This document shows positions 1 to 64,000 of a DNA stretch of 64,000 nt, in pieces. How positions within the stretch are numbered: position 1 is the stretch's first letter; each line of letters begins with the position of its first letter. The translations under genes and the position numbers were made by a program. This DNA is from a virus. The stretch lies in the IMG/VR virus record IMGVR_UViG_3300017917_003893, positions 79,337 through 143,336 of that record, one strand, 5' to 3'. The notes under the pieces were generated by a model. That model was not told the DNA's origin and ran no database searches. It was given only the letters and a program-made list of their open reading frames with translations.

Positions 1-274
1 TAGCATCAACATTAGAAAACGTCACATTAAGATTCATGTCTATGTTAAGAAAGTTTTCCAATTCACTCCAAGGTATACATATGTCTATATCATCATCCCA
101 AGGTATAAATCCGCCGTGTCTTATAGATCCAATTAGTGTTCCATATCCTAACCAGTATGTTATATTGTTTTTTTCTAACTCATATATTAAGTCTTTGAGT
201 ATTCTCAAAGACTCTCTTTGTCTATTCACTAAATCAAAATCACATATTTCCTCAAGTTTAGTATTTATGTTCAT
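1..274 (-). CDS. LicD-family phosphotransferase (runs off window start; not in ORF track)
   Basis: Manual translation from ATG at 274 gives ...YWLGYGTLIGSIRHGGFIPWDDDIDICIP, the LicD signature GTLxGxxRHxGFIPWDDDxD; overlaps the tagD stop. Confidence 0.9.
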   Translation of the reverse strand, partial: MNINTKLEEICDFDLVNRQRESLRILKDLIYELEKNNITYWLGYGTLIGSIRHGGFIPWDDDIDICIPWSELENFLNIDMNLNVTFSNVDA

Positions 275-645
275 AGTATTTTTTTAATTTCCGTTGAACT
301 TACATTTTCAGTTCTTTTTAAGTAGATAACTTTACAGTTTAAGTCATCAAATTTGCCTTTCCAATCATCCCCAATTACAAATATGTCAATTTTGTAATTC
401 TCTATGTCTGTATTTTTTTGTTGCCAGTTTTCTTCCGGTATTATCTCATCAATATATTTGATTGATTCTAACCACTCTTTTCTTTTATCATAGTTGAACT
501 TACTTTCTTTACCTTTTATTCTATTAAAGTTATCAGTTGATAGTCCAACAATAAGATAATCACCTAGTTCTTTAGATCTTCTCAAAAGTTCTAAATGACC
601 ATAATGAAATGTGTCAAAAGTTCCATACGTTATTACTTTAGTCAT
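271..645 (-). CDS. tagD: Glycerol-3-phosphate cytidylyltransferase
   Basis: GTFDTFHYGH (HxGH), GDDW and RTENVSST motifs. Confidence 0.9.
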   Translation of the reverse strand: MTKVITYGTFDTFHYGHLELLRRSKELGDYLIVGLSTDNFNRIKGKESKFNYDKRKEWLESIKYIDEIIPEENWQQKNTDIENYKIDIFVIGDDWKGKFDDLNCKVIYLKRTENVSSTEIKKIL

Positions 646-3600
646 TGATTGAATCTACTTTTTTAAGTTTATCTGAAATAATATTAAATTTCAAATTCTC
701 TATTATTTCAAAATCTTGAATATCTCTGTTGTCAATTAAACCATCTCTACTTTCAAACTCATTCATATCAAGTCTTTTTACTTCATAGAAACAAGGTTTT
801 TCATATCTCATTGATATTGATGTGTTTGCGTATTCTCTGTCAATATATTCACACCTTTCAGCATCTACCCATTTAACACCTTTCAATAAACTAAAAGATC
901 TATACTCATCATAATATGAATCTGTGTTTATATACATTTCATTATCTTGTGTTATAAAAAGAGTTTCTCCGCTAAACCAAAGGGAAAACTTATCATCTCT
1001 ATTAGAGATATCAAATTCTTTAATCATATCTGATAGATTTTTCCTGTTTGCTATAAAATCCGCATCCCATTTTATAATTGTTGATTTTGTTGCTTTGCTT
1101 AAACAGAAATTATAATAACTTGATAAGCTGTTTCCTACTATCTTAATGTTTTTTGTATAATTTGGACCAGCTTTCGGTACCTCCTTGGTGTATTTGAATA
1201 CCTTTATGTTTTCGTATTTTTTACTTAGTTCAAATGCTATTTCATATGTTTTATCTGTTGATAAATGATCTACAAATATTACCTCATCGGCTATGTCAAC
1301 TATAGATGTTAGACATTGTTCTACATTTTTTTCTTCATTTCTTGCTCTTATTATAAAGCTAGTTCCTTTTTTATAACCACCATATAAGTAATCAAGATAG
1401 TATTTACATTTCTCGTAACTTCTGTTGTATTTTATCTGGTCTTTTATTTTGTTTTTATCTAAAACACCAATTTTGTAAAGTTTTTTTATTTCATTAACAA
1501 ATATTATAATTTCGCCATCTCTGAATCTATTAAAAATGCAGTTATCTTTATCATTTATGTCAAATGATTTTCTTTGATTTATGTTTACAACAGAACCATA
1601 ATTATTTAAAACCATTGGTATTTCACCATGTGATGGATAAACACAATGAACTCCACAAGTCATTTGTTCAAGAAGTGATATTGGTAAGCCTTCACTGGGT
1701 GATGTGTTTAGTGATATACTAAAAGTAGATATGTATTTGTAAACATCACTGTTATTAACATAACCTGTTATTATAACTTTATCTTCTAAGCCTAAATCTT
1801 TAATATAATCTAAAACTTCTTTTTTATAAGGTAGTGCTTCCGTTGTTTTTGGTGCATCACCTACAATTAAGAGTTTGGCATTTTCAATATTTAATTCACT
1901 TAGTATTCTTATTGAATCAAGTATATTTTTATCAGGTGATATTCTGGTCACCATTCCTATTACAAAATCATCGTCTTTTATTCCAATTTTATTTTTGATT
2001 TCAGTATTGTCAAAATTTTGTATGCTGTTATCTATTGATTTATAATCTATAAAATTAGGAATAGTTATTATTCTTGTATTGCAAACTCCTTTTTTATTAA
2101 ACTCATCTCTTATTTTGTCATGTATCACTACATACTTGTCTGTTATCTCGTCATATTCAAATATAGAGTTAACTACCCATTCTATATCAGAATGGGCAAT
2201 TGTGTAGTATTTAAAGTCTCTTAGTTCTTTGAGAGTTTTTATGTGTGGCGTTATTCCGAAATAGTTACAATTGTAAACTATTTCACAGTCATTTGATAGA
2301 TTGTATAGTATGTCTATTAGTATATTGATATCAATATCATATAGCTTTGAATAATACAAATCAACATCAAGATCTTTTATTTTATTAAAAAACATTCCTT
2401 TGTCTGCTGATAGTACAACCGGATGATATCCAAGTTCTTTACAAGCTTTTATATGTTGATAGGATACATATTCGGCACCACCTATGTCATTTAGATACAT
2501 TAAAAATAGTATCTTCTTGCCACCTTTATTTGATGATATATTAATAACCTCAAAGTGATTTGAATTCTCATCTAAAGGCTTATTATATTTATTTATTTCA
2601 TTAGATTTTTTTTCACCTTGTAAAAGAATATCTACAAACTTCTCAGTTTTTCTTCCTGTCCAGTTTTGATTAGTTGGTCCTAAGTGAACAACATAAGTGT
2701 CTAATTCTTTTTTAGATTTAAACATGTCTCTAAACTCTAAGTCACTAAAACTAGCATCATTATAATTTTCAGGAAAAATATTTCTTTTGTTAAAGTTTCT
2801 AATATTAAATAGATGAAAAAAACCATAACCCTTAGCCCTTTCCATATTACCAACGTTTTCACCATTTTTCCACTTTAAAAAATCATCATGATTATCTACA
2901 ACAAGTCTTTTTGAAATAAAAAGATCTTTATATGTTAGATTTGTCGAATTTACTACATCTAAAAAATCATCTTTTAAATAAATATCAGCATCTAAAAGTA
3001 GTATCCAATCTGGATTTTGAATCGTTTTTATTCCATCATTTATGGCTTTACCTTTGTTAAATACAGCTCCGTTTTCGTAAATTCTACTAGATATTACACA
3101 ATTTACTCCAAATGATTCACAAATTTTTTGACACTCAGTATCTTTTTCGGTTGTTACTACAGTAACTTTTATTTCTTTAGGTATATTACTCAGAGTTATA
3201 GGTAGTATATCATTATAGTCTACCGAAACCATAATAATATCTATTTTTGGTATTTTTTTATCTTCTTTTTTCTTAGATAGATAATTGCTAATTCTCTCTT
3301 TGTTTTTTAAGGATATCTTTGGTCTATTAATTACCATTTGTGTGTTATCCTCTTTAGTCCAAATATTTTTTTTATTAACTATTATTTTATTATTTGTTTC
3401 AAATGATTCAAAAATAGAATTAACATCTTGATTGTTATTAAATTGGTAGTTTCTATTAAATATGTAATAGTCTTCAGATTTTATAACACTTTTAAAATTT
3501 TTGTCAATGTGTATTAGACTATTGTTAAATATTGCAAATGGGTTGGCAAATATGAAAACTTCATCATTATAAATTCTTTTACAGTATTCAATTATTTCTT

Positions 3601-3787
3601 TATCTGTGTAGCCATTTTTAACAACTAAATTAACTTTATTGTTTTTTGGTAATACAATATTTGTATTATTATAAAAAACAACTATGTTGCTAATAAATCC
3701 AACGTCAGAGTTTTTCAGTAAGCATTCCATTAAATCTTTTTGAAATGCTTCGTTTAATAGCGGTGTTAATTTATTTATTAGAATCAT
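638..3787 (-). CDS. Multidomain glycosyltransferase (GT2-like + GT4 + GT2-like)
   Basis: FNKGKAIN...WILLLDADI (GT-A); GGAE...RISPDKN...EGLPISLLE (GT4); IIRARNEE...VDHLSTD...WDAD (GT2). Confidence 0.85.
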   Translation of the reverse strand: MILINKLTPLLNEAFQKDLMECLLKNSDVGFISNIVVFYNNTNIVLPKNNKVNLVVKNGYTDKEIIEYCKRIYNDEVFIFANPFAIFNNSLIHIDKNFKSVIKSEDYYIFNRNYQFNNNQDVNSIFESFETNNKIIVNKKNIWTKEDNTQMVINRPKISLKNKERISNYLSKKKEDKKIPKIDIIMVSVDYNDILPITLSNIPKEIKVTVVTTEKDTECQKICESFGVNCVISSRIYENGAVFNKGKAINDGIKTIQNPDWILLLDADIYLKDDFLDVVNSTNLTYKDLFISKRLVVDNHDDFLKWKNGENVGNMERAKGYGFFHLFNIRNFNKRNIFPENYNDASFSDLEFRDMFKSKKELDTYVVHLGPTNQNWTGRKTEKFVDILLQGEKKSNEINKYNKPLDENSNHFEVINISSNKGGKKILFLMYLNDIGGAEYVSYQHIKACKELGYHPVVLSADKGMFFNKIKDLDVDLYYSKLYDIDINILIDILYNLSNDCEIVYNCNYFGITPHIKTLKELRDFKYYTIAHSDIEWVVNSIFEYDEITDKYVVIHDKIRDEFNKKGVCNTRIITIPNFIDYKSIDNSIQNFDNTEIKNKIGIKDDDFVIGMVTRISPDKNILDSIRILSELNIENAKLLIVGDAPKTTEALPYKKEVLDYIKDLGLEDKVIITGYVNNSDVYKYISTFSISLNTSPSEGLPISLLEQMTCGVHCVYPSHGEIPMVLNNYGSVVNINQRKSFDINDKDNCIFNRFRDGEIIIFVNEIKKLYKIGVLDKNKIKDQIKYNRSYEKCKYYLDYLYGGYKKGTSFIIRARNEEKNVEQCLTSIVDIADEVIFVDHLSTDKTYEIAFELSKKYENIKVFKYTKEVPKAGPNYTKNIKIVGNSLSSYYNFCLSKATKSTIIKWDADFIANRKNLSDMIKEFDISNRDDKFSLWFSGETLFITQDNEMYINTDSYYDEYRSFSLLKGVKWVDAERCEYIDREYANTSISMRYEKPCFYEVKRLDMNEFESRDGLIDNRDIQDFEIIENLKFNIISDKLKKVDSIND

Positions 3788-3824
3788 AGTTTATATATAA
3801 AGAAACTTTGTTTTTGTCACAAAA

Positions 3825-4226
3825 ATGAGAAAAAAGATAGGAAGAACTGAAATTATATCATTACCTGATTTTGGAATATTCGGGTTATCAGCAAAAGTTG
3901 ACACCGGGGCCTATGGTGTAGCTTTACATGTTGATACTATAAAAATAGATAATGATAAGCTTTACTTTACTATTGATAATAAAGAGTTTATATATGACAA
4001 GTTTAAAATGGTGTCCGTTAAAAGTTCTTTTGGTAAAGTTCAAAAAAGATTTTCTATTATGACTAAAATATTAATCGGTGACAAGATATATAAATTTTAT
4101 GTATCTTTGACCAATAGAAAGAACATGAGATATCCTATTCTAATAGGTAGAAGATTTTTGTATAAATTTGACTATTTAGTAGATGTTAAGAAAAAGAATA
4201 TAAATGATACAGTTAAAAAGATGTAA
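3825..4226 (+). CDS. Retropepsin-like aspartic protease (RimK-associated 'Zn protease' family)
   Basis: AKVDTGA and LTNRKNMRYPILIGR motifs. Confidence 0.8.
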   Translation: MRKKIGRTEIISLPDFGIFGLSAKVDTGAYGVALHVDTIKIDNDKLYFTIDNKEFIYDKFKMVSVKSSFGKVQKRFSIMTKILIGDKIYKFYVSLTNRKNMRYPILIGRRFLYKFDYLVDVKKKNINDTVKKM

Positions 4227-4743
4227 TTATATTACGGGTGATCCAAATGAATTAGGATTTGCTGTTTCTGATATCGTTAAGTTTCTTGAAACTGATGGTA
4301 GAAATGCTCTATTGTTTACTCCACCAAGAGCTACAACTGAAGATAAAAAAGGAGTTTCTACATCTATAAAATATATTTTTAGTAATCAATTCACTTTTGA
4401 TAATTTTAATCAGTTTTCAGAGATAATTGCCAATAGGTCTAATTTATTTAGAGTTGATTTATTAGTCTTTGATTTTTATCACCTTTCTCCTTGGCAAATT
4501 TCTGATTATAAGAAATTAATAGATGAATTAAATATAGACCATATTATAATAGCCAAAGAATATCATTACAAAACTTCTGATGATGTTAATGATTTTCGTG
4601 TTAGAAGAGAATACAAAGACCTAAATAAAAGTGAAACTCACATAACTGATAATATAAATAAGTGGACTTCTACACTTAAATCTTTATCTGTATCTTATAT
4701 AAGAGATAAAAAAATCGACAATATATTTGGTAGTGATGAATAG
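4204..4743 (+). CDS. Hypothetical protein, possibly degenerate RecA-like fold, with C-terminal RDKKIDNIF tag
   Basis: VDLLVFD Walker-B-like strand; C-terminal motif. Confidence 0.55.
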   Translation: MIQLKRCNYITGDPNELGFAVSDIVKFLETDGRNALLFTPPRATTEDKKGVSTSIKYIFSNQFTFDNFNQFSEIIANRSNLFRVDLLVFDFYHLSPWQISDYKKLIDELNIDHIIIAKEYHYKTSDDVNDFRVRREYKDLNKSETHITDNINKWTSTLKSLSVSYIRDKKIDNIFGSDE

Positions 4744-4749
4744 TATTAC

Positions 4750-4757
4750 TATATTTG
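4750..4757 (+). promoter_or_regulatory. Bacteroidota-type -7 promoter element TAnnTTTG
   Basis: TATATTTG upstream of the 4786 ORF. Confidence 0.55.
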
Positions 4758-4785
4758 CTTCATTAGCAATATAATATAAATATTA

Positions 4786-5886
4786 ATGAGAATTAGAAGA
4801 AAGTTTCTACAACTTACACGGTATACATATCCTTATGGTACCGAATCATTCCTTAAATCATACTTACCTGAAGGTATTAAAAAAGACCAATATGGTAACT
4901 ATTACTATGTTATTGGTGATAAACCAACAACAATGTTTACCTGTCACTTAGATACGGCTTGTGGTAAACAAGATAAGGTTAAACACGTTATTAATAATAA
5001 CATAATTAAGACAGATGGTAAAACTATACTTGGTGCTGATGATAAGGCAGGTATGGTTGTTTTGCTTTATATGATTGAAAATAAAATACCTGGACTATAT
5101 TATTTCTTTATTGGTGAAGAAGTTGGTTGTATAGGTTCTGGTAATTTATCATCTACTTGGGCTGATACTGAATTTAGTTATTATGTATCAAAAGTTGTTT
5201 CATTTGACAGAAGAAGTACTTGTTCTGTTATCACTCATCAATGGTATGGTCGTTGTTGCTCTAATGAATTTGCTGAAGAATTGTCAAGTAGACTAAATGG
5301 TGCTGGTTTTAATCTTAAATTAAAGCCAGATGATACTGGTGTTCTAACAGATTCTGCTCAATTTATGGATATTGTTCCAGAGTGTACAAATATATCAGTT
5401 GGTTACAATTATGAACACACAACATCTGAATATCAAGATATTGATTATTTAAGTAGACTATGTAAGTCAGTGTGTTTAATTGACTGGGAAACACTTCCTG
5501 TTGAAAGAGATCCCTATGAAGAATCTATTTTTAGTGATTCACCAGGTTGGGATGATGATATTAATCACTCAAATGATTCTGAATTTGTAGAAGATTTCTA
5601 TTCTTATTTTTCAGTAGATGGTGAGACTAAAAAGATGTATATTTCCAAGGATGTGATTACTAAAGAAATTGAATTAATTACTGATTGGCTCAAATCACAA
5701 GATGGATATAGTGATGTTTCAACTATTAACTGGAATGGAAATACTCTTTATGTCGATAGTGAGTCCGGTGGTTATAATTTTATAGGTAGTCGAACTGATA
5801 TTATGGAGTTTATTACTGAATTATGTTCAGTTTCCAATTCAAAAGTAACTGATAAAATTAAGACCAAGAAGAATATGGTTTTTTAA
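4786..5886 (+). CDS. M28/M20-family zinc metallopeptidase
   Basis: HLDT, GADDKAG, GEE, SFDR and EH metal-ligand motifs. Confidence 0.8.
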   Translation: MRIRRKFLQLTRYTYPYGTESFLKSYLPEGIKKDQYGNYYYVIGDKPTTMFTCHLDTACGKQDKVKHVINNNIIKTDGKTILGADDKAGMVVLLYMIENKIPGLYYFFIGEEVGCIGSGNLSSTWADTEFSYYVSKVVSFDRRSTCSVITHQWYGRCCSNEFAEELSSRLNGAGFNLKLKPDDTGVLTDSAQFMDIVPECTNISVGYNYEHTTSEYQDIDYLSRLCKSVCLIDWETLPVERDPYEESIFSDSPGWDDDINHSNDSEFVEDFYSYFSVDGETKKMYISKDVITKEIELITDWLKSQDGYSDVSTINWNGNTLYVDSESGGYNFIGSRTDIMEFITELCSVSNSKVTDKIKTKKNMVF

Positions 5887-6047
5887 GACAATCTTGGTTT
5901 TTTATATGAGTCCTGAGAAACTATCTCTAGCATTTGTCTAGTTGATAGTTCTTTTGGATTCCATCCTTTTTTTCTTGAATATTGATGGATGAATTTTTCT
6001 CTAAGCAGAGAAACTTCTTCTTTTGTGAGTCTTATTTTATTGTTCAT
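5883..6047 (-). CDS. Small hypothetical protein (54 aa, not in ORF track)
   Basis: MNNKIRLTKEEVSLLREKF...KKPRLS; start overlaps the stop of 6044..6472. Confidence 0.6.
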   Translation of the reverse strand: MNNKIRLTKEEVSLLREKFIHQYSRKKGWNPKELSTRQMLEIVSQDSYKKPRLS

Positions 6048-6472
6048 AGTATAAATAAATAGATAAATATTTGAAGTAGTAAACCAACTGACATTCCAAT
6101 TGTTCTTCTTTTATATGTAGTTAATAGAGAAAATGGTGGAAATGTTTTTGATTCATCTGACCATCTTTTAGGATATAAGTTACTATCAAGTTTATTTCTT
6201 GTGTAGTAATAAGTTCCATTGTGAAAGAAAGGAAACATTATAACCATACAAAACAAACTTAAAAGTGAGTAGGTCCCTAATGTGTAAAAAAGAAATCCGC
6301 TGGTTAGCAGTAAAACAAGTAATCTTTGTAAATTAAATATTCTATTTAAGTTAAAATCACAAACTCTTTTACTTTTATTTTCATAGTTCCAGTAAAAACC
6401 TTCTCTAATACCTTCAGTTAGTGAGTATCCTATCCAGATAATATTTGTTATTAATAATGTTAATAGAATCAT
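6044..6472 (-). CDS. Membrane protein
   Basis: 3-4 hydrophobic segments; TAATATATA box upstream. Confidence 0.7.
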   Translation of the reverse strand: MILLTLLITNIIWIGYSLTEGIREGFYWNYENKSKRVCDFNLNRIFNLQRLLVLLLTSGFLFYTLGTYSLLSLFCMVIMFPFFHNGTYYYTRNKLDSNLYPKRWSDESKTFPPFSLLTTYKRRTIGMSVGLLLQIFIYLFIL

Positions 6473-6511
6473 TGTTTTTCGCTATTTTTTGTATATATTA
6501 ATTTTTTATAG

Positions 6512-6519
6512 TATCTTTG
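6512..6519 (+). promoter_or_regulatory. TAnnTTTG promoter element 4 nt before ATG
   Basis: TATCTTTG-ttct-ATG(6524). Confidence 0.6.
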
Positions 6520-6523
6520 TTCT

Positions 6524-6997
6524 ATGTTAGAAATGAAAGGTATATTAGAATTTGACCCAGTTAACGTAACTAGGAAGCACTTAGCACAGTCTTCTTGGAA
6601 GAGAACTGCTATGGTTCGTTTTGATTGTGACCTTTGGGCATACTACGCTTGGTTTATTGAAAGACGATTCAACTTAAAGTTAAATAAACCTTTAAGAGGA
6701 ACTCACTTGACTGTCATCAATGATAGATTTGAAAGTGATGAGCTTTACGCACAAGCCCGTCAATTATTTCACGGTAAAGAAATTACTGTAAAATATGATC
6801 CTACTCTTATTCGTGCTAATAATAAAGGTCACTGGTGGATAAATGCGGATAGTGATGATGCTAGAAATATCAGAAGTGTTATTGGATTAGATCCTAATCC
6901 TTACTTTGGCTACCACATCACTATTGGTTTGGCTACTCACTTACAATTAGAACACTCTAAATACATCTTAGACCAATGTATAAGATTCAATCTTTAA
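6524..6997 (+). CDS. 2H phosphoesterase superfamily protein
   Basis: Two HxT motifs (THLTVI, YHITIG). Confidence 0.7.
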   Translation: MLEMKGILEFDPVNVTRKHLAQSSWKRTAMVRFDCDLWAYYAWFIERRFNLKLNKPLRGTHLTVINDRFESDELYAQARQLFHGKEITVKYDPTLIRANNKGHWWINADSDDARNIRSVIGLDPNPYFGYHITIGLATHLQLEHSKYILDQCIRFNL

Positions 6998-7467
6998 TAG
7001 ACCATATTGAGAAAGTATATGGATTTGAAATTGTCCCTTGTTCAATACCAAGGGGCAATTTTCAATATTTTAAAAGATATATCTACCTATTTATACTTCA
7101 TAAAGTAAGTGAAAAGTTATTTTACTTTTTAAGAGATAAAGTCTCACCTATTAAATATTTAGATGAAAGACCGGATAAAGAACTTTGGTTTCGTAAAAGA
7201 AACTCAGAGGGTAGAGTATCTATTGAAGTTGAAATAAGACCAGTTCCTGTTGAAGCTTGTATTTATTTAAGTCATGATTCTGGTTTATTTAAGACTATGG
7301 ATGAAAACTATAAAGTTAAAATATATTGTCAACTTAGTGATGTTGAACATATATCATTTCCATTAAATCACATCAACGGTAATGAACAGATTGATTATTA
7401 CTTTTCTAAAATTAATGAACTTAAAGAAGAGTTGAGAAATTATAAATTAAATAATATTTTAAAGTGA
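6976..7467 (+). CDS. Hypothetical protein with C-terminal RNYKLNNILK tag
   Basis: ORF in operon; C-terminal motif. Confidence 0.65.
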   Translation: MYKIQSLIDHIEKVYGFEIVPCSIPRGNFQYFKRYIYLFILHKVSEKLFYFLRDKVSPIKYLDERPDKELWFRKRNSEGRVSIEVEIRPVPVEACIYLSHDSGLFKTMDENYKVKIYCQLSDVEHISFPLNHINGNEQIDYYFSKINELKEELRNYKLNNILK

Positions 7468-7650
7468 TTTATTTTTCTTAAACTTAAATAGTTTAAATTT
7501 TCTTCTTTTCTTCTTCTTTTCTTCTTTCTTTGTAACTGATTTACTATAAAGACTGTCTATACTTGAGGTTATTTTTTTATCTATAACAATGTTTTCTTTT
7601 TCACATGAAGTAAGCAATAAAGTAAGTAGTATTATTATAAAAAATCTCAT
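7459..7650 (-). CDS. Small basic lipoprotein
   Basis: Signal peptide with LLTSC lipobox; Lys-rich C-terminus. Confidence 0.6.
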   Translation of the reverse strand: MRFFIIILLTLLLTSCEKENIVIDKKITSSIDSLYSKSVTKKEEKKKKRRKFKLFKFKKNKSL

Positions 7651-7718
7651 AATTCTTATATTTAATTTAGTGGTAAAGGTTCTTAAACTAGATTATATAT
7701 TAGACATATAATGATTAT

Positions 7719-8069
7719 ATGGATGATTTTTTTGATAGCTTTAAGGGTAAACCTAAATACGACCATAAAGTGAGAGTAGTTCACTTTAAAAAAGAACCAT
7801 ATGACATTTACATTGGTCGTCTTCCGAATGGAAAATATAATAAGTGGGCTTATCCAAAAGAGTTAAGAGAAAGTTTTCCAGAAGGCACACCAAGAAAAGT
7901 TATTGTTGATGCTTATGAAGAATATCTTACTAATAATGAAGAATTGATGAATTCACTTTGTGAGTTAAAAGATAAAGTTCTTGGTTGTTGGTGTAAAAAT
8001 CTAGGTGGTGGTGGAAAGTCATGTCACGGTGATATTTTAGTTAAGTGGGTTAAGAAAACTTGTAATTAA
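7719..8069 (+). CDS. DUF4326-like protein
   Basis: YDIYIGR, LGCWCK and CHGDIL motifs. Confidence 0.8.
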   Translation: MDDFFDSFKGKPKYDHKVRVVHFKKEPYDIYIGRLPNGKYNKWAYPKELRESFPEGTPRKVIVDAYEEYLTNNEELMNSLCELKDKVLGCWCKNLGGGGKSCHGDILVKWVKKTCN

Positions 8070-8099
8070 TTTTTTATATAACCTACATAATTTAATAAT

Positions 8100-8885
8100 A
8101 TGCCAGAACTTGCAGAAATAAAAATAATGTCAGATTACATCAACGAAAATTGTAAAAATAAAACTTTTACAAAAGCATATCACGTTGAAAAAGGCAACAA
8201 TCCTGTTGACTTTAATTTAATTGAAAACTTTAATGTTGAAGCCGAATCCAACGGTAAAGAACTCATAGTCAAAATGTATCATGATGATACATGTATTAAT
8301 CTATCAGTTTTTATGGGTATGTCTGGTAATTGGTTATTTACTCCAACTGAAACTTGGTCAGAAAGAAAATTCACAAGATTTAGATTAGATACAACTGATG
8401 GCAATTCACTACTTCTTTATGGTCTTTATATGGGTCCTAAATATAGAGTAGGTGGATTTACAGGAGTTAAAAGAGGCGTAGATCCTACAAAAGATTTTGA
8501 AGCATTTAAGAATACTGTTTTAGATAATCTAGATAAGAAGATATTTGATAAACCTATCTGTGAGGCACTATTAGACCAAAAGTATTTTAATGGAATTGGC
8601 AACTATCTTAGAAGTACTATTCTTTATTATTTAGATGTTAATCCATTTGAAACCGCTAGAACAGTCATTAAATCAAATACACAAGTTTTAGATATGTGTA
8701 GAGATATTCCTATGAAAGCATATGAACTAAACGGTGGTCAACTACAAGACTGGAAAAATCCATTTGATACTGATTATGAAGAATTTCAAAAATGGGTTTT
8801 TTATCAAAAAGGAATTTCTTGTAAAGATAAAACAGGTAGAACCTTTTGGTATAATGAAAAATGGAAAGAATATTGTCCTTACTAA
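8100..8885 (+). CDS. Fpg/Nei DNA glycosylase/AP lyase, NEIL1-like
   Basis: N-terminal MPELAE; GKEL; GMSG; H2TH LLDQKYFNGIGNYLR; zincless-finger-like DKTGRTFWY. Confidence 0.85.
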   Translation: MPELAEIKIMSDYINENCKNKTFTKAYHVEKGNNPVDFNLIENFNVEAESNGKELIVKMYHDDTCINLSVFMGMSGNWLFTPTETWSERKFTRFRLDTTDGNSLLLYGLYMGPKYRVGGFTGVKRGVDPTKDFEAFKNTVLDNLDKKIFDKPICEALLDQKYFNGIGNYLRSTILYYLDVNPFETARTVIKSNTQVLDMCRDIPMKAYELNGGQLQDWKNPFDTDYEEFQKWVFYQKGISCKDKTGRTFWYNEKWKEYCPY

Positions 8886-8915
8886 ACCATATTTAATTTA
8901 TTTATATAATGTATA

Positions 8916-9398
8916 GTGTTTGATTTAAATTTTAATACTATACATGGTGATGATAAAACTGGTAGAACTAGATTTCTACTAGAGTTATCGTCTATTTTAA
9001 AATCATATGGTTTTAAAATATTCTTTTTAGGATGTACAAGTGAATTTGAAAACGCAAAAAGAAGTGGTGATTTATCTTCTTTTGATGACTTTAGAATAAT
9101 ATCAACAAGTGATGATTTTAATAATCTAAAAATAATTGAAGTTATAAATGAAATAACTGATACAAAAAGTTATGATTATCTAATAGTAGATGATATTGAT
9201 TATTTATCAGATAACTGTATAAATTCAATAATTAAAACAAAAGTTAAAAAAGTTATTACTTGTTTAAGTGATAATAAAAAAAGATTACCAGAAAGTTCAA
9301 CATTTTATAATATCACTGATATTAAAGATATGACTAAGATTAATGATTATATTAAAACTTTAGTCAGAGACCAAAAAATTAATTCTATACTTAAATGA
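8916..9398 (+). CDS. Degenerate P-loop NTPase-like protein with C-terminal RDQKINSILK tag
   Basis: IHGDDKTGRT (Walker A with R for K); YLIVDD Walker B. Confidence 0.6.
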   Translation: MFDLNFNTIHGDDKTGRTRFLLELSSILKSYGFKIFFLGCTSEFENAKRSGDLSSFDDFRIISTSDDFNNLKIIEVINEITDTKSYDYLIVDDIDYLSDNCINSIIKTKVKKVITCLSDNKKRLPESSTFYNITDIKDMTKINDYIKTLVRDQKINSILK

Positions 9399-10228
9399 TA
9401 AAAGCAGACAAGTACTATATAGACAATCTAAAAAGAATAGTCTATGGTGACGGAACTTGGGATGAAAATCCTAGACCAAAATATGCAGATGGTCAACCGG
9501 GTCACAGTAAATTTATAACTCAAATTTTTGAAGAGTATGATATCTCAAAAGGTGAGTTTCCAATTACGACATTAAGAAATACAGCAATAAAAACAGGTAT
9601 CAAAGAAGTTCTTTGGATTTATCAAAGACAATCTAACTCACTATCTGTGGCTCGTGAAATGGGTATTAATTGGTGGGATGAATGGAATGTTGGTGATGAT
9701 ACAATTGGTCAAAGATATGGAGCCACTATTAAAAGATATGACTTAATTGATAAGTTACTTCATAACCTAAAGTATGATCCATTTGGTAGAAGACATATTA
9801 TGAATATGTATCAATATGCTGACTTAGAAGAGACTAATGGTTTATTTCCTTGTGCCTTTGAGACTATGTGGTCTGTTAGAAGAGTAGATGATGATTTTTA
9901 TTTAGACTTGACACTTAATCAAAGAAGTAATGATTACATCATGGCTGGTTATATAAACAAAGTTCAATATGTGGCTTTACAAATGATGATAGCTTCTCAT
10001 TTAGAGTATAAAGTAGGTAAGTTTTGTCATTTTGTTCAGAACCTTCATGTTTATGATAGACATTTTGATGCTGCATCTGAATTATTGAATAGAATGCCAT
10101 TAGATAAACAACCAAGGATTGAGTTGGTATCTAATAAATCTTTCTATGAATTTACAGTAGATGATTTCAGAATTATTGATACTGATGGAATTAAGAAAAT
10201 AGAAAGTAAGCTAGAGATAGCTATATAA
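9395..10228 (+). CDS. thyA: Thymidylate synthase
   Basis: LFPCAF catalytic Cys, QRSND, NLHVYDRH. Confidence 0.95.
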   Translation: MIKADKYYIDNLKRIVYGDGTWDENPRPKYADGQPGHSKFITQIFEEYDISKGEFPITTLRNTAIKTGIKEVLWIYQRQSNSLSVAREMGINWWDEWNVGDDTIGQRYGATIKRYDLIDKLLHNLKYDPFGRRHIMNMYQYADLEETNGLFPCAFETMWSVRRVDDDFYLDLTLNQRSNDYIMAGYINKVQYVALQMMIASHLEYKVGKFCHFVQNLHVYDRHFDAASELLNRMPLDKQPRIELVSNKSFYEFTVDDFRIIDTDGIKKIESKLEIAI

Positions 10229-10241
10229 AATAATTATTGAT

Positions 10242-10721
10242 ATGGGAAGATATGATAGCTTATTAGAACAAATAAAAACAATTGATACTGAAGTTGTTAA
10301 AGATTGGGATTCAAATACAGATCCATCTATGAAAGTTGTAGAGGAACAAAAAGTTTATATTTGGATAAGACTTTATTTGAAAAATGAATCTAACTTAGAG
10401 ATTGGTGATGATATATTCATTAACTATACACCAAGTGGAGAGAAATTAGAGACTAAGTTTATTTGTTATGATAAAACTAGTTTAACAAAAGATCACGATG
10501 ACTTAGAAAAAATAGTTAATTTCAATCCTGAAGATGATAAGAAAGTTCTTTGTCTTATGGTTGACCAAGACAGAATCAACAAAGGAAATGATATACCTTT
10601 TATTAGAACACTGTTTAAATCAGGAATTCATTATCAACATCAACTTGTAAGAAGATCTGAACTTTTATTTGTGAATAGTAGAACTGGTGAGTCTTTAGAC
10701 TATTTTGACTGTGATTATTAA
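10242..10721 (+). CDS. Hypothetical protein
   Basis: 159-aa ORF with typical codon usage. Confidence 0.65.
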   Translation: MGRYDSLLEQIKTIDTEVVKDWDSNTDPSMKVVEEQKVYIWIRLYLKNESNLEIGDDIFINYTPSGEKLETKFICYDKTSLTKDHDDLEKIVNFNPEDDKKVLCLMVDQDRINKGNDIPFIRTLFKSGIHYQHQLVRRSELLFVNSRTGESLDYFDCDY

Positions 10722-10748
10722 AAAATAAAAAAAATGAGTTTTATAATG

Positions 10749-10757
10749 TAATATATA
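10749..10757 (+). promoter_or_regulatory. Putative phage late promoter TAATATATA
   Basis: Motif recurs upstream of >20 genes, including structural ones. Confidence 0.6.
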
Positions 10758-10784
10758 CATTATAAAAAATTAACCTAAATAGAC

Positions 10785-11342
10785 ATGAGATATTTAAAAA
10801 CTTATGAATCATTTTCAACAAACGAAGAGTTCTTAGGTGGACTTTGGAATAAAATTACCGCTGCGTTTGCTAATTGGAAAAATGAAAAAATGAAAAAAGC
10901 TGGTGAGACACTAGCTAAATCAATCGAAGAAAAAAAGGATGATCCTAAAATGCAAAAGGCTCTAGCTGACTTAAAGGTAGCTTATGATAAATTAGCTCCA
11001 GAAGATAAGGCTAAAGTTCAATCATTTAAAGATGAAAAAAATATTCCAGTAGAAACTGAAGTAAATGCTGAAGAAGAAGTTATGGCTGAATCTTTACTTT
11101 TAGAAGAAGAAGGTATGGTAGCTAAAATTATCTCTTACCTAGGATTTACAGCAGGTGCTGCTTCATTTGTTAGTCTAATTGTAACAGTTATTCAAATCGC
11201 TATGGCTGGTTCTGGTTATCCAACTACTTTATTTGGATTATCATTGGGTACTTTTGGTGCTATCTGTATGGTTGCTGTATTAGTATTTGGTGTTGGTGGA
11301 GCTATTGCTCAGTCTGTTGACCAAGGTGAATTTTCAAAATAA
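10785..11342 (+). CDS. Putative virion internal protein with two C-terminal TM helices
   Basis: N-terminal MRYLKTYESF motif; hydrophobic C-terminus. Confidence 0.6.
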   Translation: MRYLKTYESFSTNEEFLGGLWNKITAAFANWKNEKMKKAGETLAKSIEEKKDDPKMQKALADLKVAYDKLAPEDKAKVQSFKDEKNIPVETEVNAEEEVMAESLLLEEEGMVAKIISYLGFTAGAASFVSLIVTVIQIAMAGSGYPTTLFGLSLGTFGAICMVAVLVFGVGGAIAQSVDQGEFSK

Positions 11343-11360
11343 TAATAAATTTATAAAATA

Positions 11361-11392
11361 AAAAGGAGATAATTAATTATCTCCTTTTTTTT
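11361..11392. terminator. Bidirectional intrinsic terminator
   Basis: aaaaggagataatt/aattatctcctttt between convergent genes. Confidence 0.7.
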
Positions 11393-11633
11393 GTTCCTTA
11401 TTTTTTAGCTTTTCAAATTCCGCATCTAAGCCACTTTTTCTCAAGCCAAAGTTTGAAGCAAAGTAAGCAGTTCCTAAAACAAGAATGCAGAATAGTGGAT
11501 TTTTCATTTCATCACCAAAACCTGTTAATAGGAAAATGCCAAAAGTGATTGCTATTCCGATTAGGTGAAAAATTGCTTTGTAGTTGTTAACGATGAATTT
11601 CATATGTGTAGTGATTAATTTTATATTGAACAA
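11373..11633 (-). CDS. Small membrane protein (true start likely ~11603-11606)
   Basis: Two TM segments; TATATTTG on - strand at 11631-11638. Confidence 0.6.
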   Translation of the reverse strand: MFNIKLITTHMKFIVNNYKAIFHLIGIAITFGIFLLTGFGDEMKNPLFCILVLGTAYFASNFGLRKSGLDAEFEKLKNKEQKKGDN

Positions 11634-11719
11634 ATATAATACTTTTTATTTAATATCCAAAATAAAATAACTTTTTTCTAAAAAATATCTATAACTCATG
11701 TAAAAATAAATATGAATAG

Positions 11720-13246
11720 ATGTTAGTTGAAACACAATATTTAACAAATAGTAAGAAATTAGTAGTTAGTTACGTTGATAAAACCGGTGATATAAAGCTT
11801 AAATATTATAATTGGGATAATCCAATGAAGTATGTTGCTTGTGAGGACAACGATCCTCAAAGACACCCTGAATTTAGATCTTGGGATGGTAAATCAGTTA
11901 AACAAGTTGAAGTTAATCAACCTGATAGATATGCTATCTATGAATTCTTAGATGGCTTACCAGAATCTGAAAAAAATGAAATATTTGAATTTAATCTACC
12001 TAAGATTTACTTTATAGATATCGAGACTGAAATCGTTGATGGTTTCCCTGAGGCGGCTGATGTTAAAGACCAAGATGGTAATATAACTAAAGAAGGAGCT
12101 TCAACACAAGTTCTTTCTATCTCTATTGTTTATGATGATAAAATCATTCTACTTGGTTTGAAAGAAATGCCTCAAGATATGCAGGATAGAATTATTACAA
12201 ATACTAATAAGTATTTTGAGAAGTTCGGAACTGAATACAAGTTTAAGTATATTAAGTATGATGATGAGTTTGATATGCTTTATGCTTTCTTCTATAAGAT
12301 GATTCCTAAGATGCCAATTTTAACTGGTTGGAACTTCTTACAATATGACTGGTTGTATTTAGTAAATCGTTCTAGAAAGATTTCTAAGTGGGTAAATGGT
12401 AGAGAGTATAGAATTGATCCTGCTGTTTCATCTTTAACAAAAAGAATGAATAAGATTTGGTCAACAGACTTTGAAGTTCCAGCACATAGAATGATTTTTG
12501 ACTATATGCAACTTTATGAAATCTGTGATACTTCTATCAAAGTAAAAGAATCTTCATCATTAGACTTCGTATCTAATAAATTAGTTGGTGTTGAAAAGAT
12601 TAAGTATAATGGATCTTTACAAAAGTTATATGAAGATGATTTTGAGACATTTATGTACTATAACGCAGTCGATAGTGTTCTTGTTCAAAAGATACACGAT
12701 GCTCGTAACTACATTTCAATTATCTATGCGATTTCATCACTTGCTCAGATTAGAATCATTGACGTTGTTTCTCAAATGAATAATGCGTTAGGTTCCTTGG
12801 CTATTACAGAAGGTGTTTTAAGAAACAGATTTCGTAAGATGGACAATATTGTTCTATTCCGAGATGAGCGAGGAGATGCAGAATCTACAATTGCAGGTGG
12901 TTGGGTAAAAGACCCTGTAGTTGGTATGAATCAGTGGTGTGTTACTTATGACTTTGCTTCACTTTATCCAACAACACAAAGACAATTCTTTATAGCACCT
13001 GAAACTTTTGTAGGTGTTCAAGATGAAAAAGATAAGTCTAAATGTACAAATGGTAGACCTATTGATTTAGATAAACATGTTTTATGTGTAAATGGTGTAG
13101 TATTTGAAAAAAGAAAGTCACCAACGCTTAATATGCTTGAGGATGTTTATGCTGATAGAAAAAAAGCAAAGAAAGTGATGATGCAAAAGAAAGAAGACTT
13201 AAAAAAAGTTCTTGATGAGATTAAACAATTAGAGGCAGAAATATAA
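11720..13246 (+). CDS. Family B DNA polymerase, N-terminal subunit of a split gp43 (exonuclease + motif A)
   Basis: ExoI FIDIETE, ExoII GWNFLQYD, ExoIII YNAVD, motif A YDFASLYP; ends before motifs B and C. Confidence 0.9.
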   Translation: MLVETQYLTNSKKLVVSYVDKTGDIKLKYYNWDNPMKYVACEDNDPQRHPEFRSWDGKSVKQVEVNQPDRYAIYEFLDGLPESEKNEIFEFNLPKIYFIDIETEIVDGFPEAADVKDQDGNITKEGASTQVLSISIVYDDKIILLGLKEMPQDMQDRIITNTNKYFEKFGTEYKFKYIKYDDEFDMLYAFFYKMIPKMPILTGWNFLQYDWLYLVNRSRKISKWVNGREYRIDPAVSSLTKRMNKIWSTDFEVPAHRMIFDYMQLYEICDTSIKVKESSSLDFVSNKLVGVEKIKYNGSLQKLYEDDFETFMYYNAVDSVLVQKIHDARNYISIIYAISSLAQIRIIDVVSQMNNALGSLAITEGVLRNRFRKMDNIVLFRDERGDAESTIAGGWVKDPVVGMNQWCVTYDFASLYPTTQRQFFIAPETFVGVQDEKDKSKCTNGRPIDLDKHVLCVNGVVFEKRKSPTLNMLEDVYADRKKAKKVMMQKKEDLKKVLDEIKQLEAEI

Positions 13247-13299
13247 TTTCTGTCTTTTTTATTTTAATATATATTGTTGTAAAAAAATATCTTCTTCTA

Positions 13300-15507
13300 A
13301 TGAAAATTGAAAAATACTCAGATTTCAACAATCAAAATATATCCGAAGAAATAGATTGGGAAAATATAAAATATAAACTAGGTAAACTAGGATCTATTAC
13401 TAAAGGTGGTAAATTTTTTGGTAGAAAAAAACAAGATGCTAAGGCTAAAGAGGAAATTGAAGCCTTACTTAAAGATGCTAATAATAAATTTATTAGCGAT
13501 ATGGATAAAAAACTAAAAGAGGTAGCACCTGAGTTTCCAAACAATAAAAGTAGAGACCAGTTCTTAGAAGCACTTTCAATAATTTCAGCTACATATGACT
13601 CAATAATTCAAGCTTGTCATAAAACATACGAAATACACGCATACTCAAGTAGTCGTGAAGATTTAAAAGATGAAGATAATAAAGGTTTTTTGAAAACAGA
13701 TAAAGATGGTAATATAATTACCACTCTTAAACCAGGTGATGAGAATTATATGACAATTGAAATGGCTAATGCTTTAATTCAGTCATTACAAAAATATATG
13801 AAAAAACTAATAGACTATGATTTATCAACATCTTACACAGTTTTTGAAAAAAATACTATAACAGAAGAAGAAGCTGAATATTTAATTAATAAGTTAAATG
13901 AAGAGATATCATTAAATCCTTTTAATTGGTTTAAAAAGAAACAAGAATCACCTGCTCTTACTTCAGGTACTGATACGGCTACTAAAAAAATGGTACACTC
14001 TACTAAATATGAAAAGATATTTGGTGGTTTAGGTGTTGCTTTAGGTGTATTTGGTTGGGTTGTTCAAACAGAATGGTTTAGAACAATGATGGAGTCTTGG
14101 TTGAATAAACCAGAAATAACAAAAGATGTTATAAGTAAAGATATTAAAAATATAGGAATGGAAGTTAAAGATGGTGAAGGTTTAACTCAGGCACTTAACA
14201 GAACATTAGGTACAGATTTTAATAAGAATACACCCGTTTCAGAATTTGTTAGTACTCTTAGAGATAAGGGATTTGGTAATAATCCTACTGAGATATTTAA
14301 TAATTTAGGTATTGATTCTTTATCACCAAATGCTAATTTTAATGCAGATGCTGTTACAGCTTTAAGTGGTGGTGGTAATTTACAAAATGCTTTTTCAGGA
14401 ATTTTTCACGGTAGAGGTGGTACTTTATTGGCTCTTAATCCAGGGGAATTTTTAGCAAAACAAATAACAACACAAGTAACAAAGGTTGTTGTTCAACAAG
14501 CTGTTAAAGTAGGAACAACTATTGCTACTGGTTTAGCGGCAGCAGGTCCTTTTATTACTGGTTTAGGTATAGCTATGGTTGCTGGTGCTATAACATCTTG
14601 GTTGTTAAAAAGAAAGGCTAAGAAATCTTCTAGATATAAAGACTTACAAGAACTTTTAGAGAAATTCAAGCTAATTGAGTTACAACAAGGTTATAGAAAG
14701 AGTCCTATTAAATATGAAGATGGTGAAGAGTTTACACCAATTGGTAATGATGAAACTGGTGGTACTGTTGAGTCATCTGGTGTTAGTGAGAAGTCAATTT
14801 ATTCTTTAATGATTAAAAACTTAACTCAGTTAAGAAGTTTAATTAGCACTTCAGAAGGTGTTAGATTAGAAGGCGAAAAAGACTCAATTAAAGGTGCTGA
14901 ACTTGGAAAATCAAAAAGACAAAAAGAAGTATCTAAAAGAAGAGTTAATAAACCAGCACTTGCTGAAAATTTAATATTAAGATATAATGATTTGATAACT
15001 GAGGAAGATAGATTTGGTCAGCAACGTAATGTTGAGATAATGAAGACTGAAGAATATTTAACTCAAGCTTTCACTAATATTAGAAAGTCTTTAAAGTCAT
15101 TAAAAGATGAAAAAGATAAAGGTATTGGAGTTACATATGATTTCATAGGTGATATTCTTGATAAGAAAATGGATTCTGGCACAAAAGAACCAATTAAGAA
15201 CTTATATTCTGAAATATATGATTATCTATATGGTTCTAAATCTAAAACTGTAAGTGATTTAGGAGCTTTATATAAAGAAAGTGTTGAAGTTATTTCTAAT
15301 AAGGCTAAAAGACAAGTTGTTGCTGAAAAAATAGCTAGATTCTCAAAAAGATCTTTACAGTTTGAAGGTGAAGGTTTTTATGGTGGTATGGGTCAGTTTG
15401 GATCAGACTTACAGGATTTTAATAAATCACTTAAAGATATAATGAATTACTTTAAAGAAAATAGTCAAGTAAAAGAATCTAAAATACAAAGATTCAAAGA
15501 TATGTAA
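13300..15507 (+). CDS. Large putative virion protein with hydrophobic segments
   Basis: MKIEKYSDF N-terminus, internal copies of the motif, TAATATATA upstream. Confidence 0.6.
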   Translation: MKIEKYSDFNNQNISEEIDWENIKYKLGKLGSITKGGKFFGRKKQDAKAKEEIEALLKDANNKFISDMDKKLKEVAPEFPNNKSRDQFLEALSIISATYDSIIQACHKTYEIHAYSSSREDLKDEDNKGFLKTDKDGNIITTLKPGDENYMTIEMANALIQSLQKYMKKLIDYDLSTSYTVFEKNTITEEEAEYLINKLNEEISLNPFNWFKKKQESPALTSGTDTATKKMVHSTKYEKIFGGLGVALGVFGWVVQTEWFRTMMESWLNKPEITKDVISKDIKNIGMEVKDGEGLTQALNRTLGTDFNKNTPVSEFVSTLRDKGFGNNPTEIFNNLGIDSLSPNANFNADAVTALSGGGNLQNAFSGIFHGRGGTLLALNPGEFLAKQITTQVTKVVVQQAVKVGTTIATGLAAAGPFITGLGIAMVAGAITSWLLKRKAKKSSRYKDLQELLEKFKLIELQQGYRKSPIKYEDGEEFTPIGNDETGGTVESSGVSEKSIYSLMIKNLTQLRSLISTSEGVRLEGEKDSIKGAELGKSKRQKEVSKRRVNKPALAENLILRYNDLITEEDRFGQQRNVEIMKTEEYLTQAFTNIRKSLKSLKDEKDKGIGVTYDFIGDILDKKMDSGTKEPIKNLYSEIYDYLYGSKSKTVSDLGALYKESVEVISNKAKRQVVAEKIARFSKRSLQFEGEGFYGGMGQFGSDLQDFNKSLKDIMNYFKENSQVKESKIQRFKDM

Positions 15508-15513
15508 AAAAAG

Positions 15514-15542
15514 AAAACCTCTGATAAATCAGAGGTTTTTTT
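15514..15542. terminator. Bidirectional intrinsic terminator
   Basis: aaaacctctgat-aa-atcagaggtttt. Confidence 0.8.
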
Positions 15543-16191
15543 AATTTATTTTAATAGGTTCCCAAATTACTTCAGGCATTTTTTCTTTAACAACTTTAGT
15601 TGCTCTTTTTAGATATTTTGGATTATCATCATAAAAAATAGCTTTTTTGAAACCGGTTTCTTTTAATATTTCAACTATTTTTTCACCTTTCCAAATTCCC
15701 AAATTTCTTGAACCTTTAGGTGCCATATGTAATCCATATTTAGGTAGTTTTAGTCCTAGTTGTAATAATCTATCAACTATTTTACCTCTTATAGTTTCTT
15801 CTCTTGCTGTAACAATACATTTATTTTCAACTGATTTGTATAAGTCTGATACTTCTTTTAATGTATTAGGTAAGCTTATGTTTGATGTGTGAAATAAATT
15901 AGGTGTTGTTAAATACATTCTATCACCTTTTCTAACCCAGTTTCCGAACTCTTTAATTTGTTTATTTGGATCTGGTATATAAATTCTATTATCCTGCCAT
16001 TTTAAGTCATTTAATGATACGCCAATTCTATTAACTGATTGTATCAATAGGTCTTTAATAGTTACATCTTCTTTTAAATATTGAATAGCTAGTTCTTCAA
16101 ATGATGGTGAATTTACAAGTGTGTCATCAAAATCAAATACATGAAGCGTTTCTTCATCACTTGTAAATTCATTATAGGTTTTAATTTTCAT
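15541..16191 (-). CDS. HAD-superfamily phosphatase (RNA-repair HAD-like)
   Basis: VFDFDDTL, VTAR and FYDD motifs; ATG at 16191 gives MKIKTYNEF. Confidence 0.75.
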   Translation of the reverse strand: MKIKTYNEFTSDEETLHVFDFDDTLVNSPSFEELAIQYLKEDVTIKDLLIQSVNRIGVSLNDLKWQDNRIYIPDPNKQIKEFGNWVRKGDRMYLTTPNLFHTSNISLPNTLKEVSDLYKSVENKCIVTAREETIRGKIVDRLLQLGLKLPKYGLHMAPKGSRNLGIWKGEKIVEILKETGFKKAIFYDDNPKYLKRATKVVKEKMPEVIWEPIKIN

Positions 16192-16369
16192 TGACTTCAA
16201 AAAATATATCTATTATATCTTGAAACTCTTTACCAAAGTGTTCAACACATAATGTATATATTTCTTCTTTCAATTCAAAACCTTGCTCAAAGAGCTGTTC
16301 TACATAATATTCAACATCATCTACTGATGTATAAATATTAAACTCATCATAATCTGGTACTAGCAACAT
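16181..16369 (-). CDS. Small acidic hypothetical protein
   Basis: Overlaps start of the HAD gene; late box upstream. Confidence 0.55.
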   Translation of the reverse strand: MLLVPDYDEFNIYTSVDDVEYYVEQLFEQGFELKEEIYTLCVEHFGKEFQDIIDIFFEVNEN

Positions 16370-16478
16370 AAAATGGAAGATATTTTTACTTATATATTAT
16401 TAAAAACCTTTGAAAATTCAATTTTTTCAAACAATTTTGAAAAAAATAATATAAATTTTACAAAAAGTTTAAAGAAAT

Positions 16479-18146
16479 ATGTCTCTAAAAAAAGATCTTG
16501 CTAAATATAAGCCCCGTAAAGAACAAAGAGAAGCTCTCGATTTTATAGAAAGTGAGTATCTAAAGAATAAAATGAACAAGTTTTTTTTATTAAATCTTCC
16601 AGTTGGAAGTGGAAAATCACACTTAGCATTAATGATTGCTGACTGGTATAAAAAGAATGTTAATAAAACTGCAAAAGTAGATATAATCACTAATAGTAAA
16701 ATATTACAAGACCAGTATTCTGGTACTTATGAGTCAATTAGTGATTTAAAGGGAAAAGAAAATTACGAATGTGAACAATATTCTTGTTCTTGTGCTCAAG
16801 GTGCTGAGTTTAATAGATTAAATAAAACATCTTGTGAAAGTTGTCCTTATACCTATGCTAAGGAGTCTTTTATTAGTGGTGGTATTTCTTTAACTAACTT
16901 TTATCTTTATATACTTTATGCTATCTATAATCAAAAACTACTTGAGAGTAGAGATTCTAGAGTTTTAATAGTTGATGAGGCTCATGAGTTTGATGATGTA
17001 ATGTCTGACTTTATTACTATTAAAATAACTGAAGGTATAGTGAAGAAGTATAAATTTTCAAATGAGTATGAGATAATGAAACAGTTAAAATCTGTTACAA
17101 CAATATCTCAGTACGTTGATTTTTTAAGATTTCTTAACGGTGAAGTTATATCTACAATTGAAGATATGGAGAAAGGTTTGTCTAAATCACCAAGAAATGT
17201 TAGACAAGACAAACGTGATTTAAAAATTAATAAAATTATTGGTGGTAAAAACTCAGATGTTAAGACAATGCAGTTAGCAACCGATTTAAGACAATTACAA
17301 TTAAAGATTGAAGTTTTTTTAAAAGAGTATAAAGATAATCCAAACAACTGGGTTCTTGAGTCTTCCTATAATGAAAAGGCTAAACAAAAAGAGCTATCAC
17401 TTGAGCCAATATGGGCATATGATTACTTAGATAAATATGTATTTAGTAACTATGATATGGTTATAATGATGTCGGGTACTATTTTAGATAAAAATCTATT
17501 TTGTCAGTTAAATGGCTTAGATGTTACTAAAGCAGTTTACTATTCAATAAGAAGTCCTTTCTCATTAAAGAATAGACCTATTTACTATATGCCACTTGGT
17601 AAGATGTCCTATAAGTCAAAAGACGAGACATTTAAGAGATATATTCCTTACATAAAAAAACTACTTGATAAGTATAAAAATAAGAAAGGTATAATACATA
17701 CTAACTCTTTTGAACTAGCTAAATGGATTCAAGAATCAATTAAAGATCCAAGATTAATTTTTCATGATTCTCAGAATAAAGATGAGATGTTAAAGATGCA
17801 TAAAGATTCGGAAGAGCCAACAGTAATAGTTAGTCCTTCTATGGACACTGGAGTTTCATTTGATAATGATGATGCTAGATTTCAAATAATAGCTAAAGTT
17901 CCTTATCCAAGTTTAGCATCTCAGAAAAATAAACTTAGACAGTCTAATAATCCTGATTGGTATTCTTGGAAAACAGTTGCTGGTTTAGTTCAAATGACTG
18001 GTAGACCTGTTAGATCTGAAATTGACTATGCTGATACTATTATACTAGATGGTTCTTTTGGTGATGTTATTAAACATAGTTCACAATTTATTCCAGATTG
18101 GATTCAAGAGGCTATTAAAAAAGTTAATGTTAAAATTGAGGCATAA
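16479..18146 (+). CDS. DinG/YoaA-like SF2 helicase with Fe-S Cys cluster
   Basis: PVGSGKS, VDEAH, MSGT, GVSF, QMTGRPVRS; CxxC cluster. Confidence 0.85.
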   Translation: MSLKKDLAKYKPRKEQREALDFIESEYLKNKMNKFFLLNLPVGSGKSHLALMIADWYKKNVNKTAKVDIITNSKILQDQYSGTYESISDLKGKENYECEQYSCSCAQGAEFNRLNKTSCESCPYTYAKESFISGGISLTNFYLYILYAIYNQKLLESRDSRVLIVDEAHEFDDVMSDFITIKITEGIVKKYKFSNEYEIMKQLKSVTTISQYVDFLRFLNGEVISTIEDMEKGLSKSPRNVRQDKRDLKINKIIGGKNSDVKTMQLATDLRQLQLKIEVFLKEYKDNPNNWVLESSYNEKAKQKELSLEPIWAYDYLDKYVFSNYDMVIMMSGTILDKNLFCQLNGLDVTKAVYYSIRSPFSLKNRPIYYMPLGKMSYKSKDETFKRYIPYIKKLLDKYKNKKGIIHTNSFELAKWIQESIKDPRLIFHDSQNKDEMLKMHKDSEEPTVIVSPSMDTGVSFDNDDARFQIIAKVPYPSLASQKNKLRQSNNPDWYSWKTVAGLVQMTGRPVRSEIDYADTIILDGSFGDVIKHSSQFIPDWIQEAIKKVNVKIEA

Positions 18147-18172
18147 AAAAACCCACCAATTGGTGGGTTTTT
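18145..18172. terminator. Bidirectional intrinsic terminator
   Basis: aaaacccacca-at-tggtgggtttt. Confidence 0.8.
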
Positions 18173-18193
18173 CTTTTTATTTTAAGTTAAAAA

Positions 18194-18715
18194 TTATTTC
18201 TTTTTTGCTAAAATTGACTTTTGAAGAGCCGCTGGTAACTTCTTTTGTGCTGCAGTTAAACCTTTAGTTTCTTTTTTATCATCTTTCTTATCTTCTTTAG
18301 CTTCTTTAGCCGCTTTTTTCATAGGCTCTTTTTTATCACCATCTTTATCTAAGTCTAAAAAATCAGGTTTAGCTTTTTTACCACCTTTTTCTTCTTTCTT
18401 GTCATCTTTTTTATCTTTCTTAGCTTTTTGTTTGTCTAAGAATGCTTGGAATCCAGCGTTTACTTTTTTCTTTTCAACAACTTCATCGCCCCAAACTCTA
18501 CCTTTTTCATCTTCTCTTTCATCTTCAAAAGTTTCTTCTTCTTCTCTTTCTTCTCTTTCTTCCATTTCTTCTTCAAAATCTTCTGAGTTATAGATTTCTT
18601 CCTCTTCTTGATCGAACGCTTGTTCGTTTTCGTAAGGGTTGTTAATTTCTTCTTCTTCGGAGAATCTTCCTAAGTCTTGTCCTGAGAAGTTTTCAAATTT
18701 TTTTAAGTATTTCAT
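18194..18715 (-). CDS. Acidic/basic low-complexity putative prohead core or internal protein
   Basis: MKYLKKFENF N-terminus; E-rich then K-rich; KPDFLDLDKDGDKKEPMKKA motif. Confidence 0.6.
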   Translation of the reverse strand: MKYLKKFENFSGQDLGRFSEEEEINNPYENEQAFDQEEEEIYNSEDFEEEMEEREEREEEETFEDEREDEKGRVWGDEVVEKKKVNAGFQAFLDKQKAKKDKKDDKKEEKGGKKAKPDFLDLDKDGDKKEPMKKAAKEAKEDKKDDKKETKGLTAAQKKLPAALQKSILAKKK

Positions 18716-18867
18716 TTTAGCGTAAATAATTTTTTATAACTTATATATTAAGTATATAAAGCCATTTTCTTGTTTTTTATATATACTTATATTAAACTTT
18801 TAAATTTTTTTGAATTTACTCAATAATTAAAAGTGAAATTTGAAAATTGAAATTAATATATAGATTT

Positions 18868-19662
18868 ATGAAGGTACAAAGATTTTCTGAATATGAGTTT
18901 GAGATAGAAGCCGCTCAACTTTTTTTAAATTCATTTGATAACATGGTAAATGAATCTGATGAATCTCATCTTAAAAAAATAATGAGAAAGGTTATTTCTG
19001 ACTTAAAATTAAATACTAGTCTTGTATTTACATTTGGTGCTGGTATTGGTGCTTGTTATCCAGTTGTTCAAAGTCTTATGCAAAATATGGGTGTTGACTC
19101 TTTTGTACTTTCTGAAGAATCTATTTTACTCTTAACAATTACTGCTTTAACAATACTATACTTAGAAGAAAAAAAGTGTAAAAGTATAGATGAAGAAGAA
19201 CGTCTAACAAAAGATGCTAAGTCTATGTTAGAAGAATTAAAGATGAAAGGTATTGGTAACGGTATAGTTAAAAAGGTTATCGCATCACTAAAATCTATTA
19301 AAAACATATTTAATGTTATAGGTAAACACATCGGTGCTGTTATAGGTGGTGTTGTTGATATGTTTGCTTACACTTCACTTTTAATTCCTATCATGAATGG
19401 TATTTTGGCTATCATTAAAAAATATGATTTAAATTTAGAAACACTAACTCAGAACCTTATAGGACTTGCTGCTGGTATAGGTACTATAATAGCAAAGCAT
19501 GGTATTGTTGAAATACTTAAAAGAATAAAGGATAAATTTAATATTAAAGTTGATCAAAAAGAAATCATAGATGACTTAGAAACACCTTCTATTCAGAAGT
19601 TTTCGACATTTGGTGACGCTGAAAAAGAAGAACAACCTGGTGATTTAATCAAAGAGCAATAA
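18868..19662 (+). CDS. Hypothetical membrane-associated protein
   Basis: ATG at 18868 (MKVQRFSEY), 5 nt after TAATATATA; hydrophobic helices. Confidence 0.6.
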   Translation: MKVQRFSEYEFEIEAAQLFLNSFDNMVNESDESHLKKIMRKVISDLKLNTSLVFTFGAGIGACYPVVQSLMQNMGVDSFVLSEESILLLTITALTILYLEEKKCKSIDEEERLTKDAKSMLEELKMKGIGNGIVKKVIASLKSIKNIFNVIGKHIGAVIGGVVDMFAYTSLLIPIMNGILAIIKKYDLNLETLTQNLIGLAAGIGTIIAKHGIVEILKRIKDKFNIKVDQKEIIDDLETPSIQKFSTFGDAEKEEQPGDLIKEQ

Positions 19663-19717
19663 GTTAATTAAAACTTAACTCTTACATTTCATATAATATA
19701 AAAATGAAATTGATTAA

Positions 19718-21049
19718 ATGACTCCTCAACTGGAAAAAGTATTCTTTAATTTTGTTCTTAGAAATAAGAAGTACTTTGATATTGTAAAGCCTTACTTTTT
19801 CAGAAATTCTGAAATTCAATTTGTTTATGGTGTCATAAGAGAGTACATGAATAAAGGTACAGATGCTCAAATACCTTCACCTAGACAAATTTTAGATATG
19901 GTCACTCTTGAAGATAAAGAGGGTATTATTACAAAAGAAATATTAAAATCTATATTACAAGTCGACTTAAAAGAGTATGATGAGAAAAACTTTATTGAGC
20001 CAAAATTCAATGCTTGGGTTCTTTCAAATCGACTAAAAACAGGAACTGTTGATATTATAGATGAAACTAGAAATTTAGATACTATTTCTGATTTTGAAAA
20101 GGCTATAGAGACCGCTGATAGAATTAAAAGTATTGTAGACGAAATGTCTTCAACTAATTTTGTTCAAGATGATGATATGGGTTCTGACTTTGATGACCCT
20201 GAGATGCACGTTCAAGATTCTTCTAAATTTAAAGTTAAATGTGGATTTGACTCGATTGACCATATGTTAGGTGGTGGTTGGGATATATCTACATTAAATG
20301 TGATAATGGCTGAAACTAATAACGGTAAGTCATTATGGATGCAAAACTTTGCTGTTAAGTCTGCTAATATGGGTCATAACGTTCTTTATATAACACTTGA
20401 AATGAGTGAAAGAAAAGTTATGAAGAGATTAGGTGCTATGCGTTTAAGAATTCCAATTAACGATTATGATGTTATGTCAAAAGACGTTGATATGATTAAG
20501 AACAAAATATCTAATTTAAGTAAAACCGAAGGTAGTGCTGATCTTTTTGATAGAAAGGTCGGTAAAATAATAACTAAGTTTTGGGCGGCAGGTACTGCCA
20601 CTATTTCGGATTTTGATTATTATATTCAAAAACTAAAAGAGAAAAAAGATATAAAAATTGATATGGTTATTGTTGACTATATCACATTAGTTGCTGCTGG
20701 AAAAGGTACAGCGGCTGATAATCTTTACACAAAAGGAAAACATTTAGCTGAGGGTTTAAGAGCCTTAGGTGCTAAGTATAAATGTCCAGTTTTAACTGGT
20801 GTTCAAGTTGCTAAGGATGCTTGGAACTCATCTGATATAACATTAGAAAGTGTTCCTGAATCTAAAGCTATAGCAGAAACTGCTGACACATTTTTTGCTA
20901 TAATAAGAACTGAGGAAATGAAAAGGCAAAATATTTATAGATTTAAACTTCTAAAACAAAGAGATGGAGATTTTTTGAAATCTCAGATTAGACTTAATTT
21001 GAATCCTACATATTTGACTTTAGAAAACGATCAGTTTATAGACCAATAA
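19718..21049 (+). CDS. Replicative DNA helicase, T4 gp41/DnaB-like
   Basis: AETNNGKS, YITLEMSE, VIVDY, ESKAIAETAD, LKQRDG. Confidence 0.9.
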   Translation: MTPQLEKVFFNFVLRNKKYFDIVKPYFFRNSEIQFVYGVIREYMNKGTDAQIPSPRQILDMVTLEDKEGIITKEILKSILQVDLKEYDEKNFIEPKFNAWVLSNRLKTGTVDIIDETRNLDTISDFEKAIETADRIKSIVDEMSSTNFVQDDDMGSDFDDPEMHVQDSSKFKVKCGFDSIDHMLGGGWDISTLNVIMAETNNGKSLWMQNFAVKSANMGHNVLYITLEMSERKVMKRLGAMRLRIPINDYDVMSKDVDMIKNKISNLSKTEGSADLFDRKVGKIITKFWAAGTATISDFDYYIQKLKEKKDIKIDMVIVDYITLVAAGKGTAADNLYTKGKHLAEGLRALGAKYKCPVLTGVQVAKDAWNSSDITLESVPESKAIAETADTFFAIIRTEEMKRQNIYRFKLLKQRDGDFLKSQIRLNLNPTYLTLENDQFIDQ

Positions 21050-21079
21050 TTGGTTTAAAAAAAATTAATAAAAAACTCT

Positions 21080-22048
21080 ATGGCTAAAAAAGTTAGAGAT
21101 GAAGACGAATTTGATGATTTAGATAATGAACTTGATGATGAGTTAAATGACGATGTTTTATCTGATGATGACTCTGATGAAGATGATTCTATATCTGATG
21201 ATGAGATTAACATATCTGATGATGATGATAATTTAGATATTATCATTGAAATTGACGAGGACGACCTTGATATAATAGAACCTAATTCTGATTCTGAATC
21301 AAAACCTGAAGAATCTGAGTCTGATGGTGTTATTCTTTCTAAACATAAAATAGAAGGAAAACACTCATTAAAATATGACTCTATCTTTAAGGGTAAAAAA
21401 GAAGACCCTTTAGATGAAGAAGAAGGAACTACAATTGATATGTATCAAAAAGATACTATCGAGGTTGATAGATCATCTAATTACTATTTTGAATCAATTG
21501 ATAATGAAAAGTATATTAGATCAAAACAAGTAAAAGAAAAAGTTTATGAAGTTTTATCAGAAAACACAACAATTAACTTCTTAAACAATCGTAGAAAGCC
21601 TTCAAGGTCAGATTTTAATCAATATTATAATATTTTAAAGTCTAATCTTCAAACAGAAAGTTTTACGAATGTTGAACTTTTTAATGAACTGGCGGTTTAC
21701 TTTTCTGATAACTTATTCAACATGTTTAAGCTTCTTGATAAGAAGTGGAGAAATCTAATAATTCTTGAGTTACAAGATCATATTGGTAAAAACACAAATT
21801 CAAAAGAAATAACAAATAGAAATATCTATGAAGGTACAGAAGTTGAATTTGAATGGGAAGATGATTTTACTGAACATAAAATTTTTATAACAGGTGATGT
21901 TGTTGAAGTTGATTATGAAAATTCAACTTTTAAAGTTAACTCATATGAGAGAATTTATGATGTTGAGATAACAATGATAACTAAAATTCTCAATAACACT
22001 AAGTTCAAATATAATTTAAATAAACTTAATAATATAGATTTTCTATAA
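21080..22048 (+). CDS. Hypothetical protein with very acidic N-terminus
   Basis: D/E-rich first ~80 aa. Confidence 0.7.
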   Translation: MAKKVRDEDEFDDLDNELDDELNDDVLSDDDSDEDDSISDDEINISDDDDNLDIIIEIDEDDLDIIEPNSDSESKPEESESDGVILSKHKIEGKHSLKYDSIFKGKKEDPLDEEEGTTIDMYQKDTIEVDRSSNYYFESIDNEKYIRSKQVKEKVYEVLSENTTINFLNNRRKPSRSDFNQYYNILKSNLQTESFTNVELFNELAVYFSDNLFNMFKLLDKKWRNLIILELQDHIGKNTNSKEITNRNIYEGTEVEFEWEDDFTEHKIFITGDVVEVDYENSTFKVNSYERIYDVEITMITKILNNTKFKYNLNKLNNIDFL

Positions 22049-22147
22049 TTTTTTTGAGTGCTATAAAAAACTCAAAAAAAAACAAAATGTGAACTTTTAA
22101 ATAAAAAAACAGTCGGATATATAAAAGACAAAAAAAATTAAAAAAGT

Positions 22148-24694
22148 ATGAATATAAAAGTAATAAAGAGAAACGGCAAGAAAGAACCAGTAATGTTGGA
22201 TAAAATTTTAGACAGGATTACACAACAAACTTATGGCTTAGATAAACTAATTATTCCTTTTGAAGTTGCTCAGAAAGTAATCGAAGGTATTACTCCTGAT
22301 ATCAAGACTTCAACATTGGATCAATTAGCAATGGAAACAGCGGCATCATTGGCTACAAAACACCCAGACTATTCGATATTAGCTGCTAGATTAGCAATTA
22401 CGAATTTACATAAAGAAACTAAAAAGAGTTTTTCAGAGACTGTTGAGGATTTATATAAATATATCGATCCTAAAACAAGTAAACACTCACCTATTGTTTC
22501 AGAGAACTTCCGTAATTTAGTTAAAAAATACGCTGATGAGTTAGATTCAGCAATCGTACATTCTCGTGACCATAACTTTGACTATTTTGGTTTTAAAACG
22601 TTAGAGAAATCTTACTTATTAAAGATTAATGGTAAAGTAGCAGAACGTCCTCAGTATATGTACATGAGAACCGCTATTCAAGTATGGGGTGATAACTTAG
22701 AAAAAGTTATTGAAACATATAATTCTTTATCAGAGGGATATTATACTCACGCAACTCCTACCTTATTTAACTCAGGTACAACAAGACCTCAATTGTCATC
22801 TTGTTTCTTGTTAGATTTAGAATCTGACTCTATTGAAGGTATTTTTAATACACTTAAAGAGTCTGCTCAAATTTCTAAGAACGCTGGTGGTATTGGTATT
22901 GCTTTTACTAAAGTTAGAGCAAAAGGCACATACATTGCTGGTACAAATGGTACTTCAAATGGTATTATTCCTTTCTTAAAGATTTATAATGAAACTGCCA
23001 GAGCCGTTGACCAAGGTGGTGGTAAACGTAAAGGTTCAATTGCTATCTATATGGAGCCTTGGCATTCTGATATTATGGAGTTCTTAGACCTTCGTAAAAA
23101 CCAAGGTAAAGATGAGGTTCGTGCTCGTGACTTATTCTTAGCTATGTGGATGAATGACTTATTCATGGAAAGAGTTGAGTTAGACGAAGATTGGACTTTA
23201 ATGTGTCCTCATGAATGTTCTGGTTTAACAGAAACTTATGGTGAAGAGTTTAGAGAACTTTACACTAGATATGAAAGAGAAGGTAAAGGTAAGAAAACTT
23301 TAAAAGCTCGTGAAGTTTGGAATAAAATTCTTGAGTCTCAGATTGAGACAGGTACTCCTTACATTCTTTACAAAGATTCAATTAATGAAAAATCAAATCA
23401 ATCAAATATTGGTGTGATTCGTTCATCTAACCTTTGTGCTGAAATTGTTGAAGCTACAGGTGTTACTAAGACACAAGCTGAAATTCTTCAGAATAAAGAA
23501 TTACTTGAAAAGTTAGGATTAAGTGAGTTTTATGGTGAGGAATCTGTAAATGAAACAGCTGTTTGTAACTTGGCTTCAATTGCGCTTCCTAAATTTGTAA
23601 ATAAGAATAAGACTTATAACTTTAATAAGTTATATGAAGTTGCTTATCAAGCCACTATCAACTTAAACAATGTAATTGATGTTAACTTCTATCCTTCTCC
23701 TGCTGCTAAGTTTTCTAACTTATTACACAGACCAATTGGTTTAGGTGTTCAAGGTTTGGCTGATGTATTCTTTATGCTAGGATTACCGTATGAGTCAGAT
23801 GAGGCTAAGTCAATAAACAAAGAAATTTTTGAGACTATTTACTATGCTTCTATTAAGGCTTCTTGTGATTTAGCAAAAACAGATGGTTCTTATGCTACAT
23901 ATCAAGGTTCTCCTATTTCTCAAGGTAAGTTTCAGTTTGATTTATGGGGTGTTACTCCAACTAAGAGATGGGATTGGGATAAATTAAGAGAAGATGTTAA
24001 GAAACATGGTGTTAGAAACTCTTTAACAACTTGTATTATGCCTACGGCTTCAACAGCCTCTATTTTAGGTAACGAGGCATCTTGTGAAGCACAAACATCA
24101 AATATGTATACTCGTTCAGTATTATCTGGTACATTTATCCTAGTTAATAAATATCTTGTTAAGGAGTTAGTTAAATTAGGTATTTGGAATGATACTATTA
24201 GAAAGAAGATTATTACTGAAAATGGTTCTGTTCAAAACATTCCTGAGATTCCAACAAATCTTAAAGAAATATTCAAGACAGTTTATGAAATTAAACAAAG
24301 AGATGTTATTGATATGGCGGCTGATAGAGGTGCTTTCATTGACCAAACACAGTCTATGAATATCTTTATGGATTCACCTAACTTTGCTAAGTTAACAGCT
24401 ATGCATTTTTATGGATGGGGTCGTAGAAACTTTATTATGAACTCAGATGGAACTCCAAATATTCCACAAGGTGAAAACATTGAAATTATTTACGATAAAG
24501 ATGGTAAGCCAAGATGTTATCGTGATAAGAGATTCAATCTTAAAACAGGAATCTATTATTTAAGAAATAAGGGTGCCGCTGATGCTGTTAAGTTCACAAT
24601 TCAAGAAGAACAAAAGAAATCTGTTGAAGAACAAATGGCTGAAATTAGCTGTTCACTTGATAATCCAGATGACTGCTTAGCTTGTGGATCATAA
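22148..24694 (+). CDS. nrdA: Ribonucleoside-diphosphate reductase class Ia alpha subunit
   Basis: ATP cone VIKRNG, ATPTLFN, SSCFL, SNLCAE, PTAS, C-terminal CLAC. Confidence 0.97.
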   Translation: MNIKVIKRNGKKEPVMLDKILDRITQQTYGLDKLIIPFEVAQKVIEGITPDIKTSTLDQLAMETAASLATKHPDYSILAARLAITNLHKETKKSFSETVEDLYKYIDPKTSKHSPIVSENFRNLVKKYADELDSAIVHSRDHNFDYFGFKTLEKSYLLKINGKVAERPQYMYMRTAIQVWGDNLEKVIETYNSLSEGYYTHATPTLFNSGTTRPQLSSCFLLDLESDSIEGIFNTLKESAQISKNAGGIGIAFTKVRAKGTYIAGTNGTSNGIIPFLKIYNETARAVDQGGGKRKGSIAIYMEPWHSDIMEFLDLRKNQGKDEVRARDLFLAMWMNDLFMERVELDEDWTLMCPHECSGLTETYGEEFRELYTRYEREGKGKKTLKAREVWNKILESQIETGTPYILYKDSINEKSNQSNIGVIRSSNLCAEIVEATGVTKTQAEILQNKELLEKLGLSEFYGEESVNETAVCNLASIALPKFVNKNKTYNFNKLYEVAYQATINLNNVIDVNFYPSPAAKFSNLLHRPIGLGVQGLADVFFMLGLPYESDEAKSINKEIFETIYYASIKASCDLAKTDGSYATYQGSPISQGKFQFDLWGVTPTKRWDWDKLREDVKKHGVRNSLTTCIMPTASTASILGNEASCEAQTSNMYTRSVLSGTFILVNKYLVKELVKLGIWNDTIRKKIITENGSVQNIPEIPTNLKEIFKTVYEIKQRDVIDMAADRGAFIDQTQSMNIFMDSPNFAKLTAMHFYGWGRRNFIMNSDGTPNIPQGENIEIIYDKDGKPRCYRDKRFNLKTGIYYLRNKGAADAVKFTIQEEQKKSVEEQMAEISCSLDNPDDCLACGS

Positions 24695-24717
24695 GATTAA
24701 ATAAAACAAATTAAATT

Positions 24718-24745
24718 AAAAGGGAGATGAACATCTCCCTTTTTT
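24718..24745 (+). terminator. Intrinsic terminator after nrdA
   Basis: agggagatg-aa-catctccct followed by T run. Confidence 0.8.
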
Positions 24746-24772
24746 GTTATATAATAAAAAAGATTTTTTAAT

Positions 24773-25417
24773 ATGAATAAAATTGAAATAGAAGGTAAAT
24801 TAAATAAATCTTGGGTTAATAGTCTATTAGCTGAGGGTTATACAACATATGATATTGTATCAAACTATGAAATAGATGAAGATGTTATTTTAGAGTGTTA
24901 TGAGTTTTTAGATAAAAATGTAATAATACAAGGTCTTAATTTATCAGAAGATTTTATAAACAAGTCTATTGAAATACAATATTTAGACTTAGAAGATATA
25001 AAGGAACTAAGTATGTCTACTTATGCTAATTTGTCTCCGGAATTTATATCTAAATATAAAGAGTATATCAACTGGAATAGAATGATTCTCTACATTTCAA
25101 CTCAGTCAAATTCATTTGATGAATATGTTGAGGTTATTAATGATAAAGACTTATGGCAAGTTATTAGTGCTAATGATTTACCATTAGAGTTTATAAGAGA
25201 ATATAAAGATAAATTAGATTGGTCTTATTTATCAATGGTTAAGTGTTTTACAGATGAGGAAAAAGAAGAGTTTGGTGATTATATTCTTACACCTGTACAA
25301 AAAGAAATAAGCGATGAGTCATTTATTAATCAAGATGATTTAAAATTCTCAGATAAGATGACTGATGAAGAGTTAGAAGATTTAATTAATGAAATCTCAA
25401 AACATATAGGAAAGTAA
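24773..25417 (+). CDS. Hypothetical protein with Trp-containing repeats (LSxEFIxxYKDxxxW)
   Basis: LSPEFISKYKEYINW and LPLEFIREYKDKLDW. Confidence 0.65.
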   Translation: MNKIEIEGKLNKSWVNSLLAEGYTTYDIVSNYEIDEDVILECYEFLDKNVIIQGLNLSEDFINKSIEIQYLDLEDIKELSMSTYANLSPEFISKYKEYINWNRMILYISTQSNSFDEYVEVINDKDLWQVISANDLPLEFIREYKDKLDWSYLSMVKCFTDEEKEEFGDYILTPVQKEISDESFINQDDLKFSDKMTDEELEDLINEISKHIGK

Positions 25418-25418
25418 A

Positions 25419-25577
25419 ATGTCAAATTATCAATTAAAAATTTTAGAAAAGTTAGATGATGAGGATTGGAATTATCCAAGCGTGGTAAAGGTTGTAATGA
25501 AACCTAAATCTGCTATAAACAATCCACCTTTGAAAAAAACGAAATTTTCGAGGTTGATATATACTGAACAAAAATAA
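25419..25577 (+). CDS. Possible small protein (52 aa)
   Basis: ATG 1 nt after upstream stop; MSNYQLKILEKLDDEDW... Confidence 0.35.
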   Translation: MSNYQLKILEKLDDEDWNYPSVVKVVMKPKSAINNPPLKKTKFSRLIYTEQK

Positions 25578-25613
25578 TTAAAAATATTTTTTACAAGATT
25601 TAAAACTTTTTCA

Positions 25614-25621
25614 TATCTTTG
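25614..25621 (+). promoter_or_regulatory. TAnnTTTG promoter driving the ncRNA/Ro60 locus
   Basis: TATCTTTG ~27 nt upstream of the first structured RNA. Confidence 0.65.
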
Positions 25622-25647
25622 TATAAAATAAAAACAAATAAAAAAAC

Positions 25648-25712
25648 CCAGTAGCGAATTGAAGTGTTACTTCGTATGGATTGAAAAAACACACTTTAAT
25701 GATTTACTCTGG
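25648..25712 (+). ncRNA. Y-RNA-like ncRNA 1 (minimal putative Ro60-binding module)
   Basis: ccag/ctgg stem; TAGCGA/GATTTACT internal loop; 10-bp attgaagtgt/acactttaat stem; TACTTCG; same architecture as the next element; upstream of Ro60. Confidence 0.75.
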
Positions 25713-25730
25713 TCAATATATAGGCTAAAC

Positions 25731-25996
25731 CGCAAGCATAGCGATAGTTTGAGATACTTCGATAAATATCAATTAAACTATGACAGCCAAAGTGCCGAGC
25801 TAACAGCAAAGCTACCTTTCAATCTCCAATTGGCTGATTGATAAAAAGGTGAAAAAGTTCGAAAAGTACCTCGTAAAGGGCTAAGGAATTCAGAAACTTC
25901 CTTTAAATAAAGAACTGAGTGAGATAGTCACTTCAACCATCGGCAAAGTTTCGGGAGAATTCTTTGTAACGCTTAGGCTAAATTTTCTTGCTTGCG
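25731..25996 (+). ncRNA. Y-RNA-like ncRNA 2 (same module plus ~210-nt structured domain)
   Basis: cgcaagca/tgcttgcg stem; TAGCGA/AATTTTCT loop; tagtttgag/cttaggcta stem; TACTTCG; many internal helices. Confidence 0.8.
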
Positions 25997-26008
25997 ATTA
26001 ACATATAT

Positions 26009-26048
26009 GACCAGATTAACTTTACTGTTAGTCTGGTCTTTTTTTTTT
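26009..26048 (+). terminator. Strong intrinsic terminator (possible attenuator) between the ncRNAs and Ro60
   Basis: gaccagattaac-tttact-gttagtctggtc followed by T10. Confidence 0.85.
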
Positions 26049-26058
26049 GAACAAACTC

Positions 26059-26129
26059 GGACAAGCTCGTGTATCTCGAAAGAGTGAACGGTTTCTAGAG
26101 CCAAGGTGGTATCCCACGAGCCTCTGTCC
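26059..26129 (+). ncRNA. Structured RNA element in the Ro60 leader
   Basis: ggaca/tgtcc and gctcgtg/cacgagc stems enclosing ctc-GAAA-gag and ggttt/gagcc hairpins; GC-rich in AT-rich background. Confidence 0.55.
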
Positions 26130-26164
26130 CTTAAATAGAAATTAATAAAAATTAAAACGATATT

Positions 26165-27616
26165 ATGTCAAAATTTAACACAACAATGCCAAAGGCAAAA
26201 ACTCTTACTGAAAACCTAGCAGGTGGTCAAGCTTACTCTCAATCAAATGAGTTAGCTTTAGTTTCTCTTCTTTTAACATCTTTTGTTAATGATCAGTTCT
26301 ATAGGAATGCTCAAACGACTCTTGATGAATTGAGAAGCCTTATCACTAAGGTTAAAGATAAAGAATTTGTTGCTAAGGCGGCTATATTTGCTCGTGACCG
26401 TTTTGGTATGAGAAGTATTACTCATGCTCTTGCTGGTGAATTAACTTCACAACTATCGGGTGCGGAGTGGGGTAAAAACTTCTACGACAAAGTAGTTGTT
26501 CGTGTTGATGATATGACTGAAATCATGTCATACTACTTGGCTTATAAGACATCTAAAGATAGTCCTAAGTTTCCAAACTCTTTGAAGAAGGGTTTTGCTA
26601 AGGCTTTTGATAAGTTTGATGGTTATCAACTTGCTAAGTACAAAGGTGATAACAAAGAAGTTAAACTTGTTGACCTTGTTAACATTGTTCACCCAGTTCC
26701 AACTGAAAGAAACAAATCTGCTCTTGAGTCACTTGTTAAAGGTGAACTAAAGAACACTCAAACTTGGGAAGCTAAACTTTCACAAGCAGGGCAAATGGCT
26801 GAATCTGAAGAAGATTTGGCTCAACTGAAGGCTGATGCTTGGCAAGAACTTATCTCTACAAGAAAGATTGGTTACTTTGCTCTTCTTAGAAACTTGAGAA
26901 ATATCATCACTCAATCACCATCTGCTGTTAAGTCAGCATGTGAGTTGTTAGTTGATGAGAGAATGATTAAGAATTCAAGAGTTCTTCCATTCCGTTTCTC
27001 AACTGCATATGAAGAAATCTCTAAGTTAGGTTCTTCTAAAGAAGTTCGTGATGTTCTTGTTGCTATTAACCAAGCATTGGATATCTCAGTATGTAACGTT
27101 CCTAAGTTTGACGGTGAAACACTTGTTGTTATGGACGTTTCTGGTTCAATGAGTGGTAAACCATCTGAGATTGCTTCTTTGTTTGGTGCTATTTTAGCTA
27201 AAGTTAATAACTGTGATGTTATGACTTTCTCTACTGATGCTCAATATAAGCAATACAATCCAATGGATTCAGTGTTGACTATTAGAGGTTCTTTTAGATA
27301 CTCTGGTGGTGGTACAAACTTTAAGTCTATCTTTCAGAAGGCTAACAAAAAGTATGACAGAGTAATTATCTTGTCAGATATGCAAGGTTGGATGGGGTAC
27401 ACTACACCATCTTCTGAGTTTGCTCAGTACAAAAAGAAATACAATGCTAATCCATTTGTATATTCTTGGGACCTTGCTGGATTGGGTACTTTACAGTTCC
27501 CAGAACAAAATGTCTTTGCTTTGGCTGGCTTCAGTGATAAAGTATTTGACATCATGAAAATGATGGAGTTAGACAAGAAGGCTCTTTACAATGAGATTAA
27601 AGCTATACAGCTTTAA
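26165..27616 (+). CDS. Ro60/Rsr-like TROVE + vWA RNA-binding protein
   Basis: NLAGGQAY, YQLAKY, TWE, ALLRNLRNI, SRVLPFRF; MIDAS DVSGSM; GGT; ILSDMQ. Confidence 0.93.
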   Translation: MSKFNTTMPKAKTLTENLAGGQAYSQSNELALVSLLLTSFVNDQFYRNAQTTLDELRSLITKVKDKEFVAKAAIFARDRFGMRSITHALAGELTSQLSGAEWGKNFYDKVVVRVDDMTEIMSYYLAYKTSKDSPKFPNSLKKGFAKAFDKFDGYQLAKYKGDNKEVKLVDLVNIVHPVPTERNKSALESLVKGELKNTQTWEAKLSQAGQMAESEEDLAQLKADAWQELISTRKIGYFALLRNLRNIITQSPSAVKSACELLVDERMIKNSRVLPFRFSTAYEEISKLGSSKEVRDVLVAINQALDISVCNVPKFDGETLVVMDVSGSMSGKPSEIASLFGAILAKVNNCDVMTFSTDAQYKQYNPMDSVLTIRGSFRYSGGGTNFKSIFQKANKKYDRVIILSDMQGWMGYTTPSSEFAQYKKKYNANPFVYSWDLAGLGTLQFPEQNVFALAGFSDKVFDIMKMMELDKKALYNEIKAIQL

Positions 27617-27618
27617 TT

Positions 27619-27648
27619 AAAAAACCCACTTAATGAGTGGGTTTTTTT
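27619..27648. terminator. Bidirectional intrinsic terminator
   Basis: aaaacccact-taatg-agtgggtttt. Confidence 0.8.
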
Positions 27649-28483
27649 ATTTCTTAAATGAGTTATTTCTTAGTATCATTTTAGTATGAGTTGGATGACT
27701 TAGTATTATATTAAAGTCTTTCTTAACTTCATTTCTTAAATATGGTAGAACAAAGTTGTCTTCATATAATATTGAGTACGAACCAGGTATCTTAGATTTT
27801 AATGTTTCAAGTGTTATTGGTAAATAGTTTTCATTAACTTCTCTTTCCCAGTTGTCTGTGTATTTATACTTTAATAAAAAATGTACAAAGCTTCTGTAGT
27901 CTGAGTTTATACTACCCCATACTTCTTCAAATGAAGTTAGGCTTTTCGTATCAGCCATTCTTCTTAATTTTTTAGCATCTTCTTTGAAGTTATTTATTTC
28001 ATTTCTAGTTAGAGTAACTGACGGTATCATATCTCTTATTGTAATATATTTGAATTTTCCACCAAATACTTGTTGATTCCAAAACTTACTAACAACTAAT
28101 GAACTTGAATATGAGTAAACTTCATGTATTACAGAGCTTAGATTAAGTAGAGGATTTTTATATCCTGATATTTCTTTTAACACTTCATTCCAATCGTCTG
28201 TTAGAACTGCATTACTAGGTAGTTTTCCTCTAGCAATTTCAAGCATTTTTGAATCTAAGTCATAACCTATAATTTTAACATTTGGTCTCACACTTGAAAC
28301 ACTCTTTAAGAATGTTCCGTCAGCACATCCAAAATCAACTATAACATCAAATTTAAATTCATTTACAAAGAATAGCTTATCAGACATAGTTGTATTCATG
28401 TCTGATATGTATTGATCGTAATTTGATATTGGATTTTCTCCTACTAGTTCTTCTAGAAATAGTTGCCAAGATAGTATTCTCAT
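27647..28483 (-). CDS. Class I SAM-dependent methyltransferase
   Basis: VDFGCADG, IGYD, SSVIHE. Confidence 0.8.
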   Translation of the reverse strand: MRILSWQLFLEELVGENPISNYDQYISDMNTTMSDKLFFVNEFKFDVIVDFGCADGTFLKSVSSVRPNVKIIGYDLDSKMLEIARGKLPSNAVLTDDWNEVLKEISGYKNPLLNLSSVIHEVYSYSSSLVVSKFWNQQVFGGKFKYITIRDMIPSVTLTRNEINNFKEDAKKLRRMADTKSLTSFEEVWGSINSDYRSFVHFLLKYKYTDNWEREVNENYLPITLETLKSKIPGSYSILYEDNFVLPYLRNEVKKDFNIILSHPTHTKMILRNNSFKK

Positions 28484-28499
28484 AGACTTATATATTAAA

Positions 28500-29270
28500 T
28501 TATTTCCAGATTTTTTCTAAATCAATTTTAGATGTTATTTCTATAACTTTGTTTCCTGTTTTAAGAGAATATTTTTGAATAGGTTGAAATAGTTTTACAA
28601 TTTTTTTAATTTTTTTACTATCTTCTATATCTATATCTTCGTTAAAAATTTGAATTAAGTTTTCTATTTCATTAAAAGTTATACTTCTTTTATTGCCTAA
28701 AAAGAATATAAAATCATAACTATAATCGTTGTATTTGATTGCATCATGTTCATCTGATTTACTTATTAAATAGTTAGTTATGCAGTTCTCAACACCAATT
28801 GATGGTAAACTAAACTTAAATCCATCTATTGTAAATTCTTTTTTAGATTCATTATAGTTTTTTTTCATCTCTTCATTTATAATAAAATAGTTAAAATAAT
28901 TAGATGAGAATTCAATTGCATTTTCTTTACCGATTTCATCATCAAAATATGTCAAACTTACAGCTTTTCCTTTTGTAAATCTTACAATCTCTAAAAATAA
29001 AAATACAACATCTATACTTTTTAAATCATTGAATTCATAACCCTTTGAGAATATAGAGTTTTTTTCAACTACCTTTTTTAGTTTATTGATTATTGAACCT
29101 AAATCATCTTTAATATAATCATGTTCATATTCTATTATATCTTCTATATTGGCTTTTTTTATTGTAATTTCAAAATCATCATTGTAAAAAAGTCCTTGCG
29201 ATGGTAAAGATTTAACATCAACTACCTTTTGAAGATTTAATAACCCTTTTAATAAATTTACTAAGCTCAT
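28500..29270 (-). CDS. Putative baseplate hub / gp26-like structural protein
   Basis: LPSQGLFY motif typical of T4 gp26-like proteins; late box upstream. Confidence 0.5.
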   Translation of the reverse strand: MSLVNLLKGLLNLQKVVDVKSLPSQGLFYNDDFEITIKKANIEDIIEYEHDYIKDDLGSIINKLKKVVEKNSIFSKGYEFNDLKSIDVVFLFLEIVRFTKGKAVSLTYFDDEIGKENAIEFSSNYFNYFIINEEMKKNYNESKKEFTIDGFKFSLPSIGVENCITNYLISKSDEHDAIKYNDYSYDFIFFLGNKRSITFNEIENLIQIFNEDIDIEDSKKIKKIVKLFQPIQKYSLKTGNKVIEITSKIDLEKIWK

Positions 29271-29335
29271 TTTCTTGGTTATATTTTATGTATATATTAT
29301 TTATATGAAGGTCATGTTGTCTAATATATACTTTG

Positions 29336-30061
29336 ATGATTTTACAAGGTGATTGTTTTGAATTAATTAAAAATATTGATAGTAAGTCAATAGACTTAAT
29401 TTTAGTAGATCCACCTTATCTTATTTCTAGAGATTCTAACTTTGACAAATATTCAGGTGATACCTCAAAGGAAATGGTGACCAAGTATGGTGGTATTTCT
29501 ATAGATTTTGGTGATTGGGATAAATCAGAATTAAATTGGGATTTTTTATTTAAACAATATAATAGAATTTTAAAAGATGGTGGTACATTAATTATATTCT
29601 ATGATATATGGAAGTCAAACGAAATTAAGTTAATGGCTGATAAGTATAAGTTCAAACAACCTAGAGTTTGTCAGTGGCAAAAAACAAATCCTGTTCCAAT
29701 AAATTCAAAAGTTAATTATTTATCAAATGCTATTGAGTATTTTTTTACTTTTGTTAAAGGTAAGAAACCAACATTTCACTCAGTTTATGATAATGGTGTT
29801 TATAAATATCCAATTTGTCACGGTAAAGAAAGATATGAGCATCCTACTCAAAAACCACTTCAATTAATTTTAGATATTGTAAATAAACATTCTAATAAAG
29901 GTGATGTTGTTTTAGATAATTTTGCAGGAACTGGAACTACAGCACACGCTTGTATTTTATCCGAAAGAAATTACATAGTTATAGAAAAAGATGAAAAATA
30001 TTTTAATATTTTGAAGTCTAGAATAGAATCAACAACATTAGAAATAAATAATATAAAATAA
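29336..30061 (+). CDS. Orphan DNA N6-adenine/N4-cytosine methyltransferase (beta class)
   Basis: DPPY, HPTQKP, DNFAGTGTT. Confidence 0.9.
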   Translation: MILQGDCFELIKNIDSKSIDLILVDPPYLISRDSNFDKYSGDTSKEMVTKYGGISIDFGDWDKSELNWDFLFKQYNRILKDGGTLIIFYDIWKSNEIKLMADKYKFKQPRVCQWQKTNPVPINSKVNYLSNAIEYFFTFVKGKKPTFHSVYDNGVYKYPICHGKERYEHPTQKPLQLILDIVNKHSNKGDVVLDNFAGTGTTAHACILSERNYIVIEKDEKYFNILKSRIESTTLEINNIK

Positions 30062-30077
30062 AAAATAAACAATAAAA

Positions 30078-30479
30078 ATGTCTATTATAGTAAGAAACTC
30101 ACAATTAAATGATGAAACTATGACTTCTTTGAATAAGTTAGTCGATGTTGATATTAATGCTAATGTTGCATTTAAGTTAATGAGAATCATCAAAGAAATA
30201 TCTTCAATAGTTGAAGATAAAAATAAAATGGAGCAAATGATTATAAACAAACATGCTGAAAAGGATGAATCTGGTAAAGTAATACAAGCAAAAGATGACA
30301 ATGGTAATCCTATACCAGGTGGTGTTAATATAAAAGATATGGATGCATTTTCAGCTGATATGGCTAATCTTATGGAAGTTGAAAACGAAATCGGATATGA
30401 TAAGATAAATTTTGAAGATTTAAATCTTAAAACTGCTAAAGTCAAAGATTTAATAAAACTAGAATTCTTATTTAATTGA
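30078..30479 (+). CDS. Hypothetical protein (DUF1617-like, tail-associated)
   Basis: Helical ORF, KHAEKDESG motif; precedes tail genes. Confidence 0.5.
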   Translation: MSIIVRNSQLNDETMTSLNKLVDVDINANVAFKLMRIIKEISSIVEDKNKMEQMIINKHAEKDESGKVIQAKDDNGNPIPGGVNIKDMDAFSADMANLMEVENEIGYDKINFEDLNLKTAKVKDLIKLEFLFN

Positions 30480-30516
30480 TATCTTTAGAAGAAAAACACC
30501 AGTTGTTAAAATATTT

Positions 30517-30548
30517 AAAAAGTCTGATAATAATTATCAGACTTTTTT
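30517..30548 (+). terminator. Intrinsic terminator
   Basis: aaaagtctgataa-taa-ttatcagactttt. Confidence 0.75.
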
Positions 30549-30600
30549 ATTAATAGTTGGTCTTGTTTTTTTAATATATACAAAAAAAGATTAAGACTAA

Positions 30601-32211
30601 ATGCCGGCTACATACAGTATAAATGTTGGACAACCAACAGAAGCTTTTAGAAAGCAAGATATTAATAGTGTTTTATTAGAACTTCCTGATAATACTCAAA
30701 AATTAATATCTCCAAAAGATGTAAGAGATGCTTTTTTAACATCTTGGGCTAACTCTGCTTTTAAACAAACAATCGGTCAAGCCGGTATTGAATATTTAGG
30801 TATTGATTCAGGAAATCCTTCTGATAGAGATATAAAACAAAAAATATTTATTGGTAAAAGAAGTTATACAGGTTCTGATATAATGACTAGTAACTTACTT
30901 AATAACAGTAGCTCAGATATTTATATTTATAATACAAAGCCTGATAATTATTTAACACAAAGTACATCAATAGTTATATTAGCTGGTACAAATTCTACAT
31001 TACATGAATATGCGCCTTATATACATTCAAGTGTGGTTAATTCTGACACAGCTTTAAGTTTAGATTTTATTAACCCTTCATTGTATTCTGGTCCTATAAA
31101 TATTTTTAGTCCAACTGGTAGAGTATCCGTTAACGGTATATTGTTTCCAACTTTATCTGAGACATCAGCTTCTGCTTCAAATGGTAAAATATTAAAATAT
31201 TTTGGTAGTTATCCAAATGGTGTTCTTAGATGGTCAGAGCCTACTGTTAGTTTGGCTTCAATTGGTTCAATTGGTTCACCTACTAATATCTATGGTACTG
31301 TTAGTGTAAATGGATTTCAAGGTAATTCTTTAGAATTTGTTAATTCTAATATTGTTCCTCAAACAATAGGTGGAGTTTCTATAGGTGACTCTTTTGCTTC
31401 TGGTAGTTTTAATGGTCAGAATTGGCCCTTATCAGAGGTTTTAAGAAAAGTTCTTTATCCTTATGTTCCGCCTACTTTATCAATTTCAGTTACAAACGGT
31501 GGTGTTAATTACTTCTCGACAGGTTTAAGTCAGTCAGCCTTATTTAGTTATTCTGTTTTTAGATATTCTAATGCTGTTTCAAACTATAGAATACTAGATA
31601 ACTCTTTAAGTGTTTTAGGAACTTTTTCAAACTTATCATATAATGGTGCTGTTGGAACCGGAGTAAATGCTACATTTTCTTACAATATTTACTCAAATAG
31701 TGATGCTACACAAAGCTATTATATATCCGCTAGAGATAATCAAACATTAATTACTTTTTCACACAGTGCAACGGCTTCTATTAGATTTGCTCATCCAATT
31801 TTTTATGGATTTAGTACTACTTTTATAGACCTATTTGCGTCTGGTGGTGCTGCTGCGACTTTAAGAGCCACACAGAGTGGTGCTTTTATGAATAGCTCAA
31901 CGAGATATATTTATCCTTATTTAGGTCCTTCACAATCTATGTCATTTAAAATAAATGGCTCAGGATATATTTATTTTATGATACCAAATGGAACAGGAAA
32001 TTCTGCTTTTCCTTTGTTATCATTTATTAAAGATCCTAATGGTTTTGTGATACATGACTCTAATAATTTGAGCTTATCTGCATTTACTTACTCTTCTAGC
32101 GTCGCAAATCAAGGTGCTAATAATGTACCTAGTGGTTTAAGTTATAAAGTTTATAGAACAATTGCAACTTGTAGCTATACCGGAAATGGTAATTTTGAAT
32201 TTATATTTTAA
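30601..32211 (+). CDS. Virion structural protein (tail/fibre-associated), paralog of the next gene
   Basis: Ser/Gly/Thr-rich beta composition; shares LxDNTxKxISP...SAFKQT...LYPYxPP with 32215..33735; TAATATATA at 30572. Confidence 0.65.
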   Translation: MPATYSINVGQPTEAFRKQDINSVLLELPDNTQKLISPKDVRDAFLTSWANSAFKQTIGQAGIEYLGIDSGNPSDRDIKQKIFIGKRSYTGSDIMTSNLLNNSSSDIYIYNTKPDNYLTQSTSIVILAGTNSTLHEYAPYIHSSVVNSDTALSLDFINPSLYSGPINIFSPTGRVSVNGILFPTLSETSASASNGKILKYFGSYPNGVLRWSEPTVSLASIGSIGSPTNIYGTVSVNGFQGNSLEFVNSNIVPQTIGGVSIGDSFASGSFNGQNWPLSEVLRKVLYPYVPPTLSISVTNGGVNYFSTGLSQSALFSYSVFRYSNAVSNYRILDNSLSVLGTFSNLSYNGAVGTGVNATFSYNIYSNSDATQSYYISARDNQTLITFSHSATASIRFAHPIFYGFSTTFIDLFASGGAAATLRATQSGAFMNSSTRYIYPYLGPSQSMSFKINGSGYIYFMIPNGTGNSAFPLLSFIKDPNGFVIHDSNNLSLSAFTYSSSVANQGANNVPSGLSYKVYRTIATCSYTGNGNFEFIF

Positions 32212-32214
32212 TAT

Positions 32215-33735
32215 ATGATGACTTATAGTATTAATACAGGAACTTCTACACAAGCAACCACTTATGATATAATTGGTGCAACTTCTGTTGATCTAACCTC
32301 AGTTCTTGAAGCTTTACATGATAATACTAATAAGGAGATAAGCCCTTCGGTTATAAGAAACTCTATTCTAACTGCTTGGTCAAGTTCAGCATTTAAACAA
32401 ACATTGGCTTCTCAATCAAATATTGATTATATAGGAATTGATAATGGTGATACTGATTATACTAATAAAGATGTTAAAAGTAAAATTTATATAGGAAAAA
32501 GATCTTATAATGGTACTTATTCATATTCAGCTAGTGGTGATATTATGACATCTGACATATTGAATAGAACAGAAGATGTATTTTTATTTAATACAAAAAA
32601 AGATACAGTTTCTAATAATAGAACCAGAATATCTATTTTATCTGGTACAAAATCATCTTTATTTACACAGTCTCCTTATATACAATCTCAAATTATAACA
32701 GTTGGTACAAATTCTACACTTTCATTAGATATTGTAAATGATACTACTAGTGGTGGTACTGCTTCTGTTATTTCTTTTAGAAGTGACACTGGTACTGTAT
32801 CAATCAATGATATTGTTTTTCCAACAATACAGGATTCAATTTCAAATGCTTCTGATGATAAAGTTTTAAGTTGGAATAATGGTAATATGATTTGGGATGT
32901 TATGTCATTTTCAGCAGTAAACTATATCGGTGTTACTGGCGGTACAACTAATATATTTGGTTCACCTATTAACATCAACGGTTATCCTTTAGAGTTTACA
33001 GATTCTAATCCGTGTCCAATATCAATAGGTGATATTCAATATGGTGAAACTTTTAATTCAGAGTCTATTATTGATATGTTAACAAGAATAATATATCCTT
33101 ATTTACCACCTAGTTGTTCAATTAGTATAAGACCTCCTTATTCTTCGGGTTATGTTGAAGTTGGTACATCACCAATAGTTGGTATTGATTATAGTATAAC
33201 AAAAAGAAGTCTTCCTACTTTAACAACAGTGTTATCTTATATGATACCTAGTGCATATCCACCAATAACAACTCCTGGTCAAGTAACTATAAATGGATCA
33301 GCTTCAGGTGTTGTTATAACACCTGTTACTAGTGCAACCACATCATTCTCAATTACAGTTAGTGATGGTACTCAATCAGCTTCAGCTAGTACTAATATAA
33401 AAGGAATATATCCTTATTTTTATGGATTTAGTTCTATTTCCACAATGAATACAGCTGGGTTACTTCCACTTACTAAAGTAGTTGAACCACTTGGTGATAA
33501 GTCTGTTGATATTGTTGGTAGTGGTAATTTTTATTTTATGTATGATAGTAATTACCCTGTTTTGAGTAATATATTTGACGAGTTAGGAAATACTGTTTCT
33601 TCTTCTTTTACATCATCTATTGTTACTTTATCATCACCAACCGGTTTATGGGCATCTAAACAATTTAGAGTTTATCAATGGAATGGTGTTTCACAAATTG
33701 GACCACCATCTGTAAATTATCAATTCAAATATTAA
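32215..33735 (+). CDS. Virion structural protein, paralog of the previous gene
   Basis: Colinear similarity to 30601..32211. Confidence 0.65.
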   Translation: MMTYSINTGTSTQATTYDIIGATSVDLTSVLEALHDNTNKEISPSVIRNSILTAWSSSAFKQTLASQSNIDYIGIDNGDTDYTNKDVKSKIYIGKRSYNGTYSYSASGDIMTSDILNRTEDVFLFNTKKDTVSNNRTRISILSGTKSSLFTQSPYIQSQIITVGTNSTLSLDIVNDTTSGGTASVISFRSDTGTVSINDIVFPTIQDSISNASDDKVLSWNNGNMIWDVMSFSAVNYIGVTGGTTNIFGSPININGYPLEFTDSNPCPISIGDIQYGETFNSESIIDMLTRIIYPYLPPSCSISIRPPYSSGYVEVGTSPIVGIDYSITKRSLPTLTTVLSYMIPSAYPPITTPGQVTINGSASGVVITPVTSATTSFSITVSDGTQSASASTNIKGIYPYFYGFSSISTMNTAGLLPLTKVVEPLGDKSVDIVGSGNFYFMYDSNYPVLSNIFDELGNTVSSSFTSSIVTLSSPTGLWASKQFRVYQWNGVSQIGPPSVNYQFKY

Positions 33736-33753
33736 AAATTTTATATATACAAT

Positions 33754-35310
33754 ATGGCAATACAAATTATAGATGGTTTTCAAGTAAACATCGCATCACC
33801 GATAGATAATAGAATAGTAGCTTCTGGTTCTTCTGCTAGAAATTCAATACCTTATAAATATGAAGGTTTAAGAGTTTTTGATTTATCAAATGGAATTCCT
33901 TATGTTTGGTATAATGGTGCTTGGGTATCTGAAAATGCTACAGGTGTTGCTGGTGTTGGTACTACTACTAATTATATTCCTAGATACACATCAACAAATG
34001 TTATAGGTAACAGTATTATTTATCAGTTAGGTTCAAGTATAGGTATTAATACATTAGTACCTAGTGCTACTTTTTCAGTTAATGGTTCTTTAAGTGCTAC
34101 AACTTTAAGTGGTGATGGACAATCACTTACAAATTTAAATGCTTCAAATTTAGCAACAGGAACTGTTGCTCTCAATAGATTACCAAATGGATCTAACGGT
34201 TGGATTTTATCTGGTGGTTCTGGAGTTCCAGCCTATGTTAATCCCACTCAAATAACAGTTGGTACTTCTTCAGTTGCTAACAGTATTGCTATAAATAATA
34301 CAACAACAAACGCTACACATTATTTAACATTTATTTCATCTGGTGCTTGGTCATCAACAAATGCTAATGCGATTATTAGAGCTAATTTAGGTATCGGATA
34401 TAACCCAAGTACTAATATTTTAACTACTGGTGGTATTACAGCGAGTAATTATGTCTCAACACTAAATGGTTTTTACTCATATGGTGGTACACTTTCTAAT
34501 ACCCTTAATACTAAAAAAATATTAATGAATTTGTATATTAATACCGGAAATAATGATAATTTAGAGTTCTCAAAAATAAGAACTACTGGTTCATCTGGTT
34601 GGCAAAATGCTGGTTATAGAATACAGTCTAAAGTTGATTCAAGTGATTTGGGTTATATACAATTTAATGGTAATAACGATACTGGTATTTCATTTGGTAC
34701 TGGATATAGCGCAACTGAAAGATTAAGAATTGATATACTTGGTCGAGTTTTAGCAAATACCACAACTCCAATAAGTAGTAATTGTATCTTACACTTAAAA
34801 AGTGATTCTAGCCTTTATGATGGTTTAGTTCATCAATCTTTTAATGATTCTCATACTATATTTGAATTTAAAAATACATCAGGTGTTCAAAGAGGTCGTA
34901 TAGTTGGTAATGGAACAGGTGCTGTGCTGTATAATACTTCTTCTGATAGAAGATTGAAAGATAATATACAAGAAATGCCTAGTATGTATAATGTGATAAA
35001 AGAATTAAAACCTTCAAAGTTTAACTGGAAATCAGGTAATAAAGAAGACTATGGTTTTATAGCTCAAGATGTATATAGATTAATACCTAATCTTAGAGGT
35101 GAGATAGCATATTGTGATGTTAATAGTGAAGACTTTGATATTGAAAATCCAATTAAAACAGATGGCGATCCTTATTACTATGGTTTAGACTATGGTAAAT
35201 TAACACCATTCTTAACTAAGGCATTACAAGAGACTATTGAAAGGCTTGAGACACTAACTGATAAGATTAAGAACGCTAGTTCTTTAGATGAGTTAAAAAG
35301 TAGTTTATAA
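33754..35310 (+). CDS. Tail fibre with C-terminal intramolecular chaperone (peptidase S74)
   Basis: SSDRRLKDNI, GFIAQD, LDYGKLTPFLTKALQE, coiled coil. Confidence 0.85.
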   Translation: MAIQIIDGFQVNIASPIDNRIVASGSSARNSIPYKYEGLRVFDLSNGIPYVWYNGAWVSENATGVAGVGTTTNYIPRYTSTNVIGNSIIYQLGSSIGINTLVPSATFSVNGSLSATTLSGDGQSLTNLNASNLATGTVALNRLPNGSNGWILSGGSGVPAYVNPTQITVGTSSVANSIAINNTTTNATHYLTFISSGAWSSTNANAIIRANLGIGYNPSTNILTTGGITASNYVSTLNGFYSYGGTLSNTLNTKKILMNLYINTGNNDNLEFSKIRTTGSSGWQNAGYRIQSKVDSSDLGYIQFNGNNDTGISFGTGYSATERLRIDILGRVLANTTTPISSNCILHLKSDSSLYDGLVHQSFNDSHTIFEFKNTSGVQRGRIVGNGTGAVLYNTSSDRRLKDNIQEMPSMYNVIKELKPSKFNWKSGNKEDYGFIAQDVYRLIPNLRGEIAYCDVNSEDFDIENPIKTDGDPYYYGLDYGKLTPFLTKALQETIERLETLTDKIKNASSLDELKSSL

Positions 35311-35994
35311 TTAATCCTCTATCTTTTCAAACCACCAGTTAAAGTAAATAAAGTTGTCATTTATTAGATTGTAATAATCAGACTCATGTTTTATTATTAT
35401 CTTGTTTTCATGAGACCTTACTAATTCAACTTCAATTCCTTTTTCCATTCTTAATTGTTTACCAGTTTCTGTTGAATAACAAGTAATTTCATCATTTAAC
35501 AATCTATACTTACCTGGTTCGGGTTTTAACCAAGTTTTAATTGTTTTTATAATAATACCTTTTATTTTAACAACCCATTCCTTTGTTTGATATAAATCAT
35601 AGTCTTTGAATACTTCTGAGGTTAATTCTGGACTTAAACTTGTTATGTTTTCAACAACTCCCCAATATTCATAGTCATCAATAACAAAAGTTATATAAAC
35701 ATCATAGTTAATATTATTTGATTTAACTATTCTAAGAATCTTCATTTTTTGTACATCTTGATGTTCTAATGCTAATTTACTTTTAAGATTTCTATAAGCA
35801 CTTGTTCCTGATAAGTTATACAATATGTCATTGATTCTAGACATTGCTTGTCTTAAAGCATCTTGATTTTTATCAAATGCGTTTGTTGATAATTGTGGAT
35901 CATCAACATGTACAGATGCTTGTGCTGAATCAGGATTCATTCTTTGAAGATTGAATTCTGTGAATTCTAGAATTAGTCTATTTCTACCTTTCAT
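35311..35994 (-). CDS. Hypothetical protein
   Basis: 227-aa ORF with LILEFTEF N-terminal motif. Confidence 0.65.
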   Translation of the reverse strand: MKGRNRLILEFTEFNLQRMNPDSAQASVHVDDPQLSTNAFDKNQDALRQAMSRINDILYNLSGTSAYRNLKSKLALEHQDVQKMKILRIVKSNNINYDVYITFVIDDYEYWGVVENITSLSPELTSEVFKDYDLYQTKEWVVKIKGIIIKTIKTWLKPEPGKYRLLNDEITCYSTETGKQLRMEKGIEVELVRSHENKIIIKHESDYYNLINDNFIYFNWWFEKIED

Positions 35995-36031
35995 AATTAA
36001 ATATATATATTAAAATACCAAACTATTAATT

Positions 36032-36349
36032 ATGAAAATAAGAAGATTTAATGAAGATGAACAAGTAGATATTTCATCTGAAAGAGTTAATGAAATTATA
36101 GAAGAGTTAAAAGACTTCTCAGCTATTATGAGTGATAAGTCAAAATATGTAGATGCTTTATTAAATGAACTTAATAATTATAAGAGTGATTCCACTAAAG
36201 GAAATGACCAAATAGATGATTCTATAGCGGCTTTGCAAATTGTAAAAAAAGATGCTGATGATTGTAATGATAAGATTGATACAATTGTTAATAATCTTTT
36301 AGATTATAATGATAGTGGTAGAAAGTATATGTATACTGAAAACAAGTAA
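36032..36349 (+). CDS. Hypothetical coiled-coil protein
   Basis: MKIRRFNE N-terminus. Confidence 0.65.
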   Translation: MKIRRFNEDEQVDISSERVNEIIEELKDFSAIMSDKSKYVDALLNELNNYKSDSTKGNDQIDDSIAALQIVKKDADDCNDKIDTIVNNLLDYNDSGRKYMYTENK

Positions 36350-36370
36350 TCAAATTTACTGTATAATCTT

Positions 36371-36505
36371 ATGTCTGTTTGGGAAAATATACCTCTCATT
36401 GATAGAGAATCTATAAAAAAATCTTTGTATAGATTGAATAGAATTCAAAGTAGGAAAAATAAAATTAATAGTATATTTAATGAAGTTAGGAAAGAAGTCA
36501 AGTAA
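36371..36505 (+). CDS. Small protein (44 aa, not in ORF track) with RKNKINSIF tag
   Basis: MSVWENIPLIDRESIKKSLYRLNRIQSRKNKINSIFNEVRKEVK. Confidence 0.55.
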   Translation: MSVWENIPLIDRESIKKSLYRLNRIQSRKNKINSIFNEVRKEVK

Positions 36506-36749
36506 TTTAGAACCTGGTTATGTTTTTGCTCCTTATATTCCAGTGACTTCATCACAAGTAATAGTTGATTACAGTTCTTCTAAAAGAGTTAACAGAAAAA
36601 GAAAGATTAATAACATATTTGATTTGGGTTTAGATATTAAAGATTATGATATATTCTCACCAAGTAAATCAATTATGAGTAGATATTCTAAAAAGATTAT
36701 AAATGCTAATTATTACGGAACTATAGAAATAAAAAAACCCACTTATTAA
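36480..36749 (+). CDS. Mini-protein resembling the C-terminus of T4-like major capsid protein, with inserted RKRKINNIF tag
   Basis: EPGYVFAPYIP and FSPSKSIMSRYSKKIINANYYG resemble gp23-family C-terminal motifs. Confidence 0.6.
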   Translation: MKLGKKSSNLEPGYVFAPYIPVTSSQVIVDYSSSKRVNRKRKINNIFDLGLDIKDYDIFSPSKSIMSRYSKKIINANYYGTIEIKKPTY

Positions 36750-36759
36750 GTGGGTTTTT
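36731..36759. terminator. Bidirectional intrinsic terminator
   Basis: aaaacccactt-att-aagtgggtttt. Confidence 0.8.
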
Positions 36760-36762
36760 AGT

Positions 36763-37323
36763 TTATTTGTTATAAGTTAATTTGTAGATTGTTTTATATT
36801 GTAAAGCTATTAGCTCATCAACTATGTTGTGTATATGTGTATCTTCATCTTTTATACAAGTTCTTTCAGATTTAACAAACTCAACAACTTCTTTGAAATA
36901 GTCTAATCTATCTTTTGATTTAGAATCTGTTGTATCAATTACATCATATCCTTCGATAAGACCGTATTGACCTTGATAAATTTCAACGATATCATCAATG
37001 AATCCAATAACACCATCGTAGTAAGCCTCTAAAGCTAAATGTGCGGCGTGTGAACCCATATCACCTTTAACAGTCCAGTGATAAACTTGTGCCATTTCTC
37101 TACTTTCTAAAAGTTTAGAAATAAATTTTGATATATCTGTAGAATTTGAATTTTCAGGTTTGTCTTCAACCTTTTCTTCATTATCAGTTTCTGGCTTTTG
37201 TTGTTGACCAGACATTAACTTTAATAGTTCTTCTTTTGACATATCTTCATAGTTAGAAGGTAGATTTGATTCTGCCTCAAATATTTTCTTCTTAACCGGT
37301 TTGAATTCAGAAAATTTTCTCAT
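36763..37323 (-). CDS. Ferritin/Dps-like (DUF5856-like) protein
   Basis: YHWTVKG..SHAAHLALEAYYD..DDIVE..YKL. Confidence 0.7.
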   Translation of the reverse strand: MRKFSEFKPVKKKIFEAESNLPSNYEDMSKEELLKLMSGQQQKPETDNEEKVEDKPENSNSTDISKFISKLLESREMAQVYHWTVKGDMGSHAAHLALEAYYDGVIGFIDDIVEIYQGQYGLIEGYDVIDTTDSKSKDRLDYFKEVVEFVKSERTCIKDEDTHIHNIVDELIALQYKTIYKLTYNK

Positions 37324-37365
37324 ATTTCTTTTTAATTTTTATGTTTTATATATTATTTTTCAATA

Positions 37366-37764
37366 TTACTTTAGTGTGTTTAAAAAATGATTGTAATCAA
37401 ATTTTATATCTTCTCTTTTGAATTGAGATATCATATCATTAGCAATCTCCATTCTATTTTCTTTATCTTTTACTTTTTTAAGTATATCTATAATACCAGA
37501 AACCATTTGATAATCATTTCCTTTAATTTCCTTTTTAATTTCTGATTTAGATTCTTTTATAAATGACTCAGAGATTCTATCATCTGTACTTTCAATAAGT
37601 TGAATTGTATAATCATAATTATTTTCAACAGATGCTAGTATAGAGTCAGCAATATATCCAGCTTCTCCTTCATTTTCGGCTGGAATTATTAACTCTACTT
37701 TAGCAAATACTTTATAGTATTTTTCATTTAAGTTATTTTCTAAAATTTTAGTAAATTTTTTCAT
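37366..37764 (-). CDS. Hypothetical protein
   Basis: MKKFTKILE N-terminus; EGEAGY motif. Confidence 0.65.
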   Translation of the reverse strand: MKKFTKILENNLNEKYYKVFAKVELIIPAENEGEAGYIADSILASVENNYDYTIQLIESTDDRISESFIKESKSEIKKEIKGNDYQMVSGIIDILKKVKDKENRMEIANDMISQFKREDIKFDYNHFLNTLK

Positions 37765-38872
37765 TTTGTATATCTGATTTTATTTTTGCAATTTTTTTCT
37801 TCATGTAAGTTCCATTTTGATTAAATTGTTTACCCCAATAATCTATGAATTGTTTACAACTCATTTTCTTTAAAGTATTAATTGATATTATAGGTTCACC
37901 TTTCTGTTCTTTTAACTCTTTCTCATAAACAGAAACCCACATATCTTTTAATCTATCAGCAACATCATCAGGACTATCATTGTCAACTAATAGTGCGTTT
38001 CCTAAATCTTTCCAATTGTGAGATGATATTTCATTTATCAATGATACATAAAAAGAATCAGCATCAAAGTTTTGCATTTCACTAGCCGTTCTGTATATCT
38101 TAAAACTACTTAAATCTTTTTCAGGATATTTTCTTATAAAATAGTGTATTTCTTGTATGTTTGCATTTAGTTCTTGAGCCTCACTTATGTATATATACCT
38201 AAGAAATTCATCACTCCATTTATACCATATTGATTTTGGAAATTTCCATATATTATTTTCAGCATAAGTTAAAGCTGTGTTAAAAGATCTACCATATATG
38301 GGTTTTCTATATTCACCTCTTTTAGGTGACCTAATAGTTCTTTTATAATGCTCGTAGCAATGATTTAACTCATGATATAGTGTTGACCTTATACCATCTA
38401 GTAATTCTTTTTTGTTACTTGGATTATTAATATCAAAATTATTTTTATCTACATCAATACCTACGCTTAATTGTATAATTAAACCAACATCTGCTATTTT
38501 TCTCATTGGTTTTACAATTTTAGAATAGTTTTTCCAATTTTTATTTCCAAATCCTGAGGCATATCCACCTATTGCGACATGGTCGGGATAGTCATACAAA
38601 CTATTAAACTTTCTTTCTGTCATTTTTTTGAATTCAAGTATTAACTCAAATCCAACTACAGGAAAGTCTGCATATTTTTGTTTATCTATAAATGGCGCTA
38701 ATTGTCTATATTTTATATTTAATGTCTCATCTAATGATTTTTCAGATGATTCTAAGAATTCTATAAATTTATAATAAGTTTTCTTATCAAGTAGATCTAC
38801 AAACATGATACTTGATTCTGAGAGACCTTGTCTTTCATTTATTAGAAACTGTTTAAAATTAAAAATCCCCAT
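37748..38872 (-). CDS. Putative zincin-like metalloprotein
   Basis: LYHELNHCYE (HExxH) with downstream E. Confidence 0.6.
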   Translation of the reverse strand: MGIFNFKQFLINERQGLSESSIMFVDLLDKKTYYKFIEFLESSEKSLDETLNIKYRQLAPFIDKQKYADFPVVGFELILEFKKMTERKFNSLYDYPDHVAIGGYASGFGNKNWKNYSKIVKPMRKIADVGLIIQLSVGIDVDKNNFDINNPSNKKELLDGIRSTLYHELNHCYEHYKRTIRSPKRGEYRKPIYGRSFNTALTYAENNIWKFPKSIWYKWSDEFLRYIYISEAQELNANIQEIHYFIRKYPEKDLSSFKIYRTASEMQNFDADSFYVSLINEISSHNWKDLGNALLVDNDSPDDVADRLKDMWVSVYEKELKEQKGEPIISINTLKKMSCKQFIDYWGKQFNQNGTYMKKKIAKIKSDIQNEKIY

Positions 38873-38900
38873 AGACTATATATAAAAATCTATGGGGATT
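38864..38900 (-). promoter_or_regulatory. 12-bp hairpin enclosing a late promoter and occluding the ATG of 37748..38872
   Basis: aatccccataga/tctatggggatt with TTTATATATA in the loop. Confidence 0.6.
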
Positions 38901-38915
38901 AATTTTACTTAATGT

Positions 38916-39344
38916 TTAATTTAATATCTCGTTTATTTGATTTTCTCTTAGTGATTGTAAATCAATATCAGTTTCAACAGCTTCATAGAAGCTCATTCTA
39001 ACCATTTTGTAATACTTTTCACATTCTTCTTCATTAGCCATAGGATGTAGTTTGTTTTCGTAATTATCCCATCTGTTTTTTGATTCTGGCTTGCCGTATT
39101 TGGCTATTAATGATTCATTAAACTCTTCATATTCACTTACATCAACATTTAAAGAATCTTCTAAATCATATGAATATTCTGATAGTGAACACTCTTTATA
39201 TTCTTTTATGTTTAATTCATATACTTTTTTTTCAGCTTCTTGTTTTGTGAATACAATTAAGCTAGGACTACCACCTTCTGTTTCACTGTAGATGTTATCA
39301 TCATACTCAAATCCTTTTTTTAAAATTACAAATCCTTTTTTCAT
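38916..39344 (-). CDS. Hypothetical protein with C-terminal RENQINEILN tag
   Basis: GFEYDD motif; C-terminal motif. Confidence 0.65.
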   Translation of the reverse strand: MKKGFVILKKGFEYDDNIYSETEGGSPSLIVFTKQEAEKKVYELNIKEYKECSLSEYSYDLEDSLNVDVSEYEEFNESLIAKYGKPESKNRWDNYENKLHPMANEEECEKYYKMVRMSFYEAVETDIDLQSLRENQINEILN

Positions 39345-39350
39345 ATTATT

Positions 39351-39836
39351 TTATTTTATTTCAATATTTTTCATCCATTTATTTACTTGACTTTCCGCCA
39401 TATCACAAATTTGTTCTTTTGTAAATCCCATTTGTGACATAATATCAAATATCATAATCAAACAATCTGTCGACTCTAATAGAATATTTTTCTCTATTTG
39501 TTGTTTACTTTCAGTTGTTCTTTTATAATTAATAAGTTTTAATACCTCTGCTGAAAGCTCACCATATTCTTCTCCTAATTTTAGACATCTTTCAATTAAA
39601 CCTGGGTTTTCAAACTTTGAGGCATTCATTACTAAATCATAAACATAATCTATTATAGGCTCAACCTCAACATTTTCATTTGAAAAATCTCCTTTTCTTT
39701 CAAAATCTTCAATTAGAATCTCTAATACAGCTACATTGTTTGATTCTTCTTCTGATAATTCTTTATGAAATATAGACTCTAAATATTCTTGAGCCTTTTT
39801 GTAGTCGTATATTGTTTTTATTGGTTTAATTTTCAT
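39351..39836 (-). CDS. HigA-like N-terminal domain fused to MazG-like NTP pyrophosphohydrolase
   Basis: Start at 39836 gives MKIKPIKTIYDYKKA...LEILIEDFE; C-terminal KLGEEYGEL...ESTD. Confidence 0.65.
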   Translation of the reverse strand: MKIKPIKTIYDYKKAQEYLESIFHKELSEEESNNVAVLEILIEDFERKGDFSNENVEVEPIIDYVYDLVMNASKFENPGLIERCLKLGEEYGELSAEVLKLINYKRTTESKQQIEKNILLESTDCLIMIFDIMSQMGFTKEQICDMAESQVNKWMKNIEIK

Positions 39837-39888
39837 TTTTAACAATTGGAATTTAATATATATGTTGTAAAAAATATAAAGTTTATAT

Positions 39889-40092
39889 ATGGGATTAATT
39901 AAAAAGTTTGACTCTTTTGTATCTGAAAAATTAGTTGCAGAAGCACCTGTCAGTAAGACCATTTCTAAGCCAGTAGTTGAGCCTGAGGTTTCTAGTGAAG
40001 AATCGGCTAAACAAGTAATTGATAGATTATCAAGAATCTATAATGAATTACCAACTGATGAGAAAAAAGAAATAGATAAATATTTCCAATAA
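39889..40092 (+). CDS. Small putative internal virion protein
   Basis: MGLIKKFDSFVSE N-terminus. Confidence 0.6.
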   Translation: MGLIKKFDSFVSEKLVAEAPVSKTISKPVVEPEVSSEESAKQVIDRLSRIYNELPTDEKKEIDKYFQ

Positions 40093-40105
40093 ATTATTTT
40101 AAGAT

Positions 40106-41845
40106 ATGAAAAATTTCAAAGATTTTATAAAAGAAGAAGTAGATTTAAGAGGAAGTAAAGGTATTCCTTCTGATTTTATTTCTAAAGCAGACCAAGAAGC
40201 AAGAGCATCTTTAGGTATTAGACCTGATGATGAATCACAAATGATGAGAATTTGGCCTGAGTTTGAAAGAAACATGAGAGAATCTAGTCAGTTATTAACA
40301 ACTGGTCCTAATGGTCAAAGACTACCTCAAAATGAAGTTAAAGAAAGAGTTGAAAAACTTGAAAAACTAGCTGAGAAAGTAGTTAGAGATCAATTTGATG
40401 AAATATTAGATACTGCTGTTAAGCCAATTGAGTTAAAGATTAAATTAGTTCCTATGGGTGAGGTTTCTTCAGAGATATCTGATATTACAAAAGTCCCTAA
40501 ACAAGCTAAACAGCCTACTGAAGAACAACAAGAAGAACAAGACGAGAAAGACGAAGAAAATAGAAAAAAAGAACAAGAAGAACAATCTGAAGAAGAAAAA
40601 AGACAACAGGCAGAAGAAGGTGAAGAAACACCGGGTACTGACTTAGTTGCTGCTGTTGATAAGAAGAAAATTCTTAATATGATAACTCAAGCTGCTGGTA
40701 AATCTACTAAAGATATTATCAGAGCCTCTGATATTGTTGATGAGGGATTACAAGAAATATTTGGTGATTCTGCTAGAAGAATTTTAGATTGTTGGGTTAG
40801 AATGTCTGACTTAGCTGATAAAATGGACTGGGTTATTCCAATTGGTAGAAAATCACAAATGATGAAAGATATGCCAGGCGGTATGGCGGGTGCTGTACAA
40901 CTTAAATGGGAAAGTCATTCAGGTAATTTTTATGATATGAAACTTCTTTTAGAAAAAGAAGCTACTAAAATTGTTATTCACGCTACTGGTGTTGATTTTC
41001 CTATGTTAATACATGAAACAATTAAAGGTATTTATCTTTTCTTACAATCTGGTGCTATCAAAAAAGATAAGGAAACAGCTAAAATTGTAAAAGCAGCAAC
41101 TTCTTCATTTGAAGATGAGGCTCAAGATTTTAGATATGGTCCTCCAGCTTTACAAATGTTACTAAACTTTGTTAATATGTTCCCTGAATCTAATCAATAT
41201 AAAAGACTTGATACTAGAGTATTTACAATTTTAGCGGTTGATAAAGAAAGAGCTATGGCTGAAGCTAAGAATGCTAGTGAAGAACATAAAGAATTCTTAG
41301 AAAAGAAAGCAAATGTAGCAAGAACAGATGAACAATTTTTAGAAATTATGAAAAGTTTATTTTCTGTATTTGATCTTCAAGGCTCTAACTATGTTGTTAA
41401 TGAAGAAAGATTCAATACATCTTTAGCTAAAAGAGAAATCAAAAAGATTATTGATTATATAGTTGAGGATATTGAAGAATATAAGAGAGAAATTGAAGAG
41501 TGGGAACAAGAACAAAGAGAAAGAGAAGAAGAGTCTAAATATCGTCAAGAATATAATGATGATGAAGGTACAATTGAACCTGGTCAAGAAGAAGAATCTG
41601 AAATAGACGCTTTAATTAAACAAACTTTATATGGTCAAGAAGATGAAACTCCAACATCTAATGAAATTGATTATTCTGAATTAACTCAAAGAGAGTTACA
41701 AGAGTTAATCGATGATGCTTTAGATGCTGGTGATTATGAAAGAGTTAAAATGCTAGCTCAGTACATGAAAGAAGGTAAAGAAGTTTATATGAAAGAACTT
41801 GAGAGAATAAATGAATCTCATAGTTTTCATACAAGAAGAAAATAA
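40106..41845 (+). CDS. Large acidic putative virion protein with C-terminal IDEAL-like module
   Basis: MKNFKDFIKEE; MLIHETIKG; LIDDALDAGDYERVK. Confidence 0.65.
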   Translation: MKNFKDFIKEEVDLRGSKGIPSDFISKADQEARASLGIRPDDESQMMRIWPEFERNMRESSQLLTTGPNGQRLPQNEVKERVEKLEKLAEKVVRDQFDEILDTAVKPIELKIKLVPMGEVSSEISDITKVPKQAKQPTEEQQEEQDEKDEENRKKEQEEQSEEEKRQQAEEGEETPGTDLVAAVDKKKILNMITQAAGKSTKDIIRASDIVDEGLQEIFGDSARRILDCWVRMSDLADKMDWVIPIGRKSQMMKDMPGGMAGAVQLKWESHSGNFYDMKLLLEKEATKIVIHATGVDFPMLIHETIKGIYLFLQSGAIKKDKETAKIVKAATSSFEDEAQDFRYGPPALQMLLNFVNMFPESNQYKRLDTRVFTILAVDKERAMAEAKNASEEHKEFLEKKANVARTDEQFLEIMKSLFSVFDLQGSNYVVNEERFNTSLAKREIKKIIDYIVEDIEEYKREIEEWEQEQREREEESKYRQEYNDDEGTIEPGQEEESEIDALIKQTLYGQEDETPTSNEIDYSELTQRELQELIDDALDAGDYERVKMLAQYMKEGKEVYMKELERINESHSFHTRRK

Positions 41846-41854
41846 TTAATAAAA

Positions 41855-43807
41855 ATGAAGTTATTTAAGTACAACCAATTTTTAGGTGAGAATCCAATAA
41901 ATGAAAACCTTGATAAGGCAAAAAAATACATGAAAGAAAGATACCTTTTAAATAAGGTTGCTAATGATTTAGGTTTTGTTCAAGGTGAGTTAAAAGCTCA
42001 GATGGATCACAAAGAGAAAAGAAGTTTAACTTTAGGTGATTTTACGCCTGAACAACAAGAACAGATAAAACAAGGTTTAAGAACTATTAAGTTAACTGAC
42101 CAAGAGGTTAGAAATATTGAAAGAGAACCCGATTTCTTAAAAATAAGAGAACTTTTGGGTCAACAATATATTGGTTGGACTTTTCCGTTTACTTATTTTT
42201 ATTTTGTTGAGATGGTATCATTGGATGAGTTATTCAATAATGAGGGTTCTATATTAAATAAACTTATAGAATATAGAGGTCTTTTGGATAAATTACCTAA
42301 GAAATTTGACCAAAACTTTATTGATCCTAATATTCCAAATAATGCTGAGGTTTTAGTTGATGGTTTAGATTCACTTGAAGATTATAGAAAAGTTAAGAAA
42401 GTTTTTGATAAATTAACTCCTGTATTGAAAAAAGATTATAATGATTCACCTGAAGTTATTAAACAACAATTTGCTGAAGTTGCTCGTGGCTTTGACCAAT
42501 TAGGTGGTGAAGATGAAGCAAAGAAAGAAAAACTTTGGAAATCATTCTTTGGTGAAGTTAGAACAATTGATGCGGATCAAGTAATACATGGTAAAGCTTA
42601 TAAAAGAGGTGATAAAAGATATTTTGGTCCACTTAACAGATACACTAACATTAGAGAGTTTATCAAGGCTGGTCAAAACTACTTAAAATCTTCTGAGAAC
42701 GAATCTATTATTGCTTTTTATGATAAGATTAATAACTGTAATGATAAATATGGTACACAAGGTGCTGATACGGTATTTGAAGAAAATGGTATATTGATTA
42801 TTGAAGTTAAATCATTCCAAGCTAACCAATACTTAAATGGACACACAAGACACTGTATTAAAGATTATTCATCTCAGTGGGAAAACTATGTTGCTAGTCA
42901 TGATAATAAACAATATTATATCTATAACTTTAACATACCACAATATGACAATAAGTCAACAATTGGTATTACTATTGAGCCTGGTCAGAGAATTAGAGCT
43001 TGTCACTTAAAAGATGATGCTGGATATTCTAGCAACATTAAATCTCTTTTATCTAGTTGGGAAAAAGAATATGGTATTAAAGAAGATCTTTTTGCTCAAC
43101 TTAAACCAATGACTAGTGAAGAAGTTGAGAAAAGAAGAAGAGCTAAAGTGGCAGAAAGAGAAATTGTTAAAAAAGGTCTTACGATTGATCAAATTAACAA
43201 GTATGTTAAAGAAGATGGTGCTAATATCAATAAAGATAATTGCGTTGCTCTTTTACATGCTGTTGAAGAAGATGATCTTGAAAAGGCAAAAGTTATTCTT
43301 GGTTTAGGTGGTTCACCAAACTTGAGAAGTAAATCTGATGCTATTATTAATAAAGCTCAGTCACTTGATATGATTAAAATATTGGTATCTAATGGTTCTG
43401 AATTGACTGGAGAAGTATTCAATAATATTTGTAATGATTTAGATGCGGTTGAATACTGTTTGAAACAAGGATTAGATCCTAACTTTGATAATTCACTTCC
43501 TTTTAGAAGAAGTTGTAAAGGTTCTTGGAAAACTAAAGATGATATTGGAGAAGGATATTTTGACGTAATGAAGTTGTTAGTTAAGTATGGTGCTAAATTA
43601 ACAGACGATAATGGTAGAAATATGCAACTTAAATGGGCAGCAGAGTACGGTAGATTGGACTTTATTGACTATATGATAGAGAAAGGTGTTAAGACAGGAT
43701 TCAAGGCGGCTCTTTCTTGGTTAAATCACAGTAGAAAAATTCCAGATACTAAGAAACAAGAAGTTGTTGCTTATTTAAATGATAAAGTTAAACAATATGA
43801 ATCATAA
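41855..43807 (+). CDS. Ankyrin-repeat protein
   Basis: C-terminal ankyrin-like repeats (ALLHAVEE...GGSPN, LKWAAEYGRLD). Confidence 0.7.
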   Translation: MKLFKYNQFLGENPINENLDKAKKYMKERYLLNKVANDLGFVQGELKAQMDHKEKRSLTLGDFTPEQQEQIKQGLRTIKLTDQEVRNIEREPDFLKIRELLGQQYIGWTFPFTYFYFVEMVSLDELFNNEGSILNKLIEYRGLLDKLPKKFDQNFIDPNIPNNAEVLVDGLDSLEDYRKVKKVFDKLTPVLKKDYNDSPEVIKQQFAEVARGFDQLGGEDEAKKEKLWKSFFGEVRTIDADQVIHGKAYKRGDKRYFGPLNRYTNIREFIKAGQNYLKSSENESIIAFYDKINNCNDKYGTQGADTVFEENGILIIEVKSFQANQYLNGHTRHCIKDYSSQWENYVASHDNKQYYIYNFNIPQYDNKSTIGITIEPGQRIRACHLKDDAGYSSNIKSLLSSWEKEYGIKEDLFAQLKPMTSEEVEKRRRAKVAEREIVKKGLTIDQINKYVKEDGANINKDNCVALLHAVEEDDLEKAKVILGLGGSPNLRSKSDAIINKAQSLDMIKILVSNGSELTGEVFNNICNDLDAVEYCLKQGLDPNFDNSLPFRRSCKGSWKTKDDIGEGYFDVMKLLVKYGAKLTDDNGRNMQLKWAAEYGRLDFIDYMIEKGVKTGFKAALSWLNHSRKIPDTKKQEVVAYLNDKVKQYES

Positions 43808-43820
43808 AAATATTAAAAAT

Positions 43821-44165
43821 ATGAAATACATTAATTTATTTGAAGAGTTTCAAGAAGGACCAATGCAAAAACCAAAAAGTTTTTTTAGTAAAATTGTTAA
43901 AGGTGCTAAAGATGTAATGGGTGTGGAAAATAAAGAGGATAGAAAATCACTAGAATCTTTACATAAAACCATTTCTGATATGCCTAGTTTTGTGAAAAAT
44001 GTCAGAGAGATTAAACCAGGTGTTATTGTTGCTTGGATTCTTGACAATTCTATTACTGTTGATAAGAATACTCCAGAGATTATCTACAAAGGTAAAACAC
44101 TTGATTTGCATAATACAACTAGTGAAGCTGAGTATCTTTATAATAAATTAATTAATAGACTTTAA
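43821..44165 (+). CDS. Hypothetical protein
   Basis: MKYINLFEEF from ATG 43821. Confidence 0.6.
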   Translation: MKYINLFEEFQEGPMQKPKSFFSKIVKGAKDVMGVENKEDRKSLESLHKTISDMPSFVKNVREIKPGVIVAWILDNSITVDKNTPEIIYKGKTLDLHNTTSEAEYLYNKLINRL

Positions 44166-44891
44166 TTATTTACCAAGAATTTGATAAATTAAATAGGCAT
44201 CATCAACATCTTCATAGGGTTTGGGAGTTGTACTTACTGAAAGTACTTCATCTTTTACAGATTTACAGTGCTTAGACCAAAAGTCATCTAATTTTTCATT
44301 TTCGACAATAGCTCTAAACATATCTGGTTTTTGAAACTTACCACCAGGTATTCCTAGTTTGTTTCTATATTCTTCAACTATCTTAATCTTTTTGATTCCG
44401 GTTTCCTTTCTAATTGGTTCGTAACTAAACTTACAAGCTTCTAATTTAAGAGTTGATGGAGACATTACCCATATATTTTCAGATACTTTATCAAATAGTT
44501 TTTTTCTTAAAAGTGTTGAGAAAGTTACCAGGTCAATAAGGTCACCTACTTGAGCACCAAAGTTATAACCTTCAATTCCTATTTTAGTTTCTTTTGTTGG
44601 ATCAATGTTCAAAAGAATATCATCTATTATTTGGTCTGTAATTGCGTCATAATCTTTTAGCTTAGTTAACTCGCCTTCTGAGTAATCTTCAAATTCTCTA
44701 TATTCAATGAATTTGTAAGTTACATATTGTTCAGCGGATTTGAACCACTTAGTTATTCCTTTTTTGCCAAATACTTTGGATTCTCTACAATAGTTGTAGA
44801 TTTTAAAACTATCACCAGAACTTACTACAAGTGCTGTTGATATTAATGATGGATCAATTGCTACTATATTCATAATTCTATATAGTAACAA
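44166..44891 (-). CDS. RuvC-like Holliday junction resolvase / RNase H-fold nuclease
   Basis: VAIDPSLISTA, IGIEGY, DVDDAY. Confidence 0.75.
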   Translation of the reverse strand: MLLYRIMNIVAIDPSLISTALVVSSGDSFKIYNYCRESKVFGKKGITKWFKSAEQYVTYKFIEYREFEDYSEGELTKLKDYDAITDQIIDDILLNIDPTKETKIGIEGYNFGAQVGDLIDLVTFSTLLRKKLFDKVSENIWVMSPSTLKLEACKFSYEPIRKETGIKKIKIVEEYRNKLGIPGGKFQKPDMFRAIVENEKLDDFWSKHCKSVKDEVLSVSTTPKPYEDVDDAYLIYQILGK

Positions 44892-44898
44892 TTCATGT

Positions 44899-45300
44899 CT
44901 ACCACCTCTTAGTTGTGTCTTTTGGAGTGTGTCCTATTTTAGATATTACTAATTCGTAGTATGCGTCAGTTTGTCCAAAGTCTGATGCATATACATATAA
45001 GTTAAATTCTTTAAGATGTTCATTTACATCATTAATCAATTCAAATATCTTTGGTTCAACATAATGTAAAACGGGCATATCACTTGGAAAATCTATGCCT
45101 TTTTCCATAAATTCAATAATAAAACAATTATCATCTTTTTCAATTAAAGATGATTGTAAAGAGTCTTCTACATAATAATCTAAATTAGGAAACTCATCAG
45201 TGATATGATAAAGTATCTCAGTTAAATCTTGATATGATATACCAAAATCATTTTGTAGAGAGAATCTTTCTGTTATAAATTGATTGTATTTTTTAATCAT
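44899..45300 (-). CDS. Hypothetical protein (start 45300, MIKKYNQFITE)
   Basis: N-terminal motif; TAATG coupling with upstream mini-ORF. Confidence 0.6.
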   Translation of the reverse strand: MIKKYNQFITERFSLQNDFGISYQDLTEILYHITDEFPNLDYYVEDSLQSSLIEKDDNCFIIEFMEKGIDFPSDMPVLHYVEPKIFELINDVNEHLKEFNLYVYASDFGQTDAYYELVISKIGHTPKDTTKRW

Positions 45301-45410
45301 TACATCATTCTTAATGTTTGTATAAATGCTACTTTTATTCTTATCCAAGCTCTTTTCTTCCAAGGTAAAGATTTGAATTCTTCTGTTAAAAAAATATCTT
45401 CTAGTTCCAT
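45300..45410 (-). CDS. Small protein (36 aa, not in ORF track)
   Basis: MELEDIFLTEEFKSLPWKKRAWIRIKVAFIQTLRMM; 6 nt after TAATATATA; TAATG overlap. Confidence 0.5.
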   Translation of the reverse strand: MELEDIFLTEEFKSLPWKKRAWIRIKVAFIQTLRMM

Positions 45411-45477
45411 AATTTCTATATATTAATTTTGACATTATAAGTATTTTCCTTATTTTTGTATAAATAATCACTACAAA

Positions 45478-45930
45478 ATGGAAGGTCGTAAGTTAAAAAA
45501 TTCAGATGCTCTTAAATTTATGTTTGCTGGTAAATCTATTTTTACTTTTGTAAACACACAATCTGGTAATCGTTTTACTTTTAAAATTAAAGCCGCAAAG
45601 GATTCTAATTTATTCTTTGTTAGTGTATTAACTAATCCTGATACTTATACTTATATTGGTACTTGTATTGAAGGTAACTTCAAACATGGTCGTAAATCAA
45701 GTGTTTCTCAAGACGCTCAATCAGTAAAAGTATTTCAATATGTTTTGGCTAAATTAAAACTAGGTACTTTACCTGATTTTATTGAAGTTTGGCACGAGGG
45801 TCACTGCGGTAAATGTGGAAGACGTTTAACAGTTCCTTCTTCTATTGAAAATGGCTTGGGTCCTGAGTGTATTAAAACTTTGTCTAAGTCAGAAAAGCGT
45901 GATAAATTTTTAGAACTAATATTAGCATAA
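45478..45930 (+). CDS. DUF6011-like Zn-ribbon protein with C-terminal RDKFLELILA tag
   Basis: CGKCGRRLTVPSSIENGLGPEC. Confidence 0.75.
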   Translation: MEGRKLKNSDALKFMFAGKSIFTFVNTQSGNRFTFKIKAAKDSNLFFVSVLTNPDTYTYIGTCIEGNFKHGRKSSVSQDAQSVKVFQYVLAKLKLGTLPDFIEVWHEGHCGKCGRRLTVPSSIENGLGPECIKTLSKSEKRDKFLELILA

Positions 45931-46412
45931 TGCAATCGATAGTCAGTATTTTATTTTCCTTATTACCATTTATTTTTATCTCATATTACTTTTTTAATGT
46001 GAGAAAGACAAAGTATATTTCACTTGACTTAAAAACTGGACAAAGATGTTATTCTTGTAAAGACAAAATAGAAATAGACCAAGTTGATTTACTTGATATA
46101 CTTTTAAAAGAAAAAAAGAACTATCGTCTTTGTCATGCTTGTCAACGTGAAGAAAAGCTCGATGGCTTAATTAATAAAAATAAATCGTCTATCTTACATA
46201 AGTTTAATCTTAAACTTATCGATGAAAGATTTGATAAGACATCAAAAATTTTATTAACCTCTATTGTTTTCTTATTAATTGTAGATCTTACATTAAAGAT
46301 TGTATTTGGTATTAAGTGGTTTTCATATTGTTATAATATATTTTTGGCACTTTATTGGTGTTTTATGATTTATAGACACAAGTTAATATCAATAAAAAAA
46401 CCCTCAGAATAA
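45930..46412 (+). CDS. Membrane protein with CxxC...CxxC motif
   Basis: 3 TM segments; CYSC, CHAC; internal REEKLDGLI. Confidence 0.65.
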   Translation: MQSIVSILFSLLPFIFISYYFFNVRKTKYISLDLKTGQRCYSCKDKIEIDQVDLLDILLKEKKNYRLCHACQREEKLDGLINKNKSSILHKFNLKLIDERFDKTSKILLTSIVFLLIVDLTLKIVFGIKWFSYCYNIFLALYWCFMIYRHKLISIKKPSE

Positions 46413-46425
46413 TCTGAGGGTTTTT
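46394..46425. terminator. Bidirectional intrinsic terminator
   Basis: aaaaccctcaga-ataa-tctgagggtttt. Confidence 0.8.
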
Positions 46426-46464
46426 AGGGCCGACCGGATTCGAAACCGTTCAGTATCCACCACC

Positions 46465-46683
46465 TTATTTTTCTAAACAAGGAAACTTATTATTTTCGAT
46501 ATAACTAATTATACCTCTAATAAATAATTCTTTTATTACAGATTCACAAGTATATGTTTTATCTGAATAAAATTCAATGTTATTTCTAACATTGTCCATT
46601 CCAACTTTATATAAGATATCCATTGGAAAGTTTTTAATTTCTACATTTCTTTCTAATAGTAATTCTCTTATCATGTGTTTCAT
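46465..46683 (-). CDS. Hypothetical protein
   Basis: 72-aa ORF in the uvsX operon. Confidence 0.55.
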   Translation of the reverse strand: MKHMIRELLLERNVEIKNFPMDILYKVGMDNVRNNIEFYSDKTYTCESVIKELFIRGIISYIENNKFPCLEK

Positions 46684-46704
46684 TGGAATGTTTTATTTTT
46701 TTAA

Positions 46705-46881
46705 TTATTTACCAGCTTTACCTTCTTCAGTAGATGCTGCTCTATATGGAGTAACTAATTTCTTAATCTCACCTAAAGCTTTTCTTGCTCTTGAGTCTGA
46801 TACTTTACTTGTAGCTTTGTGATTAGCTTCAAATTCAGCCCAAAGTTTTGCTAGTTGTTCAAAAATTTCATTCTTGTTCAT
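46705..46881 (-). CDS. Histone H1-like (Hc1 family) nucleoid protein (58 aa, not in ORF track)
   Basis: MNKNEIFEQLAKLWAEFEANHKATSKVSDSRARKALGEIKKLVTPYRAASTEEGKAGK; RARKA...R..S motif. Confidence 0.7.
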   Translation of the reverse strand: MNKNEIFEQLAKLWAEFEANHKATSKVSDSRARKALGEIKKLVTPYRAASTEEGKAGK

Positions 46882-46929
46882 TTTATTTTATTTTATTTTT
46901 GTAATCCCTTAGTATTAAAGGGATTTATT

Positions 46930-48156
46930 TTATCCGAAAATATCATCAGCATCAGATGCATCAGTGAATCCATTAGAGTCGTCATCATCACCTATCATTT
47001 CATTAAACTGGCTTTCTACTTTATCCATCTCGTCAATTGACTTAAATCTAAAGTAATCATTTACAATTGGAGCCATCTTATCAAGAACTTCTTTTGTAAA
47101 GATATCAGAGTTAAATAATTGTTTAGTTGTAAAAGACTTATCTAAATGTCTTACATACCAACGATTACCACCTGGTGTAAAAGTCATTTCTCCTGTTTTC
47201 TTATCAACATCCATTTTACCTTGAGCAATACCAATTTGTTCAAAGAACTCAGGACGACAGAAAGCATCTAATCCTGTATATGGATTAAGACCATTTAAGA
47301 AAGATATATCAAATCTAATTTTCTTAGGCTTAGCTAAACGGTTCTTTTGAGTTTTGAAAAGAACTGAGATACCAGATTGACCTAAGTCCATATCATCTTC
47401 TTCACCAGTTTTTAATTTTGACTTTGAAAGGAATCCTAAAACTGAAGCAGAGTAAACAAGACCCATACCACCTTTAGAGATTTCTTTAGGAAATAAATCT
47501 TGAGTTAAATAAGTGTGGTTACAACAAACCATAGGAATATCAAGATAACCTAAGTCAGAACTAATACTTCTGAAAAGAGCATTTAACTGTTTAGCTCTTG
47601 TCATATCTTGTTTGATATCACCTTTTAATAAGTCAGCTTTCTCCTTATTAGATGACATCATACCGATTGAGTCAAGTACTACTAAGATTTTTGGAATTTC
47701 ATATCCACCCATTTTAGCTTCTTTTAACTCATCTAATAATTGAGTTAAAGAGATGTTAATATCTTCAACTTTGTTAGATCTAATTAATCTAAATTTATTT
47801 GGATCATTATCAATACCCATTTTAGTAATACCTTCTAAGTCAATTGAGTTTTCAGTGTCAATGTAGATAACTGAATAACCATCTTTTTGAGCTGATTTAC
47901 ATATTGAGTAAGCAATAAATGATTTACCTGCTCCTGATTCACCTAATAGACCAAAAATACGACCTGCTAAGATACCACCACCTACTAATTTAGCTGATAA
48001 GGCAGCATCAAGTAAGTAAACACCTGTTGAGATGTAACTTCTTTCTTTAATTTCTTTTTCGATTTGAATTGGAACTGACTTTGCTATGTTGTCCAAAATA
48101 GTTCCTACTTTACTGAATTCAAACTTCTTTGTTTCTTTTCCTGTTGTCTTTGCCAT
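46930..48156 (-). CDS. uvsX: RecA-like recombinase UvsX
   Basis: GESGAGKS, YIDTE, VLDSIG, DMTRAK, NHTY, GGMG. Confidence 0.9.
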   Translation of the reverse strand: MAKTTGKETKKFEFSKVGTILDNIAKSVPIQIEKEIKERSYISTGVYLLDAALSAKLVGGGILAGRIFGLLGESGAGKSFIAYSICKSAQKDGYSVIYIDTENSIDLEGITKMGIDNDPNKFRLIRSNKVEDINISLTQLLDELKEAKMGGYEIPKILVVLDSIGMMSSNKEKADLLKGDIKQDMTRAKQLNALFRSISSDLGYLDIPMVCCNHTYLTQDLFPKEISKGGMGLVYSASVLGFLSKSKLKTGEEDDMDLGQSGISVLFKTQKNRLAKPKKIRFDISFLNGLNPYTGLDAFCRPEFFEQIGIAQGKMDVDKKTGEMTFTPGGNRWYVRHLDKSFTTKQLFNSDIFTKEVLDKMAPIVNDYFRFKSIDEMDKVESQFNEMIGDDDDSNGFTDASDADDIFG

Positions 48157-48262
48157 TTTATTAATTTTTATTTTATAATTTATATATTAAGAAACTTACT
48201 CCCCCTTTCAAAAAAAATTAAAATAATTTTGAAAGGGGGTTAGGATTTTTTATATATACTTT

Positions 48263-48958
48263 ATGACAAGGTTCGAATTTTTAGAAAAAGCCAGGAATAT
48301 ACACGCTTATAAATACAATTATTTAAATTTATCAAATAAGGTTACACTTAATGATAGAATTGAGATTGAGTACAAAGGTGAGATTTACAGACAATCTGTT
48401 TCTAAACATTTAATGGGTAGATGTCCAGAAAAAACTACTAAGAAAAAAACAACTGAAGAGTTTATATCGGAATCTAAAAATATTTGGGGAGATAAATATG
48501 ACTACTCAATTACTGAGTATACTGGTGCTTTGAATAATATTCAAGTTATTTATAATGGAATTATTTATGAACAAAGAGCTAGTTCTCATTTATTAGGACT
48601 AGCTCCAGAGTTTAGAAGTAACGAAGATAGTTTATTGAGAGATAGGATATATCAGTCTGACTATAATGGTATTAAAGAAATAAAAGAATTTTTAAATAAA
48701 TATAAAATTGAATTTATTGAAAACAAAAATCTAGATAATATTATATTTCAATTCTATCTACCTGATGTTAGATATGTAGTAGAGTTTTTTAGTAAAGACC
48801 ATTACTTAATTAGTGAATTAGATAAATTAAAAGAAGAATACTGTGAGGATAATTATATTAATTTAGTCAAAATTAAATACGACCAATTTGATGATATTTA
48901 TCAAATTTTATGGGAGAGCTTAAAGAACATAATAGTTCTTAACAATAAAATCAACTAA
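48263..48958 (+). CDS. DUF723-repeat protein with degenerate very-short-patch-type endonuclease domain
   Basis: Two EFxxxxxxxxxxKYxY...HLxG repeats; FQFYLP/VEF resemble DFYLP/IEYDG. Confidence 0.6.
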   Translation: MTRFEFLEKARNIHAYKYNYLNLSNKVTLNDRIEIEYKGEIYRQSVSKHLMGRCPEKTTKKKTTEEFISESKNIWGDKYDYSITEYTGALNNIQVIYNGIIYEQRASSHLLGLAPEFRSNEDSLLRDRIYQSDYNGIKEIKEFLNKYKIEFIENKNLDNIIFQFYLPDVRYVVEFFSKDHYLISELDKLKEEYCEDNYINLVKIKYDQFDDIYQILWESLKNIIVLNNKIN

Positions 48959-49540
48959 AGTATCGCAGAATTTTTGAATGCCTGCTTTCATATCATCTGT
49001 GAATTCAAATGATTCTTTAAGATATTGTGATAAAAATTTAACTCTATCAAAATCTCTAACATCAAGTGCTTGGTCAATTAAATCATTAATTTCATATTTA
49101 GACATATCTTCGTAATTAACTTCTTTAGCTTTTTTCCATTCTTCACCTTCTGATTCTCTTGCTTTCTTTATAGCTTCTAAAAACTCAACTAAGAAGTTAA
49201 TAGACTTATCAACACCATCTTTGAATGATTTTTCAATGAATATAGATCTTGCTGATTTTAGAGCTTTATCAAATTCTCTAAGAATTATATCTTTGAATTC
49301 TTCATCTAAGTCTTGATTAGCATTTACAGAAGCCACAAACATATTAAATAAAATTTTAATTAATTCATCAGTTCCACTTTCTAATTCTTTAGTATCACCA
49401 GCTATTCTTACTATTTTTTCCATCATGAATATAGGATTCAACATAGTATATAATGACTTTTTTAGTTCTTCAACATTTTGTTTGAATTCATTGTCATCCT
49501 TTAGACTTTCTAAAAATAGTTTGTATTTTTTAATTTTCAT
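48920..49540 (-). CDS. Hypothetical protein with IDEAL-like module
   Basis: MKIKKYKLFLES; LIDQALDVRDFDRVK. Confidence 0.65.
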   Translation of the reverse strand: MKIKKYKLFLESLKDDNEFKQNVEELKKSLYTMLNPIFMMEKIVRIAGDTKELESGTDELIKILFNMFVASVNANQDLDEEFKDIILREFDKALKSARSIFIEKSFKDGVDKSINFLVEFLEAIKKARESEGEEWKKAKEVNYEDMSKYEINDLIDQALDVRDFDRVKFLSQYLKESFEFTDDMKAGIQKFCDTLVDFIVKNYYVL

Positions 49541-49541
49541 A

Positions 49542-49766
49542 TTATTCTTCTGATTTTCCTGGTACCTCTAGGTATTGGTCTAAAACCTCTTTAGTTTGAA
49601 TATCTGATTCATCGTATTTAACCTCATTATCATAAAGACTTACTTTCTTATCAGAAATAAGTTTTTGTAAAAGAGGCTCTTGGTTAAATAAACCTACTTC
49701 TTCATCATTAAGTTTTATAGTCTTGTTATGTGATTCCTTAATGAAATCTGCGTATTTCTTTATCAT
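49542..49766 (-). CDS. Small putative internal virion protein
   Basis: MIKKYADFIKES. Confidence 0.6.
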   Translation of the reverse strand: MIKKYADFIKESHNKTIKLNDEEVGLFNQEPLLQKLISDKKVSLYDNEVKYDESDIQTKEVLDQYLEVPGKSEE

Positions 49767-50436
49767 AGTCTGCTGTATTTTTTGGGTTTATTTTATAAAA
49801 TAAAATAACTGCTAATATTAATATATTAGTAGCGTAGTTTAATAACAATGGTAAATCTAATTTATCATATACATATGCTAACGCAAAGATTTCACCAAAA
49901 GCCCAAAGAAGAACAAATCCCCAAGAAATTCCGTGAGAGTGTTTATCTTTGAATGATTGCCAAGCCTGAGGAATACCACATATGGCTAAACAGATTGAAC
50001 CTAACCAACCAAGAATTTCAAATATTGACATTCCTTTAGTTTGTTCTGCTATACCTGCTTCTGACAATTCATCTAAATTCTTTGGTTCAATTTTATAACC
50101 ATATTTAGACTCAACATGATCTGATAGTTTATTAAATAGATTTTTATAATCTTCTTGAGTTCCTGATTGTAGTTTACTTTGTATTTCTGATAAAATATTA
50201 TTTAATTGTTGGTCTCTTGGATCTAATTCAAGTTTTCTAACATTAGAAAGTCCTTCAACTTGTTCTACAGCTGCATTTATACCATCTTTAGACATAGGAT
50301 TAGTAAGAGCTGGTTTAACTATATCTTGAGCATTTACATTTGGTGAATTCGCAAATAATGAAGCAGCAAGACCAGCGCCAAGTACGGCTGATCTAAGACC
50401 TTCATTATGTTGTTCATATGTTTTTAAATATCTCAT
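49738..50436 (-). CDS. PQ-loop/SemiSWEET domain protein with N-terminal extension
   Basis: LGWLGSICLAICGIPQAW...SHGISW...NY, 3-TM PQ-loop. Confidence 0.75.
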   Translation of the reverse strand: MRYLKTYEQHNEGLRSAVLGAGLAASLFANSPNVNAQDIVKPALTNPMSKDGINAAVEQVEGLSNVRKLELDPRDQQLNNILSEIQSKLQSGTQEDYKNLFNKLSDHVESKYGYKIEPKNLDELSEAGIAEQTKGMSIFEILGWLGSICLAICGIPQAWQSFKDKHSHGISWGFVLLWAFGEIFALAYVYDKLDLPLLLNYATNILILAVILFYKINPKNTADYDKEIRRFH

Positions 50437-50446
50437 TATTTATATA

Positions 50447-50947
50447 TTAATTTTCATTATCATTTTCATCTTCTATTAAATCAGCCGCTTTATTCATATT
50501 AATTCTAATGTGTTCAATTCTTCTGGCTTCTTTATCATTCTCATATACTGATTTTACTAATTCAACTAGTTCTTTAAGTATTTTAGGTTTTGCTTTGCAA
50601 TTTTCCGGTTCACCTTCACAAATAACATTTAAACCATAAAATTCTCTATCATTATATTTTGTTAATTTCTTATTAATTAAAAGTTCCTGAGACTGTTCAT
50701 CAAATCCATTTGATCTAAGAGAAATTACAGACCATAGTTTAATAGGTGTGTCTTCAAAATCAACTATCCATTTATCAATTTCAAAGTTATTACCTTCTCT
50801 TTGATCTTCATCATATGTTATCTTATAAGGTGAAATACCTTTAACCTTCTTTAAACGAGCTATATACTCCAAAGCAATTTTATCATCTTCAGATGGTTGA
50901 CTCTTAAAGAAGTCAAAAAAGCCTTCATATGTTTTTAAATTTCTCAT
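50447..50947 (-). CDS. Hypothetical protein
   Basis: MRNLKTYEGFFDFFK N-terminus. Confidence 0.65.
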   Translation of the reverse strand: MRNLKTYEGFFDFFKSQPSEDDKIALEYIARLKKVKGISPYKITYDEDQREGNNFEIDKWIVDFEDTPIKLWSVISLRSNGFDEQSQELLINKKLTKYNDREFYGLNVICEGEPENCKAKPKILKELVELVKSVYENDKEARRIEHIRINMNKAADLIEDENDNEN

Positions 50948-51264
50948 TTGAATTTATGTGGAAAGATGTGTCTCCATTCATGTCCTTGAGGAACATCAGA
51001 TGCTTTAACACCAAATATCTTTTTTTCTGGACAAGTGTCCTGACCGTTCATTAAGAAATTATTATTACAAGCCCAAACTTCAGCAGTTCTATTTAATAAC
51101 TGACCTATTGAGAAAGGAAAACGCATACCCGTTTCATTTTCAATGTTAGTAATTCTACCATCTGGTGATTTAGTAACAACAATTTCTAATCTTGGGTTTC
51201 TTTTATTAGTAAATCTAATTTCTCTTTCGTGTAAACCTTCGTTATATGATTTTAAGTGTTTCAT
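50944..51264 (-). CDS. Hypothetical protein
   Basis: MKHLKSYNE N-terminus. Confidence 0.65.
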   Translation of the reverse strand: MKHLKSYNEGLHEREIRFTNKRNPRLEIVVTKSPDGRITNIENETGMRFPFSIGQLLNRTAEVWACNNNFLMNGQDTCPEKKIFGVKASDVPQGHEWRHIFPHKFK

Positions 51265-51986
51265 TATCTTTTAACTAATTTTACTACAACTTGTTGGTCA
51301 CCACCACCAATATTGAATTTAAGACCATCTTCCCAAGCTTCATTTCTAATAGTGATTAACTCTCTATCAACAGCATCTGTCGTCATATCAAGTGTTAATT
51401 CACCTCTTCCAATTTTACTTAGTTTATTAGAAACACCAAAGTCAAAGTAATTTCTTGAATCTGCTTTAGAGAATTTTATTTCTAACCAATTTCCTTTAAT
51501 ACTTTGTCTTTTCCAACCTTTCTTCTTAATAGCTTCTCCAATTCTTTTAATATAATCATCTATTTTACTAATTTGAGAATCTTCTGATTTAATCATATCA
51601 CCTAGTGTTATAAACTCAACAGTTAGACCCATATAACTTGTGTTAATTGTATAGTTAATGTCTTCACCAGATAAATCATAAAATTTTTGAATATCTAATA
51701 AAGTATTTGATAACATTTCAAGATCCGTCAAACATTTACCCATATTTAATTGAATACCATCAGTTTTACCAACTCTTAAAGTAATTAATTTAGCTCTTCT
51801 ATATTTAGAAATATCTTTAATATAAGTAGTGTCTTCTACAAATCTACCATCATATACTAAACCATTTTTAATTTTAAGAGCATCCGGATTCTCATCTGTA
51901 TAGTCTGTAAAGAATAATTGAATATCTTCATCAGTATTCTTGAATGTAACGGCTTCTGCCTCATTAAATTTTCTTAAATGTTTCAT
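51264..51986 (-). CDS. Hypothetical protein
   Basis: MKHLRKFNE N-terminus; late box 4 nt upstream. Confidence 0.65.
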   Translation of the reverse strand: MKHLRKFNEAEAVTFKNTDEDIQLFFTDYTDENPDALKIKNGLVYDGRFVEDTTYIKDISKYRRAKLITLRVGKTDGIQLNMGKCLTDLEMLSNTLLDIQKFYDLSGEDINYTINTSYMGLTVEFITLGDMIKSEDSQISKIDDYIKRIGEAIKKKGWKRQSIKGNWLEIKFSKADSRNYFDFGVSNKLSKIGRGELTLDMTTDAVDRELITIRNEAWEDGLKFNIGGGDQQVVVKLVKR

Positions 51987-52015
51987 ACTTTATATATTAA
52001 AATATGAAACTTATT

Positions 52016-52888
52016 TTAGAAACAAGAAAGGTACCTTTCTCCTCTATCACATAATATAGTAATTATGTTACCTTCAATATTTGGATATTTTTCTAGCAAT
52101 CTTTCTGACGCTAAAATATTAGCACCTGAACTGATACCTACAAATAAACCTTGTTCTTTAGATAATCTTCTAGCTCTTTCTTTTGCTTCTTCTGTTGATA
52201 TAACAATAATATCGTCAACTTCTTTTAAATCGACTAAGAATTTAGAACCATCGCCAATTCCTTGAATCCCGTGAAGACCTGGCTCACCACCTGACATAAC
52301 AGGTGATTCTGCTGGTTCAACTGCTACAGTTTTCATATTTCCGTGATACATCTTTAAAATACGAGAAGTACCCATAAGAGTACCTCCAGTTCCTGTACCA
52401 TCCACAAATGCTGCAATTTTATTAGTATGTTGATGTAAAATTTCTACGGCTGTTCCTTTTTCATGTGCCTCAATATTTAGAGGGTTACTAAATTGTTTAG
52501 GATTAAAATAGCCATTTTCTTCAGCTAACTTGTCTCTTAAAGCAATAGCATCATCGAACTTTCCATCTTCAACTTCGATAAGTTCAGCACCATAGAGTCT
52601 TAACATTTGTTTACGTTCTTCGGACATATTTCTAGGCATTACAATAATACATTTATAGCCTCTTTCTGCTGCTAAAAATGCAAATGCTATTCCAGAGTTA
52701 CCTGATGTTGCTTCGATTATTGTATCACCTTTTTTAATTAAACCATTTTTTTCTGCGTTATTTATTATATATGATGCCATTCTATCTTTTATTGAACCGC
52801 TTGGATTAGCACCTTCAAATTTTGCGTATATTCTTTCAGAGATTTTGATTAATGGTGTTTGACCCACACCTTTAGATAGATTTGACAT
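52016..52888 (-). CDS. cysK: Cysteine synthase (PLP-dependent)
   Basis: NPSGSIKDR, EATSGNSG, GTGGT, HGIQGIG, GISSG, DRGERYLS. Confidence 0.9.
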   Translation of the reverse strand: MSNLSKGVGQTPLIKISERIYAKFEGANPSGSIKDRMASYIINNAEKNGLIKKGDTIIEATSGNSGIAFAFLAAERGYKCIIVMPRNMSEERKQMLRLYGAELIEVEDGKFDDAIALRDKLAEENGYFNPKQFSNPLNIEAHEKGTAVEILHQHTNKIAAFVDGTGTGGTLMGTSRILKMYHGNMKTVAVEPAESPVMSGGEPGLHGIQGIGDGSKFLVDLKEVDDIIVISTEEAKERARRLSKEQGLFVGISSGANILASERLLEKYPNIEGNIITILCDRGERYLSCF

Positions 52889-52986
52889 TTAGAAAATTTA
52901 TTTTTATATTTTATATATTATGAACATGTAAGTTTATTTTAAATAATAATGGCAATTAAAAAATATTTCATATATTTGTAGTAATT

Positions 52987-53598
52987 ATGAGACACGATAA
53001 ACAAAACATACATTTTATAAGTGACCTTCACATAGGTCATAAGAATGTTATAAAATTTGACGGTAGACCTTTTGCTGATGTAGAAGAAATGCATGTTGAA
53101 TTAATAAAAAGATGGAACTCGGTTGTAGAACCAGAAGATACGGTTTACTTCTTAGGTGATTTAAGTTTCTCTCGTGATGAACTAACAAAATGGTTTATTC
53201 ACTCATTACAAGGTAAAATTCACTTTATTTGTGGAAACCATGATAAGATGAAGGATATTCAAAAGTTTGGTCGTTGGGAAAGTGTACACGAAGGTTACAC
53301 TGAGATTGGAATTCTAGACAAAGATTCTATTGAGTCTAGAGGCTCACAAGGATATCAAAAGATAATTCTTTCACACTATCCTATTTTGAGTTGGAACAAA
53401 GCTCACTATGGTTCTTGGCATCTTCATGGTCACTGTCACGGTAATTTGATGAAGTCAAACCAAGATTATTACAAAAGAAAAGTAATGGATGTTGGTTGTA
53501 ACTGTATTGATTATACTCCGATTTCATACGAACAAGTAAAGTCAATAATGAGTAAAAAAACAATTTCATCAGTAGACCATCACGGTACCGATATGTAA
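52987..53598 (+). CDS. Calcineurin-like metallophosphoesterase
   Basis: SDLH, LGD, GNHD, HYP, HGHCH. Confidence 0.85.
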   Translation: MRHDKQNIHFISDLHIGHKNVIKFDGRPFADVEEMHVELIKRWNSVVEPEDTVYFLGDLSFSRDELTKWFIHSLQGKIHFICGNHDKMKDIQKFGRWESVHEGYTEIGILDKDSIESRGSQGYQKIILSHYPILSWNKAHYGSWHLHGHCHGNLMKSNQDYYKRKVMDVGCNCIDYTPISYEQVKSIMSKKTISSVDHHGTDM

Positions 53599-53762
53599 TG
53601 AAAGACTTATATAACAGACTTGCTATCTTAAAGATTATTCTTAACTCTCATTACGGTATCAATACTGTTACTAATGTTTATGAAGAATCATATAAGATAA
53701 GAAAGAAGATAAACACGTTAAAAAACAGAAAAGAGAAAATTAATCGTATATTCAATGTCTGA
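53598..53762 (+). CDS. Mini-protein (54 aa, not in ORF track) with PolB motif-B-like helix and RKEKINRIF tag
   Basis: MKDLYNRLAILKIILNSHYG...KNRKEKINRIFNV; TAATG coupling upstream, overlaps next start. Confidence 0.65.
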   Translation: MKDLYNRLAILKIILNSHYGINTVTNVYEESYKIRKKINTLKNRKEKINRIFNV

Positions 53763-54084
53763 ATTTGAAATGGGTGATAGGTTGGTTTGTATCAAAGAAT
53801 ACAAAACACTTAAAGTTGGTTCACACTATGCCATTAAAGGTTGTGGTAACCTAGAGTATAGTGCTGATCCAGAAGTAAATGGAAAGAAAGGCTATGGCTT
53901 TTGTGTAGAAGATGAAATGTATGGCTCATTTTCAGGTAAAAAAGATTGGTGGAATTTGCCATATAATGAAAAGATTAAATGGTATTATTTCACCGAAAAA
54001 GAAATGTCTGAATATTTTATTACTGAACAAGAAGATTATAAATCTTATTTAAGAGACGAGAAAATAAAACAAGTGCTTAGTTAA
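53755..54084 (+). CDS. Hypothetical protein with C-terminal RDEKIKQVLS tag
   Basis: C-terminal motif. Confidence 0.65.
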   Translation: MSEFEMGDRLVCIKEYKTLKVGSHYAIKGCGNLEYSADPEVNGKKGYGFCVEDEMYGSFSGKKDWWNLPYNEKIKWYYFTEKEMSEYFITEQEDYKSYLRDEKIKQVLS

Positions 54085-54085
54085 T

Positions 54086-54955
54086 ATGAGAGACGTAAAA
54101 GGTTTTTGTAAACTAATGGATATAAGTGTTCCTGATTATGAACACTTTGATTATTATATTGACCAGCTTTCTAAAACAGAAAAGTGGAAAAATATAAAAG
54201 AACTTACTAAATTATTTGAACATGCTGAAGAAAAATATGGCGATCTTTATGATTATCGTTTTAAGAAGGCAAATGAGATTATTGAATACTTAAAAAATAC
54301 TAGAGCTTATAACGAGCTTATCTATGATAATTTAATTCCTGACTATCCAACAACTAAAAACTTTGAGTATTCAGAGAATAAGAAATATATTTCTATTGAT
54401 ATTAAAAAAGCAAACTGGGTAGTTTTGAAAAAATACGATCCAGAGTTTGCTCCTGAATTGGGAATTTCATATGAAGATTTTATATCTAAGTTTGATGTAC
54501 CTGAAATATTCAATCATTCAAAGCAACTAAGACAGTTTATTTTTGGTAATATAAATCCAAAAAGGCAAATGAAGGCTCAACGAGTTATTATTCAAGAATT
54601 GTTAGACAAATACAATCATTTGAATCTTGATACTGCTTGTATTAAAAATGATGAAGTTATTTATTCATTTGATACATTTGACCAAATTGATGAAATCTTA
54701 AATACGGTTGATAGAAATCAATTTAAAATTAAACTTTTTACAGTTGAAAGAATACAAGATTTCCGAATCAATACATACTTATCTGAGAAAGGTGATACAA
54801 TGTTTAAGGAAATGGTAGGATGTAATGGTAATCTTTTCTTCTTATATTTAAAGAAATACATATTAAAAGAACCCCTTGATGTTAGAGATTTGTTTTTCAA
54901 AATGGATGGTAATATTGCTATTTGGAACATTGAAGGTTTAAAAGTGAGTCTATGA
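54086..54955 (+). CDS. Hypothetical protein, possible divergent polymerase-palm fold
   Basis: YISIDIKKAN and KNDEVI acidic motifs. Confidence 0.55.
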   Translation: MRDVKGFCKLMDISVPDYEHFDYYIDQLSKTEKWKNIKELTKLFEHAEEKYGDLYDYRFKKANEIIEYLKNTRAYNELIYDNLIPDYPTTKNFEYSENKKYISIDIKKANWVVLKKYDPEFAPELGISYEDFISKFDVPEIFNHSKQLRQFIFGNINPKRQMKAQRVIIQELLDKYNHLNLDTACIKNDEVIYSFDTFDQIDEILNTVDRNQFKIKLFTVERIQDFRINTYLSEKGDTMFKEMVGCNGNLFFLYLKKYILKEPLDVRDLFFKMDGNIAIWNIEGLKVSL

Positions 54956-55212
54956 ATATAATTAAAGTAAACGTTTATTATAATAATAGAGAAACACTAT
55001 TTGAATCATTTTCAGTTACTGCTGATATCTATAACTTAGATGATGCTAGAATGTTAGTATTAGACCATCTTAGTAGTTTTTATTCTGATGTGAAATACAA
55101 ATTAAATCTAAATAAATCATTTAATGGTGAAATTATGATTAATCTAGATTTTGAAGAAAATATAAGTTTATCACGAGAAATTAAATTAAGAAAAATATTT
55201 AATAATGATTGA
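54952..55212 (+). CDS. Hypothetical protein with C-terminal REIKLRKIF tag
   Basis: C-terminal motif. Confidence 0.6.
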   Translation: MNIIKVNVYYNNRETLFESFSVTADIYNLDDARMLVLDHLSSFYSDVKYKLNLNKSFNGEIMINLDFEENISLSREIKLRKIFNND

Positions 55213-55834
55213 TATATTTGATAAAAAGCCTATTGATTTGACAAATGTAGTTTGTCATTCTGGTGGTGCGCCTGGTTCCGATACTGATTGGGAAGTTGAT
55301 GGTGCGACATTTGGTGTCACTACTAGAGCCTATTCTTATAAAACACCTAAACACACATCACCTAATAAAGTTGAAATTTCAGATGATGATTATAAAGAAG
55401 GTGTTATAGAAGTAAATAAGGCAAATAAATGGCTTAATAGATATGGGATTCATAAGTATATGAATCTTTTGGCACGCAACTGGGCTCAAGTAAAATACTC
55501 TGAACAAATATTCGCCATAGGTACAATTATAAAACCTGGTGATAAAAATAATAAAGGTTATTATAACAAGGGAAAGTACGATATGGTTGATGGTGGTACT
55601 GGATATGCTGTTATGATGGGTATTAATAATAAAAGAGAAGTTTTTGTTTTTGACCAAGTTAGAGATAAATGGTTTAGATGGTCTTATTCAACACTTCAAT
55701 TTGTTGAGTTAAAAGAAGTTCCTGAGATTAGTACTCAAAACTTTGCTGGTATTGGAACAAGAGAAATTCAACCAAATGGTAAACAAGCCATTAAAGACGT
55801 TTACGAAAAAACATTTAATAAAAATAAAAATTAA
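55205..55834 (+). CDS. SLOG-superfamily nucleotide-binding protein
   Basis: HSGGAPGSD, RN, GGTG, AGIGTR. Confidence 0.7.
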   Translation: MIDIFDKKPIDLTNVVCHSGGAPGSDTDWEVDGATFGVTTRAYSYKTPKHTSPNKVEISDDDYKEGVIEVNKANKWLNRYGIHKYMNLLARNWAQVKYSEQIFAIGTIIKPGDKNNKGYYNKGKYDMVDGGTGYAVMMGINNKREVFVFDQVRDKWFRWSYSTLQFVELKEVPEISTQNFAGIGTREIQPNGKQAIKDVYEKTFNKNKN

Positions 55835-55835
55835 A

Positions 55836-56303
55836 ATGAAAACTATCTTAACAAAAGAAGGTAAAAATAAACTTCAAGAAGAGTTAAACTTTTTAATGAC
55901 AAAAGAAAAAATCAGAGTCATTGGTGAGCTTTCAGATGCTCGTGAAAGTGGAACACTTGAAGAAAATACTCAATATTTAGTAGCTAAAGATGAGTATGAG
56001 AAACTACAAATTAAAATTGATAAACTTCAATCTATGTTAGCAAATGCTACAGTGGTTGATTCTAGTGATTTTAATGCAGATAAGGTTACAATTTTAACAA
56101 AAGTTAGAGTTATGAACTTGACTAATAATAAAGAAATGAATTTTCATTTAGTACCTGAAAATGAAATTGATATAAAATTAGGAAAAATATCACCTAATAG
56201 TCCAATTGGATCAGGTCTTATGAGTAAAAAAGTTGGTGAAGAATGTCAGATAAAAACACCTGCTGGTATATTTAACTTTAAAATTTTAGAAATAAGCATA
56301 TGA
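55836..56303 (+). CDS. greA: Transcription elongation factor GreA/GreB
   Basis: LTKEG..L.EEL, ARESGTLEENTQY, ISPNSPIG; ATG at 55836. Confidence 0.85.
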   Translation: MKTILTKEGKNKLQEELNFLMTKEKIRVIGELSDARESGTLEENTQYLVAKDEYEKLQIKIDKLQSMLANATVVDSSDFNADKVTILTKVRVMNLTNNKEMNFHLVPENEIDIKLGKISPNSPIGSGLMSKKVGEECQIKTPAGIFNFKILEISI

Positions 56304-56707
56304 AAAAGCTAATAAGTTTTGACTTTGATGGTACACTAGTTGATGAGTTTGGTGGACATCCAATGAATAGTCAAAAAGACGAAGTTCAAAGTCTTGTTAA
56401 GAAATATCTTAAAGATGGACATGAAGTTATAATCATAACTAAAAGGTATGGTCCGGAAAATTCACATTTAGGATTAAAAAACGAACATGTTGAAGTTTAT
56501 GAGTTAGCAAAGAAGTTAGGAATAGAAAGAGTTATATTTACAAATAGAGAATGGAAGTTTTCTTACATAATTAATCTTGGAGTAAATATGCACTTTGAAA
56601 ACTCTGATGGTGAAATACAACTAATTAACCAGGCTTGTAAAGAACATAATCATAATTGTTTAGTTGTTCCTGTTGAAGATCCTTACTGGAGAGATTTAGT
56701 TTACTAA
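56300..56707 (+). CDS. HAD-superfamily protein
   Basis: SFDFDGTL, IITKR. Confidence 0.7.
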   Translation: MKKLISFDFDGTLVDEFGGHPMNSQKDEVQSLVKKYLKDGHEVIIITKRYGPENSHLGLKNEHVEVYELAKKLGIERVIFTNREWKFSYIINLGVNMHFENSDGEIQLINQACKEHNHNCLVVPVEDPYWRDLVY

Positions 56708-56714
56708 AATCATT

Positions 56715-57107
56715 ATGATATTAATTCCAAGTAAAATCTATGTAGACAAATCACCTATACATGGGTGGGGCGTTTTTGCAAAAGAAAAAATACTAAAAAA
56801 TGAGATAATAGAAGAGTGTCCAATTATTCAATTACCTATTGAAAAAGATGATGATACTTCTTTACTGATTGATTATAGGTTTAACTTTCCAACAGGCACA
56901 GATAATTGGAGTGAGCAAGTTATACCTCTAGGATACGGTTGTATTTATAATCACTCAAATAATCCAAATGCTTATTGGTATTCTATAGAAGATAAAAGAA
57001 CTTTTATATTTATTGCTCATAGAGATATAGAGCCAGGTGAGGAAATATTTACTTACTATGGTGATGTTAACTATTGGAGTGACAGAACACATATTGATGT
57101 TAAATGA
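56715..57107 (+). CDS. SET-domain lysine methyltransferase
   Basis: HGWGVFA, YNHSNNPN, DIEPGEEIFTYYG. Confidence 0.9.
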   Translation: MILIPSKIYVDKSPIHGWGVFAKEKILKNEIIEECPIIQLPIEKDDDTSLLIDYRFNFPTGTDNWSEQVIPLGYGCIYNHSNNPNAYWYSIEDKRTFIFIAHRDIEPGEEIFTYYGDVNYWSDRTHIDVK

Positions 57108-57475
57108 CAAAAGAAAAATTCATAGATTTTATAAAAGAGTTAGGCTTCACTCAGACTTGGTCTAGTAAGCCTAACTCATATTCTTTATCTACTGATGTAG
57201 TAGGATTACCTAATCAAAACTATCAAGCTTTTTCAGACCAATTATCTATTCATATAGATGATGATAGAAATGTTTTCCAACTGTCATTACAACAAATGAG
57301 TAGTCACATGATTGGTGGTAAGAGCTTTGGTTATTTTAGCCTTAAAACATTTGGTGATAATAATGATTTTCAACTAGAGATTTTTTTAAGTTTTATCTTA
57401 GGTTCTTTTAATGAAAAGCCTATTCATATAATTAGCTATATGAGAGATAAAAAAATTCAAAATATTCTAAAATAA
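57104..57475 (+). CDS. Hypothetical protein with C-terminal RDKKIQNILK tag
   Basis: C-terminal motif. Confidence 0.65.
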   Translation: MTKEKFIDFIKELGFTQTWSSKPNSYSLSTDVVGLPNQNYQAFSDQLSIHIDDDRNVFQLSLQQMSSHMIGGKSFGYFSLKTFGDNNDFQLEIFLSFILGSFNEKPIHIISYMRDKKIQNILK

Positions 57476-57479
57476 TTAT

Positions 57480-57487
57480 TATATTTG
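57480..57487 (+). promoter_or_regulatory. TAnnTTTG element 4 nt before ATG
   Basis: TATATTTG-taaa-ATG(57492). Confidence 0.6.
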
Positions 57488-57491
57488 TAAA

Positions 57492-57869
57492 ATGGATGCT
57501 GAAGTAATAATAGAAATGACTCCATTTATATTTGAAGATGGCAAGACATACTATTTTCAGATAGTAAAAAGAGATTATTCTAATGACTATCATGATATTT
57601 TTGTTTATGAGAAAATTTTAACAGAAGAAAAAAACTTTTGGGGTAGAATTAAAATTAAAGAAGAATTAGTTTTAATTAATAAAAAACCTGAACTTGTTTC
57701 TGTTAAATTGAACACAAGTGAAATTAAAAATGATATTAAGAAAATATTGATAGCCAATAAAGCTAATTATCAATTAAAAGATTGGGATGGATTTGTTGGT
57801 GATATACCTAATGATGCTAAAGTGGCTTTGAAGAGGGAGGCTTCACTTAAAAACATATTAGGAGAGTAA
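57492..57869 (+). CDS. Hypothetical protein with C-terminal REASLKNILG tag
   Basis: C-terminal motif. Confidence 0.65.
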   Translation: MDAEVIIEMTPFIFEDGKTYYFQIVKRDYSNDYHDIFVYEKILTEEKNFWGRIKIKEELVLINKKPELVSVKLNTSEIKNDIKKILIANKANYQLKDWDGFVGDIPNDAKVALKREASLKNILGE

Positions 57870-57875
57870 TATATA
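57867..57875 (+). promoter_or_regulatory. Late box TAATATATA 4 nt before ATG
   Basis: TAATATATA-gttt-ATG(57880). Confidence 0.6.
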
Positions 57876-57879
57876 GTTT

Positions 57880-58362
57880 ATGATTAAATTTAGTGATATG
57901 GTTAGTGAAAGTGTAAGTACATCGGGGTTTAGATTAGGTTTGGATGTACATGGTGTTATAGATGCTATGCCTGATTTTTTTGCATTCTTAACGGACTCAT
58001 TTATTAAGAATGGTGGTGAGGTGCATATACTAACAGGTGGTCACTGGGATGAAAATTTTGATAAACAATTAAAAGACTTTGGAATTAAATGGACTCATAA
58101 ATTTTCAGTTTATGATCATTTAATTGAAACAAATGCTGGAATTGTTGGTGAGATTCAATTTCCAGATGGTACAATACAAAAGAAATTTGAAGATGGTCTT
58201 TGGGACCATGTTAAAGCAGATTACTGTAAGAAACACAATATTTCATTACATATTGACGATACTTTAATTTATAATGACTTTTTCTCAACACCATTTGCTA
58301 GATTGTGGTCACATAATCAAAAGCCAAAGGCATCACATAAAGATGTCAGACACTTAGACTAA
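57880..58362 (+). CDS. HAD-like protein
   Basis: GLDVHGVI, ILTG, HIDD. Confidence 0.6.
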   Translation: MIKFSDMVSESVSTSGFRLGLDVHGVIDAMPDFFAFLTDSFIKNGGEVHILTGGHWDENFDKQLKDFGIKWTHKFSVYDHLIETNAGIVGEIQFPDGTIQKKFEDGLWDHVKADYCKKHNISLHIDDTLIYNDFFSTPFARLWSHNQKPKASHKDVRHLD

Positions 58363-58841
58363 TGATTAATAAGATTAATAAATTTTTTGAATTTGATCCT
58401 TTTGAAAGTAAAATGAAAAAATCAGCTGGAGTTGCAATCGTTTTAAGAAACGAAAAAATATTACTTTGTCACCCATCAAACGCTAAGTGGTTTGGTTCAT
58501 ATTCTTTTCCAAAAGGTGGAATTGATGAAGGTGAAACTATAAAAGAAGCCGCTTTAAGAGAATTATTTGAAGAAACATCTGTTAAAGTTGATGAAAGTAG
58601 ACTTTCTAAAGAGCCTTTGGTAGTTGACTACATGAATTATAAAAAGAAAGATGTAGTTTATAAAAGAATATACCTTTATACTCTTTATATAAATGATATA
58701 TCAGAGATAGGTTTGGACTCAGAAGTTATTCCAAAAGAAAGATTACAATTAGAAGAAATTGACTGGGCTGGCTTTATTACAAAAGAAGAAGCAAAAACTA
58801 GAATCTTTCATAAAAGTATATCTGTATTAGATAAGTTATAA
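58362..58841 (+). CDS. Nudix hydrolase
   Basis: PKGGIDEGETIKEAALRELFEET. Confidence 0.9.
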   Translation: MINKINKFFEFDPFESKMKKSAGVAIVLRNEKILLCHPSNAKWFGSYSFPKGGIDEGETIKEAALRELFEETSVKVDESRLSKEPLVVDYMNYKKKDVVYKRIYLYTLYINDISEIGLDSEVIPKERLQLEEIDWAGFITKEEAKTRIFHKSISVLDKL

Positions 58842-58886
58842 ACATTTTACATATTTAAGGTATAAATAGAAAAATAAATTTTATTT

Positions 58887-59315
58887 ATGCCTTTTTTCAA
58901 TAATCTAAACAATTCTAATTTAAATTCTACTGTTAATAATACATCAATACCTATAGCAATGATGTATCAGTCAGAAGAAAAAATTGAAATAAATCTAGAC
59001 CATCCTATTTTTACTGTTTATGTTAATACTAAAAATTTAACAAGACAAGCAGCTGAAGAGTATTTATATAGAACAAAAAAGATGTTTGATGCTTACAAAA
59101 ATATAACTGTTTGGGTCTTATCATCCGATGAAAATAAAGTTGAATGTGTTTATGATGGTCAGTGTAGACAAAGAGATATGGAAATAAGTGGCTTAATAAA
59201 AGAAATAAATACAAGAATTGACATAATGTCTAAATCAAACTCTTTTGAAGATTTCAAAATTAACATTAGAGATTGGAGAATAAATGAACTTGTAAATGGC
59301 TCTAAGGAAGAATAA
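58887..59315 (+). CDS. Hypothetical protein with RDWRINELV tag
   Basis: Near-C-terminal motif. Confidence 0.6.
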   Translation: MPFFNNLNNSNLNSTVNNTSIPIAMMYQSEEKIEINLDHPIFTVYVNTKNLTRQAAEEYLYRTKKMFDAYKNITVWVLSSDENKVECVYDGQCRQRDMEISGLIKEINTRIDIMSKSNSFEDFKINIRDWRINELVNGSKEE

Positions 59316-59670
59316 AACAGAAATACTTGATAGAATAATCACCAAGGATGGACTTAGTGAGTCTTACGATTGGGGTCATTGGTATTGGGAAGATTATGAT
59401 TATCACGATGATTATTGTGATTGTTATGCCTGTATGCCTATTGATTATGATTATTTACCAGAGGAATTTCAACCTAAGGTAGTTACACATATTAGTAAAA
59501 GAGGAATAAGGGTTACAACATATTCATATCAACCTGGTAAAATGATAGACATGACATCTATCTATTCTAAAGAAGTGTTAAGACAAAAAAGAATTAACCA
59601 TATTTTAGGTATAGAATCAATGGAACATTCTCGTGTAACCTTAGGGGATATTTTGAATATTAAAAAATAA
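59296..59670 (+). CDS. Hypothetical protein with RQKRINHILG tag
   Basis: Motif; CDCYAC. Confidence 0.6.
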   Translation: MALRKNKTEILDRIITKDGLSESYDWGHWYWEDYDYHDDYCDCYACMPIDYDYLPEEFQPKVVTHISKRGIRVTTYSYQPGKMIDMTSIYSKEVLRQKRINHILGIESMEHSRVTLGDILNIKK

Positions 59671-59700
59671 TCCTTATCTTTGTATAACAAAATAAAAGAT

Positions 59701-59841
59701 ATGGATATTACAACAGTAGTTTCAGACGTTCTTGACAATCAAAGCTTGGATGTAAATTGTGTAGGTGATTTTCTTCAGATGGCTGAAGATTATAAATATC
59801 AACTCTTAATGGATGAACTCAACTCTGAGTTAAATTCATAA
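59701..59841 (+). CDS. Small acidic protein (46 aa, not in ORF track)
   Basis: MDITTVVSDVLDNQSLDV...; TATCTTTG at 59675-59682 upstream. Confidence 0.55.
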   Translation: MDITTVVSDVLDNQSLDVNCVGDFLQMAEDYKYQLLMDELNSELNS

Positions 59842-59847
59842 AAATAT

Positions 59848-59919
59848 GGTCGGGTGACCGAGTGTTTTAGGTGAAGGCCTGCAAAGCCTTTTACGGTGGT
59901 TAGAATCCATCCCCGACCT
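59848..59919 (+). tRNA. tRNA-Cys (GCA)
   Basis: Acceptor ggtcggg/cccgacc; anticodon arm aaggc-ctGCAaa-gcctt; T arm ggtgg-ttagaat-ccatc; U discriminator; CCA not encoded. Confidence 0.9.
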
Positions 59920-59932
59920 CTAATTTTATTTA

Positions 59933-60529
59933 ATGGTAAATTCATATAATTTAGGCAAAGTTCATACAAACTATTTAACTAGTGATGAGCTAAAAACAGA
60001 GTTTAGAGATTATAAGTTAAAAGTCTTGAATGGTGAAATTAGTTTTACACCATCAGAGAGGTTTATAGAGAGATATAGAGATACTTTATATTTCATTTCA
60101 GATAATCTTTCAAATGATATAATTAGTGGTTCACTTGCACTTAATATATTTGGTCTTATACACAGAGATTCAAATGATATTGATATTATCATAGATGATA
60201 AAAATAGATATCCTAAGTATGATAAAGATGGTTATGAAGATTTAGAATTTTCAACTGCTAACAGATTGGGTTATATTGAGTTCAAACACAAAAGAGGTAT
60301 TTTCACATCTGAAAAAAAATACAAAGTAGACTTTTTTCACAATGATTATGGTGCTTCATTTACCACATTTGATTTTAATGGTAAACAACTCAAAATTCAC
60401 AATCCTTTAGAAATTATTGATTATAAGTTAAATATGGCTATCAATAAAAAAACTGAAAGTTCTACTTCTCGTAAACACAATGAGGATTTGACTGGAATTT
60501 TTGGTCAAATGTCTTGGCAATTACTATAA
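59933..60529 (+). CDS. Pol-beta-type nucleotidyltransferase
   Basis: ISGSLAL...RDSNDIDI...VDFF. Confidence 0.7.
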   Translation: MVNSYNLGKVHTNYLTSDELKTEFRDYKLKVLNGEISFTPSERFIERYRDTLYFISDNLSNDIISGSLALNIFGLIHRDSNDIDIIIDDKNRYPKYDKDGYEDLEFSTANRLGYIEFKHKRGIFTSEKKYKVDFFHNDYGASFTTFDFNGKQLKIHNPLEIIDYKLNMAINKKTESSTSRKHNEDLTGIFGQMSWQLL

Positions 60530-60536
60530 CTTTTAG

Positions 60537-60544
60537 TATCTTTG
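60537..60544 (+). promoter_or_regulatory. TAnnTTTG element 4 nt before ATG
   Basis: TATCTTTG-tgtt-ATG(60549). Confidence 0.6.
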
Positions 60545-60548
60545 TGTT

Positions 60549-61184
60549 ATGGCAAAGTACTTAAACTATCGATACATATTTCCTCCACGTCCAAAGAATG
60601 CTATTCCAGATTCTGAATTAGCTTTTTGGGACAATGGTTCTTTAATTGCTCAGCCAAAACTTAATGGTTCTAACTGTGTTATCTTTACCAATGGTATTAA
60701 GTTCATAGCTATGAATCGTCATAATCAACGATTGACAGCTTTTAATCTTAATGATAATGAGTTAAAAGATATTTACAGAGGTGAAGGCTGGATGGTTTTG
60801 AATGGTGAGTACATGAATAAATCTAAATCTGATGAAAATAATCAGGTTTTTAATCATAAATTTGCAATCTTTGATATACTTGCGTTCAATGGTGAGTATC
60901 TTGTTGGTAAAACATTTGAAGAAAGAATTCAATTACTTGATAGTCTTTATGGTCAAGTAAATTCTGAAAAAGAATATCTTTATAAAATTACTGAAAATGT
61001 TTATCGTGTTAAATCTTATGTAAATGATTTCAAAAATCTTTATGATAATTTGACACCAATTGACATGATTGAGGGTTTAGTGATGAAAAGGAAGGCGGCT
61101 CGTCTAGAATTAGGCACATCTGAGAACAATAATACAAAAAGTCAGTTGAAGTGTCGTAAGGCAACAAAGAATTACAAGTACTAA
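60549..61184 (+). CDS. ATP-dependent ligase, stand-alone adenylation domain
   Basis: QPKLNG, LNGEY, FDIL, EGLVMK; no OB domain. Confidence 0.8.
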   Translation: MAKYLNYRYIFPPRPKNAIPDSELAFWDNGSLIAQPKLNGSNCVIFTNGIKFIAMNRHNQRLTAFNLNDNELKDIYRGEGWMVLNGEYMNKSKSDENNQVFNHKFAIFDILAFNGEYLVGKTFEERIQLLDSLYGQVNSEKEYLYKITENVYRVKSYVNDFKNLYDNLTPIDMIEGLVMKRKAARLELGTSENNNTKSQLKCRKATKNYKY

Positions 61185-61216
61185 ATTTAATATATAAGAA
61201 AAACAATTAATTTCAA

Positions 61217-61783
61217 GTGGAAAAGTTTTCAAAAATCAAACCTAAAAGCGAGTTCTCAGACGATAAAGAAAAAGTACTTTACAAAGACAATCATTTTCAA
61301 ATAGTTCAATTTGAAGACTGGTCAATTCTTAAAGAAAGAGACGCTGTTGTTTGTATTATTTATTTAATTGAAACTAATCAAGTTGTTTTAAGATACGAGT
61401 ATATCCCAACATTCAAATATGCTGATGGTAAAGATTATCACTTAACTTTAGTTTGTGGTGGTATCGAACAAGGTGAGACTGTTGAGAAAGCTTTAAGAAG
61501 AGAAATTGAAGAAGAAGCCGGTATTGTAATTAGAGAAGACTTTCAATTTGAAGCATTAGAACCACTTTTTATTAATAAAGCATCTGCTAATAAATATTAT
61601 CCTTATGTTATTGCTCTTAATGAAAGAGATTATCATGAAGTTGTTGCTAAAGGTGACGGCTCTAAAGAAGAGGAAATGTCTAAATCAGTTAAAGTAGATG
61701 TTAAGTATTTAAGCTCATTAAAGCCATCAGATTTAATAACAGATTATATGTTATTGAAGTTAAAAGAATACTTAAATGTTTAA
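61217..61783 (+). CDS. Nudix hydrolase (ADP-ribose pyrophosphatase-like)
   Basis: GGIEQGETVEKALRREIEEEAG. Confidence 0.85.
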   Translation: MEKFSKIKPKSEFSDDKEKVLYKDNHFQIVQFEDWSILKERDAVVCIIYLIETNQVVLRYEYIPTFKYADGKDYHLTLVCGGIEQGETVEKALRREIEEEAGIVIREDFQFEALEPLFINKASANKYYPYVIALNERDYHEVVAKGDGSKEEEMSKSVKVDVKYLSSLKPSDLITDYMLLKLKEYLNV

Positions 61784-63144
61784 TTCTTTAAGTATCTTTC
61801 TAAATCTCCTTTTATTTCAGCATTAAGTGATTTTGAATCTACATCTCCATAGTCAGAGAAATATGGTTTCATTTCATAGTTAAAAGATTGTTCACCACAC
61901 CATTCTTTGAATATATCAAATAAACTATTACTTTTTAGTCTATCACCATCTTCGTTGTCAATCCATTCATTGCTATACGGAATTTTAAAGAATGTATCTA
62001 GCTCTTGATATTCTTTTCTAACTTGATTTCCTTCAGCATCTTTTGATGTATAGTGTTTAGTTACTTCTCTTTTTTCTTTTGTGAATGTAAACTCTTTTTC
62101 AACTATTTCATCAAATTCATCAAGTATTGTTTGGTAGTTAGCATCAACATGTGCATTCATTTCCCAATCACCTATATTTTGCTTAACTTCTTTACATATT
62201 TCCGAATTTTTACATAATTGTTTTAATGAGTCATAAAATCTTTCTTTAAGTAAATAGTTAATAACTTCTTCTTCTGATTTACCTTTAGTATTATCATAAG
62301 CTTCATCCGAACATTCATCACCTATATGATTTATAAACTTTTCTAAACCACCAGCTTCTTTAATCATTGATTTGATTAACAAAATTCCATTTTCTTTACT
62401 TAATGTGTATTGAAACATTGATGATGTATCTGGTTGATAATCAGATCCATAATAATTATCATACATATTTTCTTGACCATTAACTAAAATATCTTTGTAA
62501 CTCGCATTTCTTGAGAGCATTATGTCTGATAAATCTTCTAAGTTAATCTCAATATAAACTTTACCATCTTCTGATATAATAGCATCTGACCAATTATAGT
62601 AATCAACAAGGTCTTTTTCTGATATTGTAAACTTATCTTTTGATTTAGCAAAAATAGCGATATAACCCTCAGCTTCTAAAACTTCTGGTTCATTCGAATT
62701 CCAGTTATCTGTGTAGAATAATCCATCTTTAATAACTATACCATCAATATCACCAAGATTACCATCACTATCATTTATTTTTATTTCAGCATTGGCTTCT
62801 TCAGCTATAATTGAACAAGCAAATTGAAATGTAGAAGTAACATCATCTTTTTTAATTCTACTACTTTTATCTATTTTAATCCAGTAGGCGGGTGTAACTT
62901 CTTCACCGGCTTTTACTTTTTCTTCAAATATCTCTTTTTCTCTTTCTTTCCACACACCACTTTCGTAATATCCTTGTTTGATTTTATTACAAAATCCAAA
63001 TTCTACAGAAACATAATAACCAGCATCTGTTATTTCCAACATATAATCATTAATGTCATCTTCAGATAATTTCCAAAGAGTCTTTTCTTCTATTTTTTCT
63101 TTAATGGATTCTGAAATAAATTGTATGTACCTTTTAAGTTTCAT
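61780..63144 (-). CDS. Acidic putative internal virion protein
   Basis: MKLKRYIQFISES; late box 4 nt upstream. Confidence 0.65.
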   Translation of the reverse strand: MKLKRYIQFISESIKEKIEEKTLWKLSEDDINDYMLEITDAGYYVSVEFGFCNKIKQGYYESGVWKEREKEIFEEKVKAGEEVTPAYWIKIDKSSRIKKDDVTSTFQFACSIIAEEANAEIKINDSDGNLGDIDGIVIKDGLFYTDNWNSNEPEVLEAEGYIAIFAKSKDKFTISEKDLVDYYNWSDAIISEDGKVYIEINLEDLSDIMLSRNASYKDILVNGQENMYDNYYGSDYQPDTSSMFQYTLSKENGILLIKSMIKEAGGLEKFINHIGDECSDEAYDNTKGKSEEEVINYLLKERFYDSLKQLCKNSEICKEVKQNIGDWEMNAHVDANYQTILDEFDEIVEKEFTFTKEKREVTKHYTSKDAEGNQVRKEYQELDTFFKIPYSNEWIDNEDGDRLKSNSLFDIFKEWCGEQSFNYEMKPYFSDYGDVDSKSLNAEIKGDLERYLKN

Positions 63145-63159
63145 ACTCTATATATAAAA

Positions 63160-63185
63160 AAAGAGAGACTATTTTGTCTCTCTTT
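63160..63185 (-). terminator. Intrinsic terminator abutting a late promoter
   Basis: aagagagac/gtctctctt stem with T run on - strand. Confidence 0.65.
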
Positions 63186-63208
63186 CTTAGCTGTTCGTTT
63201 ATTTAATT

Positions 63209-64000
63209 TTAGATTTTACTTAGTAATTCTGACTTCTTTTCAGAAAACTCTTCATCTGTTAAGATACCTGCTGAGTGTAAATCGGCTAATTTTTTGATTA
63301 GTTCAATTACTTCATTAGATTCTTGTTTAAGTATGTCTTTAAGACCTACTTTTTTTACATCTTTAACTTCTGCTGGTTTTCTACTTTCTGGTAAGATTTG
63401 GATAATAGTTGAAGAGATATAATGTTTCTCAAAGTCCATATCTACCTCAGTGAATTTTTGTTTAGACTTTTCACCTTTTTCAACTCTACCTGTTTCAATT
63501 GAATTCATATTATTTGAACCACCAATATTAAGATTGGATAAATCAACACCAGATGTATAACTACAATTTACAATATTATTACTTGAGTAATAAGCATTTG
63601 ATGTAGTTGTTGTTCCTATAATACCTGAGCCATTAGTTGTTATGACGGTGTTATATGGATTTGTAGTTCCATACCAAACTGTTGGTCTGTAATAAGGATA
63701 AGACGGATAGTAAGGATACCATTTCTCAACAATGATTCTATCAAACTTTCTTTGCCAGTTATCTAAAGTGATAACATCTTCTTTATAGAAGAAAACTTCT
63801 AAAAGACCATTGTTCTGAGTAGCATCTAATGCTTCTCCAGAGTTTTCAATTTCGTAGGTTGAAAATTTGAATTTTTTTCTATCATCAATAAAGCAATCAA
63901 GATAAACCCTTTGTCCTGGTTTTACTACTAATCCTGTTTTTGAGATTGATTGACCGTTTAATTTAATATCAGCGAGAACTGAAACGGTTAGTGGGTTAAA
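63209..64000 (-). CDS. Hypothetical protein with C-terminal SHOCT domain (start outside window)
   Basis: Frame is open from 64000 (FNPLTVSVLADIKLNG...) to ...IKKLADLHSAGILTDEEFSEKKSELL. Confidence 0.75.
   Translation of the reverse strand, partial: FNPLTVSVLADIKLNGQSISKTGLVVKPGQRVYLDCFIDDRKKFKFSTYEIENSGEALDATQNNGLLEVFFYKEDVITLDNWQRKFDRIIVEKWYPYYPSYPYYRPTVWYGTTNPYNTVITTNGSGIIGTTTTSNAYYSSNNIVNCSYTSGVDLSNLNIGGSNNMNSIETGRVEKGEKSKQKFTEVDMDFEKHYISSTIIQILPESRKPAEVKDVKKVGLKDILKQESNEVIELIKKLADLHSAGILTDEEFSEKKSELLSKI

What the first reader, a model, noticed from the sequence alone, without database searches (positions are those of the whole stretch)
4204..60529. A shared, mostly C-terminal peptide tag R-[DENKQ]-x-[KR]-[IL]-x-x-[IL]-[LF] on ~16 unrelated proteins
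Seen near C-termini: RDKKIDNIF (4204), RNYKLNNIL (6976), RDQKINSIL (8916), RKNKINSIF (36371), RENQINEIL (38916), RDKFLELIL (45478), RKEKINRIF (53598), RDEKIKQVL (53755), REIKLRKIF (54952), RDKKIQNIL (57104), REASLKNIL (57492), RDWRINELV (58887). Seen internally: RKRKINNIF (36480), REEKLDGLI (45930), RQKRINHIL (59296), RDYKLKVLN (59933). Codons vary, so conservation is at protein level. None of these proteins carries the N-terminal motif below. Inference: an amphipathic docking helix that routes many small accessory proteins to one hub (phage scaffold, host protease/chaperone, RNAP or clamp), i.e. a modular addressing system I do not recognise as described.
Basis: partly seen in the sequence, partly recalled or inferred. 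Interest (0 to 1): 0.8.

Follow-up and report, generated by a model that had tools for sequence, protein, structure and literature searches.

The report
Shared C-terminal address tag, megaphage proteins
About one in ten proteins of this giant bacterial virus, all small, unrelated and not made late in infection, end in the same two-turn helix; it behaves like an address label read by one still unidentified partner, and I found no paper that describes it.

Summary
Twelve window ORFs end in R-[DENK]-x-K-[IL]-x-x-I-[LF] followed by 1-8 polar residues. Two of the four 'internal' cases are good matches and two are weak.

On the 143-kb contig there are 12 strict matches against 0.24 in shuffles, and 9 against 0.01 at the C-end. 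Codons follow genome usage, and the DNA pattern occurs only in frame 0, so selection acts on the peptide.

The complete relative LR745206 carries the tag on about 140 of 971 ORFs. Their bodies are unrelated (131 of 133 are BLAST singletons). In viral contigs 66 of 93 in-ORF hits lie at a C-end; in cellular genomes 4 of 68 do.

Carriers lack the late promoter box (2/140 against 154/749 untagged ORFs) and never carry the N-terminal capsid-type leader. A sister phage, LR756504, uses a shifted tag (K at position 2, L at 8, stop directly after). That points to one reader that changes with the tag.

The tag is not the T4-type clamp tail, not a capsid-targeting leader and not an RNA signal.

This scan has noted the same tag on other fragments of this phage group.

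The parts
4702..4728 (+). C-terminal tag of ORF 4204-4743 (179 aa), 4 aa before the stop
   Evidence: PSSM 20.1 bits. It is the most conserved stretch of the tail across 120 orthologues. In the AlphaFold model it forms the end of helix 158-175 on a RecA/KaiC-like core that lacks a Walker A motif.
7435..7461 (+). C-terminal tag of ORF 6976-7467 (163 aa), 1 aa before the stop
   Evidence: PSSM 21.9 bits. Tag residues R154 and K157 are invariant in 49 orthologues. It forms the end of helix 147-162 on an alpha+beta body with no clear PDB match.
9366..9392 (+). C-terminal tag of ORF 8916-9398 (160 aa), 1 aa before the stop
   Evidence: PSSM 22.7 bits. The body has only weak AAA_24/Sak4-like matches.
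36452..36478 (+). Tag of the 44-aa ORF 36371-36505, 8 aa before the stop (Lys-rich, Phe-ending subtype)
   Evidence: PSSM 18.2 bits.
36594..36620 (+). Internal tag-like motif in ORF 36480-36749 (89 aa), a C-terminal fragment copy of the major capsid protein
   Evidence: PSSM 18.9 bits, 42 aa before the stop. Weak Gp23 family matches. By-eye alignment to the capsid protein tail.
38922..38948 (-). C-terminal tag of ORF 38916-39344 (142 aa), 1 aa before the stop
   Evidence: PSSM 14.6 bits. It is the only minus-strand carrier in the window.
45898..45924 (+). C-terminal tag (degenerate) of ORF 45478-45930 (150 aa, DUF6011), 1 aa before the stop
   Evidence: PSSM 10.7 bits. DUF6011 and phrog_20259 matches.
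53727..53753 (+). C-terminal tag of the 54-aa ORF 53598-53762, 2 aa before the stop
   Evidence: PSSM 18.4 bits.
54052..54078 (+). C-terminal tag of ORF 53755-54084 (109 aa), 1 aa before the stop
   Evidence: PSSM 16.4 bits.
55174..55200 (+). C-terminal tag of ORF 54952-55212 (86 aa), 3 aa before the stop
   Evidence: PSSM 17.3 bits.
57443..57469 (+). C-terminal tag of ORF 57104-57475 (123 aa), 1 aa before the stop
   Evidence: PSSM 20.1 bits.
57834..57860 (+). C-terminal tag (degenerate) of ORF 57492-57869 (125 aa), 2 aa before the stop
   Evidence: PSSM 12.1 bits.
59268..59294 (+). C-terminal tag (degenerate) of ORF 58887-59315 (142 aa), 6 aa before the stop
   Evidence: PSSM 12.1 bits.
59581..59607 (+). 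Tag in ORF 59296-59670 (124 aa), followed by a 20-aa tail
   Evidence: PSSM 12.3 bits. The LR745206 counterpart at 269176-269556 also has the tag with a 22-aa tail.

Best explanation
The peptide is a portable C-terminal recognition tag: the last two turns of an amphipathic helix, h-R-[DE]-x-K-[IL]-[ND]-x-I-[LF], followed by a short polar tail. In this group of roughly 600-kb Bacteroidota-type megaphages, selection keeps it on about 10-15% of all proteins. The carriers are small (median 110 aa), unrelated to each other, fast-evolving, and not transcribed from late promoters.

Arg1, Ile/Leu5, Ile8 and Leu/Phe9 fall on one face of the helix, flanked by an acidic and a basic edge. I infer that this face plugs into a groove of one common trans-acting reader. 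The tag consensus shifts in concert between sister phage clades, and no cellular protein shows the same terminal bias.

The tag would act either as a timed degron or as the tether of adaptor or decoy proteins. I give this about 0.25-0.3 on its own. Candidates are the phage's own PrkA/YeaG-type protease, ClpS, a ClpA-like ATPase and ClpP.

Shown here: the tag, its scale, its protein-level selection, its terminal bias, its exclusion from late genes and leader proteins, and its clade-specific consensus. Inferred: a single reader. Speculative: its identity.
For: Enrichment and terminal bias:
- about 140 ORFs of LR745206 score at least 8 bits, against 1.6 in shuffles.
- Independent viral data: 66 of 93 in-ORF hits lie within 10 aa of a stop.
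- Cellular genomes as negative control: 4 of 68.

Protein-level selection:
- Codon usage at tag positions equals genome usage.
- 36 of 39 DNA-pattern hits are in frame 0 and none is intergenic.
- Tag residues are invariant or nearly so across 60 and 49 orthologues at 46-84% identity.

Unrelated bodies:
- 131 of 133 are BLAST singletons.
- Only a handful of the 139 carriers scanned match any family: 5 Pfam and 8 PHROG families, each hit by one carrier.
- Two modelled carriers have different folds, each with the tag at the end of the last helix.

Not late:
- The late box lies within 70 nt upstream of 2/140 carriers, against 154/749 untagged ORFs and 34/82 leader genes (p = 1e-10).
- On the window's own contig the counts are 0/15, 43/144 and 9/18.

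Concerted clade shift between LR745206 and LR756504 (p from 1e-8 to 1e-16):
- Position 2 is D/E in 64% against 11%.
- Position 2 is K in 7% against 49%.
- Position 8 is I in 58% against 20%.
- The stop follows directly in 10% against 56%.

Proteolysis lead:
- PrkA is present in all three tag-bearing complete genomes and in none of five tag-free ones.
- ClpS has the same pattern in the local BLAST comparison (one tag-bearing genome beside LR745206, four tag-free ones). ClpP is shared by the tag-bearing genomes but not specific to them.
- PrkA/YeaG is reported as an ATP-dependent protease and as the driver of bulk cytoplasmic proteolysis (PMC9512850, PMC13684143).
Against: - No reader was identified and no binding was tested.
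- PrkA is only one of 34 gene families with the same presence/absence pattern.
- The three tag-bearing genomes are relatives, so the pattern may be a single evolutionary event.
- PrkA was not found on a 476-kb tag-bearing viral contig rated 97% complete.
- ClpP also occurs in tag-free Lak-B5 and LR756500.
- Classical C-terminal degrons sit at the very end with a free nonpolar carboxyl terminus. In this clade 1-8 polar residues usually follow the tag.
- A single site shared by about 140 proteins would also fit a transport or modification machine.
Confidence: 0.55

Rival explanations
1. The tag docks early proteins onto a replication or transcription hub: a T4-type sliding clamp, the host beta clamp or RNA polymerase. 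The model is the C-terminal clamp-binding tails of T4 gp43, gp55 and gp33.
For: - The phage is T4-related: it has a gp23-type capsid protein, a gp55-like late sigma, a gp44-like clamp loader and UvsX.
- T4 clamp-binding tails are also C-terminal, 1-5 aa from the end.
- The spacing of hydrophobic residues (h-x-x-h-h) resembles PIP-type motifs (my own knowledge).
- In LR745206 a tagged 53-aa ORF overlaps the end of the gp55-like gene.
Against: - The DNA polymerase C-terminal halves do not end in the tag. LR745206, LR756504 and LR756500 end in different short hydrophobic, Phe-containing tails, without the tag's Arg1 and Lys4.
- The T4 tails (S-L-D-F-L-[FY]) lack Arg1 and Lys4.
- The gp55-like sigma itself is untagged.
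- No clamp gene was detected with three Pfam models.
- About 140 small proteins competing with the polymerase for one site seems harmful (inference).
Confidence: 0.12
2. The tag loads proteins into or onto the capsid. It would be a C-terminal counterpart of the T4 capsid-targeting leader, of scaffold C-terminal helices or of encapsulin cargo peptides.
For: - Some carriers are fragment copies of the major capsid protein or of its large neighbour gene.
- In two capsid-protein paralogues a tag-like stretch aligns by eye with a helix of the capsid protein itself.
- Terminal targeting peptides for HK97-fold shells are known (my own knowledge).
Against: - Carrier genes almost never have the late promoter box that precedes structural and leader genes (2/140 against 34/82).
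- The tag and the N-terminal leader are mutually exclusive.
- Most carriers sit in tight operons with nucleotide-metabolism and other non-structural genes.
Confidence: 0.08
3. There is no external reader. The helix acts within or between the carriers, as a generic stabilising C-cap, an oligomerisation or condensate-forming element, or a by-product of how new small genes arise and move.
For: - Carriers are very young: 94% have no homologue in two sister genomes.
- One face of the helix carries complementary charges on its two edges (inference).
- Tags are gained and lost between orthologues.
Against: - Arg1 was fixed by the search pattern, but Lys4 and the hydrophobic positions 5, 8 and 9 are conserved across hundreds of unrelated bodies, and Arg1 and Lys4 are invariant within two orthologue families. 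That is tighter than a generic cap needs.
- The consensus differs sharply between clades yet is uniform within a genome.
- Nine residues with two or three core positions are too short for a stable coiled coil (inference).
- DNA identity between tags is too low for recombination sites.
Confidence: 0.15
4. The conservation is at the nucleotide level, as a translation-initiation or coupling signal for the next gene or as a terminator, or it is a composition artefact of a K/I/N-rich proteome.
For: - 72% of carrier genes abut or overlap the next gene.
- The tag start lies 25-35 nt before the next start codon in about half of the cases.
- The genome has 29% G+C.
Against: - Shuffles give 0.01-0.24 matches against 9-12 observed.
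- Arg, Leu and Ile codons at tag positions follow genome usage, including CGN and CTN codons.
- The DNA pattern is never intergenic and almost never in another frame.
- The distance to the next start ranges from 16 to more than 1000 nt.
- Tags are kept in orthologues on other contigs; their gene neighbourhoods were not compared.
Confidence: 0.02

Closest known systems
Capsid-targeting sequence (CTS) of phage T4 internal proteins IPI-III and Alt
   Same: Both are short terminal peptides shared by otherwise unrelated phage proteins that act as a portable address. This phage also has a CTS-like N-terminal leader on many late genes.
   Different: The CTS is N-terminal, sits on late, packaged proteins and is clipped by the prohead protease. 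This tag is C-terminal, sits on genes without late promoters, never co-occurs with the leader and has no obvious cleavage site.
C-terminal sliding-clamp-binding tails of T4 gp43 and gp55 (and gp33)
   Same: Both are short, hydrophobic-faced peptides within a few residues of the C-terminus of several unrelated proteins of a T4-type phage, all read by one ring-shaped hub (for the T4 sequences).
   Different: The consensus differs: no Arg1 or Lys4 in T4, and no S-L-D-F-L-[FY] here. The megaphage polymerase tails are of another type. There are a handful of carriers in T4 against about 140 here.
ssrA-type degrons and the SspB XB tether peptide read by ClpX/ClpA (my own knowledge)
   Same: Both are C-terminal peptides that deliver many unrelated proteins, or their adaptors, to one AAA+ machine. 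The tag-bearing phages encode ClpS, a ClpA-like ATPase, ClpP and PrkA.
   Different: The tag is encoded in each gene rather than added by tmRNA. It is helical, has conserved charged residues, and in this clade is usually followed by 1-8 polar residues instead of ending in a free nonpolar terminus. No degradation was tested.
Poxvirus ankyrin/PRANC (F-box-like) proteins (my own knowledge)
   Same: Both are large sets of fast-evolving viral accessory proteins with variable bodies and a common short C-terminal helical module that plugs them into one hub.
   Different: PRANC proteins are eukaryotic-virus proteins. They are paralogous in their bodies, and their module is longer and binds Skp1. Here the bodies are unrelated and the hub is unknown.

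Membership tests
T4-type sliding-clamp-binding tail | Lies within a few residues of the C-terminus | tested here: met
   The tag lies 0-10 aa from the stop in 70 of 84 strict matches in LR745206 and in 12 window ORFs. T4 gp43 and gp55 tails are 1 and 5 aa from the end.
T4-type sliding-clamp-binding tail | Consensus S-L-D-F-L-[FY] as read from T4 gp43 and gp55 | tested here: not met
   The tag logo has Arg1, [DE]2, Lys4, [IL]5, I8 and [LF]9. T4 tails have none of Arg1 or Lys4.
T4-type sliding-clamp-binding tail | Present on the phage's own replicative DNA polymerase | tested here: not met
   The polymerase C-terminal halves of LR745206, LR756504 and LR756500 end in other short hydrophobic, Phe-containing tails. 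The LR745206 tail did not reach 4 bits with the tag PSSM.
T4-type sliding-clamp-binding tail | Binds a phage-encoded clamp | not testable with these tools
   No clamp gene was found with PF09116, PF02916 or PF02768, although a gp44-like loader exists. No complex prediction is available.
T4 capsid-targeting sequence | N-terminal position | tested here: not met
   The tag is C-terminal. The N-terminal leader occurs on other proteins, and 1 of 140 overlap where about 12 are expected.
T4 capsid-targeting sequence | Carried by late, virion-packaged proteins | tested here: not met
   The late promoter box lies upstream of 2/140 carriers against 34/82 leader genes. The window's contig gives 0/15 against 9/18. 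Packaging itself was not tested.
ssrA/ClpX-ClpA type C-terminal degron | Extreme C-terminal position with a free nonpolar end | tested here: inconclusive
   In this clade only 10% of tags end the protein. In LR756504 56% do, ending in Leu or Ile.
ssrA/ClpX-ClpA type C-terminal degron | Confers degradation by an AAA+ protease | not testable with these tools
   Only co-occurrence is available: PrkA in 3/3 tag-bearing against 0/5 tag-free genomes, and ClpP in 3/3 against 2/5.
PIP box (Q-x-x-[ILM]-x-x-[FY]-[FY]) | Gln at position 1 and an aromatic pair at positions 7-8 | tested here: not met
   The corresponding tag positions are [DENK] and I-[LF]. Phe occurs in 16% and Gln in 1 of 79. The PIP consensus is from my own knowledge.

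The most novel reading that the evidence does not exclude
Megaphages run a genome-wide, two-label protein sorting code. An N-terminal leader marks late cargo for the capsid. A C-terminal helix marks about 140 early accessory proteins for one phage-encoded reader that co-evolves with the tag. Several of these accessory proteins are truncated or degenerate copies of the phage's own capsid, capsid-neighbour and RecA-like proteins. In the boldest form, the tagged proteins are adaptors or decoys that bind host defence or housekeeping proteins and deliver them, or themselves, to a phage AAA+ protease such as PrkA. That would be a viral targeted-degradation system in bacteria, analogous to poxvirus F-box adaptors.
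Probability: 0.15. Interest if true: 0.9.

Novelty: new variant of a known kind. Interest (0 to 1): 0.72.

Why it matters
Most megaphage genes are 'dark matter' with no recognisable function. A single peptide that marks one gene in seven to ten, is under strong selection and changes in step within each phage lineage gives a sequence-readable handle on that dark matter.

It defines a functional class (non-late, small, fast-evolving accessory proteins) and predicts one hub protein whose identification would explain many genes at once. It also offers a short portable tag that could be tested directly with reporter fusions.

Tried and rejected
- Chance or composition: rejected by whole-protein and tail-only shuffles and by the mid-protein control (0.4% against 14.8%).
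- Nucleotide-level signal: rejected by codon usage and frame analysis.
- Paralogy of carriers: rejected.
- Function from families: Pfam and PHROG searches on 10 window carriers, 61 viral-contig carriers and 139 LR745206 carriers were almost blank.
- Host proteins with the same C-terminal tag: none. The one scan of 185,579 species' genomes gave internal hits only, many of them one recurring conserved internal stretch that I took, from memory and without a test, to be the iron transporter FeoB.
- Clamp: three Pfam clamp models found nothing.
- Similarity of the tag to the C-terminal helix of primary sigma factors: recalled from memory only. The phage sigma-70-like protein of LR745206 does not end in the tag. 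Not pursued.
- ClpP as a co-occurring reader: weakened, because ClpP is also in tag-free Lak-B5 and LR756500.
- Fold of the second carrier: no Foldseek match at E <= 0.001, and the best VIA-align Z is 7.0, in the range of common arrangements. Weak portal rows were not confirmed.
- Family profiles of two carriers find other carriers only through the tag, at E 0.001-0.1.
- Literature: two full-text searches found no description. That is a limited search, not proof of absence.

Full report
**What the window is.** The window is the last 64 kb of a 143,336-bp linear viral contig with 29.5% G+C.
- Its gp23-type major capsid protein is 72-73% identical to those of the uncultured 634-kb and 642-kb phages LR745206 and LR756502.
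- It is 54% identical to those of LR756504 and the 735-kb LR756501.
- It is about 30% identical to those of Lak phages and Tenacibaculum phage PTm1.
- The window encodes the N-terminal half of a family-B DNA polymerase, helicases, a DnaB-like protein, ribonucleotide reductase, thymidylate synthase, UvsX, tail fibres and many small ORFs without family matches.

**Checking the observation.** The coordinates in the finding are ORF starts. The motifs lie at the ORF ends.
- All twelve 'C-terminal' cases are there, 1-8 residues before the stop.
- Two 'internal' cases are strong matches (36594-36620 and 59581-59607).
- The other two score below 12 bits, the cut-off for listing an internal match, with a position matrix built from LR745206.
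- On the whole contig the strict pattern occurs 12 times in 177 ORFs, against 0.24 in 2000 shuffles. It occurs 9 times within 8 residues of the stop, against 0.01.
- With the matrix, 15 of 177 ORFs carry a C-terminal tag.

**Protein-level, not DNA-level.**
- Arg is coded by AGA, AGG, CGT and CGA. Leu is coded by TTA, CTT, CTA and TTG. Ile is coded by all three codons.
- Over 79 tags the codon counts equal genome-wide usage.
- In LR745206 a degenerate DNA pattern for the tag hits 39 times: 36 in frame 0 of an ORF (31 at the C-end), none in intergenic DNA, and none for the reversed control pattern.
- The distance to the next start codon clusters at 25-35 nt only because genes are tightly packed. 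It ranges up to more than 1000 nt.

**Scale and distribution.**
- I fetched the complete LR745206 genome. Of its 971 ORFs, 84 match the strict pattern, 70 of them within 10 residues of the stop. A further 21 end in a variant that closes with L-G-I.
- With the matrix, 140 ORFs score at least 8 bits (1.6 expected) and about 160 score at least 6 bits (3.8 expected).
- A scan of 2.9 million viral contigs with a narrow DNA pattern returned large AT-rich contigs. Of 93 in-ORF hits there, 66 lie within 10 residues of a stop.
- The same pattern in one genome of each of 185,579 prokaryote species gave 68 in-ORF hits, with only 4 near a stop. This is a clean negative control.
- With a loose pattern, the last 22 residues match in 14.8% of LR745206 ORFs, 10.2% of this contig's and 10.4% of LR756504's.
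- The same loose pattern matches only 2.0% in LR756501, 0.6% in LR756500, 0.6% in PTm1 and 1.3% in pT24. Mid-protein windows give 0.4-2.1%.

**The carriers.**
- They are small (median 110 aa) and mostly lack transmembrane segments.
- They are unrelated: without their last 20 residues, 131 of 133 are BLASTP singletons.
- 94% have no homologue in LR756504 or LR756501, against 69% of untagged ORFs.
- Family searches are almost blank.
- Two window carriers do have large orthologue families in metagenomes (214 and 185 proteins). In both, the tag residues are invariant or nearly so, while the residues after the tag vary.
- AlphaFold models of these two differ in fold. ORF 4204-4743 has a RecA/KaiC-like alpha/beta core without a Walker A motif. 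ORF 6976-7467 has an alpha+beta body with no convincing PDB match.
- In both models the tag is the end of the last helix.
- Several carriers with any detectable homology are fragment or degenerate copies of the phage's own core proteins. Three capsid-protein fragments on this contig carry a tag, and a fourth capsid paralogue has a weak tag-like stretch near its N-terminus. In LR745206 one carrier is a piece of the large gene next to the capsid gene. The ORF 4204-4743 protein has the RecA-like fold.

**Timing.**
- In LR745206 a late-type box (A/T-rich, T4-late-like) lies within 70 nt upstream of 34/82 genes with the N-terminal leader and 154/749 untagged genes. It lies upstream of only 2/140 tagged genes, which is the random-window rate (p = 1e-10).
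- On this contig the figures are 9/18, 43/144 and 0/15.
- Walking up each operon, the nearest promoter-like box of tagged genes is most often the Bacteroidota-type -7 box (44%), against the late box in 12%.
- 72% of tagged genes abut the preceding gene.
- The tag and the leader are mutually exclusive (1 of 140, about 12 expected).
- Tagged genes are therefore non-late, probably early. This inference rests on promoter-like motifs only.

**A reader that changes with the tag.**
- LR756504 escaped my first DNA pattern. De novo motif counting then showed that it has its own version on about 99 ORFs.
- Its version has Lys instead of Asp/Glu at position 2 and Leu instead of Ile at position 8, and the stop codon follows directly in 56% of cases (10% in LR745206). 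All differences have p between 1e-8 and 1e-16.
- Because the carriers are unrelated and mostly not orthologous between the two phages, a uniform consensus within each genome that differs between genomes argues for one common constraint per genome, that is, a reader.

**Which hub?** I tested the clamp idea against real sequences.
- T4 gp43 and gp55 end in S-L-D-F-L-[FY] plus 1-5 residues.
- The megaphage polymerase is split. Its C-terminal halves end in other short hydrophobic, Phe-containing tails without Arg1 or Lys4.
- The gp55-like sigma is untagged, although in LR745206 a tagged 53-aa ORF overlaps its end.
- No clamp gene was detected, but a gp44-like loader was.
- I therefore rate the clamp low.

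Capsid targeting is disfavoured by the timing result.

I then looked for phage genes that track the tag.
- 34 untagged LR745206 families are shared with LR756504 and absent from four tag-free genomes.
- The best conserved is a PrkA/YeaG-type AAA+ protein (65% identity). It is present in all three tag-bearing complete genomes and three tag-bearing contigs, and in none of five tag-free genomes. It was also missing from a 476-kb tag-bearing contig.
- ClpS shares the pattern. ClpP does not fully.
- PrkA is reported as an ATP-dependent protease (PMC9512850), and YeaG as the driver of bulk cytoplasmic proteolysis in starving E. coli (PMC13684143).
- This makes a proteolysis-linked reader my first guess, but it rests on a phyletic pattern that may be one evolutionary event.

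**Novelty.**
- Two full-text searches found no description.
- Earlier notes of this scan record the same tag on other fragments of this phage group, and different C-terminal tags in other megaphage clades.
- My added results are:
  - the cellular negative control;
  - the promoter-class exclusion;
  - the concerted shift in LR756504;
  - the comparison with polymerase and T4 tails;
  - the list of 34 candidate readers.

Noticed in passing
window 10785, 13300, 15541-16200(-), 18194-18715(-), 40106, 41855, 48920-51986(-), 61780-63144(-): Many ORFs start with an N-terminal leader of the type M-[KR]-x-L-K-x-[FY]-x-x-F. In LR745206 such genes are enriched for a late-type promoter box (34/82) and never carry the C-terminal tag.
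   Followed up: partly
LR756501.1 (loci L163-L199), e.g. record 44452-46983, 154863-158564: The 735-kb sister phage lacks the tag but has 112 copies of another peptide, D-P-Y-G-E-E-x-W. It often lies right after the N-terminal leader, is repeated 3-4 times inside some proteins, and lies exactly 9-11 aa from the C-end in about 12.
   Followed up: no
contig G000 71773-72513, 75219-75419, 77427-78221(-); window 36480-36749: Four truncated paralogue pieces of the gp23-type major capsid protein are scattered near and far from the real capsid gene (G000 64950-66623). Three carry the tag, and in two paralogues a tag-like stretch aligns by eye with a helix of the capsid protein.
   Followed up: partly
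window 11720-13246; LR745206 232803-234344 and 130568-131992(-): The family-B DNA polymerase is split into an N-terminal half and a C-terminal half encoded about 100 kb apart in the complete relative.
   Followed up: partly
window 56715-57107, 58362-58841, 8100-8885, 52016-52888(-): Recognisable enzymes sit among the tagged ORFs, and none carries the tag: a SET-domain protein, a NUDIX hydrolase, an Fpg/Nei-type DNA glycosylase and a PLP-dependent (cysteine-synthase-like) enzyme.
   Followed up: no
LR745206 480112-482034; also LR756502, LR756504 and three IMG/VR contigs: These megaphages encode a full-length PrkA/YeaG-type AAA+ protein (PF08298 + PF06798), 65% identical between LR745206 and LR756504. 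It is absent from five tag-free relatives.
   Followed up: partly
contig G000 53954-54319 and LR745206 189151-189649: A 121-aa gp55-like late sigma factor is present. In LR745206 its 3' end overlaps a 53-aa tagged ORF in another frame. On this contig the corresponding ORF has lost the tag.
   Followed up: partly
window 46930-48156(-): The UvsX-like recombinase ends in an acidic tail closing with D-D-I-F-G. This resembles the end of the LR745206 polymerase tail more than it resembles the tag.
   Followed up: no
LR756500.1 (loci L367-L390): Nine proteins share a C-terminal stretch of the type K-Y-x-H-x-x-N-A-D-x-F-G-F-x-D. I did not check whether it is a small tag or a paralogue family.
   Followed up: no

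What the first reader, a model, noticed from the sequence alone, without database searches (positions are those of the whole stretch)
25648..27616. Phage-encoded Ro60 with two covarying Y-RNA-like ncRNAs sharing one module
Seen: both 25648-25712 and 25731-25996 read stem1-TAGCGA-(10 nt)-TACTTCG-variable-AAC-(10 nt)-RATTTWCT-stem1'. Loop motifs and spacings are identical, while the stems differ completely yet still pair (ccag/ctgg vs cgcaagca/tgcttgcg; attgaagtgt/acactttaat vs tagtttgag/cttaggcta). A host-type promoter precedes RNA1, a late-type AATATATA (25715-25722) precedes RNA2, and a terminator follows. Known: bacterial Ro60 genes sit beside Y RNAs built of a Ro-binding terminal stem plus an effector domain. 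Inference: a phage Ro60 RNP system whose RNAs lack the tRNA-like YrlA module, possibly for RNA quality control or counter-defence.
Basis: partly seen in the sequence, partly recalled or inferred. Interest (0 to 1): 0.9.

Follow-up and report, generated by a model that had tools for sequence, protein, structure and literature searches.

The report
Phage Ro60 with two Y-like RNAs
A very large phage encodes the ring-shaped RNA-binding protein Ro60 and, just upstream, two folded non-coding RNAs that share one conserved "handle"; this is a new variant of the known Ro60/Y-RNA particle, in which one RNA carries a roughly 200-base folded domain where its relatives carry a tRNA look-alike.

Summary
RNA1 (25648-25712) and RNA2 (25731-25996) share a handle. 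It consists of a terminal stem, a bulged U, 2 bp, an asymmetric loop, a second stem and the motif UACUUCG. The signature occurs twice in 64 kb against 0.00 expected by chance.

In about 40 related viral contigs both RNAs lie upstream of Ro60, and the helices covary (97-99% of cells paired). The window's RNAs have no Rfam match.

In more distant phages, including crAss-like ones, the same handle carries tRNA-like inserts. Some of these inserts match Rfam YrlA weakly, and some contain whole tRNA cloverleaves. The family is therefore a YrlA-type Y-RNA scaffold with exchangeable cargo.

- RNA1 is the minimal form.
- RNA2 carries a conserved, probably pseudoknotted cargo of about 205 nt that is not tRNA-like.
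- The protein is a true TROVE+vWA Ro60. Its closest solved relative is Thermus phage phiLo Ro60, which binds two upstream Y-like RNAs.

No test here addresses binding, transcript ends or function. First readers of this scan noted the same locus type in a few other genomes, and follow-up agents reported other handles beside Ro60-like genes. My verdict is a new variant of a known kind, of moderate to high interest.

The parts
25507..25570 (+). Conserved intergenic-type box (..TATAAACAATCCACC..GAAATTTT..GGTTGATATATAC) upstream of the RNA unit. It overlaps the end of a doubtful 52-aa ORF.
   Evidence: The same box follows a terminator and precedes the RNAs in L001, L022, L024, L038 and L039. In L001 and L008 it sits directly in front of RNA1. 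Its role as a promoter is inferred only.
25601..25630 (+). Conserved bipartite A/T-rich element (TAAAACTTTTT, about 11 nt, then TATAAAA) some 20-45 nt upstream of RNA1. It is a candidate promoter for the RNA unit.
   Evidence: It is present at constant spacing in most related loci and occurs only once in the window. Function is inferred.
25648..25712 (+). RNA1, a minimal Y-like RNA of 65 nt consisting of the handle plus a 16-nt apical part.
   Evidence: Covariance model R1 scores 88 bits on the window's own RNA1, which is in the model's training set and so matches by construction. Outside the training set it scores 30-85 bits upstream of Ro60 in all 20 further loci that hold upstream DNA. 98.6% of cells are paired, and 7 of 10 stem-2 pairs covary.
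25713..25730 (+). Spacer 1 with an A/T box (AATATATA at 25715-22).
   Evidence: A similar box (ATTATATA-like) follows RNA1 and also follows RNA2 in most loci. Whether it is a promoter or a processing site is unresolved.
25731..25996 (+). RNA2, a 266-nt Y-like RNA with the same handle enclosing a cargo domain of about 205 nt.
   Evidence: The handle is 96.8% paired in 31 distinct sequences. Stem 1 takes at least four unrelated sequences, and stem 2 shows compensatory changes.
25762..25967 (+). Cargo domain of RNA2. It holds hairpins at 25883-88/25898-903, 25918-22/25928-32 and 25943-48/25962-67. A long-range (pseudoknot-type) pairing joins 25802-04 (AAC) to 25857-59 (GUU).
   Evidence: RNAalifold on 11 relatives. 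The long-range pairing covaries across groups: AAC/GUU, GAC/GUC, GACU/AGUC, AUCC/GGAU, AUCU/AGAU, NGUC/GACN'. There is no Rfam match.
26009..26048 (+). Intrinsic terminator: a 12-bp stem (GACCAGAUUAAC / GUUAGUCUGGUC) followed by T10.
   Evidence: It is conserved in sequence in nearly all related loci. Its stem resembles RNA1's CCAG/CUGG stem.
26059..26129 (+). G+C-rich structured element of 71 nt (a closing stem and three small hairpins, one capped by GAAA) between the terminator and the Ro60 start codon.
   Evidence: alone z -1.7. It is absent from LR745206 and from all but a few related loci. It shares a 20-nt stretch with an element in L036, L172 and L176. Its role is unknown.
26165..27616 (+). 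Ro60 gene (483 aa) with a TROVE HEAT-repeat ring and a vWA domain carrying a DxSxS (MIDAS-type) motif.
   Evidence: Pfam TROVE E 7e-19, with weaker sub-threshold vWA_Ro60 and VWA_CoxE hits. Full-length match to Thermus phage phiLo Ro60 (9KOP/9L5Y), E 5e-22, and to Xenopus and human Ro60.
27619..27647 (+). Terminator after Ro60.

Best explanation
RNA1 and RNA2 are phage-encoded Y RNAs, the dedicated non-coding partners of the adjacent Ro60 protein.

They share a YrlA-type handle: a terminal stem, a bulged U, two base pairs, an asymmetric internal loop, a second stem and the junction motif (U/A)UACUUCG...RAC. This handle is most likely the Ro60-binding platform. Whatever is plugged into its apex is the effector part.

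In related phages the cargo is a permuted tRNA mimic, as in YrlA, or a whole tRNA cloverleaf. In this clade of huge phages one copy (RNA1) has almost no cargo, like YrlB. The other (RNA2) carries a conserved, probably pseudoknotted domain of about 205 nt.

The likely course of events is as follows.
1. RNA1 and RNA2 are transcribed as one unit that ends at the terminator.
2. Read-through supplies the Ro60 mRNA.
3. The RNAs are cut apart and bind the outer rim of the Ro60 ring through the handle.
4. The RNA2 cargo then recruits or gates a partner, by analogy an exoribonuclease such as host PNPase. RNA1 acts as a cargo-less regulator.

What is shown: the RNAs exist as conserved structures, they share one handle, the handle tracks the Ro60 gene, and it is homologous in layout to tRNA-bearing Y RNAs.

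What is inferred: binding, co-transcription and processing, and the effector role.
For: (1) Structure is under selection. RNA1 is 98.6% paired with 8 of 14 pairs changed on both sides. The RNA2 handle is 96.8% paired with 10 of 18 pairs changed on both sides. The whole unit folds with z -4.1.

(2) Linkage to Ro60.
- Outside its training set, model R1 finds RNA1 upstream of Ro60 in all 20 further Ro60-selected loci that hold upstream DNA, and beside Ro60 in L107/L157, L043/L159, L190 and L195.
- A motif scan made independently of Ro60 found 32 matches with Ro60 385-530 nt downstream. The matches without Ro60 almost all failed the model, so they are chance matches.
- Ro60 is the only neighbour present in all 48 handle-bearing loci. 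Most of these loci were selected through Ro60, so the informative contrast is that the other neighbouring genes occur in only 5-26 of 48.

(3) Homology to known Y RNAs. In L035, L115, L146, L095 and phage csAssE-Sib the same handle encloses a T-arm, a closed acceptor-like hairpin and a D-arm. These give Rfam YrlA hits of 30-34 bits, E 6e-4 to 4e-3.
- The layout matches the Rfam YrlA consensus: stem, a 5-6 nt / 8 nt loop, stem, then YUAY (PMC4201824 section 6).

(4) The protein is a real Ro60. Its closest solved relative, phiLo Ro60, binds two Y-like RNAs encoded just upstream (PMC12135203).

(5) A bulged helix is the Ro60 recognition feature of animal Y RNAs (PMC12135203, introduction).
Against:
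- The published bacterial motif GNCGAAN0-1G is not conserved. The window's RNA1 has GCGAA, but the family consensus is URGYRA.
- Rfam YrlA does not match the window, and it matches relatives only below its gathering score.
- One 32.8-kb record (L071) has RNA1 plus the terminator but neither RNA2 nor any Ro60.
- The cargo's partner is unknown, and no PNPase, RtcB or other RNA-repair gene lies nearby.
Confidence: 0.75

Rival explanations
1. The two structures are mainly a cis-acting leader that autoregulates Ro60. The 3' arm of RNA1 (UCUGGUC) can pair with the 5' arm of the terminator (GACCAGA) and so prevent termination. Ro60 bound to the handle would hold that arm in place, let the terminator form and shut off its own read-through mRNA.
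For: - A strong terminator lies between the RNAs and the ATG, and the short A/T gap in relatives shows no evident promoter.
- The RNA1 3' arm and the terminator 5' arm are complementary over 7-10 nt in nearly all loci.
- In L015/L019 both changed together (CUCUGAUUAC / GUAAUCAGAG).
- In the window, L037/L039 and L030 the complementarity extends into flanking bases that neither hairpin needs.
Against: - Most of the complementarity follows trivially from two hairpins that share a CCAG/CUGG core.
- L030 and L037 changed RNA1's stem without changing the terminator.
- The two arms lie about 300 nt apart with a stable RNA2 between them, and the minimum-energy fold keeps three separate domains.
- In distant phages the handle occurs in arrays of three, downstream of Ro60 (L043), or 670 nt upstream with a gene in between (cr111_1). 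That fits trans-acting RNAs.
- This model is compatible with, and not exclusive of, the Y-RNA reading.
Confidence: 0.12
2. The handle is a scaffold for making or presenting tRNA-type cargo, recognised by some other factor such as a processing nuclease or a tRNA-modifying or repair enzyme. Ro60 is merely a pathway neighbour. On this view RNA1 and RNA2 are decayed or re-used cassettes.
For: In csAssE-Sib, L115 and cr111_1 the handles enclose complete cloverleaves. These score 53-57 bits on the Rfam tRNA model, or are annotated tRNA-Tyr, tRNA-Lys and tRNA-Gln. L071 keeps RNA1 without Ro60.
Against: - RNA1 and RNA2 have no tRNA part, yet they keep the handle under strong purifying and compensatory selection.
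- No other gene co-occurs with the handle.
- Known Y RNAs (Yrn1, YrlA) also carry tRNA-like domains in either topology while binding Ro60 (PMC4201824).
Confidence: 0.1
3. The region is ordinary intergenic DNA, or a small ORF (25659-25841), and the shared motifs are chance or a recent duplication with no RNA function.
For: A 60-aa TTG-initiated ORF spans RNA1 and the start of RNA2.
Against: - The signature is expected 0.00 times by chance.
- Compensatory changes occur in both helices across 15 and 31 distinct sequences.
- RNA2 length varies from 214 to 320 nt with indels that are not multiples of three.
Confidence: 0.01

Closest known systems
YrlA / YrlB Y RNAs with Rsr (bacterial Ro60) in Salmonella, other bacteria and mycobacteriophages (Rfam RF02553; Chen et al. 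2014, PMC4201824)
   Same: - Encoded next to Ro60 on the same strand, often two per locus, one long and one short.
- The 5' and 3' ends form a stem, an asymmetric internal loop (5-6 nt / 8 nt) and a second stem, followed by YUAY.
- In relatives of this phage the same handle carries the T-arm, closed acceptor-like hairpin and D-arm module that defines YrlA.
   Different: - The window's RNAs have no tRNA-like domain and no RF02553 match.
- The GNCGAAN0-1G motif is replaced by URGYRA at a different place in the handle.
- There is an invariant UACUUCG junction.
- RNA2 carries a pseudoknot-type cargo of about 205 nt and is 266 nt long, against the 80-130 nt usual for Y RNAs.
Thermus phage phiLo Ro60 with Yrl1 and Yrl2 (PMC12135203; PDB 9KOP, 9L5Y)
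   Same: - A phage Ro60 with two Y-like RNAs directly upstream.
- The protein is the closest solved relative of the window's Ro60 (E 5e-22 over the full length).
- The RNA design is stem, bulge or internal loop, then stem.
   Different: - The proteins are only distantly related in sequence (best local identities to any phage Ro60 outside its own clade were about 30%).
- Yrl1 and Yrl2 were picked by their CGAA motif and are short.
- No large cargo domain is described there.
- Binding is shown there and not here.
Deinococcus radiodurans Yrn1 - Rsr - PNPase (RYPER) complex
   Same: The functional model is the same: a Y RNA handle on Ro60 and an effector domain that tethers an exoribonuclease. In Yrn1 the tRNA-like part sits in tRNA order, as in the handle-embedded cloverleaves of csAssE-Sib and L115.
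   Different: No PNPase link has been tested, and the cargo of RNA2 is not tRNA-like.
Metazoan Y RNAs (Rfam RF00019)
   Same: A terminal helix with a single bulged pyrimidine and an opposing larger bulge or loop serves as the likely Ro60 site, beside a variable effector loop.
   Different: No sequence similarity and no Rfam hit. The biogenesis differs, with no Pol III or La, and RNA2 is far larger.

Membership tests
Ro60 / TROVE protein family | TROVE (HEAT-repeat ring) domain followed by a vWA domain with a MIDAS-type motif | tested here: met
   - Pfam TROVE E 7e-19, above its cut-off. The vWA_Ro60 and VWA_CoxE hits fall below their cut-offs.
- Residues 12-476 align with phiLo Ro60 9KOP (E 5e-22), and residues 224-470 with human and Xenopus Ro60.
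- D-V-S-G-S is invariant in the alignment.
Y RNA (functional class: Ro60-bound ncRNA) | Encoded adjacent to, and co-inherited with, a Ro60 gene | tested here: met
   There is one exception, L071.
Y RNA (functional class: Ro60-bound ncRNA) | The 5' and 3' ends pair into a long stem interrupted by a bulge or internal loop, with a variable effector loop | tested here: met
   Covariation counts. The bulged U and the AG:CU pair are supported by an AU-to-GC exchange.
Y RNA (functional class: Ro60-bound ncRNA) | Physical binding to Ro60 | not testable with these tools
   No RNA-protein modelling or read data were available.
Y RNA (functional class: Ro60-bound ncRNA) | Conserved Ro60-contact motif (GGUCCGA in animals; GNCGAAN0-1G or CGAA in bacteria and phiLo) | tested here: inconclusive
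   The window's RNA1 has GCGAA and RNA2 has GCGAU. Relatives have UGAA, UAAA, UGAU or GUCA. The consensus is URGYRA, so CGAA is not conserved.
YrlA (Rfam RF02553) | Score at or above the gathering threshold (69 bits) on the covariance model | tested here: not met
   No hit in the window or in the 143-kb record. Relatives score 30-34 bits.
YrlA (Rfam RF02553) | tRNA-like domain (T-arm, closed acceptor-like stem, D-arm) | tested here: not met
   No tRNA or YrlA match at E up to 10 in 25300-26300, and ARAGORN finds nothing there. The feature is met in the homologous handles of L035, L115, L095, L146 and csAssE-Sib.
YrlA (Rfam RF02553) | Handle layout: stem, 5-6 nt / 8 nt internal loop, stem, then YUAY before the cargo | tested here: met
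   Comparison with the RF02553 consensus printed. UUAC or AUAC is invariant in A2 and A5.

The most novel reading that the evidence does not exclude
The Y-RNA handle of Bacteroidota-type phages (huge phages and Crassvirales) is a general plug-in platform. RNA2's conserved, pseudoknotted cargo of about 205 nt would then be a new kind of Ro60 effector domain that does not mimic tRNA. It would aim the phage Ro60 at a partner or substrate different from those of all described Y RNAs. The terminator that echoes RNA1's stem may additionally make the unit self-regulating.
Probability: 0.3. Interest if true: 0.75.

Novelty: new variant of a known kind. Interest (0 to 1): 0.6.

Why it matters
Ro60/Y-RNA particles are known from animals, bacteria and a few phages. 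Every bacterial or phage Y RNA that has been described in detail uses a tRNA-like module as its working end.

Here the same conserved handle is seen with four kinds of cargo across related phages:
- almost none;
- a permuted tRNA mimic;
- a complete tRNA cloverleaf;
- a large pseudoknot-type domain.

This gives a natural series for asking what the handle does and what the cargo does. It also extends the system to huge phages and crAss-like gut phages.

The finding flags that some annotated phage tRNA genes beside Ro60 sit inside Y-RNA handles. It provides a defined 266-nt RNA and a 483-aa protein for direct binding and structural work.

Tried and rejected
- Rfam scan at permissive E-values over 25300-26300 gave only snoRNA and miRNA noise.
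- RF02553 over the whole 143-kb record gave nothing.
- RNA2 cargo as an RNase P-like RNA.
  - No RNase P model matched at E up to 10.
  - The GUC pairs with an upstream hairpin loop rather than a 3' strand, so I rejected this.
The variable hairpin carrying that loop is not conserved, for example in L020, L002 and L004, so I rejected it.
- R1 hit at 14436-14534 (minus strand, 12 bits, E 0.9). It lies antisense inside a 735-aa ORF and I take it as chance.
- The motif scan of IMG/VR for CAGTAGYRA-N10-TACTTCG gave 67 matches without Ro60. Nearly all fail the covariance model and are chance matches.
- The third element has no copy elsewhere in the record, no match in 50,697 phage records and no Rfam hit.
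  - The pattern scan returned mostly coding or chance matches.
  - Its folding energy alone is unremarkable, z -1.7.
- ACAGCAA in the RNA2 hairpin loop resembles the handle that other reports of this scan link to DUF2828-type proteins. It is not conserved among RNA2 relatives, and the record has no DUF2828 gene, although that search's control also found nothing.
- Sigma-70-type promoter scan: 5 sites against 8.7 expected.
- My own regex for a generalised promoter box was mis-specified and found nothing.
- The genome-contig scan returned one locus only, so bacterial Bacteroidota Ro60 loci could not be examined.
Full report
**Observation.**
- RNA1 spans 25648-25712 and RNA2 spans 25731-25996.
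- Both read stem 1, UAGCGA, a 9-10-nt stem-2 strand, UACUUCG, a variable part, AAC, the stem-2 partner, an 8-nt A/U-rich strand, and the stem-1 partner.
- The composite signature TAGYRA-N10-TACTTCG occurs at these two places only in the 64-kb window, against 0.00 expected in 100 shuffles.
- An intrinsic terminator (26009-26038 plus T10) follows RNA2.
- The ORF at 26165-27616 is a TROVE + vWA protein (Pfam TROVE E 7e-19).
- The record is a 143-kb fragment of a virus genome estimated at 25% complete.
- The nearest public relative is a 634,780-bp uncultured phage, LR745206, whose Ro60 is 84% identical.
- Neighbouring genes include ribonucleotide reductase, helicases, a DNA methylase and a tail-fibre-type protein.

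**Conservation and covariation.** Two Ro60-based scans of IMG/VR returned 40 related loci with 49-94% Ro60 identity.
- A covariance model built from 15 distinct RNA1 copies (R1) scores 30-85 bits upstream of Ro60 in all 20 loci outside its training set that hold upstream DNA. The window's own RNA1 scores 88 bits, but it is in the training set.
- In RNA1, 98.6% of cells are paired and 8 of 14 pairs change on both sides. Partners slid by 1-3 columns give only 24-53%.
- RNA2 is present throughout the clade, 214-320 nt long.
- RNA2's stem 1 takes unrelated sequences: GCAAGCA, GAGGACA, ACAAACA and UUAGACAAAUA.
- RNA2's stem 2 changes in a compensatory way, for example UAGUUUGAG/CUUAGGCUA to UAAAUUGAG/CUCAGUUUA or UUAAUUGAG/CUUAGUUAA.
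- On 31 distinct RNA2 sequences the handle is 96.8% paired, and 10 of 18 pairs change on both sides.

**Refined handle.** After stem 1 the U is bulged, and the next two bases (AG) pair with the last two bases of the 3' strand (CU). That pair is AU in 26 sequences and GC in 5, and it is never broken. Relatives also show AC/GU (L035). The handle is therefore stem 1, a bulged U, 2 bp, an asymmetric loop (5' YRA, 3' RAUUUW), stem 2, (U/A)UACUUCG, cargo, RAC and stem 2'.

**What the family is.** The window's RNAs match nothing in Rfam, and the whole record has no YrlA. The decisive evidence comes from more distant phages.
- L035 (Ro60 55% identical) has three handles upstream of Ro60. One is short. 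One encloses a T-arm, a closed hairpin and a D-arm in YrlA order, with an Rfam YrlA hit of 30.6 bits, E 0.0026. One encloses arms in tRNA order.
- L036 (49%) has three handles, one of them with a T-arm.
- A motif scan made independently of Ro60 added L115 (29%), L095 (38%) and L146 (36%). They again hold handle arrays next to Ro60, YrlA hits of 31-34 bits, and full cloverleaves scoring 53-57 bits on the tRNA model inside handles.
- The published crAss-like phage csAssE-Sib has the same three handles directly upstream of its annotated 'Ro sixty-related protein'. Its annotated tRNA-Tyr and tRNA-Lys lie inside two of them.
- In cr111_1 (Crassvirales), tRNA-Gln lies inside a handle, and an RNA1-like copy scores 42 bits.
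- The layout equals the Rfam YrlA consensus: stem, a 5-6/8-nt loop, stem, then YUAY before the cargo (PMC4201824).

The window's RNAs are therefore divergent members of the YrlA-type Y-RNA world. RNA1 is a minimal, YrlB-like form. RNA2 has another cargo where relatives carry a tRNA mimic.

**Linkage to Ro60.**
- Of the motif-scan matches, 32 have Ro60 385-530 nt downstream and 17 are cut off by contig ends.
- The other 67 are almost all rejected by the model, so they are chance matches at the frequency expected for a 30-bit pattern.
- Model-positive cases outside that set again sit beside Ro60: L107 upstream and L043 just downstream, and a contig labelled as a MAG, L195.
- Ro60 is the only neighbour present in all 48 handle loci. 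Most of these were selected through Ro60, so the informative point is that the other neighbouring genes occur in only 5-26 of them.
- The one exception is L071, a 32.8-kb record with terminal repeats. It has RNA1 joined directly to the terminator, without RNA2 or any Ro60.

**RNA2 cargo (25762-25967).**
- RNAalifold on 11 relatives gives three hairpins: 25883-88/25898-903, 25918-22/25928-32 and 25943-48/25962-67. In a sister group the first has AAGGAA/UUCCUU replaced by CAAGAA/UUCUUG.
- A hairpin-loop triplet (25802-04, AAC) is complementary to the bases after a conserved A-run (25857-59, GUU).
- The two sites change together across groups: GAC/GUC, GACU/AGUC, AUCC/GGAU, AUCU/AGAU, and GGUC/GACC, AGUC/GACU, UGUC/GACA. 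One mismatch occurs, in L014.
- This supports a pseudoknot-type long-range helix.
- Parts of the cargo are dispensable. L007, L008 and L022 lack one hairpin, and L001 has an extra one.
- It is not tRNA-like by ARAGORN or Rfam.

**Other features.**
- A/T boxes of similar sequence (ATTATATA-like) follow both RNA1 and RNA2. The box at 25715-22 is therefore not clearly an RNA2 promoter.
- A bipartite A/T element upstream of RNA1 is conserved at constant spacing and is unique in the window.
- The terminator stem (GACCAGA/UCUGGUC) echoes RNA1's stem and is complementary to RNA1's 3' arm. L015 changed both together, whereas L030 and L037 did not. The minimum-energy fold keeps three separate domains. 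An autoregulatory attenuator is possible but weakly supported.
- The 71-nt G+C-rich element at 26059-26129 is absent from almost all relatives and shares only a 20-nt stretch with an element in L036-type loci. I cannot assign it.

**Comparison with what is known, and verdict.**
- Phage Ro60 genes with adjacent Y RNAs were reported in 2014 (PMC4201824).
- A phage Ro60 binding two upstream Y-like RNAs and host PNPase was reported in 2025 (PMC12135203). That protein is the closest solved relative of this one.
- New here are the handle signature, its spread through huge phages and Crassvirales, the exchangeable cargo, and the large non-tRNA cargo of RNA2.
- First readers of this scan noted the same locus type in a few other genomes, and follow-up agents reported other handles beside Ro60-like genes. 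None of those notes served as evidence here.
- Binding, transcript ends and function remain untested.
- I rate this a new variant of a known kind, with interest 0.6.

Noticed in passing
L095 3190-3605 (minus strand): A GOLLD RNA (Rfam RF02032, 288 bits, E 1.6e-81) lies directly upstream of the array of Y-like handles and the Ro60 gene in this viral contig. A GIY-YIG-like ORF sits between two of the handles.
   Followed up: no
L189 (phage csAssE-Sib OR575929) 985-1420; L190 (cr111_1 MT774387) 388-514: Genes annotated tRNA-Tyr, tRNA-Lys and tRNA-Gln immediately upstream of Ro60 in crAss-like phages are embedded in the same two-stem handle as the window's RNAs. They may therefore be Y RNAs with tRNA cargo, or tRNAs made from handle-bearing precursors.
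   Followed up: partly
L071 7613-7740: A 32.8-kb viral record with direct terminal repeats carries an RNA1 copy (66 bits) fused straight to the GAUCAGA/UCUGGUC terminator. It has no RNA2 and no Ro60 anywhere in the record, so this is an orphan handle RNA.
   Followed up: partly
window 25709-25716 and 26009-26038: The terminator stem repeats RNA1's closing stem (CCAG/CUGG core), and its 5' arm is complementary to RNA1's 3' arm over 8 nt plus a further AUAUA. In L015/L019 both elements changed together.
   Followed up: partly
window 26059-26129: A 71-nt G+C-rich multi-hairpin element lies between the terminator and the Ro60 start. It is absent from the closest relative LR745206 and from almost all related loci. 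It shares GUGUAU..CUCGAAAGAG with an element in L036, L172 and L176, where the outer stem shows a compensatory change.
   Followed up: partly
window 25419-25577: The 3' third of this 52-aa ORF overlaps a conserved box that in relatives lies in intergenic DNA after a terminator, so the ORF may not be a gene.
   Followed up: no
L030 about 2290-2490 and L041 about 2290-2480: In two related loci a small ORF (starting MKKIEALNYL... / MNKLEALNYI...) is inserted between the terminator and Ro60.
   Followed up: no

What the first reader, a model, noticed from the sequence alone, without database searches (positions are those of the whole stretch)
25648..26048. Possible Ro60 autoregulatory attenuator built from the Y-like RNA
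Seen: tctggtca-a-tatat (25708-25721) can form 13 bp with one bulge against atatatgaccaga (26003-26015). This helix is mutually exclusive with RNA1's closing stem (ctgg 25709-25712) and with the 5' arm of the terminator (26009-26020). I see no separate promoter box between the terminator and the Ro60 ATG. Inference: when Ro60 clamps RNA1 the terminator forms and only ncRNAs are made; without Ro60 the antiterminator forms and transcription reads into Ro60. Alternatively the helix is a processing stem around RNA2.
Basis: partly seen in the sequence, partly recalled or inferred. Interest (0 to 1): 0.8.

Follow-up and report, generated by a model that had tools for sequence, protein, structure and literature searches.

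The report
RNA switch before phage Ro60 gene
A roughly 400-base folded RNA just upstream of a giant phage's Ro60 gene can pair in three mutually exclusive ways, one of which is a transcription stop signal, so it most likely decides whether only the RNA or also the Ro60 protein is made; I found no paper or RNA catalogue that describes this.

Summary
25708-25721 pairs with 26003-26015 (13 bp, one bulged A) and excludes both the base of hairpin RNA1 (25648-25654 with 25707-25712) and the 5' arm of the terminator (26009-26038 plus T10). In shuffles of this window the pairing is reached 7 times in 1000.

The comparative evidence is much stronger. I collected 75 distinct relatives of this RNA from huge-phage and freshwater contigs. 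Ro60 lies downstream wherever the contig allows (73), usually 20-49 nt after the T-run. The four strands change together in at least three lineages, and all three helices are kept each time. The AU-rich extension of the long helix also covaries.

Folding predicts the long helix once its 3' strand is made, and the terminator plus RNA1 base at full length. The helix is the lower closing stem of the large RNA2 domain and acts as the antiterminator.

The structural logic of an attenuator is therefore well supported. Nothing tests Ro60 as the sensor, or the sign of control. The computed barrier for switching to the terminator is low (2-6 kcal/mol), so "no Ro60 gives read-through" does not follow automatically. 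No Rfam family and no paper I searched describes this. It is a new variant of a known kind.

The parts
25600..25629 (+). Promoter-like site (TTAAAA, 18 nt, TAAAAT). The block TTAAAACTTTTT...TATAAAAG/T is conserved about 20 nt upstream of seg1. Its role as the start of the leader RNA is inferred.
25648..25654 (+). seg1, CCAG-U-AG: 5' strand of the RNA1 base helix, the anti-antiterminator partner of seg2
25648..25713 (+). RNA1: irregular hairpin whose upper helix covaries and whose apical loop carries the invariant UACUUCG
25704..25721 (+). seg2 plus the 5' strand of helix 2 (UUACUCUGGUCA-A-UAUAU). This shared strand pairs either with seg1 or with seg3.
25728..25738 (+). 5' strand of the upper closing stem of RNA2 (AACCGCAAGCA). 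It is compatible with both states.
25739..25988 (+). Core of RNA2: a conserved structured domain that includes the second UAGCGA-N10-UACUUCG module
25989..25999 (+). 3' strand of the upper closing stem of RNA2 (UGCUUGCGAUU)
26003..26019 (+). 3' strand of helix 2 plus seg3 (AUAUAUGACCAGAUUAA). It pairs either with seg2 (antiterminator) or with seg4 (terminator).
26009..26048 (+). Intrinsic terminator: 12-pair hairpin 26009-26038 (seg3 with seg4) followed by T10 at 26039-26048
26059..26129 (+). Extra GC-rich junction hairpin with a GAAA tetraloop in the spacer. Most relatives lack it, so it is not needed for the switch.
26165..27616 (+). Ro60 gene (TROVE plus vWA, 483 aa), the gene under the switch

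Best explanation
The region from about 25636 to 26048 is the leader of the Ro60 gene and encodes a conserved structured RNA of about 400 nt. This RNA contains a three-helix switch made of four strands. These are seg1 (CCAG-U-AG, 25648-25654), seg2 (CUCUGGUCA, 25707-25715), seg3 (UGACCAGA, 26008-26015) and seg4 (UCUGGUC, 26032-38, followed by U10). Seg2 can close hairpin RNA1 by pairing with seg1. Alternatively it pairs with seg3 and so extends the closing stem of the large RNA2 domain downwards. Seg3 can pair with seg2, or with seg4 to form an intrinsic terminator. The state 1:2 plus 3:4 ends transcription and yields only the non-coding RNA. The state 2:3 removes the terminator and lets RNA polymerase run into Ro60, which in most relatives starts 20-49 nt later and has no room for a promoter of its own. 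What is shown: the helices, their mutual exclusion, their co-evolution, the invariable Ro60 gene downstream, and the predicted order of folding. What is inferred: that the T-run hairpin terminates, that read-through is the source of Ro60 mRNA, and that a factor sets the balance. The prime candidate for that factor is Ro60 itself, because the RNA lies where Y RNAs lie. The sign of control is open. A factor or a tertiary fold that locks the long stem would favour read-through, as in an ON riboswitch or BglG/LicT-type antitermination. My energy calculations lean slightly towards the second.
For: Anatomy in the window. Shuffle test, 7 of 1000. Ro60 identity: TROVE E=7e-19 plus vWA; best solved relative is Thermus phage phiLo Ro60, 9L5Y, E=5e-22. 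Family: 19 loci found through Ro60, 105 stretches from a viral pattern scan of which about 40 are true members, and 77 metagenome loci, giving 75 distinct RNAs. Of these, 73 have Ro60 downstream and the other 2 are cut by the contig end; the spacer is 20-49 nt in 60 of 71. Concerted four-strand changes: L016/L023 has UCAG, CUCUGAUU, AAUCAGAG, CUCUGAUU; L045 and one metagenome relative have one A-U pair deleted from all four strands; L137/L185 have CUGG-U-AG, CU-CCAGUUUC, GAAACUGAGUA or GAAGCUGGGUA, and UACUCAGU or UAUCCAGU. Helix 2 covaries (AUAUAU; UAUAAUU/AAUUAUA; UUUUGAAA/UUUCAAAA), and each sequence pairs better with its own partner than with others', permutation p<1e-4. L159 lost outer 2:3 pairs but closed the A.A internal loop. 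Folding of 19 representatives: P(2:3)=0.95-1.00 before seg4 exists, and the terminator state is favoured by 1.7-9.9 kcal/mol at full length. In the window the swap happens between 3' ends 26035 and 26037. Family-wide pair counts. RNAalifold independently returns RNA1 base, upper stem and terminator, with 23 pairs showing double changes.
Against: There are no transcript data, so neither termination at 26039-48 nor read-through is shown. The A/T-rich spacer contains -10-like hexamers, and the phage may use unknown promoter types, so an internal or overlapping promoter is not excluded. The ON-to-OFF barrier is low, so without a locking factor the helix may hardly affect termination. The core strands are almost invariant, so covariation there rests on a few lineages. 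L166 lacks a convincing 2:3 helix. The resemblance of seg2 (UGGUC-N-A) to the Ro60-contacted GGUCCGA is absent in L137/L185, so the long stem is not demonstrably a Ro60 site. Energies ignore tertiary structure, proteins and polymerase.
Confidence: 0.6

Rival explanations
1. Constitutive tuning. There is no sensor. The competing helices only set a fixed, leaky termination efficiency, so that many copies of the non-coding RNA are made for each Ro60 mRNA, matching one mRNA translated many times. The 2:3 helix also serves as RNA2's closing stem.
For: The layout is the same in all relatives, and Ro60 sits 20-49 nt after the T-run. The low ON-to-OFF barrier suggests mostly termination with some leak. 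A fixed ratio would already balance RNA and protein (inference).
Against: It does not explain why the RNA1 base must overlap seg2, nor why that overlap survives complete sequence replacement in L137/L185. A leaky terminator needs no anti-antiterminator.
Confidence: 0.2
2. Maturation or processing stem. The long interrupted duplex (2:3, helix 2 and the upper stem, about 25-30 bp) is the basal stem of a large Y-like RNA in its mature form. It may be a double-strand RNase site that releases RNA2 from RNA1 and from the terminator or the mRNA. It would form after transcription, for example when Ro60 binds, and would not influence termination.
For: Canonical Y RNAs have a long stem with a bulge that carries the Ro60 site (PMC4201824). 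Seg2 reads UGGUC-N-A, close to GGUCCGA, in most members. The stem encloses exactly the RNA2 domain.
Against: At full length the terminator state is more stable, so the stem would need a helper to form. The model does not explain why seg3 is shared with the terminator in every lineage when a terminator placed a few bases further on would do. The RNA ends are not at the stem, because RNA1 protrudes 5' of it.
Confidence: 0.12
3. By-product. Seg2 and seg3 are complementary only because RNA1 and the terminator each contain a CCAG/CUGG helix, for instance as two copies of one protein-binding helix. The 2:3 helix itself has no function.
For: The core strands are nearly invariant, and seg4 resembles seg2.
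Against: The complementarity extends beyond the shared tetramer. Seg2's UC after GG is not used in 1:2. Helix 2 and the upper stem covary. L159 compensates for lost outer pairs with new inner ones. L137/L185 keep a helix of 11-12 bp made of entirely different letters.
Confidence: 0.03

Closest known systems
Transcriptional ON switches in which the 3' strand of a closing stem (P1) is also the 5' arm of an intrinsic terminator. Examples are the pbuE/ydhL adenine riboswitch and protein-locked antiterminators of the BglG/SacY/LicT (RAT) type (my own knowledge, not checked here).
   Same: A structured domain is closed by a stem whose 3' strand is shared with the terminator's 5' arm, directly upstream of the regulated gene. 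The outcome is decided by strand displacement during the last few nucleotides of hairpin synthesis.
   Different: The domain is far larger (about 300 nt) and its ligand is unknown. There is an additional upstream hairpin (RNA1) that competes for the 5' strand. No sequence or Rfam relation exists.
Classical 1:2 / 2:3 / 3:4 attenuators (trp-type leaders), and autoregulatory leaders of RNA-binding proteins that mimic the protein's own RNA target, such as ribosomal-protein leaders and PyrR (my own knowledge).
   Same: Four strands form three mutually exclusive helices, the last of which is a terminator. The leader looks like the protein's expected RNA partner.
   Different: There is no leader peptide and no evidence of ribosome coupling. 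Binding of Ro60 to the leader is untested.
Y RNAs with Ro60: Deinococcus Yrn1/Yrn2, Salmonella and Mycobacterium YrlA/YrlB, phage YrlA (Chen et al. 2014, PMC4201824), and Yrl1/Yrl2 of Thermus phage phiLo (PMC12135203).
   Same: The RNA is encoded directly upstream of Ro60 on the same strand. It has a stem-bulge-stem architecture. In M. smegmatis two RNAs upstream of rsr come from one precursor. Seg2 resembles the GGUCCGA motif in most members.
   Different: The size is about 400 nt against 80-130 nt. No tRNA-like T/D arms and no Rfam hit were found. The motif is not universal in the family. None of the papers read mentions any terminator/antiterminator coupling.

Membership tests
Intrinsic (factor-independent) terminator | Stem-loop with G-C pairs immediately followed by a run of U | tested here: met
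   12-pair stem with 5 G-C pairs at 26009-26038, then T10. The same arrangement occurs in the relatives, with hairpins of -15 to -22 kcal/mol.
Intrinsic (factor-independent) terminator | RNA 3' ends form at the U-run | not testable with these tools
   No transcript data are available.
Terminator/antiterminator transcription attenuator | Terminator lies in the leader of the regulated gene, on the same strand, with no intervening promoter | tested here: inconclusive
   The spacer is 20-49 nt in 60 of 71 relatives, and no sigma-70-like site lies in the window's gap. However, the spacer is A/T-rich and the phage's promoter types are unknown.
Terminator/antiterminator transcription attenuator | Alternative helix that uses the terminator's 5' arm, conserved and covarying | tested here: met
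Terminator/antiterminator transcription attenuator | Third helix that competes for the antiterminator's other strand (anti-antiterminator) | tested here: met
   The RNA1 base, seg1:seg2, is canonical in 25 of 25 sequences at all six pairs and changes in concert in L016, L045 and L137/L185.
Terminator/antiterminator transcription attenuator | Read-through responds to a signal | not testable with these tools
   This needs in vitro transcription, reporters or Term-seq.
Canonical Y RNA | Encoded next to Ro60 on the same strand | tested here: met
Canonical Y RNA | 80-130 nt, with the 5' and 3' ends forming the long stem (PMC4201824) | tested here: not met
   The unit is about 400 nt. The long stem is internal, with RNA1 on its 5' side and the terminator arm on its 3' side.
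Canonical Y RNA | Ro60-contact motif GGUCCGA or GNCGAAN0-1G on the 5' strand | tested here: inconclusive
   Seg2 reads UGGUC followed by A, G, U or C and then A in most members (GGUCGA in the L012 type, GGUCCA in L079). L137/L185 have CUCCAGUUUC instead.
Canonical Y RNA | Binds Ro60 | not testable with these tools
   This needs EMSA or co-purification.
YrlA-type tRNA-mimic Y RNA | Nearly invariant T-arm and D-arm (tRNA-like domain) | tested here: not met
   No Rfam family matches 25400-26300 even at E<=10, apart from two chance hits far below threshold. ARAGORN finds nothing there.

The most novel reading that the evidence does not exclude
The leader is a Ro60-sensing riboregulator. A Y-RNA-like module acts in cis as the sensor that couples the amount of free Ro60 to termination before the Ro60 gene, and so keeps the protein and its partner RNAs in balance. 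This would be the first autoregulatory circuit described for any Ro60, and the first Y-like RNA with a cis-regulatory role.
Probability: 0.3. Interest if true: 0.85.

Novelty: new variant of a known kind. Interest (0 to 1): 0.68.

Why it matters
Very little is known about how Ro60 and its partner RNAs are kept in proportion, in any organism. None of the papers I could search describes attenuation or autoregulation of a Ro60 gene.

This case offers a compact element that can be tested by mutation. It has four short strands with clear predictions for compensatory changes, and more than 70 natural variants already show which changes are tolerated.

It also defines a new large structured phage RNA, absent from Rfam, that always travels with Ro60 in a clade of huge freshwater phages. 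If Ro60 is the effector, the element would also reveal the Ro60 binding site for this RNA class.

Tried and rejected
- **Rfam.** Rfam at gathering thresholds on the whole window finds only tRNA-Cys at 59848-59919. At E<=10 on 25400-26300 it gives only two chance hits, SNORA72 and mir-2160. The RNA is therefore not YrlA, Y_RNA, ROOL, GOLLD or any other curated family.
- **tRNA-like parts.** ARAGORN finds none in the region.
- **Identity with the vertebrate Y helix.** I first read CUGGUC/GACCAG as the Ro60 site, because it resembles the vertebrate Y helix. I abandoned this as a defining feature once L137/L185 showed the same switch built from different letters.
- **Generality.** Vibrio phage pv27 and crAss001 have no terminator directly upstream of Ro60, so the design is family-specific.
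- **Extra hairpin 26059-26129.** It is single-copy in the contig and has no GenBank phage match, so it is not a repeat or a mobile element that I can detect.
- **Complementarity 25800-25814 with 26017-31.** It is not conserved in the relatives, so I treat it as chance.
- **Covariance model.** The alignment has 578 columns, above the 400-column limit, so I did not build one and used anchored counts in Python instead.
- **Terminator finder.** My automatic finder mis-picked an internal hairpin in L012, L013, L170 and L196. Those four "failures" are artefacts.
- **Review paper.** The review PMC10870794 is not held.

Full report
**What is there.** The window is part of a 143-kb fragment of a huge phage, which CheckV estimates at 25% complete. 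ORF 26165-27616 is a genuine Ro60. It matches the TROVE domain (E=7e-19) plus vWA domains, and its best solved relative is the Ro60 of Thermus phage phiLo (9L5Y, E=5e-22; Xenopus Ro60 1YVP, E=9e-5). Upstream lie a ribonucleotide reductase gene and two small ORFs, followed by about 590 nt without a credible gene.

**The observation.** It holds letter for letter. 25708-25721 pairs with 26003-26015: 8 bp, a bulged A25716, then 5 bp.
- The repeat finder returns the core (25704-25715 with 26008-26019, 92% complementary) and a further arm pair (25728-25738 with 25989-25999) that continues the same long-range stem.
- The terminator is a 12-pair hairpin at 26009-26038 followed by T10.
- The RNA1 base pairs CCAG-U-AG (25648-25654) with CU-CUGG (25707-25712).
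- Seg2 is therefore shared between RNA1 and the long helix, and seg3 between the long helix and the terminator.
- Within the window alone, the best partner of 26000-26020 in the whole upstream transcript is exactly this site (-15.4 kcal/mol). Only 7 of 1000 dinucleotide shuffles reach that value.

**Relatives.** The only GenBank phage with similar DNA is a 634-kb uncultured phage, LR745206. I found further relatives in three ways.
- A search with the Ro60 protein gave 19 IMG/VR loci.
- A DNA pattern from the conserved core gave 105 viral stretches, of which about 40 are true members and the rest are chance matches.
- A stricter pattern gave 77 metagenome loci.

Together these make 75 distinct RNA sequences of 368-470 nt. 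Ro60, at 63-100% identity to the window's protein, follows in 73 of them. The other two are cut by the contig end. In 60 of 71 cases the distance from the T-run to the start codon is 20-49 nt. The window's 116 nt is unusual. It is due to an extra hairpin (26059-26129) that most relatives lack.

**Co-evolution of the four strands.** The core strands are nearly invariant. This is expected if each base has to satisfy two helices. Where they do change, they change together.
- L016/L023 have UCAG, CUCUGAUU, AAUCAGAG and CUCUGAUU.
- L045 and one metagenome relative have lost one A-U pair from all four strands (GCCG, CUCGGUC, GACCGG/GACCGA, AUCGGUC).
- L137/L185 have replaced the letters altogether: AACUGG-U-AG, CU-CCAGUUUC, GAAACUGAGUA or GAAGCUGGGUA, and UACUCAGU or UAUCCAGU. 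All three alternative helices are kept, 11-12 bp for 2:3.
- The AU-rich continuation of the long helix differs between lineages but stays complementary: AUAUAU; UAUAAUU/AAUUAUA; UUUUGAAA/UUUCAAAA.
- Each sequence pairs better with its own partner strand than with those of other lineages (mean -4.7 against -2.9 kcal/mol; permutation p<1e-4).
- L159 looks like a recombinant that received a foreign RNA1. It lost the outer pairs of 2:3 but gained inner ones by closing the usual A.A internal loop.
- RNAalifold on 14 sequences independently returns the RNA1 base, the upper closing stem and the terminator. Of its 52 pairs, 23 show double changes.
- Only L166 lacks a convincing 2:3 helix.

**Predicted behaviour.** I folded 19 diverse representatives.
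- In transcripts cut just before seg4, the 2:3 helix has probability 0.95-1.00 and the RNA1 base about 0.
- In full-length transcripts, the state with RNA1 base plus terminator is favoured by 1.7-9.9 kcal/mol.
- In the window, 2:3 dominates for 3' ends at 26013-26035, and the terminator takes over from 26037, one base before the stem is complete.
- The same pattern holds across the 75 sequences.
- The direct-path barrier from the 2:3 state to the terminator state is an upper bound. It is only 2.2-6.0 kcal/mol in 13 relatives.

Branch migration, helped by seg1 recapturing seg2, should therefore be fast on naked RNA.

**Interpretation.** This is the anatomy of a terminator, antiterminator and anti-antiterminator switch in the leader of Ro60. 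The overlap of RNA1 with seg2 survives complete sequence replacement, which argues that the state of RNA1 is coupled to the state of the terminator. I therefore commit to a read-through switch (confidence 0.6).

The effector and the sign of control are inferred only.
- Ro60 is the obvious candidate because the RNA sits where Y RNAs sit (PMC4201824; PMC12135203).
- The low barrier means that absence of Ro60 would not by itself give read-through. A factor or a tertiary fold that locks the long stem would be needed, as in ON riboswitches or BglG/LicT-type antitermination (my own knowledge).
- Seg2 reads UGGUC-N-A in most members, close to the GGUCCGA that Xenopus Ro60 contacts. Because L137/L185 lack this, I do not count it as evidence for a Ro60 site.

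**Rivals.**
- A fixed leaky terminator without a sensor (0.2).
- A maturation or processing stem that forms only after transcription (0.12).
- A by-product of two CCAG/CUGG helices (0.03). This is contradicted by helix 2, by L159 and by L137/L185.

**Comparison with known systems.** The RNA is not a canonical Y RNA in size or in the placement of its ends, and it is not YrlA: no T/D arms and no Rfam hit. The leader terminator is not general to phage Ro60 genes, since pv27 and crAss001 lack it. Searches for Ro60 together with attenuator, antiterminator or autoregulation found nothing relevant. Earlier notes of this scan on the same stretch describe the two Y-like modules and the structured spacer. 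I found no earlier follow-up of the switch.

**Caveats.**
- There are no transcript data.
- The phage's promoter types are unknown, and the spacer is A/T-rich.
- The energy model ignores tertiary structure, proteins and polymerase.
- Covariation in the core rests on a handful of lineages.

Noticed in passing
window 25509-25565: A conserved non-coding block: an inverted repeat CCACCT...AGGTKG followed by GATATATAC. It is present in most related loci even where the upstream gene differs. In L001 and L009 it follows a terminator and directly precedes RNA1. It overlaps the end of ORF 25419-25577, which may be spurious. The motif AAAC-N14-17-KATAWAWA occurs 10 times in the window against 3.5 +/- 1.9 expected, so it may be a phage promoter type.
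   Followed up: partly
window 26059-26129: An extra GC-rich junction hairpin with a GAAA tetraloop lies between the terminator and the Ro60 ATG. It is single-copy in the contig, has no GenBank phage match, and a related element occurs in L016. About 8 of 71 relatives have such long spacers of 90-129 nt.
   Followed up: partly
window 25652-25676 and 25739-25763: RNA1 and RNA2 share one module, UAG(Y)GA, then 10 nt, then UACUUCG, at identical spacing. UACUUCG is invariant in both loops across the family.
   Followed up: partly
L159 and L188 (metagenome loci): L159 appears to be a recombinant, with an RNA1 of the L188 type joined to an RNA2 and terminator of the L067 type. In L188 about 520 nt with an extra ORF lie between the terminator and Ro60.
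   Followed up: partly
window 25637-25646 and 26039-26048: The A-run just before seg1 is complementary to the terminator's U-run (10 nt, 90%), and the two pair in the minimum-energy fold. This may be trivial in an A/T-rich genome.
   Followed up: no
L204 1152-1500 (Vibrio phage pv27): The closest cultured relatives of this Ro60 are Vibrio phages Va1, pv27 and phiTY18, at about 31% identity. pv27 has a gap of about 350 nt that is mostly non-coding, with a promoter-like site upstream of Ro60 but no terminator. This may be a different partner RNA.
   Followed up: no
window 59848-59920: A tRNA-Cys (GCA) gene.
   Followed up: no

Follow-up and report, generated by a model that had tools for sequence, protein, structure and literature searches.

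A conserved 210-nt structured RNA domain in the loop of a predicted Ro60-docking Y module of huge phages

Y RNAs are thought to be two-part adaptors, and in those of bacteria and phages the second part known to date is either a tRNA mimic or a small loop. In the huge-phage clade of the locus analyzed here, some of whose contigs are 476–634 kb long, a conserved 210-nt fold has taken its place. The window, a 64,000-nt stretch of viral DNA, derives from a 143-kb IMG/VR record that CheckV rates as 25% complete. The promoter-like stretch, the two RNAs, the terminator, and the Ro60 gene described below lie on its + strand.

The RNAs are located in a 745-nt non-coding gap (25420-26164) that separates a 214-aa ORF from a 483-aa ORF. 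The 483-aa ORF (26165..27616) is a Ro60 gene with TROVE and vWA domains. It matches Pfam TROVE at 7e-19, contains a Ro60-type vWA domain, matches PHROG 850 at 3e-43, and matches the Ro60 structure of Thermus phage phiLo (9L5Y/9KOP) over its full length at 5e-22. Linkage to Ro60 is found in all homologous loci. The gene order RNR, RNAs, Ro60, 256-aa ORF, and DNA methylase is kept in related contigs, and the RNR-RNAs-Ro60 part in dozens. Ro60 relatives of 69–94% identity reside on viral contigs, the longest of 483 kb, and of the deposited phages only an uncultured one of 634,780 bp is related. The neighboring ORFs at 24773-25417 and 28500-29270 gave no informative or RNA-related family, only a weak T4_baseplate match.

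A promoter-like stretch (UUUAAAACUUUUU ... UAUAAAAU, 25599..25632) precedes the RNAs and is kept upstream of related loci. Its conservation suggests that it acts as a promoter; a sigma-70-type scan lists 25590-25629, with a count no higher than in shuffles. Next comes RNA1 (25648..25712), a minimal Y module defined by computed fold and conservation and composed sequentially of CCAG-UAGCGA-AUUGAAGUGU-UACUUCG-16-nt loop-ACACUUUAAU-GAUUUACU-CUGG. The RNA1 module is present in every related locus, where its stems vary in sequence and retain pairing. As read from the sequence, the segment CUCUGGUC (25707..25714) is both the 3′ strand of the RNA1 lower stem and the 5′ strand of P1, the outer stem of RNA2. 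In P1, 25708-25714 pairs with 26009-26015 in 99.5% of cells of the homologue alignment described below (A2) and is almost invariant. An AU-rich extension of P1 has a lineage-dependent sequence and keeps its pairing in the upstream regions of related loci. The P1 3′ strand, GACCAGA, doubles as the 5′ strand of an intrinsic terminator (26009..26048) found by a terminator scan, which consists of a hairpin at 26009-26038 and a T10 run (−18.8 kcal/mol, z = −8.6). The Ro60 gene begins 117 nt past the terminator, on the same strand as the RNAs.

The Y module is present twice in the window, in RNA1 and in RNA2. RNAalifold places the 5′ half of the RNA2 module at 25731..25761 (lower stem CGCAAGCA, UAGCGA, upper stem UAGUUUGAG, and AUACUUCG) and the 3′ half at 25972..25996 (CUUAGGCUA, AAUUUUCU, and UGCUUGCG). 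The lower stem (25731-38/25989-96) is paired in 94% of A2 cells and shows compensatory changes (UG43/AU9). The upper stem (25745-53/25972-80), which RNAalifold recovered unaided, is paired in 99% (AU44/GC2/GU8) and closes the insert; it covaries from UAGUUUGAG/CUUAGGCUA to UAGAUUGAG/CUCAGUCUA. Across related loci, the module is repeated as lower stem, UAG(C/U)GA, upper stem, (G/A)UUACUUCG, loop, upper stem, AUUUNCU, and lower stem. The RNA1 loop spans 25675-25690, and the RNA2 loop spans 25762-25971. The two occupy equivalent sites, each flanked by UACUUCG on one side and by the upper-stem 3′ strand on the other. This agrees with the original prediction of a multi-helix domain in RNA2 where RNA1 has a loop of about 16 nt.

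The same loop carries other cargoes in relatives. A pattern scan with the RNA1 motif covered IMG/VR and one genome per prokaryote species. The module CAGUAGYGA...GUUACUUCG...UUUNCUCUG encloses permuted tRNA-like domains in four phages (L025, L021, L050, and L059) and in MAGs such as L173, L175, L180, L184, and L200. Five further phages carry the module (L029, L030, L039, L040, and L054). The MAG carriers are Saprospiraceae, Chitinophagales, Flavobacterium, other Bacteroidota, Verrucomicrobiales, and a few others, and the MAG copies lie directly upstream of Ro60 genes 46–60% identical to that of the window. The tRNA-like inserts of L025 and L021 match the Rfam YrlA family (RF02553) at 33–36 bits (E ~1e-5), which is below the gathering score of 69. 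The loop of the L040 module (L040:782-900) holds a complete tRNA of 58.9 bits. The proposal that RNA2 carries a distinct folded domain set into a Y-RNA module beside Ro60 is supported, and relatives have tRNA-like domains or whole tRNAs at the same point. The Y-module loop is a general docking site for RNA cargoes, holding nothing, a tRNA mimic, a whole tRNA, or the 210-nt domain. No YrlA above cut-off was found in three near-complete relatives (476, 483, and 634 kb), so the large-insert RNA replaces the usual tRNA-like Y RNA in these phages.

The region corresponding to the Ro60 motif reads UAGCGAA in RNA1, UAGCGAU in RNA2, and UAGUGA in many relatives. It resembles, and is not identical to, the published CGAA-containing contact motif GNCGAAN0-1G (Chen et al. 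2014, PMC4201824). That motif was also used to find the Yrl RNAs of phiLo (PMC12135203). By the module shared with tRNA-like RNAs next to other Ro60 genes, this resemblance, and the linkage to Ro60, the two RNA modules are predicted to be Y modules that dock on the phage Ro60.

Homologues of the large insert were collected with an RNA2-specific motif scan, which yielded 25 viral and 74 metagenome stretches. After removal of chance matches in coding sequences, 55 distinct complete RNA2 sequences were left, of which 54 were aligned (A2). The homologues come only from huge-phage or metagenome contigs, and the RNA2 motif is found in 0 of 91 loci from cellular genomes. Probing IMG/VR with the most conserved 15-mer of the insert returned nothing beyond RNA2 loci and chance matches. 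Thus, the domain is known only inside this Y module. A diverged group B (L011-L015 and L045) has the same layout with additional hairpins.

The comparative evidence identifies 25762-25971 as a conserved structured domain. The consensus structure and the three Y stems are paired in 92.0% of A2 cells; shuffled alignments average 85.8%, and none of 500 is as high. Slid controls, with the partner shifted by 1–3 columns, are paired in 30–44% of cells. Changes on both sides occur in 27 of 61 pairs, a count inflated by relatedness: much of the two-state variation reflects the split between groups A and C, and the pairs with multiple types are the reliable ones. The same split dominates the signal of a column-pair scan for extra long-range pairs, and in alignment A3 the two groups need different registers in hairpin Hf. 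The insert folds no more stably than shuffled sequence does (z = −0.45). The insert is non-coding. The only ORF is a 60-aa TTG frame (25659-25841) that is not conserved, and homologue indels are not in threes.

The consensus supports six hairpins, designated Hx, Hv, Hc, Hd, He, and Hf. Hx (25794..25812) has the form G-N-N ... N-N-C around GC[GACA]GC. Its pair 25795-25811 occurs as CG31/UA14/AU7/UG1, with one cell unpaired, and Hx is weak in the copy of the window, which has a C.A at 25796-25810. Hv (25813..25851) varies in sequence and length and is closed by UACC/GGUG. The closure pairs are CG33/UA12 (25816-25848) and CG43/UG6/UA5, and the inner stems have lineage-specific sequences that fold in every lineage. 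A near-invariant A-rich strand with GUYCG (AAAAAGUYCG; AAAAAGUUCGAAA) follows at 25852..25864; two candidate partners tried for it displayed no clear covariation.

Hc (25865..25882) is built from AGU-A-CC / GG-GCU with a loop of NCGUNAA. Its pairs include AU23/GC13/UA3 (25865-25882), AU24/GC13/GU2, and CG13/UG12/UA10/AU3 (25869-25879). Hd (25883..25903), AAGGAA/UUCCUU, is paired in 98% of cells and has pairs of AU30/CG9 and GC30/AU9. Hd and its linker (25904-25916) are missing in 13 sequences, for example L007, L008, and L033, and are therefore optional. The conserved strand UAAAUAAAGA lies between Hd and He; like AAAAAGUYCG and part of AUCGG, it falls outside the assigned helices. The stem of He (25917-25933), AGUGA/UCACU, contains the multi-type pair 25918-25932 (AU31/GC11/GU6/CG3) and forms, with its pseudoknot, the element 25917..25941. 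Hf (25942..25971) consists of GCAAAG ... CUUUGU with an inner UUC/GAA, followed by UAACG. Its pairs include CG40/UA6 and AU39/GC6/UG5 (25945-25965). An extension of Hf by C25941-G25971 was rejected, with 25 sequences paired and 29 unpaired; C25941 belongs to the pseudoknot.

The pseudoknot of He is H-type, conserved, and covarying, as read from the alignment. The He loop GAUAG (25923-25927) pairs with CCAUC (25937-25941) in 93% of A2 cells. The first pair is GC38/UA13 and the fifth is GC36/UA10/GU3/AU1. The fourth position is GU35/GC5/AU4, with an A.C in 8 sequences that include the lineage of the window; to be isosteric with G.U, this A.C would require a protonated A. Slid controls in which the He stem and the pseudoknot are counted together reach 18–56%. 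Group B retains the pseudoknot in other letters (GAUG/CAUC, GAAA/UUUC, and GAUGA/UCAUC).

Two further long-range pairings involve the Y module. In many members of group A, GCGAUAGUU, on the Ro60-motif side, can form 9 bp with AACUAUCGGC; since the window, L002, L003, and group C carry uncompensated changes, the pairing was discarded as a conserved helix. In 95% of cells, AGUY (25856-25859) can pair with GGCU (25976-25979) in the 3′ strand of the upper stem. The two sides alter jointly in group C (GGAU/GUCU); the pairing is compatible with the data and shows no independent covariation. From the sequences, it might represent another conformation, in competition with the upper stem, that would open the Y module.

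The original prediction had derived its helices from the letters of the window, and its model is close to the minimum-free-energy fold of the insert. All the motifs it quoted are present at the coordinates it gave: tgccga at 25793, tcggca at 25940, acctt..aaggt at 25814-25850, ttggctg at 25830-25836, cagccaa at 25784-25790, and ccaattgg at 25826-25833. Comparison of the homologues supports four of its hairpins and does not support its pseudoknot, its palindrome, or its closing helix as drawn. Compensatory changes in the 54 homologues confirm aaggaa/ttcctt as proposed, agt-cct/agg-gct in the form agt-cc/gg-gct, and gagtga/tcactt in the form agtga/tcact. In acctt-tcaatc/gattga-aaggt, the acc/ggt closure has compensatory changes and the inner stem is lineage-variable. 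The agttc/gaact helix is paired in 69% of cells, has frequent C.A mismatches, and is good only in near relatives of the window; its 3′ strand is deleted in 13 sequences, so the helix cannot form there. The closing helix tgccga/tcggca is paired in 62–91% of cells per sub-helix, mostly by invariant or wobble pairs, and overlaps the better-covarying Hx and Hf. Position 25795 pairs far better with 25811, with three pair types, positions 25944-25945 are part of Hf, and 38 of 54 sequences leave the central pair, 25797-25941, unpaired. The ttggct/agccaa pseudoknot is paired in 32% of cells. It occurs only in the window and L085 and is absent from L020, L002, and L084, and a 7-nt complement to the ttggctg loop arises in 6% of shuffles. 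The palindrome ccaattgg is not conserved and is missing even in L085 (CCAAUUUGG).

The structure so defined matches no Rfam family. Among 4227 Rfam models, ribozyme and intron cores included, no family reaches threshold near the insert. A search of 25400-26200 with permissive filters at E <= 10 gave only two noise matches, both outside the insert, and no YrlA, tRNA, or RNase P. ARAGORN detected no tRNA or tmRNA at the insert. The earlier statement that the domain could not be matched to tRNA, tmRNA, RNase P, or a group I core is upheld by these searches.

Several readings of the insert can be weighed against these results. The absence of a matching family tells against a self-cleaving or self-splicing ribozyme or intron in the Y RNA loop, which we regard as highly improbable even though the insert is large, structured, and pseudoknotted and its site also hosts processable tRNAs (L040). 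The insert has no ORF, given the unconserved 25659-25841 frame and indels that are not in threes, and optional parts such as Hd and the length of Hv typify scaffolds, not catalytic cores. Nothing observed suggests a ribozyme. That the insert imitates a host RNA (for example a piece of rRNA or RNase P, or a nuclease substrate) or serves as a decoy, and so occupies Ro60 or a host enzyme instead of recruiting one, is also quite improbable, if less so. In favor of such a role, GGUGAAAAAGUCCG is reminiscent of conserved regions of RNase P. A P4-like GUYCG/CGGC pairing is indeed present in 87% of cells. Only 3 of these are changed on both sides, leaving it almost without independent covariation, and GUCCG/CGGC overlaps and clashes with the covarying He pseudoknot and Hf. 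The permissive Rfam search of 25400-26200 described above (E <= 10) gave no family match, for RNase P or any other RNA, and the RNase P resemblance did not hold up; the P4-like pairing itself is compatible with the data. Mimicry as such has a precedent in this setting, in that the YrlA domain is itself a tRNA mimic (PMC4201824).

The whole upstream RNA might instead be a cis-acting leader in which controlled termination sets Ro60 expression and the insert is a sensor; Ro60 bound to RNA1 would favor termination. This is unlikely, though better placed than the decoy. Three mutually exclusive helices are possible: CCAG(UAG) at 25648 with CUCUGG at 25707 (the RNA1 lower stem), CUCUGGUC with GACCAGA at 26009 (P1, a candidate antiterminator), and GACCAGA with UCUGGUC at 26031 (the terminator). 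The strands CCAGUAG (25648-25654), CUCUGGUC (25707-25714), GACCAGA (26009-26015), and UCUGGUC (26031-26038) are invariant, the terminator loop varies, and the lineage-variable AU-rich extension of P1 keeps pairing. In most relatives about 30 nt separate the end of the terminator from the ATG, compared with 117 nt here, and no promoter-like site lies in the interval. However, the switch strands lie outside the insert, so the 210-nt domain is unexplained. L035 joins RNA1 directly to the same terminator, without RNA2, and the invariance of the strands gives no covariation. Attenuation may coexist with an effector role of the insert.

From the conserved fold and its setting, 25762-25971 probably serves as the effector module of a huge-phage Y RNA of unusual size. 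A single transcript from ~25640 to the terminator at 26048 would bear two putative Ro60-binding Y modules. The stem module, acting as in known Y RNAs, would attach the RNA to the phage Ro60. The 210-nt domain would hold the place that the tRNA mimic has in YrlA and would couple Ro60 to a partner protein or RNA of host or phage origin; alternatively, it could control access to the Ro60 cavity. RtcB and RNase PH/PNPase domains are absent from the three near-complete relatives (476, 483, and 634 kb), which points to a host factor or a phage protein of unknown family as the partner. The conserved A-rich strands might, speculatively, be protein landing sites or tertiary contacts. A more specific proposal, that a new RNA fold recruits a particular host factor, or an RNA such as tRNA, to the phage Ro60, is put forward tentatively and falls short of even odds in our estimation. 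If it is true, Y-RNA effector modules would fall into two classes, this one and the tRNA mimic, and huge phages would use a new Ro60 machine during infection. The literature searched contained no account of a Y RNA carrying a domain of this kind.

RNA2 can be compared with the characterized Y RNAs. Like RNA2, YrlA (RF02553; PMC4201824; bioRxiv 10.1101/312249) is adjacent to Ro60, has a stem of its 5′ and 3′ ends that carries a CGA(A)-type motif, and has a second module inserted in the loop at the equivalent point. YrlA-type RNAs from Bacteroidota-type MAGs and other phages share the module sequence CAGUAGYGA..GUUACUUCG..UUUNCUCUG. Unlike YrlA, RNA2 lacks T and D arms and a stem resembling an acceptor, and has instead the 210-nt insert with six hairpins and a pseudoknot. 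Its length of ~266–309 nt compares with 80–130 nt in characterized Y RNAs. RNA2 would also have in common with Yrn1 of Deinococcus radiodurans, in the Ro60-Y RNA-PNPase complex RYPER, and with Yrl1/Yrl2 of phiLo a Ro60-binding stem and an effector-binding part. In Yrn1/RYPER and the phiLo Yrl RNAs the effector part is a loop or small module, whereas that of RNA2 is a large conserved fold. The Ro60 and Y RNAs of phage phiLo can engage host PNPase (PMC12135203). The genomes of the phages related to the one studied here carry no PNPase-type gene. YrlB and the minimal Y RNAs of Yrn2 type were compared with RNA1, not with the 210-nt domain. The domain would provide a defined RNA bait for the partner coupled to Ro60 in these phages, and, as a compact, covariation-supported RNA domain with a pseudoknot, is suited to structural study.

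Several additional elements were observed at this locus and its relatives. In one subgroup (L001, L110, and L146), the 5′ linker of the insert (A2 columns ~95–135) holds an extra optional hairpin, UUGGUACUUUCGGGUUCCACCAA. The tRNA and tRNA-like modules of L040, L025, L050, L059, L021, L029, L030, L039, and L054 often form tandem arrays of 2–3 modules, and these arrays adjoin tRNA genes. Three MAG loci (L235, L183, and L243) encode YrlA-type RNAs with ~60–130-nt insertions in the acceptor-like hairpin, indicating that the Y module tolerates large cargo in some cellular RNAs too.

Upstream of the RNAs, a box at 25507-25570 (CUAUAAACAAUCCACCUUUGAAAAAAACGAAAUUUUCGAGGUUGAUAUAUAC) is conserved across the related loci without exception, including those with a different upstream gene. 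It contains an imperfect inverted repeat, CCACCUUUGAAAA / UUUUCGAGGUUG, both arms of which are altered together in L006 and L007. Judging by this pattern, the box could be a phage promoter or operator. Between the terminator and the Ro60 start codon lies a third, GC-richer element (26059-26129; −23.7 kcal/mol, z = −1.9), with the stems GGACA/UGUCC and GCUCGUG/CACGAGC and a CUCGAAAGAG hairpin. This element is missing in most relatives, and L015 and L019 have a different one at the same place. Elsewhere in the window, a tRNA-Cys (GCA) gene is located at 59848-59920 (57.5 bits).
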